From: Escherichia phage EK010
Reading direction: 5' to 3' (one strand)
Sequence record: NC_070981.1
Length of the DNA: 64,000 nt
In this document: piece after piece, positions 1-64,000 of the stretch
How positions within the stretch are numbered: position 1 is the stretch's first letter
Layout: the number at the start of each line of letters is the position of its first letter
Notes under the pieces: generated by a model
Database searches by the model: none
What the model was told of the DNA's origin: nothing
The model's input: the letters and a program-made list of their open reading frames with translations, nothing else
Made by a program: the position numbers and the translations under genes

Positions 1-30
1 TAAGGATTGATATTAGACATGCATTATTTA

Positions 31-523
31 CCCATGTATATCTAACCAGTATTCTCCCACCCGTATTTCTCTTACTCATGTTAAGGAAGGATGAAAGGCT
101 AGCACTGTACAGGCATACTAATAGAAGACTATAACTAACCGGTATTAATAGTAAGAACATTAATGATAACCTATGTAAACTATACTGTTGCTAACACTTC
201 CCCACGTTTGAATGTAATAACTTATGTGATTATTTATGAGTGGATTATTGATGTATGTATGTTTAGACTGGTTATTGTTTACTTTAGTGATTATGTTAAT
301 TCTTTCTTTTAATCTTTTTCTTTTTCAGAGATTCTTTTTTCTTTTGATGAGTAGATTTTTGACTGGTAATTTATTACCGCATGGTCTGACCTGTTACCTG
401 TAACTAACTTACATTATATCCCACCCGTTTCCCCTTCCTCGTTAGGCTTCTTACCCATTGGCTAACCTATGCGGCACGTCTTACCCATCTATCTATCCCG
501 TTGGTCTGCTACCCGTTCTATTA
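31..523. repeat. Direct-repeat motifs in ORF-free left end (TTACCCAT x3, CCCACCCGT x2) flanking a T/C-rich tract
   Basis: Motif copies read at ~31-63 and ~419-500; pyrimidine run ~301-350; no ORF >=60 aa in 1-700. Confidence 0.5.
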
Positions 524-633
524 GTGTTATAAAGTAACATTCTGTCAGTAAGCTGTACCTCTGAGTAAGAAAGTTTAGTAAATTAAACTCCTTTTAGATT
601 CAATGAGTTATGAAATAGTTTGAAAATAAGTGG

Positions 634-661
634 TTGACATGTTTTTCCTTTAATATATAGT
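634..661 (+). promoter_or_regulatory. sigma70-type promoter (TTGACA -35, TATAGT-like -10) with upstream A-rich tract
   Basis: TTGACA at ~634-639, -10 ~656-661, 40 nt before ATG 702. Confidence 0.55.
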
Positions 662-701
662 TGCGACTGTAGTTTGTAGTTCACATCAACCGAAAGGATT
701 A

Positions 702-1571
702 ATGAAAATGTCAAAGTTAGCAATTAAATACTTGAATCAAGCAAATGATGTACTTTCTCCGTTAGGTCTTTCCGTTGGTGTGCCTTCTCAATGGATGGAT
801 AACCAGCAAGCTCGTACCAGCTTTAAAAACTCTGTCATTCTGGCTTGTCTTATCATAGATTCCGCTGCGAACGCCTTACAGTGTGAAGATGAGCAGTCAA
901 TGAAAGAGAATGGTTTTACAGATATGCAAGATGCTATCAACTGTTACATTCAGGCTAATTTAGATAGTTGGACTCAGAATGATTGGCCTGAATCTTGCCG
1001 CGATGTTAACGCAGTATTATCCCGCTTGTCTGCTATGGTTGAAGCTATTCAGAACAAGAAGAAGAAAGATAGTAAGCCTTCTATTGCAAGTAAGATTATG
1101 AAGTCTGTCAACCTTGCAAGTTATGCACTGGTTGCAGCTATCGGTGTTAGTGCTATCGCTACCAATGTGCAGGCAAAAGACTCTCTTTCTACAGGTCTGC
1201 AATCCTTTGTTAGCACGTTTAAGAATGCTCCTGATATGGCTTGCCGTGACGTTGGCAGTGATGGTAATGATTCATTTTGGAAGGTGCATTTTAACTCTGT
1301 AACCGTAAAAGATGTGCGTGTCACTCTTACCCCGTTAGGTGAGAAATCAGGCGTTCAGTCGGTCATTAATTTGAAACGTGCTGACAGTGATCACGACATG
1401 GTGACTTATTCTCTATATCAGAAGATTGAGAAAGAGAAATTACAGTTTGTAACTAATCTCGTTAGCTATGGTGATGTTAGTGAAACTGTACTCGCTACCA
1501 CTGCTTATAATGACGGTGTAGCAGTTTATACAACCTTTATTAACTTTGCTAATTGTGAGGCTATTCAGTGA
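702..1571 (+). CDS. hypothetical protein (289 aa)
   Basis: Track ORF; ATG start after promoter; no recognisable motif. Confidence 0.7.
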   Translation: MKMSKLAIKYLNQANDVLSPLGLSVGVPSQWMDNQQARTSFKNSVILACLIIDSAANALQCEDEQSMKENGFTDMQDAINCYIQANLDSWTQNDWPESCRDVNAVLSRLSAMVEAIQNKKKKDSKPSIASKIMKSVNLASYALVAAIGVSAIATNVQAKDSLSTGLQSFVSTFKNAPDMACRDVGSDGNDSFWKVHFNSVTVKDVRVTLTPLGEKSGVQSVINLKRADSDHDMVTYSLYQKIEKEKLQFVTNLVSYGDVSETVLATTAYNDGVAVYTTFINFANCEAIQ

Positions 1572-1816
1572 ACGAATCATTTGCAACCGTGATAAACGCC
1601 TATATGTGCATCCAGCACGGTGATTTGGTTATCAGTGGTAAATATGGCCTTGTACTGATTCCTATCCGTGCTTTGGCTTCCTTGTCTTCAGCACATGCAC
1701 GCATGACTATTGCCCGATTGTCCGGCCTTGATCCCATGACCGCTAACGAGTATCGTGATTTGCTGGTTAAGTCTGGTTTATCGCTGGAAGAACTGTTAAC
1801 CGTCGAGGATAATTAA
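1568..1816 (+). CDS. hypothetical protein (82 aa)
   Basis: Track ORF; start overlaps upstream stop (ATGA coupling). Confidence 0.55.
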   Translation: MNESFATVINAYMCIQHGDLVISGKYGLVLIPIRALASLSSAHARMTIARLSGLDPMTANEYRDLLVKSGLSLEELLTVEDN

Positions 1817-1818
1817 CG

Positions 1819-2091
1819 ATGGAAACTATTGCCATTATTGAAACACATAATTACGGCGTAGGCATTACACTGAATTATGATGCTATGGCTGACGTTGGTA
1901 ATTTGTTATTGATCACCCCTAGCGATATGAAAATTATTGCCTTCACTGGTATTATGCTTATTGGTGCGGATTATCTTGAGCTAGCCCAATTCTTTGCCCG
2001 TAATGGCCTACTATTGGACGTTGACGAGGTGCAAGCCATTTGTGAAACCTTTGATAACTATCTAGATAAGGTAGTAAGTGGTGAGCAATGA
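1819..2091 (+). CDS. hypothetical protein (90 aa)
   Basis: Track ORF tightly following previous gene. Confidence 0.55.
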   Translation: METIAIIETHNYGVGITLNYDAMADVGNLLLITPSDMKIIAFTGIMLIGADYLELAQFFARNGLLLDVDEVQAICETFDNYLDKVVSGEQ

Positions 2092-2105
2092 TTCATAAAT
2101 ATTTC

Positions 2106-2134
2106 TTGCATTGCCTGATTGCTTTCTGTATCAT
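2106..2134 (+). promoter_or_regulatory. possible sigma70-type promoter (TTGCAT-17-TATCAT)
   Basis: Hexamers read in intergenic region before 2191 gene. Confidence 0.35.
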
Positions 2135-2190
2135 GTTATTTACCTATGACATGATTTCTTATGTTGCACGTTCCTTGTAAGGGTTGGATT

Positions 2191-2517
2191 ATGAAAATTA
2201 AATTAGCTGTATGTGCTGCCTTGTTCGCTGTTTCTTCCGTGTCACATGCTGCCGTATTCAATGAGGCTAGCCTTGATGGTCTGCAATGCACCTATCTAAT
2301 GGAAAATTACGACACTGGCAAAAAGTCTAGCAAGGTAGTATTGATTGACCTGAATGATTATGATCATCGTGTCGTTGATGGCAAGCATGCAATGCTAGTC
2401 AATGAAACTACAGGCAAGCAAATTACTATTGATCACATGATGCGATCTAGCATGACGTTGTTCGATGAGTCGATGAACGAAATATCATCCGGTAACGGCA
2501 CTTGCACCAATCCGTAA
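2191..2517 (+). CDS. small exported protein with N-terminal signal peptide
   Basis: Internal ATG of track ORF 2161-2517 gives MKIKLAVCAALFAVSSVSHA signal-like N-terminus. Confidence 0.55.
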   Translation: MKIKLAVCAALFAVSSVSHAAVFNEASLDGLQCTYLMENYDTGKKSSKVVLIDLNDYDHRVVDGKHAMLVNETTGKQITIDHMMRSSMTLFDESMNEISSGNGTCTNP

Positions 2518-2536
2518 CCAATCCGTAAGACTCTCT

Positions 2537-2562
2537 AAGCGCCCTTTTGAGGCGCTTTTTTC
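2537..2562 (+). terminator. intrinsic terminator
   Basis: AAGCGCC/GGCGCTT stem, 7-nt loop, T-tract, directly after stop at 2517. Confidence 0.7.
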
Positions 2563-2766
2563 ATTTCTAAGGTGATTGTATGCCTTACTCCCTTTTAGCT
2601 CGTTGTGATGCGTTACAGGACGCTTATTATTGCTTTACAAGCCATTTCCTGTGATGTATCACGCGTGCACGTTCCTTTACCTCCTGATTTCTTTGTAGTT
2701 CCTATCCTCCCTAAAATAAATTCCTTTATAAAACAGTGAGATATAAAATAATTTGAAAAAAGGGTA

Positions 2767-2795
2767 TTGACAGGGTTTTCCTGTATAGTAATATG
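2767..2795 (+). promoter_or_regulatory. sigma70-type promoter P1 (TTGACA-16-TAATAT)
   Basis: Consensus -35 hexamer plus A-tract UP-like element upstream. Confidence 0.6.
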
Positions 2796-2922
2796 AATCC
2801 CGTAGTAAGCAGTAAGTAACAACAAGTAGTAAAAACTCCTCGATAGGTGATTAGCATCACGGTAAAAGGCTTCAACGGGGAGCGGTAGGAATACCGACAG
2901 TAAGACGCACAATGAAGTGCTA

Positions 2923-2936
2923 CGCTCTTTAAAAAT
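2923..2936 (+). promoter_or_regulatory. boxA-like antitermination motif CGCTCTTTAAAAAT
   Basis: Matches lambda nutL boxA (CGCTCTTAAAAA) and rrn boxA (GCTCTTTAACAA) consensus. Confidence 0.5.
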
Positions 2937-2970
2937 CAGGCTAGAAAGTGAAAATACTTTAAAAATAGTA

Positions 2971-2999
2971 TTGACACCGAAAACAGCCTGATTCATAAT
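2971..2999 (+). promoter_or_regulatory. sigma70-type promoter P2 (TTGACA-17-CATAAT)
   Basis: Near-consensus hexamers, A-rich upstream. Confidence 0.65.
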
Positions 3000-3032
3000 A
3001 AGCACTCAGTCAGCGATGACTTAAAATATCCC

Positions 3033-3046
3033 CGCTCTTTAAAAAT
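3033..3046 (+). promoter_or_regulatory. boxA-like motif CGCTCTTTAAAAAT
   Basis: ~30 nt downstream of P2 -10. Confidence 0.55.
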
Positions 3047-3095
3047 ATGATTTGTCTTACAGGTGGCGGCGACGTCATTACTATAAGGCGCTTAG

Positions 3096-3124
3096 TTGAC
3101 CACTAGAATTGATTCCTGATTCAT
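3096..3124 (+). promoter_or_regulatory. degenerate copy of the P2/P4 promoter module (TTGACC ... CATACG)
   Basis: Aligns with P2/P4 but -10 hexamer is degraded. Confidence 0.25.
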
Positions 3125-3302
3125 ACGTGAAACAGGCGGACGATGAGCAACAAAATAAGCCTCATTTGTTCGATACTTTCAAATGGTCGATGCTTGAAAG
3201 CGCACTAGATTCCTAAAAGACAAATCAGACTTATCATCTTGCCCTTTCGCATAGATTCACGCGAGATAAGGGAACGGAATAAAAGAAGACGATAAAAAAG
3301 AG

Positions 3303-3330
3303 TTGACAAGGTGAAACGTTCTGATAGAAT
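3303..3330 (+). promoter_or_regulatory. sigma70-type promoter P3 (TTGACA-16-TAGAAT, TG extended -10)
   Basis: Hexamers read directly; A-rich UP-like tract upstream. Confidence 0.65.
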
Positions 3331-3353
3331 GTTCACTAAGCAGTAAGAAACAC

Positions 3354-3367
3354 CGCTCTTTAAAAAT
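3354..3367 (+). promoter_or_regulatory. boxA-like motif CGCTCTTTAAAAAT
   Basis: ~20 nt downstream of P3 -10; followed by TAAGCG-CAAC-CGCTTA hairpin. Confidence 0.55.
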
Positions 3368-3469
3368 ATGAATCAGAAAGTTAAGCGCAACCGCTTACAA
3401 TCTTGTTAATCCAATGCGTGATTAACTGGTCATTCGAAAGAATAGACGAGAAAAAGATTTAAAAAGTGG

Positions 3470-3498
3470 TTGACACGCTAAACAGGATGATTCATAAT
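3470..3498 (+). promoter_or_regulatory. sigma70-type promoter P4 (TTGACA-17-CATAAT)
   Basis: Near-identical module to P2. Confidence 0.65.
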
Positions 3499-3587
3499 GA
3501 GCACTCACTAAGCAAATCACCGCGAAGTGAACAGCGTAACAACGGCTAACAGTTGCATAGTGTGAGAAAACACACTGATAGATTTAC

Positions 3588-3600
3588 CGCTCTTTAACAA
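3588..3600 (+). promoter_or_regulatory. boxA-like motif CGCTCTTTAACAA (rrn-type)
   Basis: 12/13 match to E. coli rrn boxA as I recall it; followed by TTTAAACA. Confidence 0.55.
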
Positions 3601-4414
3601 TTTAAACATTCTCCTATATCGGTTGAATATGCTAGATGATAATAACCATCGGATAGCATACCAGATAAAACGGTGTAAGATTCTCTAAACTATCAGAGTA
3701 AACAACCTTACAATCCCTTAACTGGAAACGTCACCACTGATAAACAGATTCATCGAGTGCACGCAAAGACTTAAGCTAATCGCCCACGGTTAAGGGTAGC
3801 GGCGGTCATCGCTAACAAGGCGCTACGGTGAAAGAAGTTAATCGGGGTAGGCAATTCCGACGAATACAAGCTCAATTGAGAGCGGCGGTGAGTGGTTAAA
3901 GAGTAGCAAATTGCTATTTAACAATAAGGTTTAGTGTGAACGTTTACGAAGTGAATGATTTGAGGCCACTATTGATGGCGTACATAATCAGTTTATGTAG
4001 TAAACCTGCTGAAAGATATAAAACGTCAATGTATCAGGCGGCTAATGACTCTTTCGCAATAACCTCCCGTAGTGGGCGATGGTTAGCGATTGAGAGTTAG
4101 TATAAAAGGATAGGCGGGAGCGAAAGCAAAGTAAACGATATTACCGACGGTTACAATAAAGTAACTAATTAGAGTCGGGCACACTGCCTTATTGTGATGA
4201 TTGATCATCGCTGGCAAATCGGCTTTGTTTATAGCGATTAGTTGAATCCACCAGATGAAACATCACGGCAAGTTAGGCGGCAAGGTTAACTCCTGATAAG
4301 ACCGCCTGATTTACCACTGGTTACTAATAGTTAGTGATTAGTGTTAAGTCATTGTGACTTGAATAGCTCATAGAGAGCGGCGCATAGTGCGTTTACAATT
4401 GAAAGGTGAATATC

Positions 4415-5317
4415 ATGGCTAAAGTTTTTAATCTGGTTAACGAATCCGGCTTTAATGCACTGGCTAACAACATTCGTAGCAACAACGCGGCAATCAAACA
4501 AGATGTTTCTAATTTCCTGTTAGGTCATTTGCAGCACTTCCGCACTAACGGTAAGAAACTTCATGTATTGCAGGCGGCGGTTGATTTTCTGTTAACTGAA
4601 CGTTATCGTGATTTAGATGTGATTGCAGTTGCAATCTCTTTCCTCACTCCTATCAAGTTTAACACCGATGCGGCAAATGGTCGTAAAAAGTGGATTAATC
4701 TGGAAGGTGAGGCGAAAGCGAAAGAAGATGCGAAAGAAGCGCAAATTAAGGCCAAAATGGAACAAAACCGCGCTCGCTGGTCAAACTCCTTTGAACGCTT
4801 TGCTAAAGGTGAAGACGTGCAGGTTGATAACCCAGCATTCTACAAAGGTTGCAACGACAACGTTCCGGTAGCAAACCAGATCAACCAGAAGGTTAACGAA
4901 AACTTTAATCAGGATATTTATGCACTGGTTGACCGTCTGGCTGCAATCCGTATTGAATCGGCATTACTAGCAGATGAACGCAATGGCGCATCTTCTGATA
5001 ACACTATCGCATTGAGTGAAGAAGTAGGCAAAGTTAAGAAAACTTTCGATTCACTCCTTAAGAAAGTAACCGCTTCAACTGTATCTATCAGCGATGACTA
5101 CCTGATTAATGCCTCGACTAAAGAGCTTGAATCTTTGGACTCATACGCCGATGAAATGGAAAAGGCGATCAACGAAATGACTGAAAAATTGTCTAACCTT
5201 CGCGGTCGTATCTCAAATGCTTCAACTATCAAAGCTAATGAGAAAGCTGCGCAGGAAGAAGAAGAAGTGTTGCGCAAAGCTGCCGAAATCATGGCGGCAC
5301 GCCAACAAGCTGCATAA
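4415..5317 (+). CDS. hypothetical early protein (~300 aa, charged, coiled-coil-like C-terminus)
   Basis: Track ORF 4406-5317; ATG 4415 preceded by AAAGG SD; first gene after promoter/boxA leader. Confidence 0.7.
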   Translation: MAKVFNLVNESGFNALANNIRSNNAAIKQDVSNFLLGHLQHFRTNGKKLHVLQAAVDFLLTERYRDLDVIAVAISFLTPIKFNTDAANGRKKWINLEGEAKAKEDAKEAQIKAKMEQNRARWSNSFERFAKGEDVQVDNPAFYKGCNDNVPVANQINQKVNENFNQDIYALVDRLAAIRIESALLADERNGASSDNTIALSEEVGKVKKTFDSLLKKVTASTVSISDDYLINASTKELESLDSYADEMEKAINEMTEKLSNLRGRISNASTIKANEKAAQEEEEVLRKAAEIMAARQQAA

Positions 5318-5338
5318 CCCATAATAAAGAACAAGTAA

Positions 5339-5371
5339 GGCGCTATTCGAAAAGGTAGCGCCTTTTCTTTT
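5339..5371 (+). terminator. intrinsic terminator
   Basis: GGCGCTA/TAGCGCC stem with T-tract after stop 5317. Confidence 0.7.
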
Positions 5372-5416
5372 ACTAGTGCATTGATTCAGTGTGCTAATCA
5401 AAGAAACTAAAAAGAG

Positions 5417-5650
5417 ATGATCACCATGCCAAAATTGAAAACAGAAGTTAAGATGTATCGTAATATCTTAAACAATATGACCTATCGTAAAACCGATAGA
5501 TATGGAATCGAATGCAAATGCACCCTTACCGGTGAATGGTATCCGTCACCGATTCAAGAACAAGCCTTGATTGATAACTCTGTCACTTATACTATCACGC
5601 AGGAAACTAAGTTAGGTCGTCTACTTCGTAAGCTAGGGCTTCGCAAATGA
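5417..5650 (+). CDS. hypothetical small protein (77 aa)
   Basis: Track ORF with AAAGAG SD-like sequence. Confidence 0.5.
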   Translation: MITMPKLKTEVKMYRNILNNMTYRKTDRYGIECKCTLTGEWYPSPIQEQALIDNSVTYTITQETKLGRLLRKLGLRK

Positions 5651-5868
5651 TTTTAACTCAATCCCACCTTTGCCCCATCTGTAAGAAAGCACGTGCTAAC
5701 AACAACCATCGCAAATGTAGCAGAATCTTACAACGTCGTCGTAATGATGCCGAGATGGATAAGATTCGAAAGAATCAGCATGAGCACGAAAGAAAACAAG
5801 CGGCGATTAGTGCATCTTCTGTAATGTATCGTCGTGTAAGAGCACTCCAATATAAAGAGGTTGTTTAA
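5647..5868 (+). CDS. hypothetical small basic protein with CxxC motif (73 aa)
   Basis: Track ORF; start overlaps upstream stop. Confidence 0.5.
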   Translation: MILTQSHLCPICKKARANNNHRKCSRILQRRRNDAEMDKIRKNQHEHERKQAAISASSVMYRRVRALQYKEVV

Positions 5869-6078
5869 ATGACTAGTTTAAGCACGTTAGAGAAGAAAGC
5901 GACTCGACTGTTAGGGCGTCGTGTCCGCTACCACTACCTGAATAAAGGTAAGGCATTAACCGGACGTATTACCACGGTATCCAGTTGTCGCGGTAAACTG
6001 ATCTCTGTAAGTGTTCTCTTTGATGGTGAAAAGGTAGCAATTACACGTAGTTGGAAGTCATTTAGTTTAATTGATTAA
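5869..6078 (+). CDS. hypothetical small protein (69 aa)
   Basis: Track ORF adjacent to previous gene. Confidence 0.5.
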   Translation: MTSLSTLEKKATRLLGRRVRYHYLNKGKALTGRITTVSSCRGKLISVSVLFDGEKVAITRSWKSFSLID

Positions 6079-6148
6079 GTTATTTGGTTAAGCCTTGCTG
6101 TGTGGTAAGGCTTGCACGATATAATTTATCAGCGAAAGGAATAAAGCA

Positions 6149-6592
6149 ATGGCTAAATCTAAAATCAGCATGAAAGGCGGACGAGTGTTCTCTATGAGTG
6201 AGCTGGAAAAAGAAAAGCCAGCCGCTGTTAACCATATTAGCAAACGTAGCCTTAAACGCAGGGCTATGAAACAGGCCGCTCAAGAACATAAAGAATCTCC
6301 TGTACCAAAGGTACTAGGTCGCCGTGTTCATCGTGCTGATGCGCTTCTTCTTGCTGATCACAAGCGTTCCTTGTTAACCAACGGGGCGGCGAAAACGGAA
6401 CAAGAAAAGCGTTTAGAAATCTTCTGCAACGGTCGCACTAAAGGTAAGCAGAAGAATAAAGGTAGCACTAAGCCGCCGAAAGCATTCCCTACTACTAGCC
6501 AATGTGCACCTGATGTTTTCTACGCTGATAGCAAACACAAGTGGGGAGTTGAAAAATATATTGACCCAATCAAAACAGCAAGAGTTAAGTAA
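6149..6592 (+). CDS. hypothetical basic protein (147 aa)
   Basis: Track ORF; Lys/Arg-rich. Confidence 0.6.
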   Translation: MAKSKISMKGGRVFSMSELEKEKPAAVNHISKRSLKRRAMKQAAQEHKESPVPKVLGRRVHRADALLLADHKRSLLTNGAAKTEQEKRLEIFCNGRTKGKQKNKGSTKPPKAFPTTSQCAPDVFYADSKHKWGVEKYIDPIKTARVK

Positions 6593-6622
6593 GCCCCTTC
6601 TGTACCAGTGGTCAACTACTAT

Positions 6623-6646
6623 GACGCTCTTCTTGAGCGTCTTTTT
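6623..6646 (+). terminator. intrinsic terminator T1
   Basis: GACGCTC/GAGCGTC stem, TTTTT. Confidence 0.75.
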
Positions 6647-6650
6647 GTCT

Positions 6651-6671
6651 GCCGCCTTTGTGCGGCTTTTT
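6651..6671 (+). terminator. intrinsic terminator T2
   Basis: GCCGC/GCGGC stem, TTTTT. Confidence 0.7.
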
Positions 6672-6752
6672 GCGTAGCTAGTGATGCCTAAAGGGAACTC
6701 CCTTTGTGAATCATTGGCATGGTTCAATTCCTATTGGATGGTCATTTGACCG

Positions 6753-6776
6753 GGCCTTTAACGAGGCCTCTTTTTT
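6753..6776 (+). terminator. intrinsic terminator T3
   Basis: GGCCT/AGGCC stem, TCTTTTTT. Confidence 0.55.
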
Positions 6777-6800
6777 AAGAGTCTTTACGAGGATTCTTAA

Positions 6801-6932
6801 ATGAGTGAGGTCATGTTCACTCTTTCAGGTCGCCCCGTCTTCGGATGGGGCTTTTTTATGCCCGTAAAACAGGGGGTAGTAAGTTCTGATAACGACAGCC
6901 CAGCTACTTTTGACATTGACTATTTATTATGA
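6801..6932 (+). CDS. possible short leader ORF (43 aa) spanning terminator T4
   Basis: ATG with GAGGA SD; overlaps start of 6910 gene in another frame; below track size cut-off. Confidence 0.2.
   Translation: MSEVMFTLSGRPVFGWGFFMPVKQGVVSSDNDSPATFDIDYLL
6832..6857 (+). terminator. intrinsic terminator T4
   Basis: GCCCC/GGGGC stem, TTTTTT. Confidence 0.7.
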
Positions 6933-7296
6933 GGCAGGGAATCAGCCAACCGCTTGCAAAGCATTAGTAGCGGATACCGTAATAAACAGAATGTCACAAC
7001 GAAAACTGACTGCCGAGCAGGTTATAAACCAACGAAACCAGTTCGAGTGGATACCCGTCCTATTAAAGAAGGAGAAACCTTTTAAGCGTTATGTAAAGCT
7101 GATTCGTGATGATAATCCTCTGATAAAGAAAGCAATCAGAGAGAGCGAGGAGCTTGCAAGACGTGCACTGAAGAAGGGTTATGTGCCTTTATATAGCGGT
7201 ACATACTTTCAGAGTAAGAGCGAAGGGGTGCCAAAGTGGTATACCAATCCAATGTATTGTGGTGATTTAGTGTTCAATAATAGTGCCCGTGACTGA
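6910..7296 (+). CDS. SleB/CwlJ-like cell-wall hydrolase domain protein
   Basis: IYYEAGNQ...CKALVADTVINR...QVINQRNQFEW motifs typical of Hydrolase_2 family; apparent TTG start. Confidence 0.55.
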   Translation: MTLTIYYEAGNQPTACKALVADTVINRMSQRKLTAEQVINQRNQFEWIPVLLKKEKPFKRYVKLIRDDNPLIKKAIRESEELARRALKKGYVPLYSGTYFQSKSEGVPKWYTNPMYCGDLVFNNSARD

Positions 7297-7497
7297 TTCA
7301 TAGGTGCCAAGATCGACAAACTAAATTCCCTTATAAATCACCTACTTATGATTTTCTCTGTAAAAAGTGGTAGTGATTCGGAACCAGAGGTAATGACTGT
7401 ATATAGACCTCTGAAAATTATTGATAGAAATTAAGTTTAGAAATAATAAATTCTAAATAATATTTCTTATAATATCTTACTTTAAGAGGATAAAGAT

Positions 7498-7803
7498 ATG
7501 ACTTTAGAGGTTTATAAGTTCCTTCTCGTACTCACTGTAACGATCTCTACTCTAGGATTTATTGCTTTAAGTAATAAATCAGCAAGCTGGAAGCGTCGTT
7601 ACGAGTTCCTTCTTAAGCAAGAGGAAGTCTTTAATGCTGATGTTCGTTCCAAACTGCTCAAGATGCAGGAGCAAATTGAAGCACGTAATGATCGTTTGGC
7701 TTCTTTGGGTTGGGAGATTAAACGTATTCAAGATCTCAACAAGCAACTCACTGAAGAAATTAAACGCCAGAATGAGGAAACAGAGGATGCGCTCAAAGGT
7801 TAA
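7498..7803 (+). CDS. membrane protein with N-terminal TM helix and coiled coil
   Basis: Track ORF; hydrophobic FLLVLTVTISTLGFIAL. Confidence 0.55.
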   Translation: MTLEVYKFLLVLTVTISTLGFIALSNKSASWKRRYEFLLKQEEVFNADVRSKLLKMQEQIEARNDRLASLGWEIKRIQDLNKQLTEEIKRQNEETEDALKG

Positions 7804-7963
7804 GTTTACCACTGGTAACACTGTTCGCCTTGTTGGCGGTACTCAAACAGGTGTTATTCGTCGGAGAACAACGATTGATGGTGTTCTCTGTTATCTTGTT
7901 CAGTGGAATGGTGAATCTTCTCCTTCCTTCGAACGTCGTACTGATTTGGTGTTAATCAAATGA
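7787..7963 (+). CDS. hypothetical small protein
   Basis: Internal ATG of track ORF 7634-7963 with GAGGAAACAGAGG SD. Confidence 0.4.
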   Translation: MRSKVKFTTGNTVRLVGGTQTGVIRRRTTIDGVLCYLVQWNGESSPSFERRTDLVLIK

Positions 7964-8190
7964 AAATTAATCTCTTCTCTGTAGTTGTTACCAAAAAGCT
8001 CAGTGAGTTACGTCCTGGCGATGTGTTCCGTTTACCAACTAACTCTGAAAATGTCTACCTAAAGACAGACACTAGACTTAACGATATGCATCGTGTGGTT
8101 GGTCTTAGTCAGGGGACACTGTTCCAATTACAGGAAGACCATGAAGTTATCCCTGTACCTGATGTTCAAGTAACTCATATCGGTGGTTAA
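7960..8190 (+). CDS. small protein, paralog family A (LRPGDxF ... EDxEVxPVP)
   Basis: Track ORF; shares motifs with 13142-13390, 9245-9496, 11500-11754. Confidence 0.55.
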   Translation: MKINLFSVVVTKKLSELRPGDVFRLPTNSENVYLKTDTRLNDMHRVVGLSQGTLFQLQEDHEVIPVPDVQVTHIGG

Positions 8191-8499
8191 ATGATAAATC
8201 TTAATATCCGTAGAGGTTTTTACCCTAAAGTCTCTTTCCGTGCTCAACTGGAGCAGCTTCCTGGTGTAACTTTCTTAGAGTTTACCTACAGCTGCGGTCG
8301 AGACAATCCCGGTTTCACTGTCACAATTGAATCTGGTTGGTTTAATATGACCATCATGCCAGAAGATGTTAACAATGCACTCCGTGGTATTAAGTCCGGC
8401 GGCCTAAACCTTTTAGCTCCCAAGGTGGGTGATGAACTTCTCACTGTGATTCGTAATGGTGTGGATAAAACAGCTAAGATGGTTGAAGCTCTTAAGTAA
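8191..8499 (+). CDS. hypothetical protein (102 aa)
   Basis: Track ORF. Confidence 0.55.
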   Translation: MINLNIRRGFYPKVSFRAQLEQLPGVTFLEFTYSCGRDNPGFTVTIESGWFNMTIMPEDVNNALRGIKSGGLNLLAPKVGDELLTVIRNGVDKTAKMVEALK

Positions 8500-8507
8500 C
8501 ATCGACT

Positions 8508-8580
8508 TATAGCCCTTGTGTTTATCAGAGGGCTATGTGAGGGTGTTCCTCAATTAACTATAATCTCAACGCCATATGGC
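8508..8580 (+). repeat. conserved intergenic hairpin element, copy 1 (TATAGCCCTTGTG..TATCAGAGGGCTATGTGAG ... CTCAA.TAAC)
   Basis: About 32/34 identical to copy at 13395; 8-bp inverted repeat ATAGCCCT/AGGGCTAT. Confidence 0.6.
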
Positions 8581-8728
8581 TCACCGCTAGGGCGAGACTT
8601 GTCTCAAACATCCGGTGATAGACTAAAACCTGTTAATTTTCGAACAGCTTTCCGATATGTAGGGGTATGTATCGGTTTGGGATAGAGAACAATCTAGGGG
8701 TAGAGAGTTCTCGACAGTTAGTACAAGC

Positions 8729-8762
8729 GGAAGCCTTAACGTGTAGGGCTTCCCTTTATATT
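8729..8762 (+). terminator. intrinsic terminator
   Basis: GGAAGCC/GGCTTCC stem followed by CTTTATATT. Confidence 0.45.
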
Positions 8763-8801
8763 AACTGGCAATCCTGCCTTCACCAACAAAGAGAGAACGA
8801 T

Positions 8802-8942
8802 ATGAAGAAGACAACCAAACGTATGAACCGTCCTGAGCGTATGGAAGCAGTGGCAAATGGTGCTCTGAAGATTGAGTCTGCCATGCTTCGTCTGACAACT
8901 AACATCCGTAAGCGTCAAGGTGATTGGTTCTACGGTGGATAA
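8802..8942 (+). CDS. hypothetical small protein (46 aa)
   Basis: ATG with AAGAGAGAA SD after terminator; track ORF 8667-8942 would span the terminator. Confidence 0.4.
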   Translation: MKKTTKRMNRPERMEAVANGALKIESAMLRLTTNIRKRQGDWFYGG

Positions 8943-9025
8943 TTAATAATGGGCTGCCCTTAGGGGTGGCCTTTGTTGTTTTAATTAAGGGACAACTCTT
9001 ACTTAAACTAACAAGAGAGGTTGTT

Positions 9026-9235
9026 ATGAACATTCGTTTAGTTCGTGAGCAAGATGGCAGACAGGTTGTGCTAGGTGAGATTATCCGTGCTGCACACAAC
9101 CTACTCCCTGAAAAAGATGAAACTGTCTGGGTTGATGGAGAGTATCGCCGAGTGTTGTCGGTTGTTAAGTCCTTTGAACCAAAGCGTAACAATGAAAAAG
9201 CTCTTACCTGCTGGTTTGAGGTTAATATTACATAA
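9026..9235 (+). CDS. hypothetical small protein
   Basis: Internal ATG of track ORF 8924-9235 with AGAGAGG SD. Confidence 0.45.
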   Translation: MNIRLVREQDGRQVVLGEIIRAAHNLLPEKDETVWVDGEYRRVLSVVKSFEPKRNNEKALTCWFEVNIT

Positions 9236-9244
9236 GGGGTTGAT

Positions 9245-9496
9245 ATGTTCAATCGTTTATTTGACCGTAAAGGTCGCACTGACATACTGATACCTTCTAT
9301 CGGTGTGCCAGCTAAGTTCGGTGAGATACGTGCTGGTGATTTCTTCATGGAATCAGGTCGTCTTCATCTGAAGATCAACCTTGAACACGCTGTTGAAATC
9401 CTTAGTGATGATAAGCCAATCATCGGCACTTCGGTGTACAGTGCAAACCATACTGTATTTGTTGTCAATGTTCAGATTGAGATTAAATCACCATGA
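9245..9496 (+). CDS. small protein, paralog family A
   Basis: Track ORF; FGEIRAGDFF ... LHLKI motifs. Confidence 0.5.
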   Translation: MFNRLFDRKGRTDILIPSIGVPAKFGEIRAGDFFMESGRLHLKINLEHAVEILSDDKPIIGTSVYSANHTVFVVNVQIEIKSP

Positions 9497-9750
9497 AGAC
9501 AAACTTCCGAGCAGCAGTTATTACTAAAGTAATAGCAGTTGGTGATGTAATGATGCAAGTTCCTCTGAACACTCGTTACATTGCCATTGACCGAATGGGT
9601 TATGTGTGGGCTTGGAAGTGGAAGCCTACTTACAATGAACTGTTCGACGAATACCAGTGCGCTGGGCCTTACATGCCAACGTTGGTTGGTGTGTATGAAG
9701 ACGGTCCTTGTCGTACTCCTCAGTTAATTGAACTACCGGCGTGTGCTTAG
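9493..9750 (+). CDS. hypothetical protein (85 aa)
   Basis: Track ORF. Confidence 0.5.
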   Translation: MKTNFRAAVITKVIAVGDVMMQVPLNTRYIAIDRMGYVWAWKWKPTYNELFDEYQCAGPYMPTLVGVYEDGPCRTPQLIELPACA

Positions 9751-9751
9751 T

Positions 9752-9916
9752 ATGATTAAATGGTTCAAGCGTCTTGTGCACCTGCATGATTGGGTAATCC
9801 TTGAAAAATATACGCTGAAGATTACTGACGATCACGGTGGGACAAAGCACAAAGGTCTTCGCTATATTATGCAGTGTAAAGTGTGTGGTCATGTTACCAA
9901 GCGTGACATGATCTAA
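9752..9916 (+). CDS. small CxxC protein, tandem paralog 1 (MIKWFKRL...)
   Basis: Internal ATG of track ORF 9728-9916; near-identical N-terminus to next gene. Confidence 0.5.
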   Translation: MIKWFKRLVHLHDWVILEKYTLKITDDHGGTKHKGLRYIMQCKVCGHVTKRDMI

Positions 9917-9925
9917 GGGATCATT

Positions 9926-10090
9926 ATGATTAAATGGTTCAAGCGTCTCTTTCATTTCCATGAGTGGGAAGATCTTTCTACTTATGAATTGACGATCACA
10001 AATAAACTTACTGACAGAGAGCGACAAGGGTTGCGTATCTACTCTCGCTGTAAAGTGTGTGGTCTGCACAAGAAAACAGATCTGATCTAA
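9926..10090 (+). CDS. small CxxC protein, tandem paralog 2 (MIKWFKRLFHFHEW...CKVCG)
   Basis: Hand-translated 54-aa ORF below track cut-off; paralogous to flanking genes. Confidence 0.5.
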   Translation: MIKWFKRLFHFHEWEDLSTYELTITNKLTDRERQGLRIYSRCKVCGLHKKTDLI

Positions 10091-10098
10091 GGGGTGTT

Positions 10099-10308
10099 AT
10101 GTTCTTTCGTAAGAAAAAGCCCGAAGATTCTGAGTGTAAGCATGAGTGGGTGATCACTGAAAACCTACATATCACTCACGCTAAAGACACTCCAGTCGAG
10201 AGAAAAGAGTCTCGTGTATCTCGTATCTGTAAGCGCTGTTTGAAAATAGAACAGCATAAAGTTCCCGGTCATATTGGTCATGATGTGGCCTTGCGTATTT
10301 TCAGTTAA
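10099..10308 (+). CDS. small CxxC protein, tandem paralog 3
   Basis: Internal ATG of track ORF 10057-10308; shares HEW ... CKRC pattern. Confidence 0.5.
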   Translation: MFFRKKKPEDSECKHEWVITENLHITHAKDTPVERKESRVSRICKRCLKIEQHKVPGHIGHDVALRIFS

Positions 10309-10317
10309 ATAAATATA

Positions 10318-10395
10318 GCACCCTTAGCTCAATTGGATTAGAGTAGCGACCTTCTAAGTCGTCGGTTACAGGTTCGAATCCTGTAGGGTGCACCA
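10318..10395 (+). tRNA. tRNA-Arg (anticodon UCU)
   Basis: Hand-folded cloverleaf: 7-bp acceptor stem GCACCCT/AGGGTGC, anticodon loop CUUCUAA, T-arm ACAGG-TTCGAAT-CCTGT, encoded CCA. Confidence 0.85.
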
Positions 10396-10413
10396 ATTAA
10401 CGTAGGAGGGCAT

Positions 10414-10740
10414 ATGAGCTGGGGTGGTGTAATTACCTTAACCTGTATCTTTATCGCCTGTGTAGCTCTTACAGGCTGCGTACAGCATCGTCCTGATGGA
10501 TGGTGTGCATTATCGGTAGAAGGTGTCTGTGTTTCCCGTTGGCATAGCGGGGAGAAGATTCCTAGTGGTGAAATTGATATGCGTTATGCTGGTGCTTCTT
10601 GTTCTAATGGCGGTGCTGTTGACGAGAAGGCTTATGCAGAGCGTAACATGGAAACCCAAGGTGATTGGTCACGTTATGACTTCATCTCCCGTGGTGTACA
10701 GTGTAGTGGCTCTGTGACAACAACAGGTAAGGAGTGGTGA
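10414..10740 (+). CDS. Cys-rich lipoprotein (lipobox LTGC)
   Basis: Signal peptide VITLTCIFIACVALTGC; track ORF. Confidence 0.6.
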   Translation: MSWGGVITLTCIFIACVALTGCVQHRPDGWCALSVEGVCVSRWHSGEKIPSGEIDMRYAGASCSNGGAVDEKAYAERNMETQGDWSRYDFISRGVQCSGSVTTTGKEW

Positions 10741-10741
10741 T

Positions 10742-10996
10742 ATGTCTGGTCATTATTCTGATACGAAAGCTTTACTGGAAACAGCGGCTCAGACTTCATG
10801 CCAACAGCAAGTAAAAATGTTGTTGGTTGATATTCGTAATCTGCGTTGGCTTATCAAAGAAGGTCATATCGGAAACGCTGCCTATTACAACGTTAAAGAT
10901 ATCCTTCGCCGCCAGCACTTTCTTATCCACGGAAACGTGGTCACTCGCAACTATCAATGGAACGGTCAATGGTTACAGCAGCGTATGTCCTCCTGA
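10742..10996 (+). CDS. hypothetical protein (84 aa)
   Basis: Track ORF. Confidence 0.5.
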   Translation: MSGHYSDTKALLETAAQTSCQQQVKMLLVDIRNLRWLIKEGHIGNAAYYNVKDILRRQHFLIHGNVVTRNYQWNGQWLQQRMSS

Positions 10997-11223
10997 TTTA
11001 TGTTATTGGTTGGTGGTTGGCAGCCATTGTAGTTAAATGGTGCTTCAAAACCAATACACTCTACAACTTCTTCCATTCCTCATGGAGTGGTAAGCCTGAT
11101 GAATACTCTATTTGGACGGTGATATTCTTCTGGCCTTTTATGCTGATCTTTATCCTCTTCTTACCTTTACTTATGTTGATAGGTTGGGTAATGGATAAGG
11201 TGACAATCTTTGTTACTAAGTAA
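10957..11223 (+). CDS. membrane protein (2 predicted TM helices)
   Basis: Track ORF; hydrophobic segments; start uncertain. Confidence 0.45.
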   Translation: MERSMVTAAYVLLIYVIGWWLAAIVVKWCFKTNTLYNFFHSSWSGKPDEYSIWTVIFFWPFMLIFILFLPLLMLIGWVMDKVTIFVTK

Positions 11224-11414
11224 TATCGTGAAGGATTCTTACGAGAGTCCTTTGAGATAGGACTTCAGATCTCCTATCAACTAACCGCTCAATGTTGAGC
11301 ATTTTATTCACATAAGCCCCTCATGGGCTGGGTTTAATGCCGGTAAGCGTTTTACGCTATCCACTACAGCATCGGATTGTTAGGTCTTACATGCAACATT
11401 AATTAATAGGATAT

Positions 11415-11444
11415 GGGAGGATTCGTCCCCTCCCCCTATTTATG
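11415..11444 (+). terminator. possible terminator hairpin
   Basis: GGGAGG/CCTCCC stem, weak T-tract. Confidence 0.3.
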
Positions 11445-11499
11445 AAAGCATTCTTCCGAGAGTTCTCTCATAAATTGGTCCATAACTAAAGGTGGTAAA

Positions 11500-11754
11500 A
11501 TGAAAGTTAACAAACCAGCCAGTAAGAACGCAATACCCCTCAGTGCTTTGCGACTTGGGGATTGCTTCATGTACCCTAACAGTGAAGATGGTGATTTGTA
11601 CATCTTACTGTCTACCGAGTTCTCAACTCGACTCTGCATCAAGGGCGCGGACGAGCATAGACTTGTAGCCTGTCTTAACACAGGCCGAGCGACAGCTCCT
11701 CGTAAAGATGTTGCTGTTATTCCTATTAAAGCTGAAGCAACTATTAAGGAGTAA
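11500..11754 (+). CDS. small protein, paralog family A
   Basis: Track ORF; AAAGGTGG SD; LSALRLGDCF motif. Confidence 0.55.
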   Translation: MKVNKPASKNAIPLSALRLGDCFMYPNSEDGDLYILLSTEFSTRLCIKGADEHRLVACLNTGRATAPRKDVAVIPIKAEATIKE

Positions 11755-11757
11755 GCA

Positions 11758-12021
11758 ATGGCTCTGACCATTAACAAAACTCGTATTGCGGATATTCCTC
11801 TAATGGTGGCAGGTGTTTCTATCGGTTCTTTCTTTACTTTGAAAGAAGATAAAGAACAAACCATTTACATGAAAGTGAACAAAAGCTCTAATGGTTGTGA
11901 ATACCACCGAGCTGTGTCTATGCAGAGTGGATACGTTCGTAATATGGCATCCAATATGCCAGTTGGTATTGTGTTTGAATCAGCAACTCTGGATTTAGTG
12001 GAGAAGATCAGTGAAACATAA
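11758..12021 (+). CDS. small protein, weak paralog family A member
   Basis: Track ORF. Confidence 0.5.
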   Translation: MALTINKTRIADIPLMVAGVSIGSFFTLKEDKEQTIYMKVNKSSNGCEYHRAVSMQSGYVRNMASNMPVGIVFESATLDLVEKISET

Positions 12022-12268
12022 AGACCATCCAAAGTATGTATCGCTATTGGATGCAGCCCTTCTCTGCACGTACTGGCTCCTTATTATTATTGGGGTTGTG
12101 CTAATGATATGTGGTGTCGTACAGTTCTTTATGTATCTACAAAGCGTGTTAGATATCACATTAGCTAACACTATAATCCTTGCAATTCTCGGTGTTATTG
12201 CTTTCTGTGTGATTGTCTTCTTCGTTTGGTTATCTATGAACGACGACTCTACACACACCTTCTATTGA
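12011..12268 (+). CDS. membrane protein (2 TM helices)
   Basis: Track ORF; strongly hydrophobic. Confidence 0.5.
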   Translation: MKHKDHPKYVSLLDAALLCTYWLLIIIGVVLMICGVVQFFMYLQSVLDITLANTIILAILGVIAFCVIVFFVWLSMNDDSTHTFY

Positions 12269-12281
12269 CAGGAGAAAATCA

Positions 12282-12398
12282 ATGAGAAAACGTGCCTACT
12301 CTGAAGAAGAAATGGTTAACTTGAAAGGCTTCGGTCAACGACAGCCTGACGGCTCAGTTATCTGGTACATTAACGGACAGAAAAAGGCAAGTAAATAA
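12282..12398 (+). CDS. possible small protein (38 aa)
   Basis: ATG with GGAGAAAA SD; below track cut-off. Confidence 0.3.
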   Translation: MRKRAYSEEEMVNLKGFGQRQPDGSVIWYINGQKKASK

Positions 12399-12467
12399 GC
12401 CCTCTTCTCTCCTCCTTTTAACTACTATGACGCCTCTCTTTTCGGCGCTGTTTTGGAGCTTCAAAAA

Positions 12468-12881
12468 ATGGCTGGGAAATTCCCCAACGTAAGCAAGAAA
12501 TTGGCTTACCTCACGTATAAAGAAAACATTGATCTTCTGGTCAAGCTATATCCGGCTTCATTCAACAAGCAATTCCCTCTTCCTTTGGAGCTTAATGTCC
12601 ACAAGGAAATCGCCCGCAAGACTGGTTGGTCAGCGGAGAAAACAAGCATGGTGCTCAACATCTGGACTACTCGTATGGAGTATGTGATGATGGCCTGTAG
12701 CACTGGTAAACGCTTCAAGCTGCACTCTGTAGCTATGAAGATTCATAGCCCTATTGACCCTGAGCCGATGGCTGGCTTTATTAGCCGTCTGAAATCTTTC
12801 CGTGATCGTGGTCGTGTAGTGAAATTCAAGCATGACTTCTCTTACAAGTTTGGATACGAAGCGTTCCAATTTGTTGTTTAA
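12468..12881 (+). CDS. hypothetical protein
   Basis: ATG inside track ORF 12453-12881. Confidence 0.55.
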   Translation: MAGKFPNVSKKLAYLTYKENIDLLVKLYPASFNKQFPLPLELNVHKEIARKTGWSAEKTSMVLNIWTTRMEYVMMACSTGKRFKLHSVAMKIHSPIDPEPMAGFISRLKSFRDRGRVVKFKHDFSYKFGYEAFQFVV

Positions 12882-12908
12882 TCTCTCTTTAATGTAAGGT
12901 AATAAAAC

Positions 12909-13142
12909 ATGTCTAAAGTTAGCGCAATTGATGCCATCCGTCAGCCGTTCCAGTTCCAGTCTAAATCAACTCAGACCCACAGCGAACCGCGTCAGATTCG
13001 TCTGGGCGGTACAGAGAAGTCTGTGTTTGATATTGCGAAAAACAAAAGCGTAACCATCGTCGAAGGCGGCGAGCTGGTTAATGTTTCCCATCGTATCCGC
13101 ACTGGCAAAACTGCCAAAGATCGTGCTAAGAAAGGTCTGTAA
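12909..13142 (+). CDS. hypothetical protein (77 aa)
   Basis: Track ORF. Confidence 0.5.
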   Translation: MSKVSAIDAIRQPFQFQSKSTQTHSEPRQIRLGGTEKSVFDIAKNKSVTIVEGGELVNVSHRIRTGKTAKDRAKKGL

Positions 13143-13390
13143 TGCAAATTGCTGATAAAATTCCTAAACAAACTTCCAAAATAAAGGATCTTTATTCAGG
13201 GAGTGTGTTCCGCTCTGTTAAATATCCAGAAGAGTTCTTTATCAGAGTTCCTTCCATACAGGCTGGAGGCCACTCTAAACCAGTAACAGCTGCAAATTTA
13301 AGTACAGGACATCTATACCGACTGGATGAAGATCTGGAAGTATACCCTGTCCCAGCAGCAATCCTCCGCTTCGATGGAGCCACAGAGTAA
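13142..13390 (+). CDS. small protein, paralog family A
   Basis: Track ORF; LDEDLEVYPVP motif shared with 7960-8190. Confidence 0.55.
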   Translation: MQIADKIPKQTSKIKDLYSGSVFRSVKYPEEFFIRVPSIQAGGHSKPVTAANLSTGHLYRLDEDLEVYPVPAAILRFDGATE

Positions 13391-13394
13391 CATC

Positions 13395-13465
13395 TATAGC
13401 CCTTGTGAGTATCAGAGGGCTATGTGAGCTATTCTGGCTCAACTAACCTAAACTTAATTTAATCT
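13395..13465 (+). repeat. conserved intergenic hairpin element, copy 2
   Basis: Same sequence module as 8508-8580, again directly after a stop codon. Confidence 0.6.
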
Positions 13466-13586
13466 TACCCGTATGGGGCCGATGCTAGGGAGAGGGATAA
13501 TCCTCGAACATCCGTCGGATAGAATATTTTAAGAGCAGGTTATCCACAGATATTGGGTGATATCTATTTAATTGGCCTTAAAGCTT

Positions 13587-13611
13587 GGCTCTCTTAGGAG
13601 AGTCCTTTTTT
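13587..13611 (+). terminator. intrinsic terminator
   Basis: GGCTCTC/GAGAGTCC stem with one bulge, TTTTTT. Confidence 0.55.
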
Positions 13612-13631
13612 AAGTTCAAAGAAGAGGTTGT

Positions 13632-13799
13632 ATGGATAATAAGTTGAAAGCTAAATTCTTATTGGCAGCAATCTTTATTTGCTTAGCCACTGTGGGGTTT
13701 GCCCGTGTGACTTCCTTTGTATCTTGTGAGTTAAGCAAGAATAACAGAGGGTCTTATGACTGGCTAACCAATCAATGTGACAAACAGGAGAAGTTATGA
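13632..13799 (+). CDS. small exported protein (55 aa, signal peptide)
   Basis: ATG with GAAGAGG SD; stop overlaps next ATG; below track cut-off. Confidence 0.4.
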   Translation: MDNKLKAKFLLAAIFICLATVGFARVTSFVSCELSKNNRGSYDWLTNQCDKQEKL

Positions 13800-14158
13800 A
13801 CCTACGCCCCATTAAAGGCCATGTAAACCTGTCTACGCTTCATAAAGTAGCAAATGATTTAGGTGGTATGGATGAAGAAGATCTGAAGCAGAATTTGCTC
13901 TGGATTGCTAATGGCATCAAGGCGGCAAAGGCCAAAATGGCTCGTGCACAAGGTAAACTAAAAGCGAATAAATATCTTATTCGCCGTCGTAATACCTTAC
14001 CTCAGGATGTGGTAAGTTTAGCTTTATCAGGATATAAAGCAGCAGAGGTAGAGCTTCAGGAAGCAGAGTTTGAAAAGATGCGCTTCCAAGAGAACTATCG
14101 AAACTTCCGTAGTATTGACTACATTCGCAAGTCTCTGAGCCTTTTGGTAGCAGAGTAA
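13796..14158 (+). CDS. hypothetical protein (120 aa)
   Basis: Track ORF. Confidence 0.55.
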   Translation: MNLRPIKGHVNLSTLHKVANDLGGMDEEDLKQNLLWIANGIKAAKAKMARAQGKLKANKYLIRRRNTLPQDVVSLALSGYKAAEVELQEAEFEKMRFQENYRNFRSIDYIRKSLSLLVAE

Positions 14159-14169
14159 AGAGGTAAAAG

Positions 14170-15387
14170 ATGTTCCCTGTAACACTTCAAAGCTGGAAAG
14201 AATCAGAAGACGTTGTAACTGTTTGGCCTCCTTGTTATGGTTTCCTGAAAGCAGGTTACTATCAGGGTGGTGATTATGATGAAGATGAAGATGGCTATCC
14301 TGACTACTACAACGCATATGACAGCAACTACGGCTGGAATATCCGCATTAAGGTGTGGAGTGAGGGTATGATGGTTCGTCAAGGCACTGCTGAAGAGAAC
14401 GTTCTTGAAAACATGATGCCCATGTCTGAAATCAAGTACATCTGGAACTCTGGTACACACCTTCCCGCTTATGGTGTAAAACGTTATGGTGATAAAGAGC
14501 CTATTACCACCCAGTATTTCCGCGAAGGGTTGGAGAATGGAGACCCTCGTCCTCCTTCTCACGTAGAAACATGGGCAGAAGAAAACAATCGCCCGGATGT
14601 TACTGATCGTGCTGTAATGGAAGCCTTTGAAGCATTCATGGATAAAGATCTTGACTCGTGTCTGGTATGGCATGAAGTAGGGTTCATGGGTGTTTGTACT
14701 GATGGTTGCCCTGCTGATCGCGCTCTGTTCTATCTAATGCTGAATCGTACATTCTATACAGATGATGAAAAATCTGCTGTGTATGAAATGTTGAACAAGA
14801 TGTATAAGAAAGGTTGGTCTCCTTTAGCCTCTCTTGCATTCAGCCGACTGATCAACCCTTCAGTGGATGTGTTCGGTAACGAACGTGTTGCTTTAACAGG
14901 GAATGATTACGATTCGTGTATCTTCCAAGCATCTCTGTATACAGTAGGTGTTGGTAGTACGATGATTGAGCCTCGCCAGACCAAATGGCGACAGTGTGAA
15001 TACACTGAAGGTGAGGGACACCTACGTGATGAAGACTTCTCCAGTCTGATCTACCGTAGTGAAGGTGTGCGTGATTGTCGAGTGAATAACTCGATGTTCT
15101 TACCAATCCTTCTTCCTCAGTATTGTAATCTACCAGAGGGTGAGCGTCCGGTCATCACAGAGAAGTCACTCTTGGTTGAATTTATCCGAGAAGTGGCTGA
15201 ATCTGAAACATCTTTTGCTAAAATTGTATTCGGTTATAACTGGAACAATGAAACAGCTTCAGCTCGAAGCTATAATATGTATAACATTATTAGTAACATG
15301 TCCAATGGACTAACCGATAGTGTTTATGCAGTACGTCCCTCAGAAGAGTGGGAAAACATTTTGGAAAAATTATTCTTCAATAAATAG
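14170..15387 (+). CDS. hypothetical protein (405 aa), first gene of ligase cluster
   Basis: Track ORF. Confidence 0.65.
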   Translation: MFPVTLQSWKESEDVVTVWPPCYGFLKAGYYQGGDYDEDEDGYPDYYNAYDSNYGWNIRIKVWSEGMMVRQGTAEENVLENMMPMSEIKYIWNSGTHLPAYGVKRYGDKEPITTQYFREGLENGDPRPPSHVETWAEENNRPDVTDRAVMEAFEAFMDKDLDSCLVWHEVGFMGVCTDGCPADRALFYLMLNRTFYTDDEKSAVYEMLNKMYKKGWSPLASLAFSRLINPSVDVFGNERVALTGNDYDSCIFQASLYTVGVGSTMIEPRQTKWRQCEYTEGEGHLRDEDFSSLIYRSEGVRDCRVNNSMFLPILLPQYCNLPEGERPVITEKSLLVEFIREVAESETSFAKIVFGYNWNNETASARSYNMYNIISNMSNGLTDSVYAVRPSEEWENILEKLFFNK

Positions 15388-15395
15388 AGGCGAAT

Positions 15396-16346
15396 ATGTC
15401 AATCTCCGCATCGATTGCTCCGGTAACACCAGCAGAGAACTTCGGTGAGTCAGTGTTCAAAGGAAGAGCTTGCTTTGGTACTTTTAACTGTATGCACATG
15501 TACTCTGTTACAGACATTAATGGTGAAAGTCTTAACCAAACAAGCCTTCGTGACAGAACTTCAGAAATTGAAGTTATTAACTTCTGGCCTCACAATTTTT
15601 ATGGCGTACCAGCTAAAGATATCGAAAATGCTTTAGTTGAAGCAACAGACATTTTTAATTCAATGTCTTGCTATAAAGATATGTTCTCTGTCACTTCGGT
15701 GAATTCAATTGCCGTGAACCTTCGAAACCATCCAGCAGACAAGGTGTTTACTGGACTAATGACCATCCGTAGCTATTTGGATGGTGATTTTAATGGAATG
15801 GAGTTCCTTCAGGAAGGCGTACAAGACAAGGAAGAGTTGCTTAAGCGACAACGAATCGGTTTAGCTCTACGCCTAGCTGGTTTAAGTCGTAACTTCTTTG
15901 GTCGCTGGTGTTATAGTAATGACGTAGACTCAACTGATGAGTCAGCAGCGACTTATTTTGATGGTGACATGAGTGCAATTGCATTTCTGCCACTAATTTG
16001 CACCACTGATGAATTTTCTGAAAACGTATGGGTTCAGAATGTGTTCGGTGTTGATGATAACCTAGATGGTTATGTACGAAACCATAATGATGGAGTTCTC
16101 CGTCGTATGGCACGTCGTCGTGACCAAGACCCTGACCATTACGAGAGTATGAGTGAATGGTTACGTCTCTGGTCAACTTGTGCAGGTCACAAGAGAGAAG
16201 TATTAGATCAGCGTATGGATAGAATTACTGTTCGTAGTTTTATTGAACGTCTGATGCAAGCAGTACCTTCCTCAATGACACCAGAAGAAGCTGGTGCCCG
16301 TGTTGTTTCCCTTTTTGATGAACTCGTGGAGTATTACAATGACTAA
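15396..16346 (+). CDS. hypothetical protein (316 aa)
   Basis: Track ORF. Confidence 0.65.
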   Translation: MSISASIAPVTPAENFGESVFKGRACFGTFNCMHMYSVTDINGESLNQTSLRDRTSEIEVINFWPHNFYGVPAKDIENALVEATDIFNSMSCYKDMFSVTSVNSIAVNLRNHPADKVFTGLMTIRSYLDGDFNGMEFLQEGVQDKEELLKRQRIGLALRLAGLSRNFFGRWCYSNDVDSTDESAATYFDGDMSAIAFLPLICTTDEFSENVWVQNVFGVDDNLDGYVRNHNDGVLRRMARRRDQDPDHYESMSEWLRLWSTCAGHKREVLDQRMDRITVRSFIERLMQAVPSSMTPEEAGARVVSLFDELVEYYND

Positions 16347-17145
16347 GCGCGCTTTCCTTATTGGCTCTGACCCTGAAATGTTTGTTCGTACTGCTTCCGG
16401 TATTATCACCTCTGTGGCTGGTAAGCTGGGCTGTTCTAAAGATAATAAAATTGATCTGGCTCCTGATGTTCGTCTTCAAGAAGACAACGTTCTGGCTGAG
16501 TTTGATATTAACCCACAGAAAGGGTTTGAAGCGTTTGATGATAATATTCAGCGTGGTATTGATCTGACTAACAAAGTTCTCAATGAACGTGGCATGGAGG
16601 CAGCACTTGGGATTAGCTCTCATGTGTTCACTTCAGAAGAACTTGAATCATTCCACCCGTCAGCTTTTGTATTTGGCTGTACTCCTGATTTCAATGCCTT
16701 CACTGGACAAAAGAACCCTTCACCAGTCGCAACCGATAAGGGTTTGCGTACTGCTGGGGGTCATGTGCACCTTGGTGTCTCCGGGACTTTAGAGATTACT
16801 CGACAAACTCAAATGATGTTGGGTGTGTTGTGTGATTACTTCCTGTCCTTGCCAGCTGTGATCATGGATAAAGACACTCGTCGTAAAGAGTTGTACGGAA
16901 AGGCTTCTGCCATTCGCTACAAAGATTACGGTATTGAATATCGTTCTCTTTCTAACTTCTGGATTGGTGATAAGTCCACTCGCAAGTTTGTTTATGAGCA
17001 AGTGGATAAGGTTGTTCAGGGTTGTGATATGGAAGTGTTGATGTCACTTCACTCTCGCCTTCCAATTGAAAAGCTTCATAACATCATCAACAGCAACGAT
17101 GTTAAAGAAGCGGATAAATTCTCCTCTAAACTCCAGATTGTATAA
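16339..17145 (+). CDS. amidoligase-like protein (GSDPE ... GGHVHLG motifs)
   Basis: Internal ATG of track ORF 16294-17145; HxH motif and pattern similar to 17778 gene. Confidence 0.45.
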   Translation: MTKRAFLIGSDPEMFVRTASGIITSVAGKLGCSKDNKIDLAPDVRLQEDNVLAEFDINPQKGFEAFDDNIQRGIDLTNKVLNERGMEAALGISSHVFTSEELESFHPSAFVFGCTPDFNAFTGQKNPSPVATDKGLRTAGGHVHLGVSGTLEITRQTQMMLGVLCDYFLSLPAVIMDKDTRRKELYGKASAIRYKDYGIEYRSLSNFWIGDKSTRKFVYEQVDKVVQGCDMEVLMSLHSRLPIEKLHNIINSNDVKEADKFSSKLQIV

Positions 17146-17154
17146 GGTGATATT

Positions 17155-17781
17155 ATGAGCTTGTTAAGAGATTTTCAACACTATTATTGTGGAACATGGA
17201 TTGCTCAGCGATCACCTGATGGTAAAAACCTCCCTCTATATGTGCTTGATGTTCGTCAGCAAGGTAACTTTGATATCGACGACTACTCACACGACGCTGA
17301 AATGTCTTTAGTGTTTGAGGCGGAACGCTGGACTAAAAACTCTGAAGGTCAGTTTGAACGTCAGATTGTTAGTAATATCCCAGTGTTTGATCACAGCCTC
17401 ATTCTAGAGTCTCCAGATGTAGGATACCTTCAGCATGGTAATAACATGGTGAGCTGGACCCATATCAACCCTGTTCGTCAGCGAGCTAAAGGCTTGATGG
17501 GGAATAAACTTCGTGGTGCTGCACCTTCTCTCGGACGTTCGATTCCGGGTGATTTGGTGTACAACTTGTTTAATCCAGAGTTTGAAGGGTTGGTTACTCG
17601 TTTCATCTATATCAACCCTGTCGATGGAAAAGTGTATTACAAAGGGGCTTACGTTGGAAACGTGCTTCTTGAAGCTGGCTATGGCGACAACGGTCGCCAA
17701 TCTTTAAACCTTCTGGAGAAGTTCAAGCATATTTCTTCAGACCTGTCATCATATAATGTAGAGTTGGTGGAATCATTATGA
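17155..17781 (+). CDS. hypothetical protein (208 aa)
   Basis: Track ORF. Confidence 0.6.
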   Translation: MSLLRDFQHYYCGTWIAQRSPDGKNLPLYVLDVRQQGNFDIDDYSHDAEMSLVFEAERWTKNSEGQFERQIVSNIPVFDHSLILESPDVGYLQHGNNMVSWTHINPVRQRAKGLMGNKLRGAAPSLGRSIPGDLVYNLFNPEFEGLVTRFIYINPVDGKVYYKGAYVGNVLLEAGYGDNGRQSLNLLEKFKHISSDLSSYNVELVESL

Positions 17782-18878
17782 CAACCGTAGCACAAGTTTT
17801 TGGATACCGTAACCCTCGCTTATCTGAACCACATCCAAGTATTGCTTTTCAGTGTGGTGTAGGTATTGAGTTAGAAGTCGAAGGTACAATTGACATTGAC
17901 GCTGATATGTGGGTTTGTACTGAAGATGGCTCTCTTCGTGATGGTTGTGAATTAGTGTGTGCACGACCTTACAACGGTGAAGAATTACTTCGTGCTATTA
18001 ACAATCTGAGTGAAGCAGTACAGGACTCTGGAGCCGAGGGAACTTGGCGCTGCTCCACTCACGTTCATATGGATATGCGGGACGCTGATAGTAATATCCT
18101 TAAGAAAGTTATTCTTGGGTGGACGTTCTATGAAAAGATGATGTTCAAATGTTCTGGATATCATCGTTACCGTAGTAACTTCTGCCCAGCTTTTGCTGTT
18201 GTTCAAGCTCAAGTTATGAATGCTTCATCAGCGTTCAACCGAGATGGGGAAGATTTCTTCCGTACTCTTGTTAATAGCTGGGACAAGTATACCTCCCTTA
18301 ACCTGTTGCCTCTATCTCAGTTTGGTTCTGTTGAGTTTCGTATTTCAGAGCCGAAGTGGAAAAAGAGTCAGCTGCTAAATCTGGTCAATCGCTTCTTGGT
18401 TCTCAAGAAACTGGCTGTTGAATATGCAGATTTAGATAATGAAGCTTATGTTGAGAAGTTGAATGAGCTGCGCTTCGCTCCTATGATTCAACATCTACCT
18501 CTAGACTATACTCCAAGAGATAGCGATCTCACTGAAGGGTATCGTCTTGCCCGTGATATTCTGTTCTGTCGTGAGCAATCTGTAACTTTGGTTGGTCGTG
18601 TTCGTGTGCAACAGACTGGCCCTGATGGTGAAGTCCTTATCAACTTACGTGATATGAATGACTTCTATGGTTTCTTGGGATATGTGCGCGGTAATGCCAA
18701 CACTGTCTATGAAGAGATCATGACCTACTACACTCCTCAGATTGAAAGCACTCGAATCGCAACGGTTCGTGAAATTCGTCACATGTTTGCATTGATGCGT
18801 GAATCAGGTAGCAGTGATAATAACATCACTGATTACATTCCAGACCATCTGGAAATGCAATTAGAACGACTGCTGTAA
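17778..18878 (+). CDS. putative amidoligase (GS/GCS-like, Amidoligase_2-type)
   Basis: GVGIELEVEG and STHVHMD motifs; sits next to a GATase and an AIG2-like gene. Confidence 0.55.
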   Translation: MTTVAQVFGYRNPRLSEPHPSIAFQCGVGIELEVEGTIDIDADMWVCTEDGSLRDGCELVCARPYNGEELLRAINNLSEAVQDSGAEGTWRCSTHVHMDMRDADSNILKKVILGWTFYEKMMFKCSGYHRYRSNFCPAFAVVQAQVMNASSAFNRDGEDFFRTLVNSWDKYTSLNLLPLSQFGSVEFRISEPKWKKSQLLNLVNRFLVLKKLAVEYADLDNEAYVEKLNELRFAPMIQHLPLDYTPRDSDLTEGYRLARDILFCREQSVTLVGRVRVQQTGPDGEVLINLRDMNDFYGFLGYVRGNANTVYEEIMTYYTPQIESTRIATVREIRHMFALMRESGSSDNNITDYIPDHLEMQLERLL

Positions 18879-18955
18879 CACAATGGGCGCTCTGATAAAG
18901 GGCGCATTTAAAGGTTAATTAGATGAAAGGGTTTACCCTTCAGGTGGATTAGAAA

Positions 18956-20989
18956 ATTTGTGGTATCGTATTAGCTGGCGGCAACATGACCTCAACAGAT
19001 TTGGATATTTTCAACCAACTTCTGTATGCTGGTGTTTTCCGGGGACAGCACTCAACTGGTGTGTTTGGTCAGCGTAAAGGTGAAAAGCAAGTCTTCTCTT
19101 ATAAAGAAGCTCTTCCTTCTTATGCTTTTATGCTCCAGACAGAATATACAAATATTACCAAAGGGCTTACGAACTACGTGGTTCCTCCTTCGTGGATTGT
19201 TGGTCACAGCCGACATGCCACTCGTGGGGCTGTCAATGCTCGAAATGCTCACCCATTTACTCACGGGGATATTACTCTGGTTCATAATGGAACCCTGTTA
19301 GATCAAGATCTCCTTCCTGACAGTAAGCGTTTCGAAGTTGATAGTGAAAACATCTGCCACTCAATTAATACCATTGGAGCAGCAGAGACTATCCAAAAAC
19401 TGGATGGTGCATTCACTTTAATCTGGCATGACGCCAAAGATAACACGCTTCACATTATCCGTAATGATGAGCGTCCTTTCCACCTAGCCCGTTGTGGTTT
19501 AGATTGGTTTGGGGCTTCTGAAGAAGCTATGCTTATGTGGATTTTAGAGCGTTCTAAATCCCACAAGAACCGTATCAATGACCACTTCGAGTGTAAAGTG
19601 GGAACTGAGTATATCTTTGATGTGTCTAACAGTCGTATGACTCTGGTTCAAGAGGTGGAGCACAAGCTTCCGGTTTTTACGGTAACGAGTCGCTGGGGCG
19701 GCTATTACTCGAACTCCTCTCTATATCAGAACCAACAGACAAACAAATCAAGCAGCAGCACAAGCGACATTTACGGAAACAAAGACGACAAGCCCGGCGT
19801 GACAAGCGGAGACATTCGTCGTCGTAAAGCGATTGAAGACCAGAACAAACTGGCTGCCGATCGTGGTCTTCCTTATCGTCGTGATGGTCGTGTGGATATT
19901 ATTCCTCACGAGTTCCATGCTTATAACAACACAGATCGTGGTAAGATGGTTGGTTACATCTACGACGATAAAGCCCAAGAGTATGTCGAAGGGGATGTTC
20001 ACAACGTAGCCAAAGATGAATATCTTAAGGCTCTTGAAAACCCAAAGGTAGTATATCGCGGGACGATTGCTTGTATCTCCGAAGTGGACAGTATGATTCG
20101 CCTCGTACTAACTTCAGGGCTGTTTGTTGATGCTACAGATAAGGAGCCTCAAAGCACTACTGCTGATTTTGATGATGATATCCCTTTTGATGCAGAGGAC
20201 TCCTTCATCACTAAAAATGGTGTAGAAGTCACTCGTAAGTTCTGGGAATCTCACTCTCATGGTGATTGTGGTGGTTGTGATAAGCACATTGACTGGAAAG
20301 ATGCTCGTAAGGCTGTGTTTGCTTATCAAGCATACTGGCATCCAGAATGCTTCGAAGCGTTATCTAAAACCTCTGAAGATGAAGAAGATGTGCCTTTGGG
20401 TGTATGTGCTATCTGTGGTGAAGTCAAGACTGATTTCGAGTTTGACAACGAAATGAGTAAACTTCGTGGTGAAGACGTTTGTTATATCTGCTCCAAAGAA
20501 ATCAAAGATAAAGTAAAGAATGTTACTCTATCTGAAGGTTATATTTGGACTAAAGCAGTAGACACAACCAACCCACGTCGTCCTGAAGTAGCTGTTCGTG
20601 TTGATGAACGTATGCTTAGCCGTATGATCGTAATGGTTAGCTCAGCAAAACGTTCAGGGGATATCACACTTGCAGATGTTCCTAATTCGTATTTGGAAAA
20701 ACGTGGTGGTGATACTTATGCCATCTCTGTTTATGGTCCAAAGAATGCCCCAAAGGAGGTACCCGCTGAGAAAGCGGAGACATTTCCAGAAAAGTCAACC
20801 TCTCTCCGAAAAACAGTTGTCAGTTACGATGGACAACGAACAGCTGAGTTTACAAAAGCCCTCTGGACTTCAATTGGGTTTTGTGCAGTCTGTTATAAAC
20901 AAATTCCGTGGCGTGATGCAGAAACTTGCTCACTAAACAAAGAAAATAGAGTGATCTGTAATTCAGATTACTGTAAAGGTAAACACTAA
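18956..20989 (+). CDS. class-II (Ntn) glutamine amidotransferase with Cys-rich C-terminal extension
   Basis: CGIVLAGG...LQ-like RGQHSTGV...HSRHATRG...NAHPF motifs; Cys nucleophile lies 9 codons upstream of the first ATG (18986), implying ATT start at ~18956 after AGGTGG SD. Confidence 0.8.
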   Translation: MCGIVLAGGNMTSTDLDIFNQLLYAGVFRGQHSTGVFGQRKGEKQVFSYKEALPSYAFMLQTEYTNITKGLTNYVVPPSWIVGHSRHATRGAVNARNAHPFTHGDITLVHNGTLLDQDLLPDSKRFEVDSENICHSINTIGAAETIQKLDGAFTLIWHDAKDNTLHIIRNDERPFHLARCGLDWFGASEEAMLMWILERSKSHKNRINDHFECKVGTEYIFDVSNSRMTLVQEVEHKLPVFTVTSRWGGYYSNSSLYQNQQTNKSSSSTSDIYGNKDDKPGVTSGDIRRRKAIEDQNKLAADRGLPYRRDGRVDIIPHEFHAYNNTDRGKMVGYIYDDKAQEYVEGDVHNVAKDEYLKALENPKVVYRGTIACISEVDSMIRLVLTSGLFVDATDKEPQSTTADFDDDIPFDAEDSFITKNGVEVTRKFWESHSHGDCGGCDKHIDWKDARKAVFAYQAYWHPECFEALSKTSEDEEDVPLGVCAICGEVKTDFEFDNEMSKLRGEDVCYICSKEIKDKVKNVTLSEGYIWTKAVDTTNPRRPEVAVRVDERMLSRMIVMVSSAKRSGDITLADVPNSYLEKRGGDTYAISVYGPKNAPKEVPAEKAETFPEKSTSLRKTVVSYDGQRTAEFTKALWTSIGFCAVCYKQIPWRDAETCSLNKENRVICNSDYCKGKH

Positions 20990-21000
20990 GAGGTATAGTT

Positions 21001-21234
21001 ATGGAAGTTCGTAAACTGATGTTGGATAACGTGGTAACTACCCGTCGTATTCCGATGACAAGCACAGGATGTGATAACCTCCGAGCAATTCAGAAGTGGA
21101 TGCAAGAAGGTATTGGGAAGCTGGTTGACTCTCCAGTAGAAATCCCTTTTCCAACCGTCATTAATAACGTGTTGGCTGACTATGTTAAAATGAAGGGGAT
21201 TAAAGTTGAGCCTCATGTCAAGCAAGGGAGCTAA
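21001..21234 (+). CDS. hypothetical protein (77 aa)
   Basis: Track ORF. Confidence 0.5.
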   Translation: MEVRKLMLDNVVTTRRIPMTSTGCDNLRAIQKWMQEGIGKLVDSPVEIPFPTVINNVLADYVKMKGIKVEPHVKQGS

Positions 21235-21436
21235 GCCTCACCTGACAATGCTGGAGTATCAACAACTCCGACTTCAACAACTGGTAACGGAGCAGCGAAA
21301 GCTGTATCCGTTTGCTTTTAACCTAATTGATTCACCAAGCGATGACCAAGAAGACGAGATGTTCGCCAAGTATTGGGAAATCGAAGTTAAAATTCAATCC
21401 TGTCGTAACGAAATTCTTAAACTAAAAGGTATCTAA
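21206..21436 (+). CDS. hypothetical protein (76 aa)
   Basis: Track ORF; start uncertain. Confidence 0.45.
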   Translation: MSLMSSKGAKPHLTMLEYQQLRLQQLVTEQRKLYPFAFNLIDSPSDDQEDEMFAKYWEIEVKIQSCRNEILKLKGI

Positions 21437-21438
21437 AA

Positions 21439-22674
21439 ATGACTACTCGTATCCGTGTTCTTCCGTATGGCCCTTCTGATTCTGTTAACGCTCTGGTAAC
21501 TGCCATTAACGATACTATCCGTGATGAACGTATCAACGCTAACATAATGGGTCTTCTTTCAGAGAACAGTCGCTGGCGTTCTCGTGAGGGTGATGTGGTT
21601 GTGAACTACGGGAACCGTCGCTATCCTGAATCCTTCTTTGGTTCTGCAACTGTCCTTAACCGTACCGCAGCCTTACATATGGCAGCGAACAAACGTCGTG
21701 CTTTCAGCGTGATGGACCAAGCAGGTGTTAAAACTGTTGAGTATACAGATGTTCAAGAGATTGCTCAGGAGTGGTCAAACTCTGGCAACATTGTGTATGA
21801 ACGTCATGAACTGACTGGTCACTCTGGTTCGGGTATCGTTGTTGTTGAGCCTCGTGATTCAATTGGTCAAGCTGAACTGTACACCAAAGGTATTCAAGGT
21901 CCACGTCGTGAATGGCGTGTCCATGTGTTCAAAGGTGTTATCACCTATGTTCAGAAGAAGATTCGTCGTAACGGCTATCGTGAAGACCCTAACTATCGTG
22001 AAGATGTTCGTAACCATCACACTGGTTGGGTTTACTCAAGTTCCTTCACAGACGCTCCAAATGATGCATCTCTGATCAACGCAGTGAAAGCTGTTGAATC
22101 AATGGGTCTGGATTTCGGTGCAGTTGATATCATCACCAAAGGTCAAGAAGCGTGGGTACTGGAAGTTAATACAGCACCGGGCCTGACTGGTACAACTCTG
22201 GATACCTACCGTCATAACATTCTTGAGTTTGTTAAAGCTCAAAACCCTCTCTATACCCCTCAGTATAAAGTGGTTTACCAGACTCCGATTGAAGATGGAG
22301 ACGGTGAGTTGGTGGATGATATTGAAAGTGCTGATGATGAAAACTTTGCACTGGAAGGACAAGTAGCACAGCCGATTGATTCAGTTGATGTGGTTCCTGA
22401 AGAAATGCAACTGGAAGGTCAGATGAATACTCAAACTATTCGTAATGCACCTACTGGCTACACTTTGTCTCGTGGCTACTGGATTGCAAATATCCGTCAT
22501 GTCCACAACAACCTGCAACCGAATGCAATGTCTGCCAATGTCATCCTGTTCTGTGATGGTCGTAACTTCTACCGCAGTGGTTGGAACGTTCCGGTCAATC
22601 CAGTCCAGATTCATAACCCTCGCAAGTTAGAGTCTGTCAATGTTGAAGGTAGCGAAGTAGCAGTAACTCTGTAA
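21439..22674 (+). CDS. ATP-grasp family ligase
   Basis: GHSGSGIVVV, EWRVHVF, WVLEVNTAPGLTG motifs. Confidence 0.7.
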   Translation: MTTRIRVLPYGPSDSVNALVTAINDTIRDERINANIMGLLSENSRWRSREGDVVVNYGNRRYPESFFGSATVLNRTAALHMAANKRRAFSVMDQAGVKTVEYTDVQEIAQEWSNSGNIVYERHELTGHSGSGIVVVEPRDSIGQAELYTKGIQGPRREWRVHVFKGVITYVQKKIRRNGYREDPNYREDVRNHHTGWVYSSSFTDAPNDASLINAVKAVESMGLDFGAVDIITKGQEAWVLEVNTAPGLTGTTLDTYRHNILEFVKAQNPLYTPQYKVVYQTPIEDGDGELVDDIESADDENFALEGQVAQPIDSVDVVPEEMQLEGQMNTQTIRNAPTGYTLSRGYWIANIRHVHNNLQPNAMSANVILFCDGRNFYRSGWNVPVNPVQIHNPRKLESVNVEGSEVAVTL

Positions 22675-22705
22675 TTAAATTAAATTAAACAAAAAGGAAT
22701 TTGTA

Positions 22706-22948
22706 ATGTTGTCTATCGAAGATTTGATCAGCCGTGGAATGACCGAAGAAAAAGAGCCTCTGATTGTAGGCTCTCGTAAAGCTATCAACCAACTCTGTGA
22801 AGAGTTCGGAATCACAAATAAGAGAATGATTGGTAATCAGTTCTCTGCAATCATCACCTTCCTCAAACGAGGTGATAAATATTCAATGGAATGTGCTGAG
22901 CGTATCATCGCAATTGCACAAGCAGATAAGGGAGTAACAAATCTATGA
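22706..22948 (+). CDS. hypothetical protein (80 aa)
   Basis: Track ORF. Confidence 0.5.
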   Translation: MLSIEDLISRGMTEEKEPLIVGSRKAINQLCEEFGITNKRMIGNQFSAIITFLKRGDKYSMECAERIIAIAQADKGVTNL

Positions 22949-23130
22949 ATAAATACACAATCATGTTTCGTACAATGTCAGCAGAAGGAAATATTCAATC
23001 TCTGGACATTCAAGCAGATCGCTTTGAATCACTTGGAACAAGTGTTAACTTCTTCCGAGGTACAGAGCTAGTGGGTACATTCCAATCTGATGTGTTGACT
23101 GGTGTGATCAAACACTTCGAAGTAGAATAA
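22945..23130 (+). CDS. hypothetical protein (61 aa)
   Basis: Track ORF. Confidence 0.45.
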   Translation: MNKYTIMFRTMSAEGNIQSLDIQADRFESLGTSVNFFRGTELVGTFQSDVLTGVIKHFEVE

Positions 23131-23189
23131 TTTGCTTTAGCCTCTTCGAAAGAGGGGGCTAGTTCGAATTTAGCTTACAAAGGAGTTTT

Positions 23190-23726
23190 ATGGAATGGAG
23201 AGAACTTCCCGGATATGAGGGACAGTATTCAATCTCTGATAAAGGGGATATCCGTAGTAATTACCGATGGTATCTTAACCCTAAGACACTAACACGCCAT
23301 AAGAAAGATCGTGAATTGATTATGACACCCAATGTTGGTTCAGCGGGTTATGCTCGAATCAAATTAAGTGATCAGATTTTTCATCCGTATCACAGATTGG
23401 TAGCTATTGTTTGGGTAAGCAATCCAGAAAACAAACCTTTCATCAACCATAAAGATGGAAACAAACTGAACAACAACCCTTCTAATCTAGAATGGGTTAC
23501 TTGTCAGGAAAACAATATACATGCATATCAGACAGGTTTAAACTCTGGTATGCTAAGAGCAGAAACCCTTTCACATGTGTGGAATTTTATATCTCCCGAA
23601 GGGGTTCAAACCGAAATCACTAACCTTTGTAAATATTGTAGAGAGAATGATTTATCTAAGTCCTCTATGATAGCAGTACACAAAGGAACTCAATATCAAC
23701 ATAAGGGTTGGAAAAGAAATGAGTAA
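23190..23726 (+). CDS. HNH homing endonuclease (NUMOD4-like N-terminus)
   Basis: WRELPGYEGQYSISDKGDIRS and NHKDGNKLNNNPSNLEWVTCQENNIHA motifs. Confidence 0.8.
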   Translation: MEWRELPGYEGQYSISDKGDIRSNYRWYLNPKTLTRHKKDRELIMTPNVGSAGYARIKLSDQIFHPYHRLVAIVWVSNPENKPFINHKDGNKLNNNPSNLEWVTCQENNIHAYQTGLNSGMLRAETLSHVWNFISPEGVQTEITNLCKYCRENDLSKSSMIAVHKGTQYQHKGWKRNE

Positions 23727-24153
23727 TGAGAAAGTTTTAGTAGCAACTTACGGCAGCTTGAGAAAAGGTCAACACAACCACGCTATCAATGCTCGTGCAG
23801 GTGGTGTGTCTATCGGTGAAGGGTGGACAGTAAACAACTGTAACCTGTATCAGTATTGCACAGCATACTTCCCAAGTGTATCTCTGGTGCATAACAGCAA
23901 TGGTAAGCCTGTTCGTGTAGAGGTCTTTGAGACAACCCAAGCTGGTCTGGAAGGCCCATATGACGGTCTGGAAGGTCACCGTGGCAATGATAACCCATAC
24001 ACCTTTTACAAACGTACATTGATCCCAGTATTATTGGACAGTGGTGAAACTGTGGAAGCGTGGATTTACCATATTGACGAAGAACAAGATGTTCTTGTTG
24101 AATCTGGTGACTGGACAGCATATCTGGCAGGTGAGAAGGATGACAGTAACTGA
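23719..24153 (+). CDS. gamma-glutamyl cyclotransferase (AIG2/GGCT)-like protein
   Basis: N-terminal VATYGSLRKG motif. Confidence 0.65.
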   Translation: MSNEKVLVATYGSLRKGQHNHAINARAGGVSIGEGWTVNNCNLYQYCTAYFPSVSLVHNSNGKPVRVEVFETTQAGLEGPYDGLEGHRGNDNPYTFYKRTLIPVLLDSGETVEAWIYHIDEEQDVLVESGDWTAYLAGEKDDSN

Positions 24154-24346
24154 CAGGCAGAAGTTAAGAAAGCTGGAATCTGACTACTTGAAGATGCGGT
24201 GGAAAATTAATCGCTATGAAAAGTTTGTCAGTATGCTCACACCTGATAAGCACTCTGAAGAATTTATTCACAGAACAAAGCAAACCTTGCAGGGTTTTAG
24301 AAACTTGCAAGATGATGTGTGGGAAGAAATACGATCGTTTTACTAA
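24140..24346 (+). CDS. hypothetical small protein
   Basis: Internal ATG of track ORF 24041-24346 with GAGAAGG SD. Confidence 0.4.
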   Translation: MTVTDRQKLRKLESDYLKMRWKINRYEKFVSMLTPDKHSEEFIHRTKQTLQGFRNLQDDVWEEIRSFY

Positions 24347-24381
24347 GAAGATTGCTCAAGGAATTCCAAGGAGGATAGAGC

Positions 24382-26172
24382 ATGTCAAAGATCATTTTGG
24401 GAGACACAGGCTGTAAAGAGTGTATCTCTCATGGTCGTGATAAGACCCGCAATCACATGATTCTCTTCCGAAATGAAGAGTCCGGTGAGGAGTGGGGTTC
24501 ATGTAACAGATGTGGTGCGTATGAAATCTTCGAGAAAGGAACGACGCCCACTCCTAATGAAAAGAAAGAGCTGTCCCCTGAAGAACTCCGAGAAGTCTTA
24601 GACGATTGCTTAGAGCTTCCTCAGGGAGAGTTGACTCGTCGCTTAATTCCTAAAGCTGTATCTGAACGTTATGGATGCCGTATCGGTTTAAGCCAAACAG
24701 ATGGTCAAACTCCTGACAGCTACTTCTTCCCTCGTGAACGTGATGGGAACATTGTTGGATATGAAGTAAAACTTCTAGACAGCAAGAAGTTCTATTATGT
24801 AGGTAATGTGAAAGAAGCCGACTTGTTTGGTATGGCTCAAGCACAACGTGGTGACGTATACAACAAGAAACTCTTCATCTTTGAAGATCCTCTCTCTTGT
24901 ATGTCTGGGTTCCACGTACTTACCGCGTTTACAAACGCAACTAACATCAAACCTGCTTGCGTCTCTCTTCCGTTCGGTGCAGGTTCAATCTCTTCTGTAT
25001 TATCAAGAAACCGTGATTTTATTAATGGTTTCGAGGAGATTGTACTCTGCATGGACAATGATGATGCAGGTGAGATTGCTTTAACTAAGGGTCGTTCTCT
25101 GTACCCGCATGTTAAGTTTGCAAGGATTCCAAAAGGTACGTTCACTTATAACGGACAAGAAAAGGAAATCAAAGATGCAAACGACATGTTACTTGCAGGG
25201 AGAGGTCAAGAGCTTTTCAACAATCTGAAATATTCAGCTAAGCGGGAATCTCCTGCTGGAGCTGTTACAGTTTTTGATTGCCTCGAAGATGCTCTGAAGA
25301 AAGCGGAATGGGGTATCCCTTATCCGTGGAAAACTCTCAATGACATGACCTTTGGTATTCGTTGGGGAGAGATGGTTGCAATCGGTGGTGGTGTTGGTTC
25401 AGGTAAAACCTTAATCGCACATGAACTGGTAGCATGGCTTTGCCTTGAGCACGGTTTTAATGGTGGTGGCTTCTTCTTGGAAGAGAAGGTAGGCATGTCT
25501 GTTAAGAACATTGCAGGTAAATCCGCATCCATCCCATTCCACCGACCAGATGTTGAGTATGAAGAAAGTCAGCTACGAGATGAAGCACTTCGATACGCTG
25601 ATAAGTTTTTCTTGTACGACAACTTTGGGCAGAATGAGTGGGAAGACATTAAGCAGTGTATTCGCTTTTGGGTAGTTGAGAATCAGTGTAAATTTATCAT
25701 TCTTGATAACATCACTGCATTGGTATCTCACTTAACTCCGTCTGAGGTAAATACAGAAATCAGCAAGATTGCTTCAGAGCTTGCTGGTATGTGTAAGGAA
25801 CTGGACTTCACTGCTTTTGTGTTATCTCACTTGAATGCTCCGGCGGGCGGTGCCCCTCACGAAGAAGGTGGTCAGGTTAAAGAAGTACAGTTTACTGGCT
25901 CACGTTCATTAATGCGCTGGTGTCAATGTATTATCGGTTTCGAACGTAATAAACAAGCGGATGGGTTAGGTAAAAACTTGTCAATCATACGTCTGCTCAA
26001 AGAACGTAACTACGGACAGACAGGGGTTTGCTATACCAAATACATTAACGAAACAGGTCGTCTTGTGGAACGAGAAGATCATGAAGTTGATGAAGATAAT
26101 CCGTTTACAGTCACCAATGGAGAAGATGCAGCTTCCTTACTTTCACAAGAAGGGGAGGCACGTCCATGGTAA
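24382..26172 (+). CDS. DNA primase/helicase (T7 gp4-like)
   Basis: N-terminal Cys4 zinc ribbon, Walker [10 protein letters not shown], Walker B FIILDNIT. Confidence 0.85.
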
Positions 26173-26714
26173 AGAAACTGTATGCGTTTGATATTGAAGG
26201 TGATAACCTCTATGACGGTATTCAGAATGTCTGGTGTATATGGATATTTGATGTACTGTCTGGAGAACGGTGGGGGTATCGCCCTCACCAAATTGAAGAA
26301 GCACTACACAAACTGAAAGAAGCTGATGTAGTAATAGGTCACAATATTATTGATTTTGACCTTCCTGCTTTGTTTAAATTCTACTCTCATGTGATACCTT
26401 TTCGTTTTAATGTCTTTGATACCCTGTGCCTGAGTCGATACCTCAAGCCTGATCGTATTGGTGACAGTCCAGAATACCCCAAAGGCGACCCTAGACATGG
26501 ACCTCGCGGTCATGGCCTCAAGCAATGGGGCGAATTTCTGGGAGAGCTGAAGGGTGATTATGGCGAACAGGAAGAAGCATGGGATGCATTCACTGAAGAC
26601 ATGTTCACATATTGTGAGCAAGACGTTAACTTGACAGTTAAGGTTTACATGTGTCTTTGTCAAATGGCAGGATTTGATTATAAGAATCCCCCATCTCTCA
26701 ACTGGAAAATGTAG
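26166..26714 (+). CDS. DnaQ-like 3'-5' exonuclease (separately encoded proofreading domain)
   Basis: Exo I FDIEGD, Exo [13 protein letters not shown], Exo [11 protein letters not shown]. Confidence 0.8.
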
Positions 26715-26716
26715 AA

Positions 26717-28177
26717 ATGATTAAGATTCCATTATCTGAATTGAACCTTCAAGAAGGAGAAGCCCTCAGTGTAGGGCTTGACCTGATTCGTAATTTGATC
26801 AGAGATAACGTAGTCCCTGATGGTATCTATCCTGTTATTGCAGGTGGTGCTATCCGTGATACGTTCTTCCAAAATCGAACTCCGAATGATGTTGATATCT
26901 TCCTAGTTCAAGGAGGGCTTCGTTGGAACACTCGCCAGGAAAATAGCCCTGCTAACGTAGGTAATGCTGCACTGTTCCTTGACAACTTCTTATCTTGGAC
27001 AGAAAGTAAGGGGCTTCAGGTTACATCTCGCCTAGTTCAGCCTGTTAACGGGACAACCTATGCTGAAGCGCTTTTCACTTTCCAAGAGATTCTGGAAATT
27101 GAGATTGATCAAGTGAAGATTCAGATGATGATTAATCTCCCTCTGGATATGGATACTTTGAGTCGTCGCTTTCCTATGATCTGTCAAGGGTTTATGACTC
27201 TTGGTGATTTGTATGTGTCAAACGAAGGTTTGTTTGCAATGTCATACACTCGTGACATTCCTGTGGTATCTAGTCGTGAAATGAAGTATGTTCACAAGAA
27301 GTGGCCTGAAGCAACTGTTGCAGTTTATAGCAGTTCTACCGAATATATGCACCTTGCAATGGGAGCTTTCGGTGAGCCAGAAGTTCACCTGATTAGTGAT
27401 TTAGTTGGACCTATGGCTGGTGTAAATTTATATCAGAATCAGCGTCGTCATTATACCCTGAAGATGATGGAAACTATATTAAACATTCCTCAGGAAAGGG
27501 GTCGTAGCTATCTGGACGAGGAAGTTAACCTACAGACAGAATGGTCTAGTGGATTAACCACTATAGGTGCTGAAGCAATTACGCAGCCTTGGACTCCGGG
27601 AACTAACAGACGAGATCTTCAAGCTTTTAATGAAGAAACTTCTCGAACTGTTCGAGGAGGTGTTGTAGGGTATAACGTACAACCTCATGAAAGACCTCGT
27701 GACACTTTTACTGGCAGTTTTGGTAGTGCACACTCTTCTGGAATGGATACTCGTACATGGCATGTCCAAGGAGGAACTGCTCGTCCTATTCCTTCTCCGT
27801 CAATGGATGATTTGCAGCGTTCTCGTCGTTCATGGGAAACAGTAAGCTCTGTTGTTCAGGGTCTACGTGCTAGTGATGTAGAACGTGTAGAAGTTGGCGA
27901 TGTGCTGGAAGATGGATTGCTGGCGATAGCGGCTCGTGAAGCTGCTCGTACTGGCTTTGCATCTTTAGCTAATGATGCTAACGAAGCTCCTCGCCCTCGC
28001 CGTCGTAGCGGTTTAGCTCACTCTAACACTGAACTAGGTTCAGAACTCCGATCTGCTGCTCGTGAGCTATCTGGTGAGCTTCACAACAACCTAGCAGGTG
28101 TTACACTATCTCGTGAAACAGCTCGTAATATGATTAATAATTTGGCATCATCTGTACAAGGAAACAGAAACTCATGA
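26717..28177 (+). CDS. Pol-beta superfamily nucleotidyltransferase (tRNA-NT/poly(A) polymerase head-like) with R/S-rich C-terminal tail
   Basis: IAGGAIRDTFF...DVDIF matches GGxVRD...DxD head motif. Confidence 0.5.
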   Translation: MIKIPLSELNLQEGEALSVGLDLIRNLIRDNVVPDGIYPVIAGGAIRDTFFQNRTPNDVDIFLVQGGLRWNTRQENSPANVGNAALFLDNFLSWTESKGLQVTSRLVQPVNGTTYAEALFTFQEILEIEIDQVKIQMMINLPLDMDTLSRRFPMICQGFMTLGDLYVSNEGLFAMSYTRDIPVVSSREMKYVHKKWPEATVAVYSSSTEYMHLAMGAFGEPEVHLISDLVGPMAGVNLYQNQRRHYTLKMMETILNIPQERGRSYLDEEVNLQTEWSSGLTTIGAEAITQPWTPGTNRRDLQAFNEETSRTVRGGVVGYNVQPHERPRDTFTGSFGSAHSSGMDTRTWHVQGGTARPIPSPSMDDLQRSRRSWETVSSVVQGLRASDVERVEVGDVLEDGLLAIAAREAARTGFASLANDANEAPRPRRRSGLAHSNTELGSELRSAARELSGELHNNLAGVTLSRETARNMINNLASSVQGNRNS

Positions 28178-28707
28178 GTCTTTTAGGTTCTCAAGAATTA
28201 CACAGCGTTATTGATAGTGGCTTTTTAGATGCGGAGCATAAATATGTTAACGCTGCTAGTGTGGATATCCGTATTGGTGATACTATCCTTGTTGAAGAAC
28301 AGGCTGATGGTATTGTTGACATTGATGCTAAAGAAAACCTCAAGTGGAAAGAAGTGAAAATCCCTGAAGATGGCATTGTCATTACTCCGGGACAGTTCTT
28401 CTTAGCTCACTCTATGGAAGAATTTAACCTTCCAGATAACATCTCAAGCCTGTTTGTACTCCGCTCCTCGATGGCTCGTTGTGGTTTGAACCACCTACAT
28501 GCTGGTTGGGCTGATGCAGGGTTTAACAGCAGTAAGCTAACCTTTGAGTTCCATAACGTTACCCACAATCACAGCTTACGAGTTCGTGCTGGGATGCGTG
28601 TTGGTCAAATGGTTATGTTTGAACACTCTCACGCTGGTGATGATTCCTATGCAGTGAAGGGTCGTTACAATGGCAGCAATGGTGTAGTTGCTTCTAAAGG
28701 TGTATAA
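28174..28707 (+). CDS. dcd: dCTP deaminase family protein
   Basis: SSMARCGL...GWADAGF...LTFEFHN motifs of dCTP deaminase/dUTPase fold. Confidence 0.8.
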   Translation: MSLLGSQELHSVIDSGFLDAEHKYVNAASVDIRIGDTILVEEQADGIVDIDAKENLKWKEVKIPEDGIVITPGQFFLAHSMEEFNLPDNISSLFVLRSSMARCGLNHLHAGWADAGFNSSKLTFEFHNVTHNHSLRVRAGMRVGQMVMFEHSHAGDDSYAVKGRYNGSNGVVASKGV

Positions 28708-28923
28708 TTGATGGAGTTTGGAACAATGAAAAGACGTTGGGTAGTTCGTGTTCACTGGAGCAGTGGTGCAGAGTCAATGGGTATTAGAAACACCCGTCAA
28801 GAAGCTCGCGCTCATAAGAAGTTCTTGTTAAGTTGTGAAAGCACAATTAATAAGATCACTATCCACAAAGCTCAAGACTTTAAATCAGGTCGTTTCTATA
28901 TCAGCGGAAAGGTACATTACTAA
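28708..28923 (+). CDS. small protein, paralog family B (WxVxVxW ... TRQEAR ... KVHY)
   Basis: Track ORF; 4 paralogs in window. Confidence 0.5.
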   Translation: MMEFGTMKRRWVVRVHWSSGAESMGIRNTRQEARAHKKFLLSCESTINKITIHKAQDFKSGRFYISGKVHY

Positions 28924-29129
28924 TGGCTAGATTATGGGCAGTTCGCGTTAAATGGGCTAACAAAGACCTTGGTGGTGATTGTATTAAATTATTCGACACT
29001 CGACAAGAAGCTCGTCTTGCTAAGAAAGCTACAAAAGCTTTAGGTCTCGCTGAAAAAGTAGAGATTCATCGTTGGTTTCAAAATGACAATAACAGTGCAG
29101 GATCCTTGACTAGCAAGGTTCATTACTAG
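28923..29129 (+). CDS. small protein, paralog family B
   Basis: Track ORF. Confidence 0.5.
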   Translation: MARLWAVRVKWANKDLGGDCIKLFDTRQEARLAKKATKALGLAEKVEIHRWFQNDNNSAGSLTSKVHY

Positions 29130-29153
29130 TTGGTAGTAGATATGATAACTCTC

Positions 29154-29162
29154 AAATGTATA
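29154..29162 (+). promoter_or_regulatory. AAATGTATA motif (8/9 match to recurring TAATGTATA element)
   Basis: ~38 nt upstream of ATG 29200. Confidence 0.3.
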
Positions 29163-29199
29163 TACAGTATAAGAATATTGTATGAAACAGGAGAGAGTT

Positions 29200-29529
29200 A
29201 TGTTAGATTTGAGTAAAGTGGCCCCGCCATCTGAAGAGATTAGCAAAGCTAAAGTTATGCAGCAGTTCTATCATCGGGATATGCTTGGTCGTTATATCAA
29301 GAATCGTGATGTTGTTGCATGGTCTATTGGAAATCAAGGTTATCTTCTCAAAGTGTTGCAAGTTACTGGCTCAACAGCCAAGCGAGTCAAAGTCTATGAC
29401 CCTGAAATGGGGCGTTCTAAATCAGTAGACCCTCAGAATTGCATTGTTATCACACAACAGGTCATGGATAACATTGCTCGTAATGTAGCTAATTCAACTA
29501 ACTTAGAAGGGGATGCACCTAATGCATAA
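29200..29529 (+). CDS. hypothetical protein
   Basis: ATG with CAGGAGAGAG SD inside track ORF 29182-29529. Confidence 0.5.
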   Translation: MLDLSKVAPPSEEISKAKVMQQFYHRDMLGRYIKNRDVVAWSIGNQGYLLKVLQVTGSTAKRVKVYDPEMGRSKSVDPQNCIVITQQVMDNIARNVANSTNLEGDAPNA

Positions 29530-30088
29530 TAATGTCTTCGACTTACCTGAACTAACACGAGTGGGTTCTAGCAACCCATTCTCTACTACTGACTCTTCTA
29601 TTTCTCGTCTTGAGGGAATGAATAAACTGATTAGTGGTAACAGCTTAGAACACATCTTATGTGATGTGCAAGCTAACCTTGAACTTCTACACATCAAAGC
29701 AAAGAACTACCACTGGAACGTCTCTGGAGCTGGTTTCCAAGGTGTTCATGGTATGTTCGATGAACTAGAAGATTATGCTCGTGAGGCAGGCGACCGAATA
29801 GCAGAGCGTATGCGCTTCCATTGTGTTAAGGTGGATGCCACTGCCAGTAACTATTTAGGTCACGCTTGGTTCCGAGAAGGTAACGCTGATCTCGACATGG
29901 ACGGTATGCTTTCCGACATGTGCATGACTCTTATGTGTATCATTGAGAAGATGGATGAGTTTGATTCAGACTTGTGCACCTATCCAGTGGACCAGAGTAT
30001 GCTTCAAGAAATTAATGAAGGTCTTGGCAAGTTCTGTTACTTCGTCAAGAGCAACATGTCCCACTCCAGTGGTGATGTGTCTTACTAA
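29513..30088 (+). CDS. Dps-like ferritin-fold protein
   Basis: KNYHWNVSGAGFQGVHGMFDELEDYAREAGDRIAERM matches Dps ferroxidase-site region. Confidence 0.7.
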   Translation: MHLMHNNVFDLPELTRVGSSNPFSTTDSSISRLEGMNKLISGNSLEHILCDVQANLELLHIKAKNYHWNVSGAGFQGVHGMFDELEDYAREAGDRIAERMRFHCVKVDATASNYLGHAWFREGNADLDMDGMLSDMCMTLMCIIEKMDEFDSDLCTYPVDQSMLQEINEGLGKFCYFVKSNMSHSSGDVSY

Positions 30089-30152
30089 TCAAACCTCCGC
30101 CCTGTCTCGTTTGTTCAAGAGGTGGGGCGAACTTTTTTATAAGGATGTGAAT

Positions 30153-30332
30153 ATGTTTTCAGCAATCGTATGGTCTGTGTGGGCAATTCTTGTTGGCGGT
30201 ATCGTTTATCTGGCTCAGAAGCAGATGCTTAAAGAGAATCCGAATGATGCTAAAGCCATTAAACATGGCAGCATTGCTCTGGTAGTCTTCTCTGTTGTTA
30301 TTCCTTTCCTTCTTCACCTATGGACTGCATAA
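30153..30332 (+). CDS. small membrane protein (2 TM)
   Basis: ATG with AAGGA SD inside track ORF 29943-30332. Confidence 0.45.
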   Translation: MFSAIVWSVWAILVGGIVYLAQKQMLKENPNDAKAIKHGSIALVVFSVVIPFLLHLWTA

Positions 30333-30508
30333 TGAAATTAAACCTCCCTGAAGAGCTACAAGCACATGCTATTATTGTTAGTGGCTGTGTAATGGGTCTT
30401 GGTCAGACGAAGAAGATTGCCCATGATTTAGCAAAAGGGCAGTATAAATCTTTTATTGTTGTTCCTGCTACCCAACGTCATATCAATCTGTTTATTAACA
30501 AGGAATAG
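30332..30508 (+). CDS. hypothetical small protein
   Basis: TAATG overlap with upstream stop; track ORF 30320-30508. Confidence 0.4.
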   Translation: MKLNLPEELQAHAIIVSGCVMGLGQTKKIAHDLAKGQYKSFIVVPATQRHINLFINKE

Positions 30509-30509
30509 A

Positions 30510-30785
30510 ATGAGTAAAGTGATTAAGTTTTATAGTAACTCCTGTGCTCCGTGTGCAGCTATGGCTCCTGTGTTTAAGAAGGTTGTGGCTGACTATAACG
30601 TTGAAGTTGAAGAGGTAAACATCTCTGAAGGTGATGGTCGAGAGCGGGCCATTGAGTATGGTGTTCGCAGTATCCCAGCCTTCATAGTCCCTGATAATAA
30701 CAGTGGTGCTCACTATAGTTTGTCAGGTATGCAAACTGAATCTAATCTCCGTGCATTTTTAGACACGGCTCTGAAAGGTAAGTAA
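30510..30785 (+). CDS. thioredoxin-like protein (CxxC active site)
   Basis: FYSNSCAPCAAMAPVF; ATG with AAGGAA SD inside track ORF 30456-30785. Confidence 0.7.
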   Translation: MSKVIKFYSNSCAPCAAMAPVFKKVVADYNVEVEEVNISEGDGRERAIEYGVRSIPAFIVPDNNSGAHYSLSGMQTESNLRAFLDTALKGK

Positions 30786-30786
30786 T

Positions 30787-30999
30787 ATGTCCGAATGTAA
30801 ATGGGCTTTACAAGTAAATTGGGGTGGTAATAGAAGTGACATTGCCGCCACTATCTCGTTACAACGAACCCGTGAAGCTGCTCGTACACTTCGTCGTATG
30901 TTTATCAGTGGTGGTCAGAAACCATGTGATGTTAAAATCTACAAAGTTAAACATACCAACGGTGTTATGCAAATTGACACCAACGTAAATTATCGCTGA
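30787..30999 (+). CDS. small protein, paralog family B
   Basis: Track ORF. Confidence 0.5.
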   Translation: MSECKWALQVNWGGNRSDIAATISLQRTREAARTLRRMFISGGQKPCDVKIYKVKHTNGVMQIDTNVNYR

Positions 31000-31006
31000 G
31001 GCAGAT

Positions 31007-31222
31007 ATGGAAAAGAAACCTTGGGTTACTTTTTGGGTAGTTAAGTGGTTTAATTTTGATAGTACAATCCCTAGCTTCTCAACATACTCCACACGGAAAG
31101 AGGCTCGTCGGTTTAAGCGAGCTTTAAAAATTGCTAATACCGGTGCTTCTAAGATTACAATCCAGAAAGGGATTGAAACAGAAAGCGGAAGCAACATGGT
31201 TTATAAAAAGATTCACTATTAA
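31007..31222 (+). CDS. small protein, paralog family B
   Basis: Track ORF. Confidence 0.5.
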   Translation: MEKKPWVTFWVVKWFNFDSTIPSFSTYSTRKEARRFKRALKIANTGASKITIQKGIETESGSNMVYKKIHY

Positions 31223-31229
31223 GGAAGAA

Positions 31230-31697
31230 ATGATACAAGACGACTTGGAATACAACCCTAAGACTGGAGACTTCTTCTGGAAGAACACAAAAGGTCGAAG
31301 GGTTAAAGGAAATCAAGCTGGGTATGTATCTTCTCTAGGTTATCGTTACATTGAGCATGAAGGGAAAAGCTACAGAGCTTGTCGCCTTGCTTGGTTCTTT
31401 GTTCATGGAAAGTTTCCTGAGTTTGAAATTGACCACATCGACCAGAACAAACTTAATGACTCAATTGATAACCTAAGAGATGTGAATCCATCTACTAACT
31501 GCCATAACAGAAGGCAGTACGATGTTGATAACAAGATAGGAAATCTTCCTAGAGGTGTGTATCTTCGTAAGACAGCTTCTGGTGATAAATATCGAGCCAT
31601 TATCGGCGTCAAAGGTAAGAATATATACTTAGGGACTTTTGCTTCTTGTGAAGAGGCAGAAGAAGTTTACAACAAGGAGAAGTTGAAGTATGTCTGA
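31230..31697 (+). CDS. HNH homing endonuclease with AP2-like DNA-binding domain
   Basis: EIDHIDQNKLNDSIDNLRDVNPSTNCHNRR; paralog of 42035 gene. Confidence 0.8.
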   Translation: MIQDDLEYNPKTGDFFWKNTKGRRVKGNQAGYVSSLGYRYIEHEGKSYRACRLAWFFVHGKFPEFEIDHIDQNKLNDSIDNLRDVNPSTNCHNRRQYDVDNKIGNLPRGVYLRKTASGDKYRAIIGVKGKNIYLGTFASCEEAEEVYNKEKLKYV

Positions 31698-32340
31698 TTT
31701 TTTAAAAGCAACACTGGTAGAGCACATGGGTTCCGACAAATCTGTGGTCAATGCAGCAAGGGTTTCCTTTGGTGTGACACGAGATGGTGATCTGAACGAA
31801 CGTGACGAGCGGTTGATTAAATTCTTAGCTCGGGAACGTCATGTGACTCCTTTTCGACACCCTCAAATCACCTTTCGGTGTAAGGCTCCCATTGCAATTG
31901 CTAGACAACTCAATAAACACCAAGTTGGATTCTCATGGAACGAAATGTCCCGGCGGTATAAAGATGGAGCAGTTGAACTCTTCATCCCTAAAGAGATTTT
32001 TGAAAGACCTTCGGACCTCCATGCAGGTGCGGGGAATCTCCTTACCACAGGAGCACAAAACTCTGCACTAGTTCTGATTAATCGGGCATACGAAACAGCT
32101 CTTGAGTCGTATGATGAATTGATTAAGTTTATCGCTCCAGAGCAAGCTCGATTTGTTCTACCTCAAGGTATGATCACGGAGTGGGTGTGGACAGGTTCTT
32201 TATATGGCTGGTCAGAGTTATGTCGTCAGCGACTGTCCGACCATGCTCAGTATGAAGTACGAGTGTTCGCATCAACGGTCGATGAAGAGCTTCGTAAACT
32301 TTTCCCAATCTCATGGGATGCACTACGTGAAGCCCACTAA
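31690..32340 (+). CDS. thyX: ThyX-family (flavin-dependent thymidylate synthase) homolog with divergent active-site motif
   Basis: Aligns along its length with ThyX (AARVSF...TPF.H...KAPI..ARQ...S.NE.S.RY) but canonical RHR is K-H-Q here. Confidence 0.75.
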   Translation: MSDFLKATLVEHMGSDKSVVNAARVSFGVTRDGDLNERDERLIKFLARERHVTPFRHPQITFRCKAPIAIARQLNKHQVGFSWNEMSRRYKDGAVELFIPKEIFERPSDLHAGAGNLLTTGAQNSALVLINRAYETALESYDELIKFIAPEQARFVLPQGMITEWVWTGSLYGWSELCRQRLSDHAQYEVRVFASTVDEELRKLFPISWDALREAH

Positions 32341-32347
32341 AGTATGT

Positions 32348-32378
32348 AGCTTCTGTCAAAAGCAGAAGCTTCTTATCA
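32348..32378 (+). terminator. intrinsic terminator
   Basis: AGCTTCTG/CAGAAGCT perfect 8-bp stem, T-rich tail. Confidence 0.6.
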
Positions 32379-32511
32379 ATTTCAAGCTGAACGAGGAAAC
32401 AGGTTTGGGTCATGCTTTTTGTCATGATTGCAGGCACTACCTTGAACAGAAGCAACACATAAACTGGTTGCATTACTACCATCCAACAACATTCAAATTT
32501 AAGGTTGTTAA

Positions 32512-32715
32512 ATGAGAACATTGTGGACTCTTGACTGTCAAGATGATGAAGGAGAGCGTTGGACTTGGAAATATTTCCTAGATAAACCAACACCTGATAA
32601 CCCTGCTTTAGATTTTACTTCATATGAAGATGCTAAGAAGTTAGTAAACGGAGAAAAGGTTTGGTCTCCGGATGATGAAGTTCAATACTTTTTAACAGAA
32701 CGGAAATTTTCATAA
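32512..32715 (+). CDS. hypothetical protein (67 aa)
   Basis: Track ORF. Confidence 0.5.
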   Translation: MRTLWTLDCQDDEGERWTWKYFLDKPTPDNPALDFTSYEDAKKLVNGEKVWSPDDEVQYFLTERKFS

Positions 32716-33035
32716 TGATTGACAGTAATACATTTAGGACTGGTAACGGAAACGAGATTAGTCCTGCTGAAGTGATTAAACGACACAGAACGCAGATGCT
32801 TATCCATTCCTATCTGTATTATTGGTTGGATGACCCAATCTGGTCTGATGACAAATGGCAACAAGTGGCTGATGACTTAACCACTTTGCAAGAGATGTAT
32901 CCTGAGCCTATCGGATTCTTTGATTCAGAGTTCAATGGATGGAATGGCTCCACTGGTATGCATCTTCCTCATGACGAGCGTATAGCTTGTATGGCTACTG
33001 AAGTATACCGTTTACATAAGGACAAATCAATCTGA
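32715..33035 (+). CDS. hypothetical protein (106 aa)
   Basis: Track ORF. Confidence 0.5.
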   Translation: MIDSNTFRTGNGNEISPAEVIKRHRTQMLIHSYLYYWLDDPIWSDDKWQQVADDLTTLQEMYPEPIGFFDSEFNGWNGSTGMHLPHDERIACMATEVYRLHKDKSI

Positions 33036-33213
33036 AATGTTTTAAATGTGAATCAACTCTTCTCCATTTGGACTCGAAAGTAATACGGGAGCTTGCCAAA
33101 GGCTCCCCGACTAAAGGGAAGAATAAGAAGTTTGTCGAAATTAAGGTTATAGGTATCCATTGCTCAGAGTGTAAATCCTGTAGCTTCTTATATGAAGAAC
33201 ACGGAGGTAGGAA

Positions 33214-33951
33214 ATGAGTCGTAGAGAATCTCGGAAAGCATCACGGAGAGAATTACGTCGTGAAGCTCTCGTCACCAAGAAAGGAAAGCGGGAATTTGAA
33301 GAAGTAGTTCTTGCTAAGCCGGTAGTACCTCAGAACCAATTCCAGAGTGAGCTGCTTAATGCAATTAAAACCAAACAGGTTGTATTCACAGATGCTCCTG
33401 CTGGTTGTGGTAAGACCTTCGTAATCACTTCTACAGTGATTGATGCTCTGAAGAGTGGGAAGATTGAGAAGATTATCCTAAGCCGACCTGCTGTTGGTAT
33501 GGGTAATAGTCTTGGATTACTTCCCGGTGGACTTCGTGAGAAGTTTGAACCATACCTAATGCCAATCGTTGATGTTATTACTCAGCGCTACGGTAAAGGT
33601 TTCTACGAATGTCAAGTAGGTAATGGTAATATTGAGTTCGTACCTCTGGAATATCTACGTGGTCGCTCGTTCAACGATGCTATCGTGATTGTTGATGAGT
33701 TCCAGAACACTACTCCTGATGAAGCATATTCAATCATGACACGTCTTGGTGAAACCTCTCAGATGTTCTGCATGGGGGACACTAACCAGCACGACATGCG
33801 TGGTGAGAGCGGTCTTGATTGGGCTACTGATTTCATCTACCGTCACCAGTTATTTGAATTTGCCGCTCTAGTAGATGGCGAATCAGATGATATTGTTCGT
33901 TCAGGTTTCTGTAAAGCTATTGTTAAAGCAATGGAATCTGAAAAATCATAA
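33214..33951 (+). CDS. phoH: PhoH-like ATPase
   Basis: Walker A APAGCGKTF, Walker B-like IVIVDEFQN. Confidence 0.8.
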   Translation: MSRRESRKASRRELRREALVTKKGKREFEEVVLAKPVVPQNQFQSELLNAIKTKQVVFTDAPAGCGKTFVITSTVIDALKSGKIEKIILSRPAVGMGNSLGLLPGGLREKFEPYLMPIVDVITQRYGKGFYECQVGNGNIEFVPLEYLRGRSFNDAIVIVDEFQNTTPDEAYSIMTRLGETSQMFCMGDTNQHDMRGESGLDWATDFIYRHQLFEFAALVDGESDDIVRSGFCKAIVKAMESEKS

Positions 33952-33954
33952 ACA

Positions 33955-33963
33955 TAATGTATA
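33955..33963 (+). promoter_or_regulatory. TAATGTATA motif, candidate phage-sigma promoter element
   Basis: Exact 9-mer 33 nt upstream of ATG 33996. Confidence 0.4.
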
Positions 33964-33995
33964 CTCCTTAGTGTACACTGATATATTAAGGAGTT

Positions 33996-34319
33996 ATGAT
34001 GACCGATAAGGCGAAACGTGATTATGCACAAGAACGAAGAACTGCAATCGCAAGGGGTGAAACCGGCGTTGGTAGCAAGAGCGGAGATGCTCAGCGCCAC
34101 CGTGCACGTCGCATCGTTGAAAAGCGCGATGGAAAAGCTGCTGTCCGAGGTAAAGATGTTGGACATAAACGATCAATCAAGTCGGGAGGTTCTAATGCGT
34201 CAAGTAACTTACGTGTTGAATCAGTCTCTCGAAATCGCTCGAACGGCGGCAAAAGTGGAGATCGTGCTGGAAAATCAGCAGGAGGAGTCAAATCGAGAAA
34301 AGGCGCTCTAAGTCAATGA
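33996..34319 (+). CDS. highly basic Gly/Arg/Lys-rich protein
   Basis: Track ORF with AAGGAG SD; chosen over overlapping frame 34018-34311. Confidence 0.5.
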   Translation: MMTDKAKRDYAQERRTAIARGETGVGSKSGDAQRHRARRIVEKRDGKAAVRGKDVGHKRSIKSGGSNASSNLRVESVSRNRSNGGKSGDRAGKSAGGVKSRKGALSQ

Positions 34320-34810
34320 TTCCGATTTCCGACTACTTGTCATACGACCCGGATACTGGTTTATTGATTTTTACCGAATCTAGCTCTAAAGGTAAGAAAT
34401 GGAATAAATCACATCCGGGAAAAGTGGCAGGGGCTGTTGATGAAAAAGGATATATCAGAGTTTACTTTGAAGGGAGGAGATGGAAAGCTCACAGACTTAT
34501 AGCTTCTGTGCTCATACCTAACCCTGAAAATAAACCACAAATTAACCACATCAATGGTAACAAAAGTGATAATAGGTTAGAGAACCTAGAGTGGGTCACT
34601 GGTCATGAAAATATACAACATGCTTTTTCAACAGGTCTTAATGTTGGTAAAGAGAGGGATGCTAATGGAATGACTAAAATCAACACATTGGATGTGGAGA
34701 AGATCAAGAGTTTATATGTTAAAGGCTCTACCACTCACGGAACAAGAGCACTAGGTAAGATGTTTGGCGTAAGTCACACAGCTATCCGACATGCTTTAAG
34801 CTCAAGTTAA
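34316..34810 (+). CDS. HNH homing endonuclease
   Basis: INHINGNKSDNRLENLEWVTGHENIQHA. Confidence 0.8.
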   Translation: MIPISDYLSYDPDTGLLIFTESSSKGKKWNKSHPGKVAGAVDEKGYIRVYFEGRRWKAHRLIASVLIPNPENKPQINHINGNKSDNRLENLEWVTGHENIQHAFSTGLNVGKERDANGMTKINTLDVEKIKSLYVKGSTTHGTRALGKMFGVSHTAIRHALSSS

Positions 34811-34814
34811 TATA

Positions 34815-34845
34815 AGGCTACCCATTTCGGGTGGCCTTTTCTTTT
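34815..34845 (+). terminator. intrinsic terminator
   Basis: 9-bp stem AGGCTACCC/GGGTGGCCT (one G-U), TTTTCTTTT. Confidence 0.65.
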
Positions 34846-34866
34846 ATGTAACCTAAGGTAATAAAT

Positions 34867-35118
34867 ATGTCTAAAGTAACTTACATCACTGTAACTGATT
34901 TCCTCCCTTCTCTGAACACAACTGAGAGCTATACTTTTCCTGTAGAAAATGTTACAAGCTCTGTTGAGATGATTCAGTTTAACAAAACAACAGCTCGTAC
35001 TAATGTAGCCCTTCGTGGTCCTGATGGCAAGTTCATCTCCTTCCGTGATAAGGCTGTTCCTAAGTGTATTGCTAAGTCTATTGAAAATCTGAAACCTTTC
35101 CCTAACTTTGGTGCATAA
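34867..35118 (+). CDS. small protein, tandem paralog pair C (KTTARTNV ... DGKF ... NLKPFP)
   Basis: Track ORF. Confidence 0.55.
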   Translation: MSKVTYITVTDFLPSLNTTESYTFPVENVTSSVEMIQFNKTTARTNVALRGPDGKFISFRDKAVPKCIAKSIENLKPFPNFGA

Positions 35119-35377
35119 TATGAAGATTAGCTTAATCCAAATTCGTGATCATCTCTTTAATGGTGACGCTCAGACTCATGACTACAAGGTTAATCAAGGA
35201 CAACACCCTACCAACCATCTTATTGGAGGGATTTCTTTATTGCCTAATAAAACAGCACGGACTAATGTAATGATTCGTGGTAAGGATGGTAAATTCCTCT
35301 CTTATCGTGATCCTGAAATCTGTGCTGATGTTCGTACAGCCATGAACAACCTAAAACCATTCCCGACAGTGGAGTAA
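35108..35377 (+). CDS. small protein, tandem paralog pair C
   Basis: Track ORF. Confidence 0.55.
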   Translation: MVHNMKISLIQIRDHLFNGDAQTHDYKVNQGQHPTNHLIGGISLLPNKTARTNVMIRGKDGKFLSYRDPEICADVRTAMNNLKPFPTVE

Positions 35378-35380
35378 GTT

Positions 35381-35734
35381 ATGCCAGTACCTCAACGCCT
35401 AGAACGTCACTGCGTTCTCAAATGGGATAATATTCATGATAACCTCTCTATTCAAGAGTTTCGTCAGTTTATCGAATTGACAGCGAAGATTAACCGAAAC
35501 CAACCAGCTCGAAACTTTGTGGTGGTTAGTGATAAGTATCCAGAGCTGTATGAGCAGGTGTGGGGGATGAAACTAGCACAGGTTCAGAGGAATAGTAATG
35601 AACGGAGAGAAGCTCGTAGACAGCGAGCAGAAGATGTTCCAGCAGTCTTTTATGTGGATGAATTGGCTGATTCATATGAAGCTTTAGATATTGTTGAAGA
35701 CAACCAAGCATTCACAGATTTAATATACCAATAA
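35381..35734 (+). CDS. hypothetical protein (117 aa)
   Basis: Track ORF. Confidence 0.55.
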   Translation: MPVPQRLERHCVLKWDNIHDNLSIQEFRQFIELTAKINRNQPARNFVVVSDKYPELYEQVWGMKLAQVQRNSNERREARRQRAEDVPAVFYVDELADSYEALDIVEDNQAFTDLIYQ

Positions 35735-35747
35735 CTATAAGGAGTGG

Positions 35748-37595
35748 GTGATGGATAACCCTGATAAGTTACCTTTCATAACGGAGATGACAGTCGCTGA
35801 TATAATCTCAAAACAAGCGAAGCATGGAGTCAACTTCAACAGAAGAAACGCTCGGTGGTTTGTTCACCTTCTCAAAGAGATTATTGTCAATATTGATAAA
35901 GAACTGATTCCTCTCCTCCCCAAAATGCGGGTGGATGGTTCAACTTATGCTAAGCCTTTTAAGAAATCAGGTGCTTTACAGAAGTGGCCTCAACTCTATT
36001 GTGATAGGGTTGGTCTTAAAAGAGAAGATATCGGTGGGGCGTTTACTTGCGTTGAGTATGTAGACTTTGACCCATCAAAAGATGCACGTATCAAAGAAGC
36101 CTTGATGGATGAAGGTTTTATACCTCCAGAGTGGAATTATTCTAAGAAACCTTGGAATACTTTTGAAATTCGTAAAGCTATGAAGAAGTATGGTACATAC
36201 TCTGCATGGTATTCTGCTTGGATTCGAGGTAACGCTAAAGAGAAACAGACAGCAGAGATGATAGATGCTGATATCCGAAGGTTTTTGGATAAGCACTTCC
36301 GTTATCACACTGTCAACTATATGAAAGCCTATGTCAGCGGTTTAGGTCTTAACCCTAACAGGAAGAAGCCTGTAACCTTTGATGAAATCAAAAAAGCTTT
36401 GGCTACATCAAACAAGTGGCCTACAGCCCCTACAAACCTTGAGGAGACTCTTGAAGAGGGGCTTGGGGGTGAGCTAGGGGGTGTAGGAAGTTTGCTTAAG
36501 AGACGCGTTGTAGCGGCTCACAGGCTAGGTTTGATTAGCGGGCTTATCGACAAGGAACGTAAAGATGGTAAGTTGTCCGCCGAAGCTAATAGCTGCGCTA
36601 CTCCGACATTTCGTTTTAAACATCGCATTGTTGTTAATATTCCTTCTCGCGGTTTGTTTGGTCACGAGTGCCGCAGTCTTTTTCAATCTGACTATTCCTC
36701 AGACGATAGTCATAACCATCCTTTCATCATTACCAACCATATCCCTGATGGGTGTTACGTACGAAAGGGTACTAACATTATCTACGAAATGGGAAAACCG
36801 GGCAAGAAAGACAAACCAATAGGTGCTTATAAATTTTATGTACCTGCTGGTCGTGAAATCTTCTTAGGTTACGATGGCTCTGGTCTTGAGCTGAGGATGC
36901 TTGCTCATTACCTTATCAAAGAATGTCGTGAGATGCTCGCTGAAGCAGAGCAGGAAAACAACCCAGCTAAGAAACGAGAAGCTGAACGCGGTCTAGCTTC
37001 TGCTGTTATGTACAGAGATATTCTTTTAGAAGGAGATATTCACTCACACAACCAAAAACTTGCTGGCCTTCCTACTCGTGATAATGCTAAAACGTTTATC
37101 TACGCATTCAACTACGGAGCTGGTGACGCTAAGTTAGGAAGCATCGTAGGTGGTGGCTCTGATGAAGGGGCTGTCATGAGGGCAAGATTCTTAGCAGAGA
37201 ATCCTTGTATTGCAATTCTTATTGAACGTATGACAGAGAAAGCACAAAGTGGATACATCTACGGTGTGGATGGACGTCGTATTACAATGAGAAGGGATGC
37301 AACTGGAAAGGTTATGGTTCATAAAGCCTTAAACACCCTCTTACAGAGCGCTGGGGCGATTGTTATGAAGTATGCAATGCTATTCCTTAATAAATGGATT
37401 GAGCGTGATGGTGTTCGTTGTGCGAAGGTTATTGACATGCATGATGAAGGCCAGTTCACTGTACATCGTGACGATGTTAACAAACTTCGTACCCTCACTG
37501 AAGAGTGTGTTCGTAAAGCAGGTGAATACCTCAAAATGGAATGTCCTCTTGCATCTGATTGTAAGATTGGGTTAAACTGGAATCACACTCACTAA
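35748..37595 (+). CDS. family-A DNA polymerase, polymerase domain
   Basis: Motif A DGSGLELRMLAHY, motif B KTFIYAFNYGAG, motif C VIDMHDEGQF. Confidence 0.9.
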   Translation: MMDNPDKLPFITEMTVADIISKQAKHGVNFNRRNARWFVHLLKEIIVNIDKELIPLLPKMRVDGSTYAKPFKKSGALQKWPQLYCDRVGLKREDIGGAFTCVEYVDFDPSKDARIKEALMDEGFIPPEWNYSKKPWNTFEIRKAMKKYGTYSAWYSAWIRGNAKEKQTAEMIDADIRRFLDKHFRYHTVNYMKAYVSGLGLNPNRKKPVTFDEIKKALATSNKWPTAPTNLEETLEEGLGGELGGVGSLLKRRVVAAHRLGLISGLIDKERKDGKLSAEANSCATPTFRFKHRIVVNIPSRGLFGHECRSLFQSDYSSDDSHNHPFIITNHIPDGCYVRKGTNIIYEMGKPGKKDKPIGAYKFYVPAGREIFLGYDGSGLELRMLAHYLIKECREMLAEAEQENNPAKKREAERGLASAVMYRDILLEGDIHSHNQKLAGLPTRDNAKTFIYAFNYGAGDAKLGSIVGGGSDEGAVMRARFLAENPCIAILIERMTEKAQSGYIYGVDGRRITMRRDATGKVMVHKALNTLLQSAGAIVMKYAMLFLNKWIERDGVRCAKVIDMHDEGQFTVHRDDVNKLRTLTEECVRKAGEYLKMECPLASDCKIGLNWNHTH

Positions 37596-37612
37596 TTTGT
37601 AGTGGAGGAATA

Positions 37613-37804
37613 ATGACTAGACACGTACATGAAACATGGGCCATTACGGGAGCAAAAGATGCAATTGTTTGCTGTAATGGACATTTCTGCATCTATAACA
37701 CAGAAAGAAAAGCTATTCAAGAAGCGGCTGAGTTAATGGAAGAGTTTCCTGATAAAGATTTCTCTATTAAGAATCTAACCATCAACCTTCCGTGGAAGAG
37801 CTGA
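37613..37804 (+). CDS. hypothetical protein (63 aa)
   Basis: Track ORF. Confidence 0.5.
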   Translation: MTRHVHETWAITGAKDAIVCCNGHFCIYNTERKAIQEAAELMEEFPDKDFSIKNLTINLPWKS

Positions 37805-37819
37805 ATCATATTACGAAAT

Positions 37820-37847
37820 GAACTAGTCTTATTGATTAGTTCTTTTT
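37820..37847 (+). terminator. intrinsic terminator
   Basis: GAACTA/TAGTTC stem, TTTTT. Confidence 0.5.
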
Positions 37848-37861
37848 AAGGAGACAAGGAA

Positions 37862-37996
37862 ATGGAAGAAGTAAAAAGTTCTGAATGGTGCTTGAAGCAA
37901 CAAAAACTCGCACAGGAAGAAGGACGTTTTGATGATGCCAAAGTGTATGGGGAGCTTTTTCATACATGGGTTGAACGAGAGGAGAAAGATCAATGA
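37862..37996 (+). CDS. possible small protein (44 aa)
   Basis: ATG with AAGGAGACAAGG SD; below track cut-off. Confidence 0.35.
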   Translation: MEEVKSSEWCLKQQKLAQEEGRFDDAKVYGELFHTWVEREEKDQ

Positions 37997-38160
37997 TGGA
38001 TTTGATTCGTAAACCTGCTCCAAAATGGAATGTATATTTCCAAGATGCTACAGGAAAATTTCACAACCAACTGGTTTATTCTGATGAAGAACGCGATGAA
38101 GTCGCTGCTCAGATTAAAGCGGATGGTGGTACAGTTCTCAAAATTTATGAAAGGGAGTAA
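37993..38160 (+). CDS. possible small protein (55 aa)
   Basis: ATGA-coupled to previous ORF; below track cut-off. Confidence 0.35.
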   Translation: MMDLIRKPAPKWNVYFQDATGKFHNQLVYSDEERDEVAAQIKADGGTVLKIYERE

Positions 38161-38162
38161 TA

Positions 38163-38405
38163 ATGACTTTAACATCTAAAGAATTGAAAGAGACTCTAGA
38201 AACAACTGAAGGTAAGCAATTCTTTGTTGCACAGATTCATTCTATGGGCAAAGATTCACTACGTCAGGCTTTGTATGAACTAACTACTGCGGTTCTTCAA
38301 ACAGAAGCTGACGCTGAAGAAGCTCTAATTAAGCTAGAAGCCGCTCAGGCTGAAATTAATGGTTTGAAAGTTCGTATCAGTGAACTGGAAACACAGAATA
38401 AATAA
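38163..38405 (+). CDS. hypothetical coiled-coil protein (80 aa)
   Basis: Track ORF. Confidence 0.5.
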   Translation: MTLTSKELKETLETTEGKQFFVAQIHSMGKDSLRQALYELTTAVLQTEADAEEALIKLEAAQAEINGLKVRISELETQNK

Positions 38406-38428
38406 GCTACCTTCGGGTGGCTTTTCTT
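38404..38428 (+). terminator. intrinsic terminator
   Basis: AAGCTACC-TTCG-GGTGGCTT hairpin, T-tract. Confidence 0.6.
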
Positions 38429-38443
38429 GTCTAAGAGGCTAGT

Positions 38444-38836
38444 ATGAATATTGGTTTAGATTATGATGACACTTTTACAGTGGACAAGGAGATGTGGACC
38501 CACATTGTAGGTCTTATGAAATCTCGTGGACACGATGTTCGTATTGTCACTTATCGTTTTGCTCAGCCCAATGGGTATTCAAATGAAGAGCTTCTAGCAG
38601 ATGCAGCAAGTCTAGATATTCCTGTTATTTTTTGCAACGGTGTTCAGAAGGATTCTGTCACTCAGAGCTTGGGTTTCTTTGTGGATGTTTGGATTGATGA
38701 CTTCCCTGTCGGTATCCCTAAAATGGACCACCTAGATGGTATGCTGAAGGGCGTAAGGCTTAATGACCTTAGAGCAGCACCTCCGGTAGAAATAGCCTCT
38801 CCTGTGTACTCTGAAGAGCCTCTGGTGATACGATGA
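38444..38836 (+). CDS. possible HAD-like phosphatase/nucleotidase
   Basis: N-terminal LDYDDTF resembles HAD motif I (DxDxT); weak. Confidence 0.4.
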   Translation: MNIGLDYDDTFTVDKEMWTHIVGLMKSRGHDVRIVTYRFAQPNGYSNEELLADAASLDIPVIFCNGVQKDSVTQSLGFFVDVWIDDFPVGIPKMDHLDGMLKGVRLNDLRAAPPVEIASPVYSEEPLVIR

Positions 38837-39012
38837 AGAAGTTTCTAATCTGGTCTATTGTAATTGCTCTGTTTCTTTGGGTGATGGATGCTCTTGGAGA
38901 TTATAGCAAAGAAGACTGTGAGACTCGAATCTCTCAAGAGTTTAAATCAGAGACCAAGTGGGTTGATGGTCGCTGTTACATCAAGGATTGGGGAAGGGTC
39001 TTATCAAGATGA
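38833..39012 (+). CDS. possible small membrane protein (59 aa)
   Basis: ATGA-coupled; hydrophobic N-terminus; below track cut-off. Confidence 0.35.
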   Translation: MKKFLIWSIVIALFLWVMDALGDYSKEDCETRISQEFKSETKWVDGRCYIKDWGRVLSR

Positions 39013-39188
39013 AGAGATACAGCATGTGGTTCAATGAGGTAGAAGAGGGTTTTGATGAAGTTGGTGGTTGGGTTAATATCCTAAACACAGACGATATAGA
39101 AGAGGCCGAGAAATGCGCCCTAAACTACAACTCTGGATATTATGAAAGAAATTGGGAGCACGATGAAATACTACAAAGTAGTTTATAA
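39009..39188 (+). CDS. small protein, paralog pair D (KRY..W ... GW ... TDDxEEAE ... NY..YYE)
   Basis: Internal ATG of track ORF 38988-39188. Confidence 0.45.
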   Translation: MKRYSMWFNEVEEGFDEVGGWVNILNTDDIEEAEKCALNYNSGYYERNWEHDEILQSSL

Positions 39189-39348
39189 GTTAAATTTATA
39201 CCTTCGTGGAACAGGCAGTCTTGAAGTGTCAGGGTGTAAAGTTGTAGAAGAAGAAAACCCTATTAAAGCTGTTGAGAAGGTTAAAGAGATTATTAAGCTT
39301 GAAGAAATAGGAAGTTTTGAATTAGTTGATATTGAGGAAGTTAAATGA
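39163..39348 (+). CDS. hypothetical small protein
   Basis: Internal ATG of track ORF 39142-39348. Confidence 0.4.
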   Translation: MKYYKVVYKLNLYLRGTGSLEVSGCKVVEEENPIKAVEKVKEIIKLEEIGSFELVDIEEVK

Positions 39349-39569
39349 TTTGGGTTCATACTTATAAGATTGGAAAGAAAACAGTTGACCGAATTCACTA
39401 TGATGAAGCGGAAGCTCAGGCTTCTCTAGCGGTTCTTGGTGGCAAAGTTAAGAATTACATAGAGGCTGATAAAACAACTAAGGGTGTCCCTGTTCTAGAA
39501 TATCTTGGAACAAATAATCCAGTCACAGCGATGACAGTCATTAACAGCAAACAAAGGGAGATCTTATAA
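39345..39569 (+). CDS. hypothetical protein (74 aa)
   Basis: Track ORF. Confidence 0.5.
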   Translation: MIWVHTYKIGKKTVDRIHYDEAEAQASLAVLGGKVKNYIEADKTTKGVPVLEYLGTNNPVTAMTVINSKQREIL

Positions 39570-39772
39570 TGTCTAAAGAGTATATTGTTAAAGCTGAAGG
39601 TAAAGGTTTGTTTCAATTCGTCACTGATGCGACGGATTATGGTCAATTGATAAACTTCGTAGAACTTGCAAAGCTCAAGGAAGAAATTGATGCTCTGTAT
39701 GCCGATGAGCAATCTCGACTCCTACAAGAGTCTCTCAGTGGAGATTACATCTGCGATGGTTGCACAATCTAA
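39569..39772 (+). CDS. hypothetical protein (67 aa)
   Basis: Track ORF. Confidence 0.5.
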   Translation: MSKEYIVKAEGKGLFQFVTDATDYGQLINFVELAKLKEEIDALYADEQSRLLQESLSGDYICDGCTI

Positions 39773-39923
39773 ACGATACAAAGTCTGGCTAGACGAAGGA
39801 GCTGAATATCCTGATGGTTCTGGCTGGAAAGTTGTTCTAGAAACAGACGACAGGGAGGAGGCTGAAACGAAAGCTGAATCCTTCAACTACTCATATTACG
39901 AGGACACATACGAGAATGGCTGA
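39756..39923 (+). CDS. small protein, paralog pair D
   Basis: Internal ATG of track ORF 39666-39923; paralog of 39009 gene. Confidence 0.45.
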   Translation: MVAQSKRYKVWLDEGAEYPDGSGWKVVLETDDREEAETKAESFNYSYYEDTYENG

Positions 39924-40536
39924 AGTTTATTTTGCAGGTGATGGTCACCTAGGCCATCGTAACATCTGTAACTTTAGGAAGAAGTTTAGTAGTATTGAAG
40001 AACATGATAAAGCTATCTTAGCAGCGTTTGATCATGTTACTAAACGCGATAAAACTTTCTTTACAGGTGACTGGGTGTTTGAGAAATATGCACTTGATAT
40101 TATCGCTGAAGTAAAGGGAGAGAAACATCTTGTCTTAGGGAACCATGACAGATTAGAACTTCTCCCTGATATGATGAAAGTCTTTAGACATATCAGCGGT
40201 GATTATAAGTACAAAGAATTTTGGGTAACTCATATTCCTATCCACTCTGATGAAATGAGAGGAAAGTATAATATCTATGCTCATACTCATAATTCTACTA
40301 TCAGAGATTGGAGATACTTCTGTACTTCTATGGAACAAATTGATTACAGAGCTGTGTCTCTGCAAGAGATTAGAAAAGAACTGGAAAGTAGGAAAGAGTG
40401 GGTAGCTTCTTTATTACAAAAAGATCATCCAATTACCAGCGAAGTACAAGAGATGTTAAGTAAACAAGCTGAATCTAACTTACCTTTTCAGAGAACAGTA
40501 GAACAAACTAGCTTTAAAGGTCTTTTAGAATGGTAG
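39916..40536 (+). CDS. calcineurin-like metallophosphoesterase
   Basis: GDGHLGH, FTGDWVF, LGNHD motifs. Confidence 0.7.
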   Translation: MAEVYFAGDGHLGHRNICNFRKKFSSIEEHDKAILAAFDHVTKRDKTFFTGDWVFEKYALDIIAEVKGEKHLVLGNHDRLELLPDMMKVFRHISGDYKYKEFWVTHIPIHSDEMRGKYNIYAHTHNSTIRDWRYFCTSMEQIDYRAVSLQEIRKELESRKEWVASLLQKDHPITSEVQEMLSKQAESNLPFQRTVEQTSFKGLLEW

Positions 40537-40730
40537 AAGTTATTGTTTTAAGTTAAGTTTTCTTTTGATTTTAATAGAGAATCAAAGTCCTAGGAGTCCT
40601 CAACCTAAATCAAGGATTTCCTTAATTCTCTATTTTTATCTCGCAGGTGTCTCCTGCCCTTCGGTACTTGCAAGGGTTACGATGATTGCCCAATATACAA
40701 GCCTGCAATAGCTTTACTAGCTATACCATA

Positions 40731-40739
40731 TATACATTA
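40731..40739 (-). promoter_or_regulatory. TAATGTATA motif on minus strand
   Basis: Plus-strand TATACATTA; orientation opposite to neighbouring genes. Confidence 0.25.
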
Positions 40740-40801
40740 CTACTTACTGTTATCTACTACCAAAAAGGTTATAGTATAATAGAACCTTATCTGTATAAGT
40801 G

Positions 40802-40810
40802 TAATGTATA
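40802..40810 (+). promoter_or_regulatory. TAATGTATA motif, candidate phage-sigma promoter element
   Basis: Exact 9-mer ~60 nt upstream of ATG 40870. Confidence 0.4.
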
Positions 40811-40869
40811 TAGTATACAAACCGCTCAAAGAGAGCAACAATCTTAAATCTATATAAGGAAATATTAAT

Positions 40870-41610
40870 ATGTCTATGATCCCTGAACTGTCTGTATCCC
40901 GTAAATCCAACTACGATGTAATCCCTGATGGTGAGTACGAAGCACGTATTGTTCGTGTTGTAGGTTTGGGTGTTCACAATCGTGACCCTTGGATTGACCC
41001 TAAAACCAAAGCAGTTACTCCTAAGAACCCAGCTTTCCGTATGGACTTAGCTTTTGAGCTGATTGGCGTAGATGCAACAGGGACTGATAATGAAGGCAAA
41101 CCTCTGGACCCTCGCCCTGCTTGCCAGTTTAAATCTTTCGATGTAAATCCACGAGCTAAGAACTCTGGTATTCTGAATCTGATTAAAATGATCGACCCAA
41201 GTGTTCAAGCACTGAAAGGTGATTTGGGTTGGTTTAAAGATATGCTGTTAGGTCAGCCTGTTAACATTCTGGTTAATTCCTATGTAAACAAAGCTGGTGA
41301 GAAGAAAAACTCTATTAAGAGTATCACTCCAATTCCGACCAAATATCGTGATGCTGTAGGTGCTCCTCGTAGTGAGTTGATCTTCTTCGAACCGTATGCT
41401 GAGACTGATGCTAACTTAGCTGCTTATCAAGCAATCTTCCCATTCCAACGTAACCTCTTGACTCAAGCTAACGATGCTAAGAACATTCCTCTGGCTGGTC
41501 GTGAAGTTACCAAAGCTTCTGACACTGAACAGAAGGACGCAACTCCGAGTATCCCTACTATTAATGAAGAGCCGCAGTCTACCTTTGAAGAGGACGACTC
41601 TCCTTTCTGA
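40870..41610 (+). CDS. possible single-stranded DNA-binding protein
   Basis: Acidic C-terminal tail ending EEDDSPF, reminiscent of SSB C-termini (DDDIPF); no fold evidence. Confidence 0.4.
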   Translation: MSMIPELSVSRKSNYDVIPDGEYEARIVRVVGLGVHNRDPWIDPKTKAVTPKNPAFRMDLAFELIGVDATGTDNEGKPLDPRPACQFKSFDVNPRAKNSGILNLIKMIDPSVQALKGDLGWFKDMLLGQPVNILVNSYVNKAGEKKNSIKSITPIPTKYRDAVGAPRSELIFFEPYAETDANLAAYQAIFPFQRNLLTQANDAKNIPLAGREVTKASDTEQKDATPSIPTINEEPQSTFEEDDSPF

Positions 41611-41633
41611 TGAATCTCTCCTTGTAATAGCTT

Positions 41634-41657
41634 AGCCACCTTCGGGTGGCTTTTTTC
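41634..41657 (+). terminator. intrinsic terminator
   Basis: AGCCACC-TTCG-GGTGGCT hairpin, TTTTT. Confidence 0.75.
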
Positions 41658-41669
41658 GTTGGAGTTAAA

Positions 41670-42011
41670 ATGGAAAAGCTTCAAAACAATATAGGCTTTC
41701 TTATTTTCACAGCTCTTATTTTCTTTGGTGGAATGAAGTTTGAGCAATATCGAAACGATAGCAGTGCTCTTGACCAAGAGAAGAAACAACAAGAGATAGA
41801 GATTGAGAGAGCCAAGGCTGCTGATGAAGTAGCTCAGAAAGTTCTTACCGGTTTAACTAACTGGAAGAAGAACACGGAAACTATTTACAAAGAGATGCAT
41901 TATGAAAAGACTAAGCCAGTTTTTTACAATGTGTGTGCTAGCGATGAGTATGTCTCTTTATTTAACCAAAGACAGGAAGAAGCTAAGAGGGTTTTAAAAT
42001 CGAAGGAATAG
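41670..42011 (+). CDS. membrane protein with N-terminal TM helix
   Basis: ATG inside track ORF 41646-42011. Confidence 0.5.
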   Translation: MEKLQNNIGFLIFTALIFFGGMKFEQYRNDSSALDQEKKQQEIEIERAKAADEVAQKVLTGLTNWKKNTETIYKEMHYEKTKPVFYNVCASDEYVSLFNQRQEEAKRVLKSKE

Positions 42012-42034
42012 AAGAGTTTTTATCCTATGATGAA

Positions 42035-42493
42035 ATGTCAGGAAAACTAACGTGGAGAAGCTCTGAAAAGAAGAGCAATCAATGGAACTCTAGGTTTGCT
42101 GGAAAAGAGGCTGGCTGTTTGATAGATGCTGGATACATTGTTGTGAGGTTTAATGGGAAAGCACATAAAGCTCACAGAGTGGCTTGGTATTTAAAAACAG
42201 GAGAAATCCCTGATACTGATATCGACCACAAAGATCAGATTAAATCTAACAATTCTTGGACCAACCTGAGAAAAGCAACCAATGCGCAGAATCAGATGAA
42301 TACATCTGCTCAGAAGAATTCTATAACAGGTATAAAAGGTGTCGGATATAGAAAGGATGTTAACAAGTGGACTGCTCGAATAGGGTTTGAGGATAAAGTT
42401 ATTTGGCTTGGTTTTCATGATACACTGGAAGGAGCTAAGTGTGCATATAAAGAAAAAGCTATTGAGTTGTACGGGGATTTTGCTAGCTTTTAG
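42035..42493 (+). CDS. HNH homing endonuclease with AP2-like domain
   Basis: IDHKDQIKSNNSWTNLRKATNAQNQMN; paralog of 31230 gene. Confidence 0.75.
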   Translation: MSGKLTWRSSEKKSNQWNSRFAGKEAGCLIDAGYIVVRFNGKAHKAHRVAWYLKTGEIPDTDIDHKDQIKSNNSWTNLRKATNAQNQMNTSAQKNSITGIKGVGYRKDVNKWTARIGFEDKVIWLGFHDTLEGAKCAYKEKAIELYGDFASF

Positions 42494-42707
42494 TTTATCA
42501 GCTTGTTCAACGAGCGACAACAGCAGGCAATCAATGCCCTTACCAACAAACCTAAAAGCTGAATGTAGAGTTGACCTACCTCTTTTAGAGAGTGCTCAAG
42601 GGAAGGCACTAGCCACTACGTTGGAGTGGTATCAGGACCAGTACACAGAATGTGCTGCTAATCACAATGGATTGTTAGAAGCTCTGAAAGAGCGTGGAAT
42701 AGAATAA
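42417..42707 (+). CDS. putative lipoprotein (lipobox LSAC)
   Basis: ATG inside track ORF 42387-42707; overlaps 3' end of HNH gene. Confidence 0.4.
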   Translation: MIHWKELSVHIKKKLLSCTGILLAFSLSACSTSDNSRQSMPLPTNLKAECRVDLPLLESAQGKALATTLEWYQDQYTECAANHNGLLEALKERGIE

Positions 42708-43045
42708 TGGAAGTCCTTAATTTCTACAAAGAGGGGTTGAAGATTCCAGAAGGCGCTATTTACATAGGAAGATATAGTGCCAAGCATGGTCTACCACAAT
42801 CTAAGTATCACAACCCAATAAAGCTCCAAGAGGGTGAGCCAAGAGGTTCTACTCTGGATAAGTATAGGAAATATTTATGGGGTGAGATAAAAGCTGGCAG
42901 AATAACTGTGGAAGAGCTTGCAAATCTGTATGGAACAAACCTTGTGTGTTATTGTAAGCCCAAACCTTGTCATGGGGATATCCTTATGGCTGCTATAAAA
43001 TGGGCAAAAGAAGAAATGGATAATGCTATAACTAAGGAAAGATGA
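42707..43045 (+). CDS. DUF4326-like protein (CYCxPxPCHGD motif)
   Basis: Track ORF; motif [15 protein letters not shown]; assignment from memory. Confidence 0.45.
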
Positions 43046-43695
43046 TGGCGAAGAAGACAACACCTACAAGATATCGAATTCATGGAATCCCTATTAAGTA
43101 TATCTCAAACTATGAAGAGTTTTACAGAGTGAACTGGAAAGTGGTTCACAAGTTCTTCATGTATGATATCAGGGATTATCATGAAGCAGAAGATGTGGCA
43201 CAAGAAGTGCTCTTGAATGCTTGGAGATTTGTCTTCGCTAAGCAGGATGAGAGAGTCCTAGAGGATGAGAAAGACCAAGAGCATATGACTTATCGAGTCA
43301 AGAACATTATCTGGTCGATTCGTTCTAATCGTCAGACAGTTGGAGACCGACGTATCTACTCTATTCCAGAGGCTGATATGTTTAGACCTCCTGAGATGAA
43401 CTCATGGGAAAGTCCTTTAGAAATTGCGATGGATAAGCATGATTCTACTGGAGACCCATTCTTGGAATCTAGAATCTTTTTCTTCTTCCAAGACCTGAGT
43501 GACATTATGGAAAACCGTAAGATGGCAAGCATGTTCTCAATGCTCTTTCTCGGCATCCCACATGATCACATCCAGCAGGAGCTGGGAATTTCACACGGAA
43601 CCTTCTATCGCCGTTATGCAGAGAATCGTGATCTGTATGAAGCGGTAGTAGAGAAGCACTTTGATAAAGAAGATCTTCAAGGGATGATTCAATAA
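43042..43695 (+). CDS. phage-encoded sigma factor (sigma70/ECF-like)
   Basis: Region-2-like [15 protein letters not shown] and C-terminal HTH-like region. Confidence 0.65.
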
Positions 43696-44291
43696 TGAGT
43701 AAACCATTAGTAGTAATTCTGAATGGACCACCGGGTTGTGGTAAAGATACAATCGCTAATGCTTGGCTAGAATTCACTAAAGAGAACATTGAATTTAAGC
43801 CACATATAAAGGCTTTTAAGGAGCCTATGTACCGAGTTGCTGCTGCTGCATTAGGTATTCCTATTGACGAGTTCATGGAGCTGTATAGCGACCGTGAGTG
43901 GAAAGAACGAAGCCGTCCTGAATGGGGCGGTAAGTCAGTTCGAGATTTGATGATTGCAACTAGTGAGAGCTACTTGAAGCCAATGTTTGGTGATACCTGT
44001 ATGGGTAAGTTGGCTGTTAGTAGTATCAAACGACAACTGTTAGGACAGAAAGATGTTATCGTCTTCTCTGATGGTGGATTCAAAGCAGAAGTTTCAGAAC
44101 TGGAAGAACAATTCCATGTTCAAGTAGTTCAGATTCTTCGTGATGGTTGCACTTTTGAAGGAGACTCTCGGTCTTACATCGAAGGCAGTCAGAGAAACAC
44201 ATATTACCTAGTAAACGATTCTACTGTAGAAGATGCAATAGACTATTTAAATTGGATTGTTGTACGGACACGGAGAGATCTCTATGTCTGA
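43695..44291 (+). CDS. P-loop kinase (possible dNMP kinase)
   Basis: Walker A GPPGCGKDT. Confidence 0.55.
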   Translation: MSKPLVVILNGPPGCGKDTIANAWLEFTKENIEFKPHIKAFKEPMYRVAAAALGIPIDEFMELYSDREWKERSRPEWGGKSVRDLMIATSESYLKPMFGDTCMGKLAVSSIKRQLLGQKDVIVFSDGGFKAEVSELEEQFHVQVVQILRDGCTFEGDSRSYIEGSQRNTYYLVNDSTVEDAIDYLNWIVVRTRRDLYV

Positions 44292-45105
44292 TGTAATTTA
44301 TCCTGAAGTAGCAATTGTGGATGCAGATGTTCTGCGATATGAAGTCGGTGCTCTTACACAAGAGCATCCTTTTCTAGACACAGGTCGTGTTCCAGTTGAT
44401 TATGGATTCTTGATTGAACGACTTCAACATAAAATAGATGTAATCATTGCAAGGTCTGGTTGCGAGAAAACAATCTTTTACTTCAGCGAAGGTGGTAATT
44501 TTCGGTTTGATATTGCTAAGCAGCAAGGTTATAAAGCTAATCGACCACTGGGAGAAAGACCTCATCATTGGCAGAACGTTAGTGATTATATTAAAGAAAA
44601 TTACGAGTATGTAGAAGTTTTTGGGAGAGAGGCAGATGATGCCTTAGCTGAAAGACAGAGACGTGATAAGAACACTATCATTTGCACCCGTGATAAAGAT
44701 TTGTTAATCACCCCCGGATGGCATTACCGTTGGGCTTGCGGGGAGAGACAGAAAGAAGTACCTCCTCATTATGTATCAGAGGAAGTAGCATGGCAGAACT
44801 TCTTCTACCAGATGTTGATTGGGGATAGGACAGATAATATTCCCGGATGTGGTGAGAAGGTTGAAATGATGTGGGGTGGCAACCTAGTGATGCGTCGTCA
44901 AGGTGTTGGCAGCAAGGCTGCAATCGAACTTATTGAGAAGGTATTCGATAAGTGGACTCTTTATCATATTATACGAATGGAATACTATAAGAGGTTCGAG
45001 GAAGAAGCAGAAGCTAAGATGTTAGAAAACGCTCGATTGCTCTTCGTTGGACAAGCTGAAGGCGACCTCTTTGATTGGTCGTGGTTAGATAAAACTTGGG
45101 AATAA
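44284..45105 (+). CDS. 5'-3' exonuclease / flap endonuclease (FEN family)
   Basis: GREADD, TRDKDLL, GDRTDNIPG motifs. Confidence 0.8.
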   Translation: MSDVIYPEVAIVDADVLRYEVGALTQEHPFLDTGRVPVDYGFLIERLQHKIDVIIARSGCEKTIFYFSEGGNFRFDIAKQQGYKANRPLGERPHHWQNVSDYIKENYEYVEVFGREADDALAERQRRDKNTIICTRDKDLLITPGWHYRWACGERQKEVPPHYVSEEVAWQNFFYQMLIGDRTDNIPGCGEKVEMMWGGNLVMRRQGVGSKAAIELIEKVFDKWTLYHIIRMEYYKRFEEEAEAKMLENARLLFVGQAEGDLFDWSWLDKTWE

Positions 45106-45115
45106 GGATATTATA

Positions 45116-45307
45116 ATGGGTAAATTTGACTATCGTTCGTATGATGAAAACTCCTCTACTCGTGAATCTCGTAAAGATCAAAAGATTAAGCACCAAGCAT
45201 TTGATCGTCGCACAGGCCGTATCCCTCGTGCTGATAAAGAATCACACCGAGTCAATAAACGCATTTGGGAAGACGCTGATATGGATGTAGGTTATGGCGA
45301 AAGCTGA
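45116..45307 (+). CDS. hypothetical protein (63 aa)
   Basis: Track ORF. Confidence 0.5.
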   Translation: MGKFDYRSYDENSSTRESRKDQKIKHQAFDRRTGRIPRADKESHRVNKRIWEDADMDVGYGES

Positions 45308-45698
45308 GAAGACAAGATGCTCTGGTCAGTGGACTGAAGCACGTTATAACTCCTTCATTAAGTCAGGGATTCGTTCTCTGACTAGGAAATGGAAACCTAT
45401 GTTTGATTCTCTCAAAGAGGCTCAGACAGAACGTAAAATCAACCCTAAAACTGGCAAAATGGCAATGCATTACAAGTGCGCCATGTGTGGTAATGATTCT
45501 CCTCTTAAAGACGTAGCAGTAGACCATATAGAGCCTATTGTTCCAGTGGACCATGAAGCTACTTGGGATGAAATCATCGAGAGGGCTTTAGTTGAGAAAG
45601 ATGGTTTTCAAGTCTTATGCAAAGAGCCTTGCCATAAGATAAAAACTAAGGAAGAGAATGATGCAAGACGCGAATTTAAAAAATCTAGAGACTTCTGA
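45294..45698 (+). CDS. HNH endonuclease
   Basis: CAMCGN ... DHIEPIVP ... CKEPCHKIK motif. Confidence 0.65.
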   Translation: MAKAEKTRCSGQWTEARYNSFIKSGIRSLTRKWKPMFDSLKEAQTERKINPKTGKMAMHYKCAMCGNDSPLKDVAVDHIEPIVPVDHEATWDEIIERALVEKDGFQVLCKEPCHKIKTKEENDARREFKKSRDF

Positions 45699-45960
45699 AG
45701 AAAGAGAAGTCTTTGAATCTATGAACAAGGAAAACACATATGATCAAGTATCTACGAAACAAGTTCTTCGCTTTAGCTATCGTAATTGGAGAGGCGAAGT
45801 TGCAGACCGCTCCGTTATTCCTTTACGAACCTCAGTTGCTTCTTCCCGCTATCATAATGGGGGCAAACCTTGTTGGATAATGACCGCTTGGGACAATGAT
45901 AAGAATGACATTCGAGAGTTCAAACTCTCTGATATTATTAAGTATTATGACTTAATCTAG
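45658..45960 (+). CDS. hypothetical protein (100 aa)
   Basis: Track ORF. Confidence 0.45.
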   Translation: MMQDANLKNLETSEEREVFESMNKENTYDQVSTKQVLRFSYRNWRGEVADRSVIPLRTSVASSRYHNGGKPCWIMTAWDNDKNDIREFKLSDIIKYYDLI

Positions 45961-45968
45961 GAGAACAA

Positions 45969-46235
45969 ATGGATTTTAGTTCAGCACTTATTAAAGTAAA
46001 AGAAGGTAAGAAGATTGCTCGTTCTGGTTGGAATGGTGCAAATCAGTTCGTCATCAAAGCAGGTGGATATGAAGTAGAAGAAGCTCGACCGGGTTCTGAT
46101 TATGAAAAAGCTGGCATCACAGGTCGATTCACTATCGCCCCTCATTTAGACTTAAAGAATGCTCAGGGTATTATGCAACCCGGATGGGTTCCATCTCAGG
46201 GTGATTTATTTGCAGATGATTGGGAGGTCTTATGA
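45969..46235 (+). CDS. DUF2829-family protein (Tad2-like candidate anti-Thoeris factor)
   Basis: N-terminal ALIKVKEGKKIARSGWNG and C-terminal DLFADDWEV match DUF2829 signature as recalled. Confidence 0.5.
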   Translation: MDFSSALIKVKEGKKIARSGWNGANQFVIKAGGYEVEEARPGSDYEKAGITGRFTIAPHLDLKNAQGIMQPGWVPSQGDLFADDWEVL

Positions 46236-46417
46236 TTGACTTCGAAGAAGAAAATTGGGATGTGTGATGAATTCGATGGATTCTAGTAGCCTTGGGTTTT
46301 CTCTTTGTTCTAATAGTTCCTATTAAGAGTAAGGACACACCCCCTACTGTACAGTAGATATGGCAAGAGAAGTGATAAAGGTTTGATATAAAACGTCGAA
46401 CCTGTATCTAGAAATAA

Positions 46418-46450
46418 AGAAGCCCCCTTCCTTTCGGTTGGGGGCTTTTC
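46418..46450. terminator. bidirectional terminator between convergent plus- and minus-strand gene blocks
   Basis: AGCCCCC/GGGGGCT stem with T-rich tracts on both strands. Confidence 0.65.
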
Positions 46451-46454
46451 TTGT

Positions 46455-49400
46455 TTACTCCTTAGCTCGAACTCTAACACGAAGTTTAGCTTGACGCTTA
46501 CTTCTCTCCAACTTGTCAGACAGAGAACCACGTTTGACTTTCAACTCTCCCTCGTCATTATACTTCTCCAAGAACTGTAAATACTCTTGTCGAGTAGTTG
46601 TCTTGTAAGAAGGAATCTTAGCATTAGGATTCGCTTCAATCACACGTCTAATCTTAGCTACATCATCCCTCCCTAAAAGTTTCCCTTTAGCTTGTTCTGC
46701 TGTAGAACCAAAGATTTTCTCAAGTGCTCGAGATTTGTTACCACCTGCCGAAGCAGCACCAAGTTTCGCAATAGCAGAATAATCATCAGCACTAAACCAA
46801 GCCACTGGATTATCTCCATAACGTTTCTTGTTCTCAGCAGCAGTCTGTAGAGCACGTACAAATCGACGGTTGTTACCAGCCTTATCTGCACCATGAACCC
46901 TATCTAGAACCTCTGCAACACTCGCCAACTCCTGCAAGTCTTTCCCTTCAATAAAAGCTTTCTCTGCTTTGTTAGCAAAGTCGTCTTCCTGCTTTTTAAT
47001 ACTTTCAAGAATATCAGAGTTAGCCTGAGATCTTTCATCCTCAGGTAGAGCGGAACGAATCTTCTCCATTTCTTTCTCTTCATCTAAAAGTTTCTTAAAG
47101 TCAGAATCAACTTTACGAGCATCTTCGATAGCTTTTGCTGTTTCTGCATCAAGGTCAGAAGCTTTCCCGTCTGCATCACCAGTTGCCTTAGCAATCTCTC
47201 TTTCGATTGGAGTAGCTGTTTCATACTTCTTAACAAACTTCTCTACGTCAGATTCGATACGAGCACGAGCATTCTGATGTTCCACTGGAGTCATAGGTTT
47301 CTCTAACAAAGCATACCGATTATCCATATAAGAACCAGCATACGCTTCAGCATCCTCCCTAGAAACCCCCTTCTCTTCCAGAGTGTTGACTAAACGCTTA
47401 TGAATGTCATCACGTTGACGTTGAACTGCCATTAGGTCATTCTCCCGTTCCTGAGCTTCTTTCAGAGCCTTATCTCTCTTCACTCTAGAATCAATATCAA
47501 ACCTACGGTTCATTTCCTCAGCCTGTTCATACATTCTATTCCACTTAGCCTCACGAGCATCTTCCTCTGCTTCGGTCAAACGTCGTTTGCGATCGAGGTA
47601 ATCACTCTCAGCGTTGTGAATACGTTCAATAATACTACGGAAACGCTCTGGTGGTACTGGAGAGTTTTTATCATGGTGAGCAGCAAGCTGTTTCAAAGTA
47701 CGACCTTCCTGAGCTTCTCTGACACTTTCAGGCAACTCTTTGAACATCTTCTCCATCTCGGATTTCTGAGCCGCTATAGCTTCCAAGGACTGCTTTTCAG
47801 CTTCCATAGCTGCCTTGGCATCATTACGAGCCTTAGCTCTGTTACGGAGCGTCTCAAGACGTTCTTGACGTGCTTGCAAGTGTTTAGCCGCTGCTTCGTA
47901 TTGAGAGTTCTTGTTAGCCTTGTTGAACATGTTAACTTCTCGGTTATAGGTATTGATAAACCCATCCCACACATCCTTCATTTGACCAACTTCCAAAGCC
48001 TCAACCCTTCCAGCTTTTTCTGAAGATTTAAACTTACTCTCCACAAAGTCTTCCATAATCCTACGCATAGCATCTTTCTGAGCAGGACGTAAAGGTTCTG
48101 CATCAAGCAGTGTACCAATTTCATCCTGAAGCTCTTTCTTCTGATCTACCAGTTTAGGAGCATCTTTCTTGTCAAAAGCTTTATTCTCTTCCAGAGCCTC
48201 TCGATAGAGACGGTCAAATTCATCATCTCTCTGTTTCTGATATAAACGCTCAGCTCTTCGTTTCAGTGAATCTAGGCTTGTGACGTTTCCACCCAAACCC
48301 TTCTCTTCAGCACGTAAAGCCTTAGTAGCAATATCAGAAGGCAATCCACGCTCTTTTACCCAATCAGCAAAAGAAGAACGAACATGTTGAGACTTAGCAG
48401 AAGCAATACCTTGCTGTGAAGCTAGCTGGTTTCTAGCCATCTCTTCATGACGCTGTGTGTTGTTTGCTTGGTCTTCCTGACGGATACGACGCATAAGCTC
48501 TTTAGGGTCTCCTTTATAAGAAAGGAAGTTTTCCGCAGTAGCTTTAGCTTTAGCAGCAGCCGAATACAAAGAACGAGCAAATCGGTCAGCACGATCTTTT
48601 GTTGCCTGACGGGCAGCAGTTGACATAGAAGCCAGACGCTCTACACCGAGTGATGGTTTAACAGGCTCAAGAGCCTTCTCAGGAGCTTTAGGCGCACGAG
48701 CAGGTAATGGCTCAGGTTTCTCTTGAGGTTCCTCTACGGTCTTCTCAGGAGCTTCTTTAGCACGTTCCGCTTCCTCTGCTTCTTGACGTTTCTTCGCTTC
48801 TGCTACAGCTCTGCGCTGAGCTACTAGCTCTCTTGCTGTAAGAGCTTCTTGCTGTGGTTCAGGTTCTGGTGTAGCACTTTCTTGAGCCTGAGCAGCTTCA
48901 GCTTCTTGACGTCTAAGCTCTGCTTGTTGGAGAGCACGTCTTTGAGCAACTAGATCCCTCGCAGTAAGAGGTGTTTCAGTTGGAGCTGGAGAGGAAGGAA
49001 TTTCTTCCGTCACAGTAGTAGCAGAAGGCTCCTCACGAACCGGTTCGGAAGGTGCATCATTTTGAGTACGGAATTTGATGTCTTCTGTGGTTGGTTCTTC
49101 TTCCATTTTTGCTCTTGCTTCTTCAGCCTGAGTCCTAGCTCGTTGTACTTCTAAATCAGCCCTAGCCAAAGAGCGGATAGCTTCGCTATTAGCTGACTGT
49201 TGCTTCTCACGTTGAGCACGAGCACGATCGGAAGTAAAGCGGTTAAGTACATACTTGGCTGCACCGAGAGGATTCTTAACTAACACAGGAGCCGGAGCTT
49301 CACGAAAACCGTCATCAGTCAGAGAGGTCCAACCACGGTCTTGGTTACTCATGAACTTAGCTGTATTATTCAGAGTGAAAGCATCTTGGATAGGGTTAAA

Positions 49401-50900
49401 ACCTTCAGGCATACCTTTTAGTTTCTTTAATCCACCAATGGCCTTCTTCATTTCTGGAGAAACATTTTCAGAGAGCTTCTGCAACTGAGTAGCTTTATCA
49501 ATGAAGTTGTTTAGGTCTTCACCATCACGAGCTTTGAAACGATTAGCTTCACTGTAAAAAGTTTTATAAGCATCAATAAAATCACGATCAGCTTGAGTAC
49601 GGTTTTTAATGTCAATAGCACTACCAGTAAAATCACCACTTGCTCTCAGAGCTACTAACTCTCGGTCTAGATTGTCTAGAACATCAGTAAGAGCTTTGGT
49701 GTTATCTTTAGTGTAGTCAGCCATTGCATCTTTCATTGCCACAGCTTGTTTCTGGTTGTACTCATTGTCAGCAAAAGCTTTACCTTGAGTCTTCTTAGGA
49801 GAAGCTAAAGGATTAAGACCGGGAACGTTAGAACTATCTTTCTGAACCGTAGCAGCCTTCTCTGCACGACTTTGATCTGTATTTAATATACGTTGAACAG
49901 CAGGAGAGTCCATAGCAACTGCATCTGTGATTCGGAAACCATTTTCATCCAGAAGGTTTAAAGCAGAGGCAGCATTAGCATTCTCAGCTTTAGCATAGGC
50001 TTCACGAAGTTCATCAGCGTTAGCAGCTTTACGAATAGCCTCATCTTCAGCAGCAATGTCAGTCTTAACATGCTCAGGAGTACGATCAAACACTTGAGGA
50101 CTAGGACGACTTATTAACCCATGAACCCCACCAATCGCCCCACCATAAGCGGCACCGAGTGCACCTTCTTCAATAGCCCCTTCTAAGACATTAGCTAGAG
50201 TAGTGTCATCCCCATATTTGTTCTGAGCTTCAGCAGCACCAACAATAGCACCACCCTTAGCACCAGCAACTGCGTTAGAGGCTACGCTTTGTCCTACACG
50301 ACCAAGAGTAGTAGAAGCTGTACCAGTCATGCCCGGAAGTATCTTCTGAGCAGCGTAGTTAGCACCACCAACAAGAGCAGCATCTAAGACTGACTTATCT
50401 TCATCTTCTTTAGGAGTTTGATCAGCATAAGCACGACCTGTTTCACGAGCTGCAATCACAGCAGCAGCAACAGCAGGGTTTGCAACTGTCAAACCAATAT
50501 CAGCAGCAACACCAGCATACTGACCAGCTGTTTTACCAAAACCATCTTCTATCTTGGATAAGCGTTCTTCCAGCAATTGCTTAGAGTTCTCTTGAATGCG
50601 CTTACCGTAGCTTGTTTCCGAACCAGTTAGATTTTCACCAATCTCTACCAGCCCACCTAAACCTTTAGCAGCACTAGCTGCAATGTTAGCACCACCTGAT
50701 TGAAGAGCGTTAGACACACCTTGAGCAAACTCCCCAATAGCACCTCGTTCTTCTTGTTGTGGTTGCTCTTGTGGTTGAGTCTCAGGAATAGTGCCCCCTG
50801 CTGCCTTGTATTGTTCTCTCATTTGAGCCTGTTGCTCTGGAGAGGCATTCAGATACGCAGGAGCTTTGGAAGCTTCTTCCCACGATTTTAAATTAGCCAT
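46455..50900 (-). CDS. large internal virion / ejection-type protein (1481 aa)
   Basis: Track ORF; Gly/Ala-rich hydrophobic N-terminal region, long coiled-coil-like region, internal repeat LTAR(D/E)LVAQRRA. Confidence 0.6.
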   Translation of the reverse strand: MANLKSWEEASKAPAYLNASPEQQAQMREQYKAAGGTIPETQPQEQPQQEERGAIGEFAQGVSNALQSGGANIAASAAKGLGGLVEIGENLTGSETSYGKRIQENSKQLLEERLSKIEDGFGKTAGQYAGVAADIGLTVANPAVAAAVIAARETGRAYADQTPKEDEDKSVLDAALVGGANYAAQKILPGMTGTASTTLGRVGQSVASNAVAGAKGGAIVGAAEAQNKYGDDTTLANVLEGAIEEGALGAAYGGAIGGVHGLISRPSPQVFDRTPEHVKTDIAAEDEAIRKAANADELREAYAKAENANAASALNLLDENGFRITDAVAMDSPAVQRILNTDQSRAEKAATVQKDSSNVPGLNPLASPKKTQGKAFADNEYNQKQAVAMKDAMADYTKDNTKALTDVLDNLDRELVALRASGDFTGSAIDIKNRTQADRDFIDAYKTFYSEANRFKARDGEDLNNFIDKATQLQKLSENVSPEMKKAIGGLKKLKGMPEGFNPIQDAFTLNNTAKFMSNQDRGWTSLTDDGFREAPAPVLVKNPLGAAKYVLNRFTSDRARAQREKQQSANSEAIRSLARADLEVQRARTQAEEARAKMEEEPTTEDIKFRTQNDAPSEPVREEPSATTVTEEIPSSPAPTETPLTARDLVAQRRALQQAELRRQEAEAAQAQESATPEPEPQQEALTARELVAQRRAVAEAKKRQEAEEAERAKEAPEKTVEEPQEKPEPLPARAPKAPEKALEPVKPSLGVERLASMSTAARQATKDRADRFARSLYSAAAKAKATAENFLSYKGDPKELMRRIRQEDQANNTQRHEEMARNQLASQQGIASAKSQHVRSSFADWVKERGLPSDIATKALRAEEKGLGGNVTSLDSLKRRAERLYQKQRDDEFDRLYREALEENKAFDKKDAPKLVDQKKELQDEIGTLLDAEPLRPAQKDAMRRIMEDFVESKFKSSEKAGRVEALEVGQMKDVWDGFINTYNREVNMFNKANKNSQYEAAAKHLQARQERLETLRNRAKARNDAKAAMEAEKQSLEAIAAQKSEMEKMFKELPESVREAQEGRTLKQLAAHHDKNSPVPPERFRSIIERIHNAESDYLDRKRRLTEAEEDAREAKWNRMYEQAEEMNRRFDIDSRVKRDKALKEAQERENDLMAVQRQRDDIHKRLVNTLEEKGVSREDAEAYAGSYMDNRYALLEKPMTPVEHQNARARIESDVEKFVKKYETATPIEREIAKATGDADGKASDLDAETAKAIEDARKVDSDFKKLLDEEKEMEKIRSALPEDERSQANSDILESIKKQEDDFANKAEKAFIEGKDLQELASVAEVLDRVHGADKAGNNRRFVRALQTAAENKKRYGDNPVAWFSADDYSAIAKLGAASAGGNKSRALEKIFGSTAEQAKGKLLGRDDVAKIRRVIEANPNAKIPSYKTTTRQEYLQFLEKYNDEGELKVKRGSLSDKLERSKRQAKLRVRVRAKE

Positions 50901-50936
50901 AACGTCTCCTTATAAATAAAAATGTCCTACCTCCTA

Positions 50937-50945
50937 TATACATTA
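50937..50945 (-). promoter_or_regulatory. TAATGTATA motif, candidate phage-sigma promoter element
   Basis: Exact 9-mer on minus strand 37 nt upstream of start codon at 50900. Confidence 0.4.
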
Positions 50946-50970
50946 TAAGAGATAGGACTTAGGTCTTAGA

Positions 50971-52638
50971 TTACTGTAACATCCAACTCGTGTCCGCTGG
51001 AGCAGAAGAAAGAGCGCCTGTTAATCGAGGATTTGTAGCATCTCCACCAACAGCTGCTTCAGCTTCACTCTCAAACGTACCGAATGGGTCATAGAAACCA
51101 GCAGAAGGAATAGCACGGTTGACAAGAGCTGTCGCTCGTTTCTTATCCATACCAGAACCGATATATGCCTCAATTGTTGCTTTCTTAGCATCCTTCACAC
51201 CTTTCTCAGCAGAAGTAGCACCAACAGTTGCCTGCTTACGAGCATATGACAGAGCAGCATCAGAAGGACGATAACCTGCTTTAAGGGACCATGTATTACC
51301 CAACTTAACAAAGATGGACGGGTCTTCTGCAAAGTGGGCTAAGTCATCAGCTTGGAGAGAACGGTTAGCACCGATTTCTGCCCTTGCGGAGTTCATGATA
51401 GCCTGCATGTAAGCAGAACGAGCAGTTTGGTAATCCTTATCCTTAACAGCTTTGTCTGCTAAATCCAAGTCCTTATGAGACTGGTTGAACAGACCTGCTT
51501 TCTCTGCCCACTGCTTAGCAACTGTACCTTCTGCTGTGTTCTGAGCAAGACGAACTTCTTTCGGATTGAAAGTAAAGCTCTGAGCAGCTTTCTCTGCACG
51601 ATCTGCTTTAACTTGATCACGATATCCAATAAGTTCTTTCTGTTTCTCGAACTGAGCATTAGCACGTTCTTCAGCAGCACGACGAGTTTCAGCAGCACGT
51701 TCCCGCATCGAATTCTCTTGAATCTGTTGACGTCTATCCCACTCACGATTGGCACGTTCTTCATCCTGAGCAGCAAGAGCCATTTTCTCCTGAGGACTCA
51801 TCTGACGCATCTTGAGAAGAGAAGGATCTCCCGAAGCAATTGCAGCAGCAACTGAATCTTGAGAGTAGCCTTGTTCTAACAGAGCATCACGGTTGGCTTC
51901 TAGTTGTTGTTTAGTTTCATCCTGAGCAGCTAAGCCAGAACCAATCTGGAAAGCTTCAATAGGGGATTTACCTGACATGATAGAAAGACCAACACCCATT
52001 AAGCCAGTATAGAAACTAGACTTCTGGTAGAATGGTTGCTTCTGAAGCTCATTCCAAGCTTGTGCTGGATCTTTAGCTTTAGCTACTTCCATAATATCAT
52101 TATTAATACGTTCTTGGTCTTTAGCACGAGTTGCACCAGCCATACCTTCAGGAGCTGGATTACTATTAGCTAGAGTGTTAATAACATTCTGAGCCTGTTC
52201 CACTTGAACTGGAGAGAACTCTTTATCTGTTTCTTCCAAAGGTTTACGAGGAGGAGTAACAGGAAGTGGGTCACTAGGCATCAATCCAGCAGCTTGTAGA
52301 CCTTCATCAGAGGATAGATCTGGGTTATTTATAGCAGGAGCTGGTTCGCCAATATCAATACCCTGAAGGCTTGTAGGAGTCCCTTGATTCTCTGCTTCCA
52401 TAAGGCGCTGTCTAAATCCCGGATTTAACATAGCTTCTTGGTCCTCTTGAGCAGTAGCAACAAGAGAGGATAAACCTACAGGAGAAGCAGGAGGTCTCCG
52501 GTTATACATAGAAACATCAGCAGCTGGGTAAGTAGGTCTTGCCATGTATGGAGAGGCCGAAGCGGCCCCTTGTTTAACACCATAGATCTGATTTCTTGGG
52601 TCTTGACTGCGAAGATACGCATAAGAAGTTTGTTGCAT
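50971..52638 (-). CDS. virion-associated protein (555 aa)
   Basis: Track ORF in structural block; AATTAGGAG SD upstream. Confidence 0.6.
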   Translation of the reverse strand: MQQTSYAYLRSQDPRNQIYGVKQGAASASPYMARPTYPAADVSMYNRRPPASPVGLSSLVATAQEDQEAMLNPGFRQRLMEAENQGTPTSLQGIDIGEPAPAINNPDLSSDEGLQAAGLMPSDPLPVTPPRKPLEETDKEFSPVQVEQAQNVINTLANSNPAPEGMAGATRAKDQERINNDIMEVAKAKDPAQAWNELQKQPFYQKSSFYTGLMGVGLSIMSGKSPIEAFQIGSGLAAQDETKQQLEANRDALLEQGYSQDSVAAAIASGDPSLLKMRQMSPQEKMALAAQDEERANREWDRRQQIQENSMRERAAETRRAAEERANAQFEKQKELIGYRDQVKADRAEKAAQSFTFNPKEVRLAQNTAEGTVAKQWAEKAGLFNQSHKDLDLADKAVKDKDYQTARSAYMQAIMNSARAEIGANRSLQADDLAHFAEDPSIFVKLGNTWSLKAGYRPSDAALSYARKQATVGATSAEKGVKDAKKATIEAYIGSGMDKKRATALVNRAIPSAGFYDPFGTFESEAEAAVGGDATNPRLTGALSSAPADTSWMLQ

Positions 52639-52652
52639 AATTATTCTCCTAA

Positions 52653-53621
52653 TTAAGAGCTAGCTAAGCCACCGATAACACCGCCAGCTAAAGCGCCCCA
52701 AGGGCCAAAAGCTGAACCAGCAGCAGCACCACTCGCAGCACCACCTAGGAAGCCTCCACTACCACCAGATGTTTTAGTAGTTGTGGTTGTCCCTAAAGCT
52801 CCATTAAGAACCCCGGCAGCACCTAGTTGATTGTTAATATCCTGCCAACCCCAATTAGCAGCATTCTGAGCATTCTCATAAGCATTGTTCAAATCAGACT
52901 GCTGTTGTTGCTGCTGTTGCAGTCCTGCATTCCACTGATTCATCATTTGCTGTTGTGATAGCTGACCAGCTTGGTTTCCTAGATTAGCAAGGTTGGAGCC
53001 AATGTTAGATAAACCACCCAAAGCAGATGCTTGTGTTTGTCTATTACCAGAAAGAATGTTCTGTGCTTGAGTTAGAGCGGAGTCATAAGCACTATTAGTA
53101 ATATTAGTTGCTGTGTTCTGCATCTGGTTCAGAGCATCACCCTGAGCAAAAGATTTAGCCATACGTGCACCAGAACCTTGCTGACCAGCAAACTGCTGAG
53201 AGATTTGAGGAAGTGCATTCCTAGCCAAACTCTGTTGGGTTTGTTCATTATTCGCTGCAATAGCTGCTTGCACAGCCTCGTCGTCATAGAGCTGGCCTGC
53301 AAGAGCACCAATCTGTTCTCCAGTGATTTGACCAGAGTTTGAAAGGTTATTGTATCCAGAGTATGCATTATCTAGATAACCTAAGCCAGATTGAGCAGCA
53401 TCCATATACTGAGAAGAAAGTGCACCTAATGCACCAGATTGTGATAGATTGTTCAGAGCCTCTTGCTGGTTTTGATTAAGTCCAACATTTTCTCGATACA
53501 CATAATCGCCTGAACTAGTGTTATTAACCTGATTGACCAACTGATCAATATAGGATTGAATGTAGTCAGGTCTTGTCATTTTAGAAGTAGTCTTGCTACT
53601 CCCACCACCAAATAAAGCCAT
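52653..53621 (-). CDS. Q/N/G-rich virion protein
   Basis: Track ORF; N-terminus MALFGGGS paralogous to next gene. Confidence 0.6.
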   Translation of the reverse strand: MALFGGGSSKTTSKMTRPDYIQSYIDQLVNQVNNTSSGDYVYRENVGLNQNQQEALNNLSQSGALGALSSQYMDAAQSGLGYLDNAYSGYNNLSNSGQITGEQIGALAGQLYDDEAVQAAIAANNEQTQQSLARNALPQISQQFAGQQGSGARMAKSFAQGDALNQMQNTATNITNSAYDSALTQAQNILSGNRQTQASALGGLSNIGSNLANLGNQAGQLSQQQMMNQWNAGLQQQQQQQSDLNNAYENAQNAANWGWQDINNQLGAAGVLNGALGTTTTTKTSGGSGGFLGGAASGAAAGSAFGPWGALAGGVIGGLASS

Positions 53622-53630
53622 AGCTCCTCC

Positions 53631-54683
53631 TTAATTTGCTCCAAAGGCTCCTAGAACACCACCTAAGATATTACTCCCTGCGGTAGATAACCAGTTGCTC
53701 TGACTATTCTGTTGAGACAGGTTTGAGCCACCAATCATAGGACCAGCCATCCCAGCTTGACCTCCAGAAGCATTGTACGAATTCCAAGCATTAGTAGTTT
53801 GCTGGTTAGGGGTAAAAGCACCTAGACGACCAGCAATACCAAGACCAGTAATCCCAGCACCAAGGATTTGTTGTGAAGTATTAGGGGCAGCACCTTTATT
53901 AGTAATAGTGTACCCAGCCATTGGACTTACTGAGTTTAATACATTAAGCTGATTGTTAAGCCGATTCCAACCATACTGCTGACTGCCAATAGTATTCTCC
54001 CAATTGTTGTTAGCTTGGAGTTGATCTTGCTGCTGTTGAAGGTTTCCAGCAGTGAGCTGATTCTGTATTGCTTGTTGACCAGCTTGTACTCCAGCAGCAC
54101 CTAGATTCAAGTTCTGACCTGCTAGACCAGATTGAGCATTTAGCAAACCTTGCTGATAAGAGCTGTTATTCAGAAGATTACTAACACCCATATTTTTACC
54201 CTGAATAGAGCGAGAGAGGTTAGTATTCGCTGAAGAAAGAGCAGCACCTTGGGCAGCAGCACGTCTCAGAGAACCTGAGTCAGATCCATTGCCAAGGGAT
54301 ACATTAGCAGCAGCTTTACCTGTAGACTTAGCTAGTGCAGAATTATTCAATCCAGAACTAAAGTTATTAACATCCTGAGCAGAGATACCACCTTTATTAA
54401 CTAGGTTTTGGTATTTCTGAGCCAACTCATTCATCTGGTCTAGCCCTTGTTGAGTTCGAGGAGTATACATCTGACTAAATTGGTTAAGTGTATTAGAGTT
54501 TGCTAAATTAGAAAGAGCTGCCGTTTGGCCTTCATTGAAGCCCGCTATATTACGACTGATGAACCCTTGGTCATTTTGATTCATAGCTTGGGCATTGGCT
54601 ACAATCTGTTTCAGAAGAGCATCAACCTGAGAAGACGGAGCTACCGTAGTCTTAGATTTAGGAGCAGAACCGAAAAGAGACAT
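53631..54683 (-). CDS. Q/N/G-rich virion protein (paralog)
   Basis: Track ORF; N-terminus MSLFGSAP. Confidence 0.6.
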   Translation of the reverse strand: MSLFGSAPKSKTTVAPSSQVDALLKQIVANAQAMNQNDQGFISRNIAGFNEGQTAALSNLANSNTLNQFSQMYTPRTQQGLDQMNELAQKYQNLVNKGGISAQDVNNFSSGLNNSALAKSTGKAAANVSLGNGSDSGSLRRAAAQGAALSSANTNLSRSIQGKNMGVSNLLNNSSYQQGLLNAQSGLAGQNLNLGAAGVQAGQQAIQNQLTAGNLQQQQDQLQANNNWENTIGSQQYGWNRLNNQLNVLNSVSPMAGYTITNKGAAPNTSQQILGAGITGLGIAGRLGAFTPNQQTTNAWNSYNASGGQAGMAGPMIGGSNLSQQNSQSNWLSTAGSNILGGVLGAFGAN

Positions 54684-54692
54684 ATGTCCTCC

Positions 54693-55490
54693 TTATCTGT
54701 AAATGTCAGTGCCTATGCTAGACAGACGTCTAAGCACGGCTTGTGTTTGTGGACTATATCGAGAACCTGCCTGAGTGGGAGCATGTGCTCTTTGCACAGT
54801 TTGAGAGTTAGGTTGCTTTCCTGCAAGCATAGAGGCAGCTGCCAATACAGCATTACCAAAATTCTGTTGAGGTTTTTGATCCTCTCCGGAAGATTGTTCG
54901 TCAGAGTAAAACTCTACAGGACTACCACCTAAAGCTCCAGCCTTACTTGCAGCTATCTCTGCCTGAGTTGGAGCATTAGCAGCTCCTTCTTTAGTAAGTG
55001 TGTTAGAGCCGAATTGGTCTACAGGTTGTGCTGCTTTCAAAGCACCGACAGGGTTAGCCACTTGAGATGCTGCTGTATTCTTATCAAAGAATGGTAAGAA
55101 TAACTTGTTGTTCATAGAATCTAAAGCTTGAGGAGTAAACCCACGCTTACCAGAGAACATCTGTTTTGCACCACCAGTCCCTTCTGAATATCCCACCAAA
55201 GCTTTCCTCACATCACCATCAAAAGCTTTTAGGTTGTCTCTCAAATACCTAGCACCCATATCAATATTCTTTGCAGGGTCTAATCTATCTTCTAGTTTGT
55301 AACCATAATCTTTAGCCAACCCTTTACTGATTTGCATTAAACCTACTGGCCCTGTACCTGATGCAACAGAGGGTCTACCACTAGACTCCCTCTGGATAAC
55401 TGCATGGATAAGAGCAGCAGGAATGCCGTACTTCTTAGAAGCTTGCTGGACCATAGGATCTAGCTCAGACACTCCCATTCTTATTGTCAT
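54693..55490 (-). CDS. lytic transglycosylase (SLT domain)
   Basis: HAVIQRESSGRPSVASGTGPVGLMQI motif. Confidence 0.8.
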   Translation of the reverse strand: MTIRMGVSELDPMVQQASKKYGIPAALIHAVIQRESSGRPSVASGTGPVGLMQISKGLAKDYGYKLEDRLDPAKNIDMGARYLRDNLKAFDGDVRKALVGYSEGTGGAKQMFSGKRGFTPQALDSMNNKLFLPFFDKNTAASQVANPVGALKAAQPVDQFGSNTLTKEGAANAPTQAEIAASKAGALGGSPVEFYSDEQSSGEDQKPQQNFGNAVLAAASMLAGKQPNSQTVQRAHAPTQAGSRYSPQTQAVLRRLSSIGTDIYR

Positions 55491-55502
55491 ACGTCCTCCT
55501 TG

Positions 55503-56537
55503 TTATATACTTGCAAAAATTTTAGTTGCATCTAATACAGGAACGGAGATCCCTATAGTTGAGTTAGAGCCTAGGTCGTAGGAGTTATCCCACTGGAACA
55601 TATACCTCCCATACCCTGTACCAAAAGAAGAACCATTCATAGTGTGTGACCTAGCATGTTGGAAATACCAACCACTACCATTACCTCGGATAGCACCTAC
55701 ACCAGAAGATAAAGGTATCATTGGGTATGAGATTCCTGTATTCCCACCACTATAAGGCATAAAATTGTGAATCATCATTGGTGTTCTGTAAGTAGAGAAT
55801 ACACACTGAGAACCGTTAGGAGAATAAATGTTCAGTCCACCGTTGTGAGTAGGAACACTGCCACCATCACAGAACACTGCAACCCTAACTGTTCCGATGT
55901 TACCACCTGCGTTGTTGTTTCCGTTGTTGTAAGATCTGTTTTGATATACCCGAATAGTTCTATCACCAGCTGTGTATAGAAGACCTGCACCACTGTTTGA
56001 CCAATTGGCAAATACCATGTATCTGTTAGAATCAAACCCACTAATCGCAGGTATCTGCATAGAACCGTTGATTGTGCCCTCCCAAGCATAAATACACTGA
56101 CCAACCGTACCACTATCAGAGATAGAGAAGTAGTCAGCTGTGTTTGAAAAAGTAATACCGTAGTTTCTGTTAGCTCTAGGCCAAATCTGGTATACGTTAA
56201 ATCCACAGTCAAACAGAGGGTTACTTCCGGGGTTCTGGTTGATGCTGACCCTGAAGGTAGAGTTATTGATTACAGAAATTCCAGTGACACAATAAACATC
56301 AGGAATTAAGTTAGGAGGAACTTCCCATTGCCAGCACAAACTGCCAATCGGAGCAATAACAATTTGACCTGAACCGTCCCATCCCGATATAGGGAAATCT
56401 CTGCTTCCTCCATTGAAGTTGTAGTTACCACTCACTCTATTCTTGAATTGAGGGAAAGTTGAACCACTATCAATAAAAAGTTCAGAAGGAGTTGCTGGTC
56501 CCGGCCCTACTGGTTTAGTCCAAATTCCATATGCCAT
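55503..56537 (-). CDS. tail-associated protein (344 aa)
   Basis: Track ORF in structural block; Gly/Asn/Ser-rich. Confidence 0.55.
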   Translation of the reverse strand: MAYGIWTKPVGPGPATPSELFIDSGSTFPQFKNRVSGNYNFNGGSRDFPISGWDGSGQIVIAPIGSLCWQWEVPPNLIPDVYCVTGISVINNSTFRVSINQNPGSNPLFDCGFNVYQIWPRANRNYGITFSNTADYFSISDSGTVGQCIYAWEGTINGSMQIPAISGFDSNRYMVFANWSNSGAGLLYTAGDRTIRVYQNRSYNNGNNNAGGNIGTVRVAVFCDGGSVPTHNGGLNIYSPNGSQCVFSTYRTPMMIHNFMPYSGGNTGISYPMIPLSSGVGAIRGNGSGWYFQHARSHTMNGSSFGTGYGRYMFQWDNSYDLGSNSTIGISVPVLDATKIFASI

Positions 56538-56538
56538 A

Positions 56539-57552
56539 TTACCATGTCCCTATTCTAATTCTTAACGTACCACTGCCGTCATAGAAATCTATACGGCTTC
56601 CATTCATCCACAACCTGTTACCACCAGAGGTTGGACCTAATTGAAAATCTCCACCAACTGTAAGTCTCCAGTTAGACCCACTCATTGCACCAGCAGTAAT
56701 CTTGTTAGCTGACAAGTTTTGAATCTGAGCATTACTAACAGACACATTATCAATCTGTGCCCATTGGATTCGAGCATTTGATATCATTGCTGTCGTTATG
56801 TTGACGTTCTTGATATCAGCAAACTCCATCCTAGCTCGACCATTCTCAAAGACGAAAGGTGCATTACCTGATGTACCATTACCGACAATAAACTTATTCG
56901 CTGTAACTTGAAACTGACTATTCGTACCATTGTTGGTAAGCTTAACTCCAGCATACTGACCGTTAACAGAAGAGTTAACACCCCACGTAGCTTCATAGGA
57001 GGAAAGTTTCATATATTGAGACAGAGAGTTCTGAACTGTAGTAACTTTACCATCTACCGTTGCTATCTGTTGACCTTGAGCGGTAAGCTCTGTTTGAACT
57101 AAAGCAATCTCTTGACCTTGGTCATTTACAATACCTTCTACCGTTTGAATCTTAAGATTAGTCCCTTCAATAGAGGTCTTGAAGCCTGCTACCGTCCCAT
57201 CTAGTTTGGTAGGAGGAACAGTTGAGTTATCCCAAATATCTTCAGTGGACAGATTACCCATTTGTGTCTGGATATCAGCAATAGCTGTTTCAATCTCTGT
57301 AGTAATTCTATTCTCAAGTTCGTCAAATTGAAGATTCATTGCATTAAGAGCTTTGATTCGAACATCAATCTCATCATGTATCTCATCAATTGCTTGGAAC
57401 ATTTGGTTTGTAGCGGTGCTGACTTTCTGGAGTTCATCATAAACCGCAACGTTGTATTTATCCGTATCCTCTACATTGTTGAGAAAGCCAACGTTGTAGG
57501 GAAGCGTGGTGTTGTTTCTTCCAGTATTCTTACGAAAACCTCCAGCACCCAT
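56539..57552 (-). CDS. tail fibre-like protein
   Basis: Track ORF; coiled-coil N-terminal region then beta-rich Gly/Asn region. Confidence 0.55.
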   Translation of the reverse strand: MGAGGFRKNTGRNNTTLPYNVGFLNNVEDTDKYNVAVYDELQKVSTATNQMFQAIDEIHDEIDVRIKALNAMNLQFDELENRITTEIETAIADIQTQMGNLSTEDIWDNSTVPPTKLDGTVAGFKTSIEGTNLKIQTVEGIVNDQGQEIALVQTELTAQGQQIATVDGKVTTVQNSLSQYMKLSSYEATWGVNSSVNGQYAGVKLTNNGTNSQFQVTANKFIVGNGTSGNAPFVFENGRARMEFADIKNVNITTAMISNARIQWAQIDNVSVSNAQIQNLSANKITAGAMSGSNWRLTVGGDFQLGPTSGGNRLWMNGSRIDFYDGSGTLRIRIGTW

Positions 57553-57570
57553 AAGTACCTCCCATTATAA

Positions 57571-57596
57571 ACAATAAAAGGGGCCGAAGCCCCTTG
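57571..57596 (-). terminator. intrinsic terminator (minus strand)
   Basis: GGGGC-CGAA-GCCCC hairpin with T-tract on minus strand. Confidence 0.6.
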
Positions 57597-57599
57597 TCG

Positions 57600-60599
57600 T
57601 TACCTTCGACCGCCAACAGCAAACTCTATAGTGAGTCCATTCATAGATGCATTACTGTTAACATCATTATCTATAACATTATAGAATAGGTATGGATGGT
57701 TCAATCTTACTGACACATGACGGTCTACCCCAACCCTAAACTCTTTAGTTGAGTGATTATGTCCATACTCATTAGAGAATTGACTTCCACCTGCTTCGAA
57801 CATATAAGTGCCTGTTCCTGTCACTTGTGGTCTAAACCTGTTGATGTGTTTTTGATTCCATTCATTAGTGACATTATCAAAGTCAATACCAGTCCTCTCT
57901 AGCCTCATTTCTAAAGGCCTTTCTATGACTGTATCGTTTGATCTGTCATAAAAATAATCTAAAGCACCAACATCTACTTGATAGAACCCTCTCAAGAAAG
58001 AACCTACTATTGTAACCCTCTGACGGAAGTTTGTTGCATCCTTTCTCCAGACAAGTTTATCAATAGATGGATCATCCCAAGTGACTTCTTGAAAATCTGC
58101 CCAAATAGGACCACGCTCAAGAACAGGAGGATCAACCAAACCAATACAATAAGAGTGTGGAATAGTACGGAAAGACCAAGTATCAAATTCGTAGTTCCAA
58201 ACAGCAGCTTTGGTACAAGCGAAACTCTCTTTTGGCTCTCCCGGTCCTACGTATAGAATCCAAACTTCTTTCTTATCTTGGTGTAGGTGAACTTTAGTAG
58301 CTATGGGATTAACTAAACAAATCTCATTGATTAGCATATTCTTAACACGATTGGAAGCAATTGACTTCTTAGATGCCCCATTATGAAGAATAACATCGTT
58401 CTGAGTAACTACAAAATGACCACCCTCTACTTCCACAACACATTCGGGAGCAAGAATTCCTGAATCGTTAAACAACTTCTTAAACATCAGAGGTTGATAT
58501 GTGTTATTAGTGGGTGACCCAATGTATGTCTCAAATTCAGTGTAAACAAACAAATAGTCCTTCAGAGGTAACACTTCTATAAGACTACCGTTCGAATCTG
58601 CAAGATCAATATACCCTGCATACCCATTCTCAAGAGCTTCAGTCTGTCCGACAATATTAGCAGCAAGATCAGAGCTGACAGCCCTATCATATGCATAATC
58701 ATCCCACAGCTCTGGAGCCTTGTTCTCTTCTGCAAAATTAGACCAACGAAGACGCAACGGGTAATGTGTTGTAACGCCAGAAGCATTAGATTCTCTCATA
58801 TTCAGAGCAAACAATCTGTTGTTAAATGCACGAATGCGCTCACACTTCCAGTTATACTTCTTAACAGAAGGGTTCCCTGATGCATCTACTACTGTCTGTT
58901 CGCCCCATCCCGGCAAGTCAACAAAGTATTCAGAATCAAACTCTTTAACTTGAGGAGTTTCATAATGGGTGGTTGCAACTGCACAGTTAGAGATGATAGT
59001 ATGATACCACGGGTAATCTTCAAAAGCATCGTAGTCTTTTTGAACCATCTGACTTACAGTGCAGGTAACTTTCACTTCACCCTTACGGAGAGCTGTGAGC
59101 TTGAGAGTAGGGCTACTAGTGTTGGTAGTAGACACATAACCACTCTTATCTACAGTCCATTTATAGGAATAGTTACCAGTCGGAGAAGCTGTTGCTGTCA
59201 ATACAATCTCTTCACCAACATCCAGAGAGGCATCTATAATATCCAAAGTCACGCCACTTAAAGGAGGGTCATTAGCTAGAAGAGCAGCTCTGCCAAAACC
59301 TTCAAGGTCCATTACGTTAGAGTAGTCATAGAAATTGTTACCTTCTGCCATACCTGTTGTATCAATTCCAGTGTTCTCTGATGCAAAATATACCACATCT
59401 TCTTTCTCAATCACAGGCTCTTCTACCGGAGCTTCAGGAGTAATAGAGTAAGACAAAGAACGAGCCATTCTAGAAGCCAAACCAACTTGAACTTCACAAG
59501 TAGCGGTACGTTTACCTTCTACAGTTGTTGCCGTGATTTGAGTATACCCCGCTACTAGGCCAGTAATGGTTGCTTCTGTACTAGAACCACTAACAGTAGC
59601 AATGTTGGGGTTAGAACTTGTCCAAGTGATTGCTTTGTTAGGGGCATTGGCTGGATTAACCGTAGCTGTTAGTATGTACTGAGTCCCCCTATTCATTGTT
59701 ACATTCTCTTGACTTAAAGAGATGCTATCAATCTGAGGAATTGCAGAAACTACACAAGATGCAGTTTTTGTCCCATTATCAGCTGTAATGGTTACGTTAC
59801 CTTCTCCTGAAGCCCTCAACACTGCGGTTAAAGAGTTTGAGTTAGGAGTGACTGACACAATACTTGGATTAGAGCTTGTCCAAGTGACGCTTGGTTTTCC
59901 TGTAATAGCAGTAAGTGTTGAAGTTCCTCCTTTTCTCACTGTCAATGTATCCTGACTTAAGAAGATTCCAGAATCTCCATCAATAATGTTAACTGCAATC
60001 TGAGTAGAAATGGATTCATCTGCCGTTCGAACTGTAACTACTAAATTACCCTCAACAGCTTTAGAAGTAAGAGTTGCTCTCTTAGAATCTGTAGGATCAA
60101 CAACAATACTGCCATAGGCTGAGTTACTTACTGACCAAACTAGGTTAGTATTTTGTGCATCTTCTGGAGTTACACTAACTTCCAAAACCTTTGTTTTATT
60201 GAAAGTCATAGAAACAGAGGATTCTTTAGGGGTAATAGAAGATACTACCGGATAAATCTTAAGTGTCGCTGTTGCTTTCTTAGTTGCTGTAGCAACCTTG
60301 CGACTGATGTCAGTAAGCCCTTCATCAGTTAATTTGTACAACTTCTTATCTGTACCAACTACAAGGAAACTGTTGCCAGCGCTATAATAGTCAAAAGGCA
60401 TAGAGATGAAAGAGAGGGGGGTAAGCTCCTTATCTTCATCAACGTAAGAAAGAGGGGCATTGCCCCCCGTCTTAAAAACCCTTTGCTCAACAAAACGAGC
60501 ATTAATAGCGTTAGTGAAAGCATTTGGTGCTAAGTCAGTAGGTGCTTGGTCAGCGATAACCCCAACTGCCCCTAATGATTTTATTGGATATAAAGCCAT
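57600..60599 (-). CDS. large tail protein with tandem bacterial Ig-like (Big_2) domains
   Basis: Repeated Big_2-like segments (e.g. QENVTMNRGTQYILTATVNPANAPNKAITWTSSNPNIATVS). Confidence 0.7.
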   Translation of the reverse strand: MALYPIKSLGAVGVIADQAPTDLAPNAFTNAINARFVEQRVFKTGGNAPLSYVDEDKELTPLSFISMPFDYYSAGNSFLVVGTDKKLYKLTDEGLTDISRKVATATKKATATLKIYPVVSSITPKESSVSMTFNKTKVLEVSVTPEDAQNTNLVWSVSNSAYGSIVVDPTDSKRATLTSKAVEGNLVVTVRTADESISTQIAVNIIDGDSGIFLSQDTLTVRKGGTSTLTAITGKPSVTWTSSNPSIVSVTPNSNSLTAVLRASGEGNVTITADNGTKTASCVVSAIPQIDSISLSQENVTMNRGTQYILTATVNPANAPNKAITWTSSNPNIATVSGSSTEATITGLVAGYTQITATTVEGKRTATCEVQVGLASRMARSLSYSITPEAPVEEPVIEKEDVVYFASENTGIDTTGMAEGNNFYDYSNVMDLEGFGRAALLANDPPLSGVTLDIIDASLDVGEEIVLTATASPTGNYSYKWTVDKSGYVSTTNTSSPTLKLTALRKGEVKVTCTVSQMVQKDYDAFEDYPWYHTIISNCAVATTHYETPQVKEFDSEYFVDLPGWGEQTVVDASGNPSVKKYNWKCERIRAFNNRLFALNMRESNASGVTTHYPLRLRWSNFAEENKAPELWDDYAYDRAVSSDLAANIVGQTEALENGYAGYIDLADSNGSLIEVLPLKDYLFVYTEFETYIGSPTNNTYQPLMFKKLFNDSGILAPECVVEVEGGHFVVTQNDVILHNGASKKSIASNRVKNMLINEICLVNPIATKVHLHQDKKEVWILYVGPGEPKESFACTKAAVWNYEFDTWSFRTIPHSYCIGLVDPPVLERGPIWADFQEVTWDDPSIDKLVWRKDATNFRQRVTIVGSFLRGFYQVDVGALDYFYDRSNDTVIERPLEMRLERTGIDFDNVTNEWNQKHINRFRPQVTGTGTYMFEAGGSQFSNEYGHNHSTKEFRVGVDRHVSVRLNHPYLFYNVIDNDVNSNASMNGLTIEFAVGGRR

Positions 60600-60610
60600 T
60601 ATAGCCCTCC

Positions 60611-61414
60611 TTAGCTAATACGTCTCCAAATGTGTGCTGCTCGGAACGGAGGCAATGTGTTAATAGGTTGGCGAGATGTATCATCACGACCAAAACTAAC
60701 AGAACCTGTGATTGTGTGTGAGTGAGTATTAGTGTCAGTCACCTGAGTGTAACCACTACCCGGACTATACCAGTTAGGGCTGCTGTTATGACCACTTGCA
60801 TCACCTCGTCCCATTCTGATATTGTGTGAGTGGGAATAAGAACTAACTTGGAAACTAGAACCGTTGATTGTGGTTAGAGGGATATTATCAGCACGAATCG
60901 TATTGAATACGCGACCACCTGTACCACCTGCTTGAAATTCTACACGTTGGGCGTTAGGAACAGACCCATCAGGGTTAACAACACCAGTACCCATAATAAC
61001 ACCTGTTACTTTGGCCCAAGAGCCAAAACCAAGAGATGCGGAATCACCCGGATTGATATCTTCTTCAGTGATGTAATAAGAACCAATACGGTACAACTTA
61101 TTCTGCATCCAATTCAACATGAAAGCTTCCATCTGACCTTTGGTTACAGCATCTTTGTCTCCAGTTCCCGGAGTAAGATTTTTAATCATAAGATTACCAA
61201 CATCCATAGCATCACCAGTAAAAGTAATCTTCTCTGATAGAGCTTTAAAAGACTCAGAAGAGAGGTCTACCGGCTCTGTAATATTAGGGAATGTGTTAAT
61301 CAAAACCTGCTTAATGAGGCGGAGTTGAGCCGCCCCTTCGTAAATGTAATCCCTGTCCCGAGGGTACAGAGGGTTTAAATCGGTAGTCACTACCGCAGTT
61401 GTTTCGATAGCCAT
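60611..61414 (-). CDS. tail fibre protein
   Basis: Track ORF; DAVTKGQM motif typical of fibre N-terminal regions. Confidence 0.55.
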   Translation of the reverse strand: MAIETTAVVTTDLNPLYPRDRDYIYEGAAQLRLIKQVLINTFPNITEPVDLSSESFKALSEKITFTGDAMDVGNLMIKNLTPGTGDKDAVTKGQMEAFMLNWMQNKLYRIGSYYITEEDINPGDSASLGFGSWAKVTGVIMGTGVVNPDGSVPNAQRVEFQAGGTGGRVFNTIRADNIPLTTINGSSFQVSSYSHSHNIRMGRGDASGHNSSPNWYSPGSGYTQVTDTNTHSHTITGSVSFGRDDTSRQPINTLPPFRAAHIWRRIS

Positions 61415-61426
61415 AAGGCACCTCCA

Positions 61427-61951
61427 TTAATATTTTCCTGTGGTGTATAGGTCTGCTTCTGCAACCCTACGATTGTGAAGTCCCGGACTCTGTTGTTTTA
61501 CACCCTTAACAGTTATCTTATCCCAACGCAAGAATTCTGAATAAACATCACCCTTTACGTCCCCGTTAATCACTTTCCTAAGTTTTGAGGTTGATAGAGC
61601 ACCACCACCAACATTAAAGTTGAACGAGGTGACAGCATCAAACTCATGGGCTAACATAGGAACTCTTATGTTTTTCTGAGTAGCACGAACAGAGTCTTGT
61701 GTGTCTCTATCTAGCAGAGCTAGACAATCCTCTATAGAATACGTTAATCCTTGTCTTACTGGATACCCATTCATATCGCGCGTAGCCCCTACACATATTG
61801 TCCAGATTCCAGCGGAGTCTTTATAGGCTTTAGTTCTCATGCCTTCATGTTTCATGATAAACTCCATACCGTCTGGACTCAGGCTCATTTGTACAGGTGG
61901 CAATGCGATAGCGTCCATCTTGACCTCCTTTTTGTTATTATGATAGGTCAA
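61427..61951 (-). CDS. GH24 (T4-type) lysozyme
   Basis: EGMRTKAYKDSAGIWTICVG catalytic E/D/T motif; true start may be an internal Met. Confidence 0.85.
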   Translation of the reverse strand: MTYHNNKKEVKMDAIALPPVQMSLSPDGMEFIMKHEGMRTKAYKDSAGIWTICVGATRDMNGYPVRQGLTYSIEDCLALLDRDTQDSVRATQKNIRVPMLAHEFDAVTSFNFNVGGGALSTSKLRKVINGDVKGDVYSEFLRWDKITVKGVKQQSPGLHNRRVAEADLYTTGKY

Positions 61952-62170
61952 TTAAGGAAGAATTTTTCTCAGAGCTGAAGATTGAGCATCTGGGCAAATA
62001 ACAACCAAATTATTTTGAATGGTCCTTTGTTTACATTGAGAACTGAGCTTCTCTACGGGAGCTTCTATAACAGAATGAGAGCTTACCGCATTTACAGGCA
62101 CTGCCGTAGAAATCACAAAACCAGTCCCTAAGCAAGCAAGACCATAAGTTACTTGTTTCATCATTTTCAT
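61952..62170 (-). CDS. small exported/TM protein (possible holin or lysis accessory)
   Basis: N-terminal signal/TM segment with VNA cleavage-like site, immediately upstream of lysozyme. Confidence 0.4.
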   Translation of the reverse strand: MKMMKQVTYGLACLGTGFVISTAVPVNAVSSHSVIEAPVEKLSSQCKQRTIQNNLVVICPDAQSSALRKILP

Positions 62171-62240
62171 TTTCTTCTCCTTTTCGTTTTCCTTTTGGAT
62201 ATAGTAGTTTCATTACTTATTCACCAGTTTCACTCCTAAA

Positions 62241-62256
62241 AGCCCCCGAAGGGGCT
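62241..62256 (-). terminator. GC-rich tetraloop hairpin after tail-fibre stop (possible attenuator)
   Basis: AGCCCC-CGAA-GGGGCT; only 3 T on minus strand. Confidence 0.3.
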
Positions 62257-62260
62257 TATC

Positions 62261-64000
62261 TCACTTCTCTGCTAACTTCGCTTCTAGAACTTCAATACGC
62301 TTCAGCAGATCTTGAACAACCTGCATGGTATCTAAAAGCATTGGAGTTGCATCCAACTCTTTCTGTTCCTGCTCTACCCCATCGTTGTCATGGAATTTAC
62401 GAGTTTTAACATAAAGAGGTTCAACTTTCTCTGCCTGCTGTGCAATGATACCACGACGAGTTCTTCCTTGATTATCATTGTTGTACACAAACGATTTGAA
62501 ATCCAAACCTTTTATCGCACGAATTGCTTCATCAGGAGAGATATCTTGGATGTTATGTTTCAACCTTTCATCAGATACAGGATTCATAGCAAGAGTATAA
62601 GTTCCAGCGGAGCCGGGCTGCCATGTGTAATAGAAAATCTCATTTCTGTTTGGTCGAAGGGTTAAACGACACCCGAATTGGTTATTTTCATCACCAGAGA
62701 CATGCCAACAGGAATCAGCAAAAGATCCAGCATCATTGTGAATCATCCCTACATGGGTAGTAGTTTTGTATCCACCTTGAGATGCTTGGGAAGCACTCAG
62801 TATAGAGTTAAAAGAGTAGTTAGCACCAATCCCTTGGTTATCTATAGAAAACGTCCCTCTGCGAATTCCTGTTTCGTTCCAAGACATCAATGTTCTAGAC
62901 CGAGCAGCATACCTATCAGAGTTCAGGGTTCCAGAATCGTCAAAAGCTAATTGCTTGGTAACACCTTTGGTTTTATTATAAACACCAATAATCCCATAAT
63001 AAACTCCGTCGATATAAGCATCAGTTTGGAGCGTAGTAGAAGCCTCTACTTCTGAACCAATTTTATATTCAGCAACAACAGAACCACTAGTTACTCGAGT
63101 TCCACCAGCAGGACGGTTTGCATCACTATTAATAACTGACCAAGAAGTGTTAGCTGCTACAAAAGCACCTTTAGCTCTGATAACCCAAACGCCGATGAAT
63201 GAATTTGTTCTAACCTCAGAAACGTCGTCCTTACCGTAGACCGGACTTGAGCGCGATGCGTCGAGCCTGAATGAGATATACCTAGTCCCAGCTTCGGGGG
63301 TTGTTAGATTTAGCACCCCTTGAGCAACTGGTGTAGGGAAGTAAACGGCCCCTCCTTGTTGCGCATTGTTGTAGGCATAAGATTGCCACTGACCAGTTAT
63401 ATTTGGCGCGGCGGCCTCGTGGATCTTTCTGGTGAAATCTCCTGACCCACGACCATATAGACCCTTTATACTTCCCGGTTGAACACCATTCTTATCAGGA
63501 ACTCGGAATGTGGTAGAGCCATCGCCTAGTGAATATTGAGACCTTTTCAGAGGATCTGCCAGCCAATCAGCATCAGAGATAGGTGTTATCATTTGCGCGT
63601 ATGCCCAAAGCTCTGGATAATCTGTACGAGAAAGAAGTTGACCATCTGACGGGATATCATTAGATGGGATATAAGCTCTACTGTCAATTAAACGGAAATC
63701 ACCAATGTTGAAATTGGAGATACCATTCATTGTAGGGCCACCAGAACCTCCACCACTGTTACGAAGCTGCCTTAGTGTAACTGCATCATAGTCACCTACA
63801 GCATCTGCTACAGTAACCGGTTGCTGAAAGGTAACTTTCTCGGTAAATTGTTTGATATCAGAGTTGATACCAGTTCGAGTTACACCAATGGTGCGTCCTT
63901 TGGAATCTTTTACATAGGAACCGATTGAAGCGAAAGGTAAATCCTCGATCTCAGGACGATAACGTTTAGAGTAAATAGGATACTTGGTTTCTATACCACC
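62261..64000 (-). CDS. tail fibre with collar domain and C-terminal S74 intramolecular chaperone; 5' end beyond window
   Basis: SDERLKHNIQDI chaperone motif, DGQLLSRTDYPELWAYA collar motif; hand translation upstream of the track Met (63730) stays open to 64000 and contains VTVADAVGDYDAVTLRQL. Confidence 0.7.
   Translation of the reverse strand, partial: GGIETKYPIYSKRYRPEIEDLPFASIGSYVKDSKGRTIGVTRTGINSDIKQFTEKVTFQQPVTVADAVGDYDAVTLRQLRNSGGGSGGPTMNGISNFNIGDFRLIDSRAYIPSNDIPSDGQLLSRTDYPELWAYAQMITPISDADWLADPLKRSQYSLGDGSTTFRVPDKNGVQPGSIKGLYGRGSGDFTRKIHEAAAPNITGQWQSYAYNNAQQGGAVYFPTPVAQGVLNLTTPEAGTRYISFRLDASRSSPVYGKDDVSEVRTNSFIGVWVIRAKGAFVAANTSWSVINSDANRPAGGTRVTSGSVVAEYKIGSEVEASTTLQTDAYIDGVYYGIIGVYNKTKGVTKQLAFDDSGTLNSDRYAARSRTLMSWNETGIRRGTFSIDNQGIGANYSFNSILSASQASQGGYKTTTHVGMIHNDAGSFADSCWHVSGDENNQFGCRLTLRPNRNEIFYYTWQPGSAGTYTLAMNPVSDERLKHNIQDISPDEAIRAIKGLDFKSFVYNNDNQGRTRRGIIAQQAEKVEPLYVKTRKFHDNDGVEQEQKELDATPMLLDTMQVVQDLLKRIEVLEAKLAEK

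Follow-up and report, generated by a model that had tools for sequence, protein, structure and literature searches.

Four of the five HNH genes in the window (the whole 64,000-nucleotide stretch of DNA that was analysed, 100% identical to Escherichia phage E20-1, a Kuravirus) are very probably free-standing homing endonuclease genes of the HNH_3 class, accompanied by a fifth, vertically inherited gene for an HNH-like nuclease. The genes are designated HNH1 to HNH5 from left to right (Table 1). All five ORFs lie on the + strand where the first-pass annotation had placed them, that of HNH2 beginning at the first ATG within an ORF that opens at 31131; the accompanying claim that they encode homing endonucleases holds for the first four. 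HNH1 and HNH3 are I-HmuI-like, and HNH2 and HNH4 are of the HNH-AP2 type.

HNH1-4 are patchily distributed among approximately 97 related records, and close relatives provide an exact empty-site allele for each of them. Neither an intron nor an intein context was detected for any of the four. Their catalytic DH...N...N motifs are intact, and each of the genes has a pN far lower than its pS, indicating purifying selection. Related genomes do not simply share one gene order free of HNH-associated breakpoints; the breakpoints coincide with the HNH genes, and homing endonuclease insertions have been described as the sole synteny breaks at this locus in the Gordonclarkvirinae (PMC11990801). The earlier placement of the genes at junctions between replication genes is only loosely true, the actual neighbours being a gamma-glutamyl cyclotransferase-like (GGCT-like) gene, thyX, a gene for a 106-residue protein and two spanin genes.

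Table 1. Coordinates of the HNH genes and associated features in the window.
Feature	Coordinates	Strand	Basis
HNH1, free-standing I-HmuI-like homing endonuclease gene (NUMOD4 + HNH_3)	23190..23726	+	Pfam, PDB match, empty sites
HNH2, HNH_3 homing endonuclease gene, AP2-like C-terminus	31230..31697	+	Pfam, empty sites
Divergent thyX 5' tract linked to HNH2	31690..31950	+	Identity comparison
Surrogate 3' end of 106-aa gene, from HNH3 cassette (...VKSRKGALSQ-stop)	34286..34319	+	Junction alignments, ten empty-site relatives
HNH3, HNH_3 homing endonuclease gene, HTH-like tail	34316..34810	+	Pfam, empty sites
Rz i-spanin gene	41670..42011	+	PHROG 1152 Rz-like spanin, 3.6e-34
KM01/SU10-like recombination tract in otherwise Bas87-like genome	41954..43308	+	Informative-site analysis
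HNH4 cassette, 545-bp insertion (2-nt junction ambiguity) in Rz/Rz1 overlap	41955..42499	+	Empty-site comparison
HNH4, HNH_3 + AP2 homing endonuclease gene	42035..42493	+	Pfam, PHROG 99
Rz1 o-spanin gene	42441..42707	+	Translation; PHROG 2425, 9.7e-26
Vestigial ancestral Rz 3' end (SLFNERQQQAINALTNKPKS-stop)	42500..42562	+	Sequence reading; identical to SU10 Rz tail
HNH5, conserved HNH-like core gene (CxxC...DH...CxxCH)	45294..45698	+	PHROG 3106, synteny

HNH1, HNH2 and HNH3 and their empty sites

HNH1 matches HNH_3 (PF13392; E=1.2e-8) and NUMOD4 (E=1e-9) in Pfam, and aligns over its full length (E=2.4e-16; residues 1-174 to 1-166) with I-HmuI (PDB 1U3E), the HNH nicking endonuclease of the Bacillus phage SPO1 DNA polymerase intron. 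The catalytic core is common to HNH3, which is 51% identical to HNH1 there, and both predicted enzymes resemble I-HmuI in having HNH_3 together with a NUMOD4-type DNA-binding module at the N-terminus. I-HmuI resides in a group I intron, however, whereas HNH1 is free-standing and intergenic and HNH3 is free-standing at the 3' end of a gene. The HNH1 insertion spans approximately 23176-23726, where Bas87 and SU7 have 26 bp, and its ORF overlaps by 8 nt the start (23719) of the downstream GGCT-like gene, whose first codons are changed (MSNEKV versus MSDKV). The site is empty in Bas87, SU7, NC-B and TH34 (flanks 92-100% identical) as well as in SU10, and EcoN5 is the sole other carrier among GenBank phages, with a gene at the same site of 66% amino acid identity (pN 0.26, pS 0.74). 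The flanking conversion tract of HNH1 is almost nil, and the databases give no close donor.

HNH2 (HNH_3, E=1e-9) is inserted directly after TAAGGAAGA in the intergenic space upstream of thyX, and shares its final 8 nt, stop included, with the start of thyX (31690). The site is empty in NC-B, TH43, TH42 and SU10; copies with more than 95% amino acid identity are found in ECBP2 and Bas87 (dN/dS 0.019/0.191 relative to Bas87), and six other phages have a gene of about 71% identity at the same site. The beginning of thyX is 99-100% identical among the three HNH2 carriers but only 66-77% identical to the HNH2-less NC-B and TH34/42/43, which are elsewhere 90-98% identical, and identity to the HNH2-less relatives recovers from about 31900-32000. 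The thyX N-terminus is recoded (MSDFLKATLVEH versus MNEQLQATLIEA), and the segment is a probable co-conversion or immunity tract.

HNH2 and HNH4 had been called paralogs with AP2-like domains. The paralogy is borne out by 30% identity over 148 residues (E=1e-19), the C-terminal region included. As to the second part of the description, HNH4 resembles the AP2 domain of plant WRI1 at its C-terminus (E=1.8e-4) and scores 27.5 bits against Pfam AP2, under the 33.3-bit gathering score; in HNH2 no Pfam AP2 match appears even at E<=10.

HNH3 (HNH_3, E=2.4e-9) starts within the stop of the 106-residue protein gene (33999-34319; ATGA). The surrogate tail of that gene has four of six conserved codons synonymously recoded relative to the ancestral RKGALSSS-stop, and the residual ancestral 3' end forms the last 18 nt of HNH3 (34793-34810, ALSSS-stop). 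Independent HNH3 lineages in 4E8 and EcoN5 have analogous recoded tails, ending ALSQ-stop. The HNH3 protein is 98-99% identical in TH42 and TH34 and 74% in 4E8 and Bas89, with roughly ten further phages at about 66%, and the gene is missing from Bas87, SU7, NC-B and TH43 (flanks 97-100% identical). ECBP2 has a hybrid tail (GGVKSRKGALSSS-stop) without the gene, which looks like a footprint of loss or co-conversion.

The HNH4 cassette in the spanin overlap

The HNH4 cassette is inserted after GATGAGTATGTC and comprises, in order, a surrogate Rz tail, the HNH-AP2 gene, and a surrogate Rz1 start and signal peptide; just 80 + 6 nt of it lie outside the HNH ORF. Empty sites are present in SU10, phiEco32, ECBP2, NC-B, TH34/42/43, L006, L013 and L014, which have in common an uninterrupted GTC followed directly by AGCTTGTTCAA. 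The last 57 nt of Rz (41955-42011, SLFNQRQEEAKRVLKSKE-stop) are the surrogate tail, in which six of seven conserved residues have codons differing from those of the ancestral tail; the empty-site Rz tails (11 alleles) end ...SLFNERQQQA(I/A)NALTNKPKS-stop. Recoded surrogate tails occur in two independent lineages at this site, as at the HNH3 site.

The reported overlap of HNH4 with the start of a downstream lipoprotein gene is correct, and the lipoprotein is the o-spanin Rz1, whose equivalent in SU7 is annotated O-spanin. Rz1 starts at AGGAG-N6-GTG (GTG at 42441) with the signal peptide MHIKKKLLSCTGILLAFSLSAC, and it is the 3' end of HNH4, read in the +1 frame, that provides both this start codon and the signal peptide (42441-42499), while mature Rz1, from the lipobox Cys codon at 42504-42506, is ancestral. 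In empty-site phages the Rz1 signal peptide (MRKLNQFFIMSALVMSMSAC) is encoded within Rz. Family members in FelixO1-like, T5-like and Erwinia phages have EL(F/Y)G(D/E)FA as a native C-terminal motif of the HNH protein, and the Rz1 signal peptide has therefore been overprinted on it. The ancestral Rz 3' end is now disconnected from Rz and has been kept because it overlaps the Rz1 coding sequence.

This downstream remnant is intact and shares the reading frame of the HNH ORF, and the Bas87 GenBank record gives Rz ('Rz-like spanin') as an intron-like two-piece join around the HNH gene. HNH-bearing group I introns are moreover present in the polymerase gene of relatives, and HNH4 could thus be pictured within a self-splicing group I intron whose removal restores the ancestral Rz C-terminus. 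We consider this very unlikely. Intron_gpI has no match at E<=10 in 41600-42800, whereas identical settings find the SU7 polymerase intron (E=2e-4) with its canonical exon-end U and intron-terminal G, a combination seen in none of the three junction registers here (0/3), and the insert has little sequence beyond the HNH ORF. An in-frame, protein-conserving, recoded Rz tail with its own stop, found in two diverged lineages, would be pointless if spliced out, splicing would leave the mRNA lacking both the start codon of Rz1 and its signal peptide sequence, and retention of the old tail is accounted for by its overlap with Rz1.

The HNH4 product matches HNH_3 (E=8e-16) and PHROG 99 (2.3e-57), and about 3,500 phage records contain homologues of HNH4 and HNH2, which most of them label as HNH or homing endonucleases. 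Family-invariant N-terminal residues are encoded upstream of the ATG, no canonical start codon is found upstream of the conserved N-terminal motif, and the true start is probably the AUC at 41996, 7 nt after GAGGG. In the Bas87 lineage there is no canonical start until 50 residues into the gene, and some copies could therefore be poorly expressed. Annotators differ in the HNH4 start that they assign.

HNH4 has 98% amino acid identity (dN/dS 0.008/0.195) to its counterpart in KM01, a member of an approximately 80% identical clade, against just 65-67% for the genes at this site in Bas86/87, SU7 and PAS59, while the flanks upstream of the cassette are only 73-89% identical to KM01. Informative sites are Bas87-like to 41942, KM01-like at 41954-42706 and 43039-43308, and Bas87-like again from 43317, the tract including a non-homologous DUF4326 gene (42707-43045) and having its left breakpoint no more than 12 nt from the HNH4 insertion point. 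The cassette has thus been transferred horizontally between clades together with a flanking tract.

This transfer (dS about 0.2) bears on whether HNH1-4 are immobile now, as domesticated or decaying remnants (kept, for example, to exclude co-infecting relatives or degrade host DNA) or simply as genes not yet lost. The missing canonical start of HNH4, its differing annotations, and an HNH1 that lacks both a close relative and an obvious conversion tract could be read in that way, but the strong purifying selection, the intact catalytic motifs and the confinement of near-identical HNH2 and HNH3 copies to a few phages all speak for mobility, and we regard present immobility as extremely improbable. 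Since free-standing homing endonuclease genes work by competitor exclusion, domestication is also not a truly distinct explanation.

HNH5 and the separation of the polymerase genes

HNH5 matches PHROG 3106 'HNH endonuclease' (2.3e-37) and seven further HNH PHROGs, with no match in Pfam, NCBIfam or PDB sequences. Its CxxC...DH...CxxCH residues are invariant across genera, and, by PHROG profile and this motif only, it is a predicted HNH-like protein of a class different from HNH1-4. The gene follows the 5'-3' exonuclease gene in all locus-bearing relatives, down to 60% identity, and its identities (98, 97, 95, 81 and 60%) follow those of the adjacent exonuclease gene (97, 98, 93, 81 and 56-60%); judged by this synteny and co-divergence, HNH5 is a vertically inherited core gene and not a homing element. 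It is annotated 'terminase small subunit' in E20-1 and SU7, and Batinovic et al. 2023 (PMC9965538) note that its HNH domain has led to a wrong small-terminase label for this gene. The label reflects a likeness to packaging-associated HNH proteins of the HK97 gp74 type (Kala et al. 2014, as cited in PMC9965538), which are likewise small, conserved and non-mobile, but HNH5 is not beside the terminase genes (PMC9965538) and lacks a Pfam HNH match.

The first-pass annotation also suggested that the HNH genes may explain the separated polymerase exonuclease and polymerase genes. Endonuclease-bearing insertions do break the polymerase gene in SU7, ECBP2 and L006 (between H565 and D566) and in L014 (at residues 455/457), and exonuclease and polymerase form a single ORF in remoter relatives (33-40% identity); the split is thus genuine, though ancient. 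However, the same arrangement, with the exonuclease gene beside the primase/helicase and the polymerase gene 7-9.5 kb downstream, is present in SU10, phiEco32 and genera with 46-73% polymerase identity, the intervening genes being conserved in all Gordonclarkvirinae-like loci regardless of HNH content; relatives without HNH1-4 have the split too, and these genes therefore do not explain it. No HNH gene touches either polymerase-gene boundary in E20-1. With HNH5 a syntenic, co-diverging gene, the full proposal, that all five genes are mobile and that an HNH insertion separated the two polymerase functions, is highly improbable.

Proposed mechanism and related systems

A plausible course of events is that a carrier phage and a related non-carrier would co-infect one cell, the enzyme would nick or cut the conserved uninterrupted target of the non-carrier, and recombinational repair would use the carrier as template, copying its endonuclease gene along with the sequence beside it. 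We infer the targets of HNH1-4, and with them any cleavage specificity, solely from the insertion points. Carriers would be immune because the insertion splits the target and the cassette-borne copy is synonymously recoded. The HNH3 and HNH4 cassettes, intronless and inside coding sequence, would keep their host genes intact through replacement gene ends: HNH3 would give the 106-residue protein a new tail, and HNH4, landing in the dual-coding spanin overlap, would provide the Rz tail and the Rz1 start and lipoprotein signal peptide, thereby converting an 'overlapped' spanin pair to a 'separated' one.

Homing endonuclease genes mark boundaries of genetic exchange (Barth et al. 2023, PMC10448857), and T4 SegG is cited there for marker exclusion with co-conversion. 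The E20-1 insertions share with this pattern and with the free-standing T4 Seg and Mob genes an intronless position between genes or at their ends, a patchy distribution and a tract starting at the endonuclease gene, but the T4 Seg enzymes are GIY-YIG rather than HNH, and two of the E20-1 cassettes lie inside coding sequence with recoded replacement gene ends. HNH-AP2 homing endonucleases are known from phages, cyanobacteria and protists (Magnani et al. 2004, as cited in PMC10448857), and HNH4 and HNH2 share with this group, to which ICP1 'IPA-HNH' is related, HNH_3 at the N-terminus and, at the C-terminus, an AP2-type DNA-binding region, sub-threshold in Pfam for HNH4 and undetected for HNH2; in the kuravirus copies, an o-spanin signal peptide is additionally encoded, in a different frame, by the last approximately 17 codons. 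The nrdA gene of Aeromonas phage Aeh1 is split by mobE without an intron (ref. 8, as cited in PMC10448857), likewise a free-standing endonuclease gene in a coding region without intron or intein and with host-gene function presumably kept. The Aeh1 gene is cut into two polypeptides, however, whereas the E20-1 host genes are whole because the cassette supplies surrogate ends.

An anatomical parallel to the spanin insertion is found in the T5-family phages Shivani and phiR201, in which a GIY-YIG homing endonuclease gene lies between the i- and o-spanin genes, the i-spanin differs solely at its extreme C-terminus and the o-spanin solely in its signal sequence (Kongari et al. 2018, PMC6139136). 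This is the anatomy of the HNH4 cassette, but in another phage family, with a different class of enzyme and through a separate event; phiEco32 and ECBP2 are listed there only as 'overlapped' spanins. HNH insertions are usual in this phage group, and the literature already describes homing endonuclease insertions in the subfamily as well as T5-family spanins separated by an endonuclease gene. The insertion anatomy is unusually clear here, and beyond the published spanin comparison it resolves the direction of the change as insertion, the junctions at base level, the recoding and the donor tract.

Five HNH-type genes in the early/middle operon

Positions 23000-46000 of the window share 100% identity with Escherichia phage E20-1 (OP293233.1, Kuravirus, Gordonclarkvirinae), the name used below for this sequence. 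This stretch matches 97 phage records, 19 of them at 80% query coverage or more. The region is a rightward early/middle operon in which the genes for primase/helicase and the polymerase exonuclease subunit are followed in order by those for a nucleotidyltransferase, dCTP deaminase, thioredoxin, ThyX and then PhoH, and the family-A DNA polymerase gene by those for a phosphoesterase, the Rz/Rz1 spanins, a sigma-like factor, dNMP kinase and a 5'-3' exonuclease. Elsewhere the window has one tRNA-Arg(UCU) gene (Rfam 67.5 bits; ARAGORN).

Features of the window and of related phages (L numbers denote relatives used in the comparison)
Genome	Feature	Coordinates
EK010	tRNA-Arg(UCU)	10318-10395
EK010	HNH1 (+)	23190-23726
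EK010	primase/helicase	24382-26172
EK010	polymerase exonuclease subunit	26166-26714
EK010	nucleotidyltransferase and dCTP deaminase	26717-28707
EK010	HNH2 (+)	31230-31697
EK010	106-aa gene, host of HNH3	33999-34319
EK010	HNH3 (+)	34316-34810
EK010	family-A DNA polymerase	35748-37595
EK010	Rz (i-spanin)	41670-42011
EK010	HNH4 cassette	41955-42499
EK010	HNH4 upstream region with conserved N-terminal residues	41984-42035
EK010	HNH4 (+)	42035-42493
EK010	Rz1 (o-spanin)	42441-42707
EK010	vestigial Rz tail	42500-42562
EK010	variable slot, DUF4326 gene	42707-43045
EK010	HNH5 (+)	45294-45698
Bas87 (L002)	counterpart of HNH4 start region	about 22150-22200
SU7 (L004)	insertion in polymerase gene	17403-18009
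ECBP2 (L005)	hybrid tail of 106-aa gene	about 8986-9060
SU10 (L003)	HNH_3-type gene, further site	20942-21355
phiEco32 (L011)	HNH_3-type gene, further site	19506-19919
L013	HNH_3-type gene, further site	13745-14188
L009	HNH_3-type gene, further site	9604-9972
L014	insertion in polymerase gene	about 11361-12146
L006	insertion in phoH	about 7072-8045

The first-pass annotation placed five HNH ORFs here, and all five are found. HNH1, HNH2, HNH3 and HNH4 match PF13392 (HNH_3) above its gathering score of 24.8 bits (34.8, 38.4, 37.1 and 57.8 bits, respectively), with the catalytic (D/N)H...N...N residues intact. HNH1 also contains NUMOD4, matches I-HmuI over the entire length (1U3E; E=2.4e-16) and has a catalytic core in common with HNH3 (51% identity). 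HNH2 and HNH4 had been described as paralogs with AP2-like domains; their homology is borne out over the full length (30% identity, E=1e-19), but the domain is less certain. The AP2-like C-terminus of HNH4 scores 27.5 bits against PF00847 (E=3.9e-6), under the 33.3-bit gathering score, and aligns with the AP2 domain of WRI1 (E=1.8e-4); HNH2 has no Pfam AP2 match at E<=10, although the region aligns with HNH4. A tblastn search with the five proteins found no further HNH_3-type genes elsewhere in the 64-kb window. Other kuraviruses carry such genes at further sites, upstream of Rz, immediately before HNH5 and directly upstream of the polymerase gene, so the subfamily has many more homing sites than the four in E20-1.

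HNH1-HNH4 are mobile homing endonuclease genes, and beside them lies one resident HNH-like core gene. In a tblastn search of 50,697 phage records, E20-1 proved the sole carrier of HNH1 apart from EcoN5, whose gene in that position is a 66% homologue. ECBP2 and Bas87 have copies of HNH2 with >95% identity, and six other phages have ~71% identical copies, again in the same position. For HNH3 the identity is 98-99% to the copies in TH42 and TH34, 74% to those in 4E8 and Bas89, and ~66% to those in roughly ten more phages. HNH4 is matched at 98% identity by KM01 and at 65-67% by Bas86, Bas87, SU7 and PAS59. Each of the four is missing from some close relatives with 92-100% identical flanks, and these carry precise empty sites, uninterrupted alleles at the same locus. 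In all four genes pN is far below pS (0.008/0.195 for HNH4 against KM01 and 0.019/0.191 for HNH2 against Bas87), which rules out decaying pseudogenes. Horizontal transfer with co-conversion of flanking sequence is evident for HNH4 and HNH2; HNH1 and HNH3 show little or no sign of it.

The earlier proposal of five free-standing homing genes does not extend to HNH5, which is present in every relative possessing the locus, always following the 5'-3' exonuclease gene, here at the end of the early/middle operon. Its identity across relatives (98, 97, 95, 81 and 60%) mirrors that of the neighbouring gene. HNH5 matches no Pfam HNH family at E<=1 and nothing in NCBIfam, and neither a single-sequence search nor a seven-sequence profile gave a significant match in the PDB (best, the ZRANB3 HNH region, E=0.72); a single-sequence AlphaFold model (pLDDT 45) is too poor for use. 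It does match eight PHROG 'HNH endonuclease' families (best 2.3e-37), and its CxxC...DH...CxxCH motif is invariant across genera. HNH5 lacks the terminase adjacency of packaging-associated HNH proteins of the HK97 gp74 type; Batinovic et al. 2023 (PMC9965538) place the terminase genes elsewhere and attribute the mislabelling of this gene as small terminase to its HNH domain.

We note that four labels in the E20-1 GenBank record are probably wrong, those at 30510-30785, 29522-30088, HNH5 and 42534-42707. The 'holin' corresponds to thioredoxin in SU10 and Bas87, the 'integrase' to a DNA-binding protein with a ferritin-like match, and the 'terminase small subunit' to HNH5; the o-spanin is called from an internal ATG as a 57-aa hypothetical protein.

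The HNH4 cassette at the Rz/Rz1 junction

Eleven phages with an empty site at the Rz/Rz1 junction, including NC-B, ECBP2 and SU10, share GATGAGTATGTC followed directly by AGCTTGTTCAACGAGCG, which encodes the end of Rz (...DEYVSLFNERQQQAINALTNKPKS and a stop) and doubles in the +1 frame as coding sequence for the signal peptide and lipobox of Rz1, MRKLNQFFIMSALVMSMS followed by AC. E20-1 contains a 545-bp element exactly between the two segments, consisting in order of a surrogate (replacement) Rz tail, the endonuclease gene, and a start and signal peptide for Rz1. The cassette begins TCT TTA TTT AAC CAA AGA CAG GAA GAA GCT...TAG, encoding SLFNQRQEEAKRVLKSKE and a stop, with codons that differ from the ancestral ones at six of the seven conserved residues. 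At its other end, the +1 frame of the last ~17 codons of HNH4 contains AGGAG-N6-GTG, the Rz1 start, and MHIKKKLLSCTGILLAFSLS, which is joined to the ancestral AC of the lipobox and the mature Rz1 sequence. The motif EL(F/Y)G(D/E)FA at the HNH C-terminus belongs to the family itself, as FelixO1-like, T5-like and Erwinia phages show, and the signal peptide has therefore been overprinted on the endonuclease gene and not the reverse. A vestige of the ancestral Rz tail is kept downstream because it overlaps Rz1. In the Bas87/SU7 lineage (65% amino acid identity) the parts are laid out identically, and the recoded tail and signal peptide are that lineage's own. By sequence the pair retains the features of a two-component spanin, with a hydrophobic N-terminal transmembrane segment (FLIFTALIFFGGM) and a PHROG 1152 match at 3.6e-34 in Rz, and a signal peptide (KKK, hydrophobic core) and lipobox cysteine (LSAC) in Rz1.

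The N-terminal residues invariant in the HNH4 family (L..Y of LSYDE) lie upstream of the first canonical start codon, and in both lineages a conserved AUC (E20-1, at 41996, and KM01) or AUU (Bas87, SU7) codon is positioned 7 nt after GAGGG or GGAGG. This arrangement suggests that HNH4 may start at a weak non-canonical codon.

The informative sites in E20-1 are Bas87-like up to 41942, KM01/SU10-like from 41954 to 43308 except for the unrelated DUF4326 gene, and Bas87-like again from 43317. The left breakpoint thus coincides with the HNH4 insertion point, and the right one is ~800 nt downstream, inside the sigma-like gene. Such a pattern would be expected if a KM01-like donor had supplied the cassette, with co-conversion on one side only. 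The slot downstream of Rz1, inside the KM01-like tract, is itself variable, with a DUF4326 gene in E20-1 (Pfam 1.9e-17), a macro-domain ('Appr-1-p processing') gene in SU10 and KM01, and a 74-aa ORF in Bas87 and SU7, the E20-1 content being unlike either.

Rz could instead be a gene split by a group I intron carrying HNH4, and the Bas87 record does annotate it as a two-piece join around the endonuclease gene. However, RF00028 matches neither the whole window at the gathering score nor 41600-42800 at E<=10, and the same search recovers the insertion in the SU7 polymerase gene at 26.3 bits (E=2e-4). The HNH ORF takes up all but 86 nt of the HNH4 insert. The three possible junction registers give C/C, U/U and G/A, none of them the exon-terminal U and intron-terminal G that bound the SU7 polymerase intron, and a conserved, translated surrogate Rz tail would be redundant with splicing. 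We therefore reject the intron in favor of a free-standing gene with a replacement gene end; the Bas87 join is probably wrong.

The SU7 element, ~607 nt long and HNH-bearing, with a sub-threshold Rfam group I intron match and canonical U/G boundaries, interrupts the polymerase gene between H565 and D566 in motif C, and is recorded as three separate CDSs. ECBP2 and the IMG/VR relative L006 are interrupted there too; E20-1 has the uninterrupted, intron-less allele (homologous site between 37442 and 37443). In two more insertions, both in IMG/VR relatives, ~780 nt split the L014 polymerase gene at residues 455/457, and ~970 nt split phoH in L006 near residue 63-65.

Insertion sites of HNH1-HNH3 and the separated polymerase genes

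A comparable arrangement is seen with HNH3, which is inserted in the last nine codons of the 106-aa gene. Empty alleles end ...GG RKGALSSS (CGA AAA GGA GCT TTA AGC TCA AGT TAA), the tail in Bas87 or NC-B being CG(A/C)AAAGGAGCTTTAAGC, and the E20-1 gene ends ...GG VKS RKGALSQ (AGA AAA GGC GCT CTA AGT CAA TGA), a surrogate tail recoded at four of the six conserved codons. The HNH3 ATG overlaps this stop, and the 3' end of HNH3 is the residual ancestral GCT TTA AGC TCA AGT TAA. Recoded ...ALSQ tails of their own occur in the lineages of 4E8 and EcoN5. ECBP2 lacks an HNH gene at this site, and its 106-aa gene ends GGVKSRKGALSSS and a stop, a hybrid VKSRKGALSSS of the surrogate-tail VKS and the ancestral tail that looks like a footprint of endonuclease-gene loss or of co-conversion. 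From the synonymous recoding of the duplicated target at the HNH4 and HNH3 sites we infer that carrier alleles would be immune and that empty alleles would be cleaved or nicked.

The HNH1 insert places ~551 bp in place of a 26-bp spacer between a hairpin and a GGCT-like gene; the GGCT-like gene has altered first codons, and its start shares 8 nt with the HNH1 ORF. HNH2 is inserted directly after TAAGGAAGA, upstream of thyX, whose ribosome-binding site it has taken over and whose ATG overlaps the HNH2 stop. Over the first ~250 nt of thyX, HNH2 carriers are 99-100% identical to one another but only 66-77% identical to non-carriers, although the two groups otherwise share 90-98% identity.

It had also been suggested that the HNH genes explain the separation of the polymerase exonuclease and polymerase genes. 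A scan of IMG/VR with the polymerase protein returned only about 10 close loci together with distant single-ORF polymerases. In distant relatives (33-40% identity) the two domains form one ORF directly after primase/helicase, whereas every Gordonclarkvirinae-like locus, with polymerase identity as low as 46%, keeps the exonuclease gene beside primase/helicase and has the polymerase gene 7-9.5 kb downstream. That the split is genuine is shown by the distant single-chain enzyme, whose alignment to the polymerase is confined to residues 272-615; an exonuclease gene duplicated from a degenerate polymerase N-terminal domain is ruled out, as the two have no similarity. The arrangement holds with or without any of these HNH genes, and neither boundary of the E20-1 polymerase gene is touched by one. 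The suggestion is thus unsupported; an ancient endonuclease-mediated split is conceivable, but nothing in the analysis points to one.

Between the exonuclease and polymerase genes are those for the 486-aa nucleotidyltransferase (PHROG 12715; no Pfam match) and dCTP deaminase, for which the BASEL-2 paper (PMC11990801) speculates on a role in DNA modification. The nucleotidyltransferase is ~32% identical between the E20-1/Bas87 and SU10/phiEco32 clades, with flanks 80-94% identical.

Relation to known systems and meaning

The BASEL-2 paper describes the replication locus as fully syntenic across Gordonclarkvirinae 'besides homing endonuclease insertions', and Barth et al. 2023 (PMC10448857) report endonuclease genes at genetic-exchange boundaries as well as HNH-AP2 enzymes. 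Kongari et al. 2018 (PMC6139136) describe a GIY-YIG endonuclease gene between the spanin genes of the T5-family phages Shivani and phiR201, where it affects the i-spanin tail and the o-spanin signal sequence just as HNH4 does in E20-1, and give phiEco32 and ECBP2 only as 'overlapped' spanins. E20-1 is thus a second, independent instance with a different enzyme family and, in contrast to Shivani and phiR201, one in which the analysis resolves which way the event went and where its junctions lie, as well as the recoding and the donor tract.

The E20-1 finding is real but largely ordinary, and the surrogate-end cassettes, though neat, extend homing endonuclease biology only incrementally. Much of it is annotation tidying: four of the genes are true homing endonuclease genes, a core HNH-like gene has been mislabelled, an o-spanin is entered as a truncated hypothetical protein, and a related record contains a join in intron style that is probably wrong. 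The spanin and 106-aa-gene sites are clean natural cases of an intronless endonuclease gene lying harmlessly inside coding sequence, which it spares by means of recoded replacement gene ends, a modest addition; the spanin site also shows a lipoprotein signal peptide born by overprinting. Empty-site alleles in close, culturable relatives (NC-B, ECBP2, SU10 and the Bas phages) ease work on target sites, immunity and co-conversion, and HNH1-HNH4 could supply new sequence-specific nicking or cleaving enzymes.

A plausible scenario, towards which we lean slightly, is that kuravirus homing cassettes have evolved into self-contained 'gene-end replacement' modules. A recoded Rz tail would both preserve Rz function and confer immunity; the endonuclease gene would be expressed, apparently from the weak AUC/AUU codon, for which that tail provides a Shine-Dalgarno sequence 7 nt ahead; an o-spanin start and lipoprotein signal peptide created de novo would overprint the +1 frame of the AP2 C-terminus; and the lysis-gene architecture would change as a result. 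The same solution would have arisen independently in T5-like phages with a GIY-YIG enzyme. If so, the dual-coding spanin overlap would be a recurrent homing target, and selfish elements could drive overprinting and changes in gene architecture.

Follow-up and report, generated by a model that had tools for sequence, protein, structure and literature searches.

A T7-like DNA polymerase encoded by two genes 9 kb apart in a Kuravirus genome, with a phage thioredoxin gene between them

Genes at the locus

The window, that is the whole 64,000-nt stretch of DNA analysed, matches Escherichia phage E20-1, a phiEco32-like Kuravirus of the Gordonclarkvirinae, with 100% identity. All features described here are located on the plus strand. 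The region begins with a T7 gp4-like gene (24382–26172), annotated as primase/helicase and matching DnaB_C and Toprim_2, whose product has, like its T7 counterpart, an acidic C-terminal tail with a final aromatic residue, in this case Trp. Its stop codon overlaps the start of the following gene (ATGGTAA, within 26161–26172), upstream of which the Shine-Dalgarno sequence AAGGGGAGG is found.

This following gene (26166–26714) codes for a stand-alone protein of 182 aa, which the first-pass annotation had taken for a 3'-5' exonuclease with the motifs Exo I, II and III. This assignment was substantiated. The ORF passes the PF01612 profile marginally (24.2 bits, cut-off 23.6) and matches PHROG 403, 'DNA polymerase exonuclease subunit', with E 3e-37. 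By sequence, its best solved relative is T7 gp5, residues 4–142 (E 4e-8), and gp5 provided the sole sequence matches in the PDB. The residues D9 and E11 (Exo I, DxE), N60 and D65 (Exo II, NxxxD) as well as Y149 and D153 (Exo III, YxxxD) are invariant among 18 homologues. When its AF2 model (pLDDT 91.9) was compared with the PDB, the best 27 matches were all T7 gp5 (E 1e-10, TM 0.70–0.74) and the next match was weaker by 5 orders of magnitude. Judged by sequence and modelled fold, the protein is a 3'-5' exonuclease of the DEDDy T7 proofreading type, homologous to the exonuclease domain of gp5, and not a member of an unrelated exonuclease family.

The polymerase gene follows 9,036 bp downstream of the exonuclease stop codon. 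It had been described as an ORF of 615 aa (35748–37595) with motifs A, B and C. The motifs stand, but the start is most likely the ATG at 35751, which gives 614 aa (35751–37595): it has AAGGAG 6 nt upstream, and it is also the start in GenBank and in P0037, a homologue of 614 aa with 99% identity. The GTG at 35748 is less likely. The ORF matches PF00476 with 86.2 bits (cut-off 34.3) and PHROG 17 with E 9e-83, and no exonuclease family was matched within it in a family-profile search. Motif A (D376), motif B (R444, K448, Y452) and motif C (H565-D566-E567) are invariant among 38 homologues and were aligned to D475, K522/Y526 and D654 of gp5, so that the motif B Tyr is located at the position of Y526, as in T7. 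For the AF2 model (pLDDT 88.8) the best fold match is again T7 gp5 (E 1e-25, TM 0.59), followed by Bst and KlenTaq (E ~5e-16). The same kinds of evidence identify this ORF as a family A polymerase domain of the T7 type, homologous to that of gp5 and devoid of an exonuclease domain.

The genes in between had been described as nucleotide-metabolism genes, two HNH endonucleases and a thioredoxin with a CxxC motif, and the profile searches support this picture. Directly after the exonuclease gene lies a gene for a 486-aa nucleotidyltransferase-like protein (26717–28177; PHROG 12715, E 6e-154; no Pfam match), a Kuravirus-specific cargo which is absent from this place in the phages A24, 3H10_20 and phPSJM. 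It is followed by genes for a dCTP deaminase (28174–28707; PF22769, E 1e-34), a Dps/ferritin-like protein (29513–30088; PF00210, E 5e-8) and the thioredoxin (30510–30785). Also in A24 and 3H10_20 a Dps-like homologue is found near the thioredoxin gene. A first HNH_3 endonuclease gene (31131 or 31230 to 31697; PF13392) has a counterpart of its 31230–31697 form in the same position in both SU7 and L008, a metagenomic relative. Further downstream are located genes for a ThyX thymidylate synthase (31690–32340; PF02511, E 7e-44), a stand-alone NAD-ligase N-terminal Ia domain (32715–33035; PF22745, E 1e-33) and a PhoH-like ATPase (33214–33951; PF02562, E 8e-56). The second HNH_3 gene (34316–34810; PF13392) is variable: SU7 and L008 lack it at this position. 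A strong terminator-like hairpin (34814–34838) with a 10 bp stem, containing 6 GC pairs, and a T-run lies between the genes of the interval and the cluster with the polymerase gene; the SU7 annotation has a terminator at the corresponding position.

Two halves of one polymerase

When the exonuclease and polymerase sequences are concatenated, they are collinear with T7 gp5. The break falls near gp5 residue 204, where residue 1 of the polymerase aligns, i.e. in the linker between the exonuclease and the polymerase domain. Moreover, both ORFs cover adjoining stretches of PHROG 17 (positions 670–826 and 837–1233). This agrees with the first-pass annotation in that one family A polymerase is encoded by two genes approximately 9 kb apart. 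T7 gp5 is the closest solved structure to both halves, in sequence as well as in fold. However, gp5 is a single chain and here there are two, and the polymerase differs from gp5 by three additional insertions (at approximately residues 135–265, 310–370 and 392–420).

The arrangement is thus real, but it is a previously published trait of this phage group. For phiEco32, the separation of exonuclease and polymerase was reported in 2008, according to its citation in PMC3517423, and for the LUZ24 group in 2012 (PMC3517423). A later study called it "common to all group members" for Kuravirus-like phages (PMC9965538, 2023). By now it is a textbook trait of phiEco32-like and LUZ24-like podophages which is used in genome descriptions. 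The window holds the same system as described for phiEco32 and other Kuraviruses, in which the polymerase, the 3'-5' exonuclease and the 5'-3' exonuclease each have their own gene.

Very probably, one replicative family A polymerase of the T7 type is made here as two polypeptides, with a break that goes back to the ancestor shared by Gordonclarkvirinae, Grimontviridae and Bruynoghevirus and an interval which then gained lineage-specific cargo. In E20-1 this cargo would comprise the dNTP-metabolism genes, the thioredoxin, the Dps-like protein, PhoH, small paralogues and the free-standing HNH endonucleases. The 182-aa DEDDy exonuclease would be translationally coupled to the primase/helicase gene, whereas the 614-aa subunit 9 kb downstream probably stems from a separate transcript. 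Both are expected to associate through non-covalent contacts, forming a holoenzyme with proofreading as part of a T7-like replisome. A literature search yielded no study on the biochemistry of a detached exonuclease cooperating with a T7-type polymerase. In E. coli Pol III, the replicative polymerase (alpha) also has its DEDD proofreading exonuclease (epsilon) as a separate polypeptide. However, Pol III belongs to an unrelated polymerase family, C, therefore its two-subunit arrangement arose independently and serves as an analogy only.

The phage thioredoxin and the thumb insertion

The product of the thioredoxin gene has 91 aa and a CAPC active site, and matches PF00085 with E 1e-12 (48.2 bits, cut-off 23.5). 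The sequence C12-A-P-C15, including both active-site cysteines, and the I-P with the cis-Pro are conserved in 5 phage homologues. However, this is not a canonical TrxA. In the alignment with the E. coli protein the first 21 N-terminal residues are missing, SCAPC replaces WCGPC, and W31 is changed to S, D26 to K, K90 to S and G74 to S, whereas R73, I75, P76 and G92 are unchanged. Outside the clade, T5-like phages have the nearest homologues. In the sister phages A24 and 3H10_20 the gene is located beside genes for dCTP/dCMP deaminase, a Dps-like protein and RNR. In E20-1 no RNR gene was found. The presence of a thioredoxin without an RNR makes a role for a phage RNR alone less convincing and allows for one at the polymerase.

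The polymerase has an insertion of approximately 50 aa (residues ~57–110) at the thumb position which in gp5 is occupied by the thioredoxin-binding domain (residues 262–338). AF2 models it as strand-helix-strand with a pLDDT of about 88–91. It is ~22 residues shorter than that of gp5, and its first two-thirds are unrelated in sequence. A profile of polymerase residues 57–135 matches gp5 317–359 with 20.5 bits (E 2e-8 for this single comparison), a score reached by none of 200 shuffles. However, the part of this match inside the gp5 binding domain scores only ~1 bit alone, no counterpart exists for the first ~54 residues of that domain, and recognisable similarity is limited to the last ~22 of its 76 residues. 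By sequence, the segment corresponding to gp5 316–338 appears conserved at the T7 thioredoxin-binding position. Thioredoxin contacts have been reported for E319, P325, T327, V329 and E330 of gp5 (PMC5984650); P325, T327, V329 and E330 are conserved in the insertion and E319 is an Arg here.

In the first-pass annotation the phage thioredoxin was suggested as a possible processivity factor, an idea already published in 2021 (PMC7881722). It would be a dedicated subunit bound to the thumb insertion in the way E. coli TrxA is bound to T7 gp5, resulting in a three-protein holoenzyme. In its favour are the relationship of the polymerase to gp5 as closest solved structure, the position of the insertion, the profile match with the contact residues it holds, the four kept thioredoxin residues, the lack of an RNR in E20-1 and the conservation of thioredoxin in all C3-morphotype relatives examined (PMC7881722). 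However, in Bruynogheviruses the insertion is nearly the same, with a difference of 2 residues in length, and no phage thioredoxin was found in them, including between their exonuclease and polymerase genes; just 7 of 723 tblastn matches to the thioredoxin came from Pseudomonas phages. Thus, insertion and phage thioredoxin do not consistently occur together. Against this role also speak the low similarity over most of the gp5 domain and the prediction that the insertion folds by itself. On the side of the thioredoxin, the truncated N-terminus and the four replaced residues are unfavourable, as is, in the polymerase, the loss of the partner residue E319, and the surface residues conserved in the phage protein are those of thioredoxins in general. 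Neither cysteine varies, although the use of thioredoxin by the T7 polymerase needs no redox activity (PMC5984650), and the gene belongs to a cassette for dNTP synthesis, beside RNR genes in the sister phages.

The cyanophage Syn5 likewise combines a T7-like polymerase with a phage thioredoxin in one genome, and the same hypotheses, RNR reductant or processivity factor, compete there (bioRxiv 10.1101/2025.10.05.680603). It differs in that it encodes an RNR and its polymerase is fused, neither of which applies to E20-1. The Syn5 phage thioredoxin, the one studied so far, also speaks against a processivity role: it is predicted not to bind the Syn5 polymerase, whereas host thioredoxins are predicted to do so (bioRxiv 10.1101/2025.10.05.680603).

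Taken together, a processivity role of the phage thioredoxin is plausible but not favoured over its rivals; with the evidence leaning against it, we consider it unlikely. What stands of the suggestion is an insertion at the T7 position with a conserved contact segment. Should this insertion bind any thioredoxin, it could equally bind TrxA of the host. Most likely the phage protein is a redox protein of a nucleotide-supply or stress module. It is doubtful that Kuravirus-like phages have a T7-like holoenzyme of three proteins, in which an N-terminally truncated phage thioredoxin would clamp the shortened thumb insertion of a polymerase with a detached proofreading subunit. If they do, it would be the first case in which a virus-encoded thioredoxin is demonstrated to act as a processivity factor, and replication would not depend on host trxA. 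Little novelty is left in the split itself; its practical value is as a test system for exonuclease cooperation and for the role of phage thioredoxins, the testing of which has just begun with Syn5. The hosts of Kuraviruses are E. coli of the K-12 type, in which trxA knockouts are available, so that the system is convenient for both questions.

The exonuclease as partner of the polymerase, and the age of the split

The terminator-like hairpin separates the exonuclease from the polymerase gene, which suggests that they are not co-transcribed, and this would be unusual for obligate partners. One may ask if the exonuclease acts alone, for instance in recombination or in the breakdown of host DNA, leaving the polymerase to replicate with no proofreading. 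The coupling of the exonuclease gene to the primase/helicase instead of the polymerase gene and the possible terminator are consistent with this, and small DEDD nucleases (NrnC, diDNase) are among the weaker fold matches. However, such a solitary function is improbable: all of the best 27 fold matches and the only sequence matches in the PDB are to the gp5 exonuclease domain, the 'PP' motif of the gp5 linker is present at the C-terminus of the ORF, and in all lineages examined the gene is accompanied by one for a polymerase that lacks an exonuclease domain. Other roles can be covered by the separate 5'-3' exonuclease of the phage (44284–45105; PMC9965538), which would take the part of T7 gp6; it is annotated as exonuclease ORF30 and matches PF02739 with E 1e-5 and 25.5 bits, below the cut-off of 34.3 bits.

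The proofreading partnership thus remains the preferred reading, and both genes have a long common history. In a word-indexed search, 36 homologues of the exonuclease were obtained with 105–208 aa, 35 of them within 163–208 aa, the size of a stand-alone protein. The best 120 polymerase homologues, which include 'DNA polymerase part II' of the LUZ24 group, have 369–618 aa and none is long enough for an exonuclease domain. Among the best 150 cluster representatives, 44 were of stand-alone and 77 of fused size. The gene order primase/helicase, exonuclease, cargo, polymerase is kept in phPSJM, A24 and 3H10_20. In Bruynoghevirus (the LUZ24/PaP3/tf group with 'DNA polymerase part I / part II') the gene order is the same and alignment with gp5 places the break at the identical point of the linker; its polymerase has ~40% identity to the one here and the same thumb insertion. 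However, its interval is ~2 kb with 6 small genes instead of 9 kb, and thioredoxin, dCTP deaminase, ThyX and PhoH, all present here, are missing from it. The same break is found also in Grimontviridae. The shared break indicates that the split is ancient, and its occurrence in every homologue retrieved (36 for the exonuclease, the best 120 for the polymerase) that it predates the Kuravirus and Bruynoghevirus lineages.

An origin of the split in a mobile-element insertion, as the first-pass annotation had considered, is conceivable as an ancient insertion of a cassette into the linker, but as a recent event, by a homing HNH endonuclease or an intron entering a contiguous polymerase gene of this phage, it is very improbable: two HNH genes are indeed in the interval, in one close relative the polymerase gene is interrupted by a group I intron at approximately residue 454 (Rfam, 102 bits), the SU7 polymerase is cut by an HNH gene into 570 + 51 aa and an intron was reported in the LUZ24 polymerase gene (PMC3517423), but the split is universal in three phage lineages, with one break point in Kuravirus and Bruynoghevirus, the interval genes are conserved and independently translated, SU7 and L008 are split despite missing the second HNH gene, and no intron RNA was detected by Rfam in the window. 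The variable HNH genes of the interval did not cause the split. From the phiEco32/Kuravirus system E20-1 differs in nothing substantive; compared to SU7, it has one additional HNH gene (34316–34810) and two additional small paralogues.

Two genes for one T7-type DNA polymerase

Positions 26000-38000 of the window match Escherichia phage E20-1 (OP293233.1, of which the window is the reverse complement) with 100% identity over the full length in megablast, and the name E20-1 is used here for this genome. It is a Kuravirus of the Gordonclarkvirinae, that is, a phiEco32-like podophage of the C3 morphotype; the same stretch is covered to 80% or more by each of 16 phage records. A first-pass annotation had read from the sequence a family-A DNA polymerase encoded as two separate genes, and this could be confirmed. 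Matched to PHROG 17, a profile of the full-length polymerase, the exonuclease ORF (26166-26714, 182 aa) and the polymerase ORF (35751-37595, 614 aa) take up the adjacent positions 670-826 and 837-1233, and the two sequences, when concatenated, align collinearly with the T7 DNA polymerase gp5. The C-terminal end of the exonuclease ORF corresponds to the gp5 linker and shares with it a conserved 'PP' (gp5 'YFPPEIDF'), and the first residues of the polymerase ORF lie at about gp5 residue 204. The two ORFs are the halves of one T7-type proofreading polymerase, with the break in the interdomain linker.

For the 182-aa ORF the Pfam family PF01612 is reached narrowly (24.2 bits, cut-off 23.6), together with a match to PHROG 403 'DNA polymerase exonuclease subunit' (E 3e-37). 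By sequence, T7 gp5 chains are the sole solved structures related to it (E 4e-8, over gp5 residues 4-142), and the top 27 PDB matches of its AlphaFold model (pLDDT 91.9) are also T7 gp5 (E 1e-10, TM 0.70-0.74), all others being weaker by at least five orders of magnitude. The residues D9 and E11 (Exo I), N60 and D65 (Exo II) as well as Y149 and D153 (Exo III) do not vary among 18 homologues with identities down to 35%. The ORF is a stand-alone 3'-5' exonuclease related to the gp5 exonuclease domain, and not a member of an unrelated exonuclease family. Its start codon overlaps the stop codon of the primase/helicase gene (ATGGTAA) behind a strong Shine-Dalgarno sequence; therefore, the two genes are translationally coupled. 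The primase/helicase itself has at its C-terminus (26080-26172) an acidic tail whose last residue is aromatic (Trp; EGEARPW), and resembles in this the C-terminal tail of T7 gp4, which docks on gp5. Lys and Arg are abundant in the thumb insertion of the polymerase.

In the Pfam search the polymerase ORF gave a hit to PF00476 (86.2 bits) and none to any exonuclease family. D376 of motif A, R444, K448 and Y452 of motif B and the HDE of motif C (565-567) are invariant in 38 homologues, and the model (pLDDT 88.8) fits best to T7 gp5 (E 1e-25), followed by Bst, Klenow and Taq (about 5e-16). The polymerase domain with motifs A, B and C, previously placed at 35748-37595, was thus recovered, except that translation most likely starts at the ATG at 35751, with AAGGAG 6 nt upstream, and not at the GTG at 35748. 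A degenerate exonuclease domain within the long N-terminal part was considered and rejected, since the extra length consists of three thumb/palm insertions and not of an N-terminal domain. The conserved gene just upstream (35381-35734), checked as a possible accessory subunit, shows no similarity to the region upstream of the Bruynoghevirus polymerase.

Two intact, conserved and separately translated genes jointly supply every component of a T7-type proofreading polymerase. Their products probably form a non-covalent holoenzyme within a T7-like replisome, in keeping with the gp4-like primase/helicase with its acidic, Trp-ended tail and with a separate 5'-3' exonuclease. A strong terminator-like hairpin at 34814-34838, where the relative SU7 has an annotated terminator too, suggests that separate transcripts carry exonuclease and polymerase. 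This single hairpin is the one worth noting, as terminator counts were not above chance; a promoter scan, with fewer matches than in shuffled sequence, is uninformative.

Distribution and origin of the split

The lengths of the 36 word-indexed exonuclease homologues all lie within 105-208 aa (163-208 aa in 35 of them). Among the best 120 polymerase homologues, which measure 369-618 aa, none is long enough for an added exonuclease domain; they include the 'DNA polymerase part II' of the LUZ24/PaP3/tf group at about 40% identity. With a threshold of E <= 1e-10, an exhaustive profile search yielded 3,099 cluster representatives, the best 150 of which comprise 44 of stand-alone size (<=235 aa) and 77 of fused size (>=550 aa). 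Each of these 44 starts with Met, and 38 have both the DxE and the YxxxD pattern. In the Bruynoghevirus phPSJM the same upstream genes (glutamine amidotransferase, ATP-grasp, GGCT, primase/helicase) are followed by the exonuclease gene, then by about 2 kb with six small genes, and by the polymerase gene, with the break at the same alignment position, and the Grimontviridae A24 and 3H10_20 have the layout found here with different cargo. The split is common to all relatives examined. From the shared break and layout and the stand-alone sizes it follows that it is ancestral to several phage families and not peculiar to this genome.

A past mobile-element insertion had been offered as a possible cause; as a recent event it is not supported. 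The metagenomic Kuravirus L008 (ERZ28621247) has in its polymerase gene, at about residue 454 adjoining motif B, a group I intron (5354-5617; RF00028, 102 bits), which has no ORF of its own and is lacking in E20-1; this interruption accounts for the 'polymerase' clusters of about 450 aa (P0050-P0053). In SU7 (L002) an HNH endonuclease gene (14439-14915) lies inside the polymerase 3' end, leaving pieces of 570 and 51 aa, and Rfam detected no intron at this insertion. An intron has also been reported for the LUZ24 polymerase gene (PMC3517423), while Rfam detected none in the window. SU7 and L008 both lack the second of the two HNH genes in the interval (34316-34810). The introns and HNH insertions of this clade are polymorphic, recent and within the polymerase domain, whereas the break between exonuclease and polymerase is fixed in every relative; the HNH genes of the interval are later passengers. 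An ancient insertion of a cassette into the linker is a possible origin.

For every LUZ24-group phage, polymerase and 3'-exonuclease have been described as separate genes (PMC3517423, 2012), and a similar organisation was reported for phiEco32 (Savalia et al. 2008, as cited in PMC3517423). In 2023 the separation was stated for all Kuravirus-like phages (PMC9965538). A coupling of the conserved thioredoxin of C3 phages with the polymerase, as in T7, has also been hypothesised (PMC7881722, 2021). Both the split and the thioredoxin interpretation were previously published, and the finding is already known.

The phage thioredoxin

The thioredoxin gene (30510-30785; PF00085, E 1e-12) encodes a protein lacking the N-terminal 21 residues of the E. 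coli thioredoxin TrxA, with SCAPC in place of WCGPC and with Asp26, Gly74 and Lys90 replaced by Lys, Ser and Ser; the surface residues kept (R73, I75, P76, G92) are generic to thioredoxins. A large-database search found 8 close relatives, which did not suffice for covariation analysis, so tblastn against phage records and the relatives' loci were used instead. Beyond this clade, T5-like phages carry the nearest homologues. In A24 and 3H10_20 the gene is located between a dCTP/dCMP deaminase gene and a Dps-like gene, adjoining ribonucleotide reductase genes. These neighbours, together with the T5-like homologues, assign it to a nucleotide-supply or redox cassette. Two labels in the deposited record OP293233.1 conflict with Pfam: ORF63 (the thioredoxin) is called 'holin' and ORF66, a ferritin/Dps-like gene (29513-30088), 'integrase'.

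That this thioredoxin serves the polymerase as a T7-like processivity factor appears rather unlikely, and a redox role is more likely. In its favour, the polymerase has a thumb insertion of about 50 aa at the exact place of the 76-aa thioredoxin-binding domain of gp5. A profile of residues 57-135 matches gp5 317-359 (20.5 bits, single-comparison E 2e-8; 0 of 200 shuffled controls reached this score), a segment which holds most of the reported thioredoxin contacts (E319, P325, T327, V329 and E330; PMC5984650) and where the family consensus reads R/E, P, T, V, E. Moreover, E20-1 encodes no ribonucleotide reductase of its own. However, likeness to the binding domain is limited to its last ~22 residues, which alone give about 1 bit, and the insertion is predicted to fold by itself (pLDDT 88-91). 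The Bruynoghevirus polymerase has a near-identical insertion, yet its gene and that of the exonuclease have no thioredoxin gene between them, and of 723 thioredoxin tblastn matches only 7 are Pseudomonas phages; thus, the insertion does not track the phage thioredoxin. The protein's short N-terminus and substitutions and its gene setting in the Grimontviridae also speak against this role, as does the conservation of both cysteines in all homologues, although the processivity function in T7 needs no redox activity (PMC5984650). In Syn5, the sole experimental study of a phage thioredoxin found in the literature, the protein is redox-active and predicted not to bind its own polymerase, whereas host thioredoxins are predicted binders (bioRxiv 10.1101/2025.10.05.680603). 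Should the thumb insertion bind a thioredoxin at all, the phage protein and host TrxA would be equally good candidates.

Other genes

Among the interval genes, the thioredoxin, two HNH_3 genes, dCTP deaminase, ThyX and PhoH were all confirmed. Directly 3' of the exonuclease gene (stop TAG 26712-26714, then ATG 26717) follows a 486-aa nucleotidyltransferase-like protein (26717-28177, + strand; PHROG 12715 'nucleotidyltransferase', no Pfam match). Its N-terminus ('AGGAIRD...DVDIF') looks like a Pol-beta/CCA-adding-enzyme head motif, and low-complexity sequence rich in Arg and Ser makes up its C-terminal ~200 aa; the gene is absent from this position in A24, 3H10_20 and phPSJM. Four paralogues of about 70 aa ending in '..HY' (28708-28923, 28923-29129, 30787-30999, 31007-31222) were grouped by eye, with PHROG 4939 tested on one, and a pair of about 85 aa ends in 'NLKPFP..' (34867-35118, 35108-35377; PHROG 6814 tested on one). 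Such small tandem paralogues vary in copy number: the two that lie downstream of the thioredoxin gene are absent from SU7. A 106-aa protein (32715-33035, + strand) is a stand-alone N-terminal Ia domain of NAD-dependent DNA ligase (PF22745, E 1e-33). As it has no adenylation domain, it cannot be a complete ligase, despite the label 'NAD-dependent DNA ligase' in relatives.

A tRNA gene is located at 10318-10392 (+ strand; Rfam RF00005, 67.5 bits). Upstream of the primase/helicase gene, genes for a COOH-NH2 ligase, an amidoligase, a glutamine amidotransferase, an ATP-grasp protein and a gamma-glutamyl cyclotransferase occupy 16294-24153 (+ strand). The order of the last three is unchanged in phPSJM, and hence synteny reaches well past the replication genes.

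Follow-up and report, generated by a model that had tools for sequence, protein, structure and literature searches.

A putative Gad2-type nucleotidyltransferase with a predicted disordered tail in the replication operon of Escherichia phage EK010

The gene between the exonuclease subunit and dCTP deaminase genes of Escherichia phage EK010 (NC_070981.1) encodes a putative nucleotidyltransferase (NTase) whose core very likely belongs, by family and by fold, to a phage-specific Gad2-type superfamily (PF26128 and related PHROGs) in which the head fold is retained. As the best reading we tentatively favour an active host-directed or counter-defence nucleotidyltransferase, composed of a Gad2-type domain and a disordered, fast-evolving tail. 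A counter-defence or host-takeover enzyme is likelier than a tRNA repair enzyme, which is unlikely. Coordinates refer to the window, the whole 64,000-nucleotide stretch of DNA that was analysed; the gene string from primase/helicase to dCTP deaminase and all protein features described below lie on its plus strand.

The NTase ORF (26717..28177) has an ATG start and encodes 486 amino acids plus a stop codon, as first annotated. It is 100% identical to that of Escherichia phage E20-1 (OP293233.1). The protein matches the full-length profile of PHROG 12715, the nucleotidyltransferase of phiEco32-like phages (E 6.3e-154, residues 1-479 against profile positions 1-456 of 457), and public records already name the gene 'nucleotidyltransferase'. 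The tightly packed string begins with the primase/helicase gene (24382..26172; PHROG 239, E 5e-175). Immediately upstream is a PolA-type 3'-5' exonuclease subunit of a family A DNA polymerase (26166..26714; Pfam DNA_pol_A_exo1, PHROG 'DNA polymerase exonuclease subunit'), whose stop codon lies 2 nt ahead of the NTase ATG, and downstream is the dCTP deaminase gene (28174..28707; Pfam DCD, E 1e-34), whose ATG overlaps the NTase stop codon as ATGA in the junction sequence. The first-pass annotation had named the exonuclease and dCTP deaminase genes as neighbours and a tRNA in the same genome; both observations were confirmed, the tRNA being a tRNA-Arg(TCT) at 10318-10395 with the 3' CCA already encoded in the gene.

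Three other interpretations of the locus were rejected. The NTase was discarded as polymerase partner for the split exonuclease subunit, as a complete PolA polymerase gene lies separately at 35748-37595. A promoter or terminator of its own was discarded because consensus scans gave fewer sites than shuffled sequence; a predicted promoter just upstream of the gene is annotated in other records. A second gene hidden in the tail region was also rejected, the other frames holding only ORFs of 51-71 codons. The long NTase frame is kept open by in-frame indels in 10 of 10 close genomes.

The N-terminal nucleotidyltransferase domain (26717..27526, residues 1-270) has a conserved core at about residues 1-215, and helices at residues 240-266 were modelled with low-to-moderate confidence. 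Motif A (26837..26902, residues 41-62, IAGGAIRDTFFQNRTPNDVDIF) contains the G-G turn and the metal-binding Asp residues D58 and D60, with GGAIRD at residues 43-48 and DVD at residues 58-60. The Pol-beta pattern hG[GS] x9-13 Dh[DE]h is present as G43-G44, 13 residues and D58-V-D60. The regular expression GG..RD.{7,11}D.D has one occurrence in the six reading frames of the window, at the motif A site, and was found in 18 of 200,000 shuffles of the NTase protein. Residues G43, G44, R47, D48, D58 and D60 are invariant among family members only ~30% identical, and the G-G turn and both metal-binding Asp of motif A are invariant across the superfamily too. Since, in addition, the family profile aligns the block with motif A of the solved class II CCA enzymes 6ibp, 4x4w and 1ou5, motif A is more than a chance string. 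The Pol-beta-type assignment and the GGxVRD...DxD head signature, both proposed from the first reading of the DNA, were supported.

Several further elements of the domain are conserved. The strand FQEILEIEI (27080..27106, residues 122-130), predicted in both models, contains E127, a residue that 90% or more of family members share and that is probably the third carboxylate which the Pol-beta pattern places on an adjacent strand. The IQMMIN strand (27119..27136, residues 135-140) carries the superfamily hallmark residue Q136; Q occupies this column in 85-100% of every subgroup, Gad2 included. F-P-M-I-C (27170..27184, residues 152-156) likely corresponds, from by-eye reading and the hhalign alignment, to class II motif B (RRDFTIN) and to FDFTVC in Gad2. 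The whole superfamily shares F152 and C156. At position 153, Gad2 (100%) and small phage NTases (90%) have D and the Gordonclarkvirinae clade has P, so the chemistry or substrate may differ from that of Gad2 and the small NTases. The YVHKKWP block (27287..27307, residues 191-197), at a basic helix end, is the most conserved clade-specific motif, with Y191, H193, K194, K195, W196 and P197 invariant or nearly so, and hhalign aligns it with Gad2 RVQKYxDKGY. Beyond the head, the model continues as a short alpha/beta region (residues 145-230).

Catalytic competence is likely because G43, G44, D58 and D60 are invariant at ~30% identity and the dN/dS of the domain is 0.09 (10 close genomes); the domain is probably a catalytically active nucleotidyltransferase of the Pol-beta superfamily. 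The alternative of a catalytically dead scaffold, in which the protein would use its NTase fold solely for binding, would account for the Pro at the motif-B-like position where relatives keep Asp, and for a third carboxylate of which E127 is only a candidate. It is extremely unlikely given the invariance of the G-G turn and both motif A Asp residues across such divergent clades, the retention of E127 and the low dN/dS of the domain.

Like class II tRNA nucleotidyltransferases and bacterial poly(A) polymerase I, the phage NTase has motif A nearly letter for letter. The head-domain fold of the class II CCA/poly(A) polymerase family is present, and the best fold matches were CCA-adding enzymes, with 11-15% identity in structural alignments. 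Motifs B, D and E, which those enzymes have in addition, are missing from the phage NTase, as are their neck, body and tail domains. The Asp of class II motif B is linked to ribose recognition, and motif D (EDxxR) serves as protein template for the choice of C and A. None of motifs B (RRD), D (EDxxR) and E (ERxxxE) was found when the conserved NTase domain was searched for them, while E. coli Cca has them at the expected positions (RRD at 90, EDPLR at 130, ERVWKE at 175). EDxxR and ERxxxE were absent from the NTase protein as a whole. Its sole RRD, at residue 298, was rejected as motif B since it falls within the variable tail and has been lost from the close relatives P0021 and P0022. The structure models contained none of the helical neck, body or tail domains for tRNA/RNA binding. 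The full-length protein gave no match with Pfam PF01743 (PolyA_pol); residues 1-285 scored 12.1 bits (E 0.25) and the best orthologue 19.1 bits, below the cut-off of 23 bits. The family HMM, when run against E. coli Cca and PcnB, matched neither. As judged from these comparisons, the phage NTase is very probably not a CCA-adding enzyme.

The first-pass annotation had suggested repair of tRNA 3' ends, whereby the enzyme would restore CCA on host or phage tRNAs damaged by acceptor-end nucleases. The class II type of motif A, the fold matches to CCA-adding enzymes and the tRNA present in the phage all point that way. We nevertheless consider tRNA repair very improbable: to the missing motifs and domains, the sub-threshold PF01743 score and the failure of the family HMM to match Cca or PcnB are added a phage tRNA that encodes its own CCA and a host that supplies its own Cca, and a universally conserved tRNA end is unlikely to drive the NTase to 32-39% identity while its neighbours hold 92-94%. 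The assignment to tRNA enzymes falls because profile comparison places the family in a different nucleotidyltransferase subfamily, the phage-specific Gad2-type group. Motif A alone is a poor ground for annotating such genes as CCA-adding or tRNA-repair enzymes.

The full NTase protein had no match when searched against Pfam, NCBIfam, PADLOC and PDB, and a word-indexed homologue search with the single protein returned only relatives at least 83% identical. The family was therefore widened using an alignment seeded from phage records and an exhaustive HMMER search. Compared by hhalign with a 25-sequence Gad2 alignment, the family gave a probability of 89.8% (E 1.8e-6, 134 columns), and the alignment of the family profile to Gad2 was confined to about residues 15-160. 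With an iterated profile, the NTase protein reached E 2e-4 at the second round, as against 0.57 for PcnB. Intermediate small NTases matched both the family HMM and the Gad2 HMM, and the signature AGG...DxD[IV][FY]...Q...F[D/P]xxC is shared with Gad2. The pairwise match to B. laterosporus Gad2 covered motif A only, and the Gad2-only HMM had no direct match to the NTase protein. Precomputed PF26128 ('Gad2') assignments were present on phiEco32-type orthologues and on the distant relatives P0081, P0112 and P0219, and on none of the NTase's own subfamily (P0001-P0022); a direct Pfam scan gave no PF26128 match for any protein, even for those with the precomputed assignment.

Active-site mutants in the published Gad2 paper are said to abolish Gad2 function. 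Gad2, the one member of the superfamily to have been characterised, is a predicted NTase of 400 aa. SPbetaL7 becomes sensitive to Gabija when the gene is deleted, and expressing a B. laterosporus homologue in trans blocks the defence (bioRxiv 10.1101/2023.05.01.538930). Anti-Gabija activity has been demonstrated only for these two proteins, and expression of SPbetaL7 Gad2 in bacteria is toxic (same reference). In a review of February 2026 (PMC12904381), the mechanism by which Gad2 disarms Gabija still figures as unknown. Our literature search found no paper on PF26128, nor any on Gordonclarkvirinae together with Gabija.

Like Gad2 (Gabija anti-defence 2, PF26128) of SPbeta-like Bacillus phages and prophages, the protein studied here has a phage-encoded Pol-beta-type NTase core of ~150-200 residues and relatives that are toxic on expression. 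The two differ in several respects. The C-terminal ~240 residues of Gad2 (about 170-400) are structured, whereas the phage NTase has an unrelated disordered tail; motif A has 'RD' (class II) in the phage NTase and 'TS' in Gad2; the conserved Asp106 of Gad2 corresponds to Pro153; and temperate phages carry Gad2 in a variable anti-defence locus, while the phage NTase is fixed in the replication operon of virulent podoviruses.

The same domain is also found in small 'PolyA_pol head' NTases of podoviruses (~170-230 aa; PHROGs 1614, 10174, 4400 and 7967), such as those of Pseudomonas phage LKD16, Pantoea phage LIMEzero and P. putida phage Emajogi (gp22). They matched the family profile at E 1e-13 to 1e-6, the NTase cross-matched their PHROGs, and BFVD Foldseek gave E 1e-8 to 1e-4. 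Unlike the phage NTase, the small proteins are head-only and tail-less, keep the motif-B-like Asp, and in several cases pass the PolyA_pol cut-off that the phage NTase fails (P0112, 29 bits; P0120, 25 bits). They often sit in replication modules; Emajogi gp22, whose gene adjoins a primase/helicase gene, is cytotoxic when overexpressed.

Toxicity of overexpressed relatives would also be expected of template-independent RNA tailing or tRNA poisoning as a host shut-off, in the manner of poly(A) polymerase I or the MenT/AbiEii toxins, with nucleotides added to host RNA 3' ends leading to decay or a translation block. That the gene belongs to the early/middle region (PMC4281155) fits as well. We regard RNA tailing as fairly unlikely, however, since the protein has no detectable RNA-binding domain, its tail is net neutral and not basic, Pro replaces the motif-B Asp tied to ribose recognition, and a generic RNA 3'-OH substrate is unlikely to bring about rapid divergence. 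The MenT/AbiEii nucleotidyltransferase toxins differ further in being bacterial; no specific sequence relationship to them was detected, and the phage gene has no antitoxin partner.

The C-terminal tail (27530..28174, residues 272-486) is variable and enriched in R/S/A/G. Residues 286-486 consist of 11.9% R, 10.9% S, 10.0% A and 9.0% G, with no K or C, and the net charge is 0 (24 Arg, 24 Asp+Glu and no Lys). Window entropy is 3.2-3.7 bits in the tail versus 3.5-4.0 bits in the N-terminal part, and pLDDT stays under 50 from residue 272 onwards. On composition, entropy and pLDDT, the tail is compositionally biased and predicted to be disordered over ~215 aa, and it is only mildly low-complexity and not net basic. 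The earlier description of a low-complexity R/S/G-rich tail therefore holds for the R/S/A/G bias and less so for the low complexity. Among 10 close genomes the tail has 39 in-frame gap columns and a dN/dS of 0.31. The tail alone, searched against Pfam and PDB, had no match.

The NTase gene was found in essentially all ~95 E. coli Gordonclarkvirinae. In Cronobacter phage A24 the primase/helicase, exonuclease subunit and dCTP deaminase genes keep this order but the NTase is missing from its place, and PaP3 is without it as well. The NTase gene has the appearance of a lineage-specific insertion at the junction of the exonuclease subunit and dCTP deaminase genes. Compared with phiEco32, EP335 or Bas93, the primase/helicase is 93-94% identical, the dCTP deaminase 92-93% and the exonuclease subunit 80%, but identity falls to 32-39% in the NTase domain and to ~25% in the tail. 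This fall relative to other genera is sharply bounded at the gene ends. This pattern may be an arms-race signature, and we counted it for the counter-defence reading.

Distribution and position also bear on a replisome accessory, that is, a terminal-transferase-like enzyme acting on phage DNA ends or primers and recruited through its tail to the split polymerase. Such a role agrees with translational coupling between the exonuclease subunit and dCTP deaminase genes downstream of the primase/helicase, with the presence of the gene throughout the E. coli Gordonclarkvirinae, and with the related small NTases in replication modules of other podoviruses. It is quite unlikely in our judgement, because the replication modules of A24 and PaP3 work without an NTase, a separate complete PolA polymerase gene is present, and the NTase diverges far more than every putative partner.

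A counter-defence or host-directed role for the phage NTase, argued by analogy, is possible but remains doubtful. It is drawn from kinship with Gad2, divergence against conserved neighbours, accessory origin and the toxicity of relatives; the toxicity of SPbetaL7 Gad2 and Emajogi gp22 fits a host-directed activity. By analogy with Gad2, the enzyme would transfer a nucleotide onto a host or nucleic-acid target, candidate acceptors being a DNA end, an RNA 3' end, a protein or a small molecule. It would act early in infection, either blunting a host defence or taking over a host process, and the tail may be a variable targeting or recruitment region. Against the counter-defence reading, only the ~150-residue NTase core resembles Gad2, Pro153 replaces Asp, and the protein's own subfamily is without precomputed PF26128. 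The occurrence of the gene in all ~95 E. coli Gordonclarkvirinae, within a translationally coupled replication operon, also counts against it; anti-defence genes are more often accessory.

Gordonclarkvirinae are remarkably resistant to restriction-modification, for which the BASEL collection paper pointed to the dCTP deaminase and nucleotidyltransferase locus (PMC11990801). According to that proposal, the NTase would work with the adjacent dCTP deaminase in a DNA modification or nucleotide-pool pathway, and the ATGA overlap of the two genes is in keeping with it. We consider this pathway unlikely. Phage A24 has the dCTP deaminase in the same module without the NTase, and these phages also encode thymidylate synthase, which gives the deaminase an ordinary role in dTTP supply. 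Site avoidance can explain part of the restriction resistance (CCWGG, 3 observed versus 93 expected; GATC, 129 versus 282; 6-bp palindromes, 618 versus 966), and an enzyme with a fixed small substrate is unlikely to be the most divergent gene of its module. As base modification is among the listed countermeasures to Gabija (PMC12904381), DNA modification could merge with the counter-defence reading.

A broader conjecture, which we rate as distinctly unlikely, is that the phage NTase and Gad2 share one undescribed counter-defence chemistry, the nucleotidylation of phage DNA at ends or bases. If so, the mark would conceal phage DNA from nucleases that sense ends or read sequence, among them Gabija, OLD-family nucleases and restriction enzymes; it would explain the reported restriction resistance and reveal how Gad2 works, and the choice of the host or phage partner that recruits the enzyme would depend on the variable tail. 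The present findings bear on the unusual restriction resistance of Gordonclarkvirinae. They indicate that essentially every phiEco32-like coliphage carries a relative of the Gad2 core, as a single hyper-divergent gene in a replication operon otherwise 92-94% conserved. E. coli K-12 derivatives now support the growth of Bas86-93, which belong to this phage group, so that the Gad2 question becomes testable in a genetically easy system.

The nucleotidyltransferase (NTase) gene (ORF 26717-28177, +; 486 aa) lies in a tightly packed gene string that begins with primase/helicase (24382-26172, +). The family A polymerase 3'-5' exonuclease subunit (26166-26714, +) is immediately upstream and dCTP deaminase (28174-28707, +) immediately downstream, as the first-pass annotation had placed them. 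The exonuclease stop codon and the NTase ATG are 2 nt apart, and the NTase stop codon overlaps the dCTP deaminase ATG as ATGA. Consensus scans for a promoter or terminator of the gene gave no signal exceeding shuffled sequence. Escherichia phage E20-1 (OP293233.1) matches the window at 100% identity, and SU7, ECBP2 and Bas86-88, all phiEco32-like podoviruses (subfamily Gordonclarkvirinae), are close relatives. Two genes encode the family A DNA polymerase: one for the 182-aa exonuclease subunit and, ~9 kb downstream of it, one for the 615-aa polymerase domain (35748-37595, +); annotations of phiEco32, PaP3 and Cronobacter phage A24 show the polymerase split likewise. Since the polymerase domain has its own gene, we rejected NTase as the missing polymerase of the exonuclease subunit.

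RefSeq and PHROGs already label the gene 'nucleotidyltransferase'. PHROG 12715, of that name, was the sole match in direct sequence searches (E 6e-154), and none was found in Pfam, NCBIfam, PADLOC or the PDB. Beyond this label, we explicitly exclude NTase from the CCA enzymes, put the window's subfamily, which has no PF26128 (Gad2) annotation, in the Gad2-type superfamily, and describe an Asp-to-Pro change at a motif-B-like position, a pattern of insertion plus hyperdivergence, and evidence on the nature of the tail.

Motif A occupies residues 41-62, IAGGAIRDTFFQNRTPNDVDIF. The pattern GG..RD.{7,11}D.D occurs once across all six frames of the window and in 18 of 200,000 shuffles of the protein, so the motif noticed initially stands. 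In the model of the N-terminal domain (core pLDDT 80-95) the best structural matches were class II enzymes, namely E. coli poly(A) polymerase (score 11.0) and the CCA-adding enzymes of T. maritima (10.6), human (10.1) and B. stearothermophilus (10.0), followed by TENT5 (8.2), CdnE (7.9), and TUTases, polymerase X, OAS and MenT (~6.5-7.7). Foldseek concurred. The family profile aligned IaGGAvRDavlqnrephDiDI with IVGGAVRDLLL-GKTPHDVDV of a solved CCA enzyme. The fold matches and this alignment therefore make the original call of a CCA/poly(A) polymerase-type domain correct for the head only.

NTase is not a CCA-adding enzyme. E. coli Cca carries GGAVRD at position 7, DRD at 21, RRD at 90, EDPLR at 130 and ERVWKE at 175, of which NTase keeps motif A alone. 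The only RRD in NTase, at residue 298, was rejected as motif B because it falls within the variable tail, where close relatives have it deleted. PF01743 scored 12 bits, below its cut-off of 23, the family HMM did not match E. coli Cca or PcnB even with speed filters off, and hhalign with Cca covered 56 columns around motif A only. In the model a short alpha/beta region follows the head and gives way to disorder, without the tRNA-holding helical neck, body and tail of CCA enzymes. The genome does encode its own tRNA, as the first-pass annotation stated, a tRNA-Arg (anticodon TCT; 10318-10395, +) whose 3' ACCA end is gene-encoded. Repair of tRNA CCA ends by NTase is very unlikely. RNA tailing or tRNA poisoning is a minor possibility.

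NTase belongs instead to the Gad2-type phage nucleotidyltransferases. SPbeta-like phages encode Gad2, a predicted nucleotidyltransferase of 400 aa; its deletion made SPbetaL7 Gabija-sensitive, and a Brevibacillus homologue expressed in trans blocked Gabija (bioRxiv 10.1101/2023.05.01.538930). Its mechanism was listed as not elucidated in a February 2026 review (PMC12904381). The phiEco32-type orthologues carry PF26128, named 'Gad2', in precomputed Pfam annotation. Profile-profile comparison of the Gordonclarkvirinae family with an alignment of 25 of the collected Gad2 homologues, every listed one having PF26128, yielded E 1.8e-6 at a probability of 90% across 134 columns (Gad2 residues 15-160). 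When the family profile was used for an exhaustive HMMER search, 386 clusters were recovered; many comprise head-only phage proteins of 170-240 aa, some of which match the Gad2 and family HMMs alike. At a nominal database of 1e6, a second-round profile seeded by the Gad2 N-terminal domain gave 2e-6 for the phiEco32 type and ~2e-4 for the window type; PcnB was at 0.57 and Cca unscored. In BFVD, the same fold recurs across many podovirus 'nucleotidyltransferases', such as those of LKD16, LIMEzero, PP2 and Ninurta. Emajogi gp22, whose gene adjoins that of primase/helicase, is cytotoxic, and some of its relatives have Gad2-family annotation.

Gad2 and NTase share the signature AGG[AT][IV][RT][DS] ... 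DxD[IV][FY] ... Q ... F[DP]xxC. In motif A the Gordonclarkvirinae clade retains the class II 'RD' whereas Gad2 has 'TS', and Pro153 of the clade replaces an Asp conserved in Gad2 and in the small, head-only NTases. Visual comparison suggests that FDFTVC corresponds to RRDFTIN, the class II motif B. The clade also lacks the structured C-terminal half of Gad2. NTase is a real enzyme and probably active; an inactive scaffold is highly improbable. One head-only Gad2-family protein (P0112, 218 aa) is encoded on a metagenomic contig (L020 891-3187), where genes for an AAA_28 protein and GTP cyclohydrolase I (PF02649) follow immediately. In some phages, pathways of 7-deazaguanine DNA modification begin with this cyclohydrolase.

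Primase/helicase was found at 80% identity or above in 95 phage records, and NTase in 96, so the NTase gene is fixed among E. coli Gordonclarkvirinae; it is syntenic without exception. Compared with phiEco32, EP335 or Bas93, the window showed amino-acid identities of 93-94% for primase/helicase, 92-93% for dCTP deaminase and 80% for the exonuclease subunit, against 32-39% for the NTase domain and ~25% for its tail, the drop starting and stopping at the gene borders. Within the SU7 group (10 genomes), dN/dS was 0.03-0.04 for three neighbouring genes, 0.09 for the NTase domain and 0.31 for the tail. The domain is constrained inside each allele class, with a deep split among classes. NTase is missing from more distant phages that share the module: in Cronobacter phage A24 the exonuclease subunit is followed directly by dCTP deaminase, and PaP3 has no NTase either. 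The gene looks like a lineage-specific insertion in the replication operon rather than part of the replication machinery, and a replisome accessory is quite unlikely. A24 also has an RNA ligase 2 gene (L025 808-1776) a few genes upstream of primase/helicase.

The C-terminal part had been read as R/S/G-rich and of low complexity. The compositional bias holds (residues 286-486: R 11.9%, S 10.9%, A 10.0%, G 9.0%; K and C absent; net charge 0), but strong low complexity does not, entropy being just mildly lowered. With AlphaFold pLDDT below 50 from residue 272 through the C-terminus, the tail is better described as a predicted disordered, compositionally biased region than as basic or strongly low-complexity. 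Its dN/dS and 39 gap columns, every one in frame among the 10 SU7-group genomes, argue that it is translated and weakly constrained. Two short islands, W[ST]xxL (residues 276-280, ~window 27542-27556) and [SE]FxxA (residues 335-338, ~window 27719-27730), are conserved across four allele classes whose tails cannot otherwise be aligned and may be short linear binding motifs.

We tentatively favour a predicted counter-defence or host-directed role for NTase, because its catalytic motif is invariant and the remainder divergent, the gene is of accessory origin, divergence among genera is extreme within a conserved context, the tail is variable and disordered, relatives are toxic, and the sole characterised relative is an anti-defence enzyme. 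A protein locked in conflict with variable host factors would account for them better than a housekeeping enzyme with an invariant substrate. Its function is now directly testable using K-12-infecting BASEL phages. The BASEL authors noted the NTase/dCTP deaminase locus and, to account for how strongly Gordonclarkvirinae phages resist restriction, suggested DNA modification (PMC11990801). Joint action of the two proteins in this way is unlikely, as A24 has the deaminase without NTase, these phages encode thymidylate synthase, and the genome strongly avoids restriction sites; a DNA-directed activity could, however, join that idea with the Gad2 reading. In the whole window CCWGG occurs 3 times (~93 expected), GATC 129 times (~282) and all 6-bp palindromes 618 times (~966). 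Twelve 6-bp palindromes are absent, PstI and SalI among them; sites for EcoRI (12), EcoRV (26) and EcoKI (5) are still present. This strong avoidance of restriction/methylation sites bears on the reported restriction resistance (PMC11990801).

Shortly downstream of dCTP deaminase are three small paralogous ORFs of 68-71 aa (28708-28923, 28923-29129 and 30787-30999, +) sharing W..V.W...TR.EAR...I[HY]K...V[HN]Y; PHROG 4939 (unknown function) matches two of them, and the third has no PHROG match. Upstream of the replication genes is a cluster of COOH-NH2 ligase, amidoligase, glutamine amidotransferase, RimK-like 'S6 glutaminyl transferase' and gamma-glutamyl cyclotransferase, at 2703-9987 in Bas87 (L001) and, by offset from the aligned replication genes, at roughly 16900-24150 in the window, where only the last gene was directly located (gamma-glutamyl cyclotransferase-like ORF, 23719-24153). 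The cluster, also found in PaP3 and partially in A24, looks like a system modifying peptides or metabolites.
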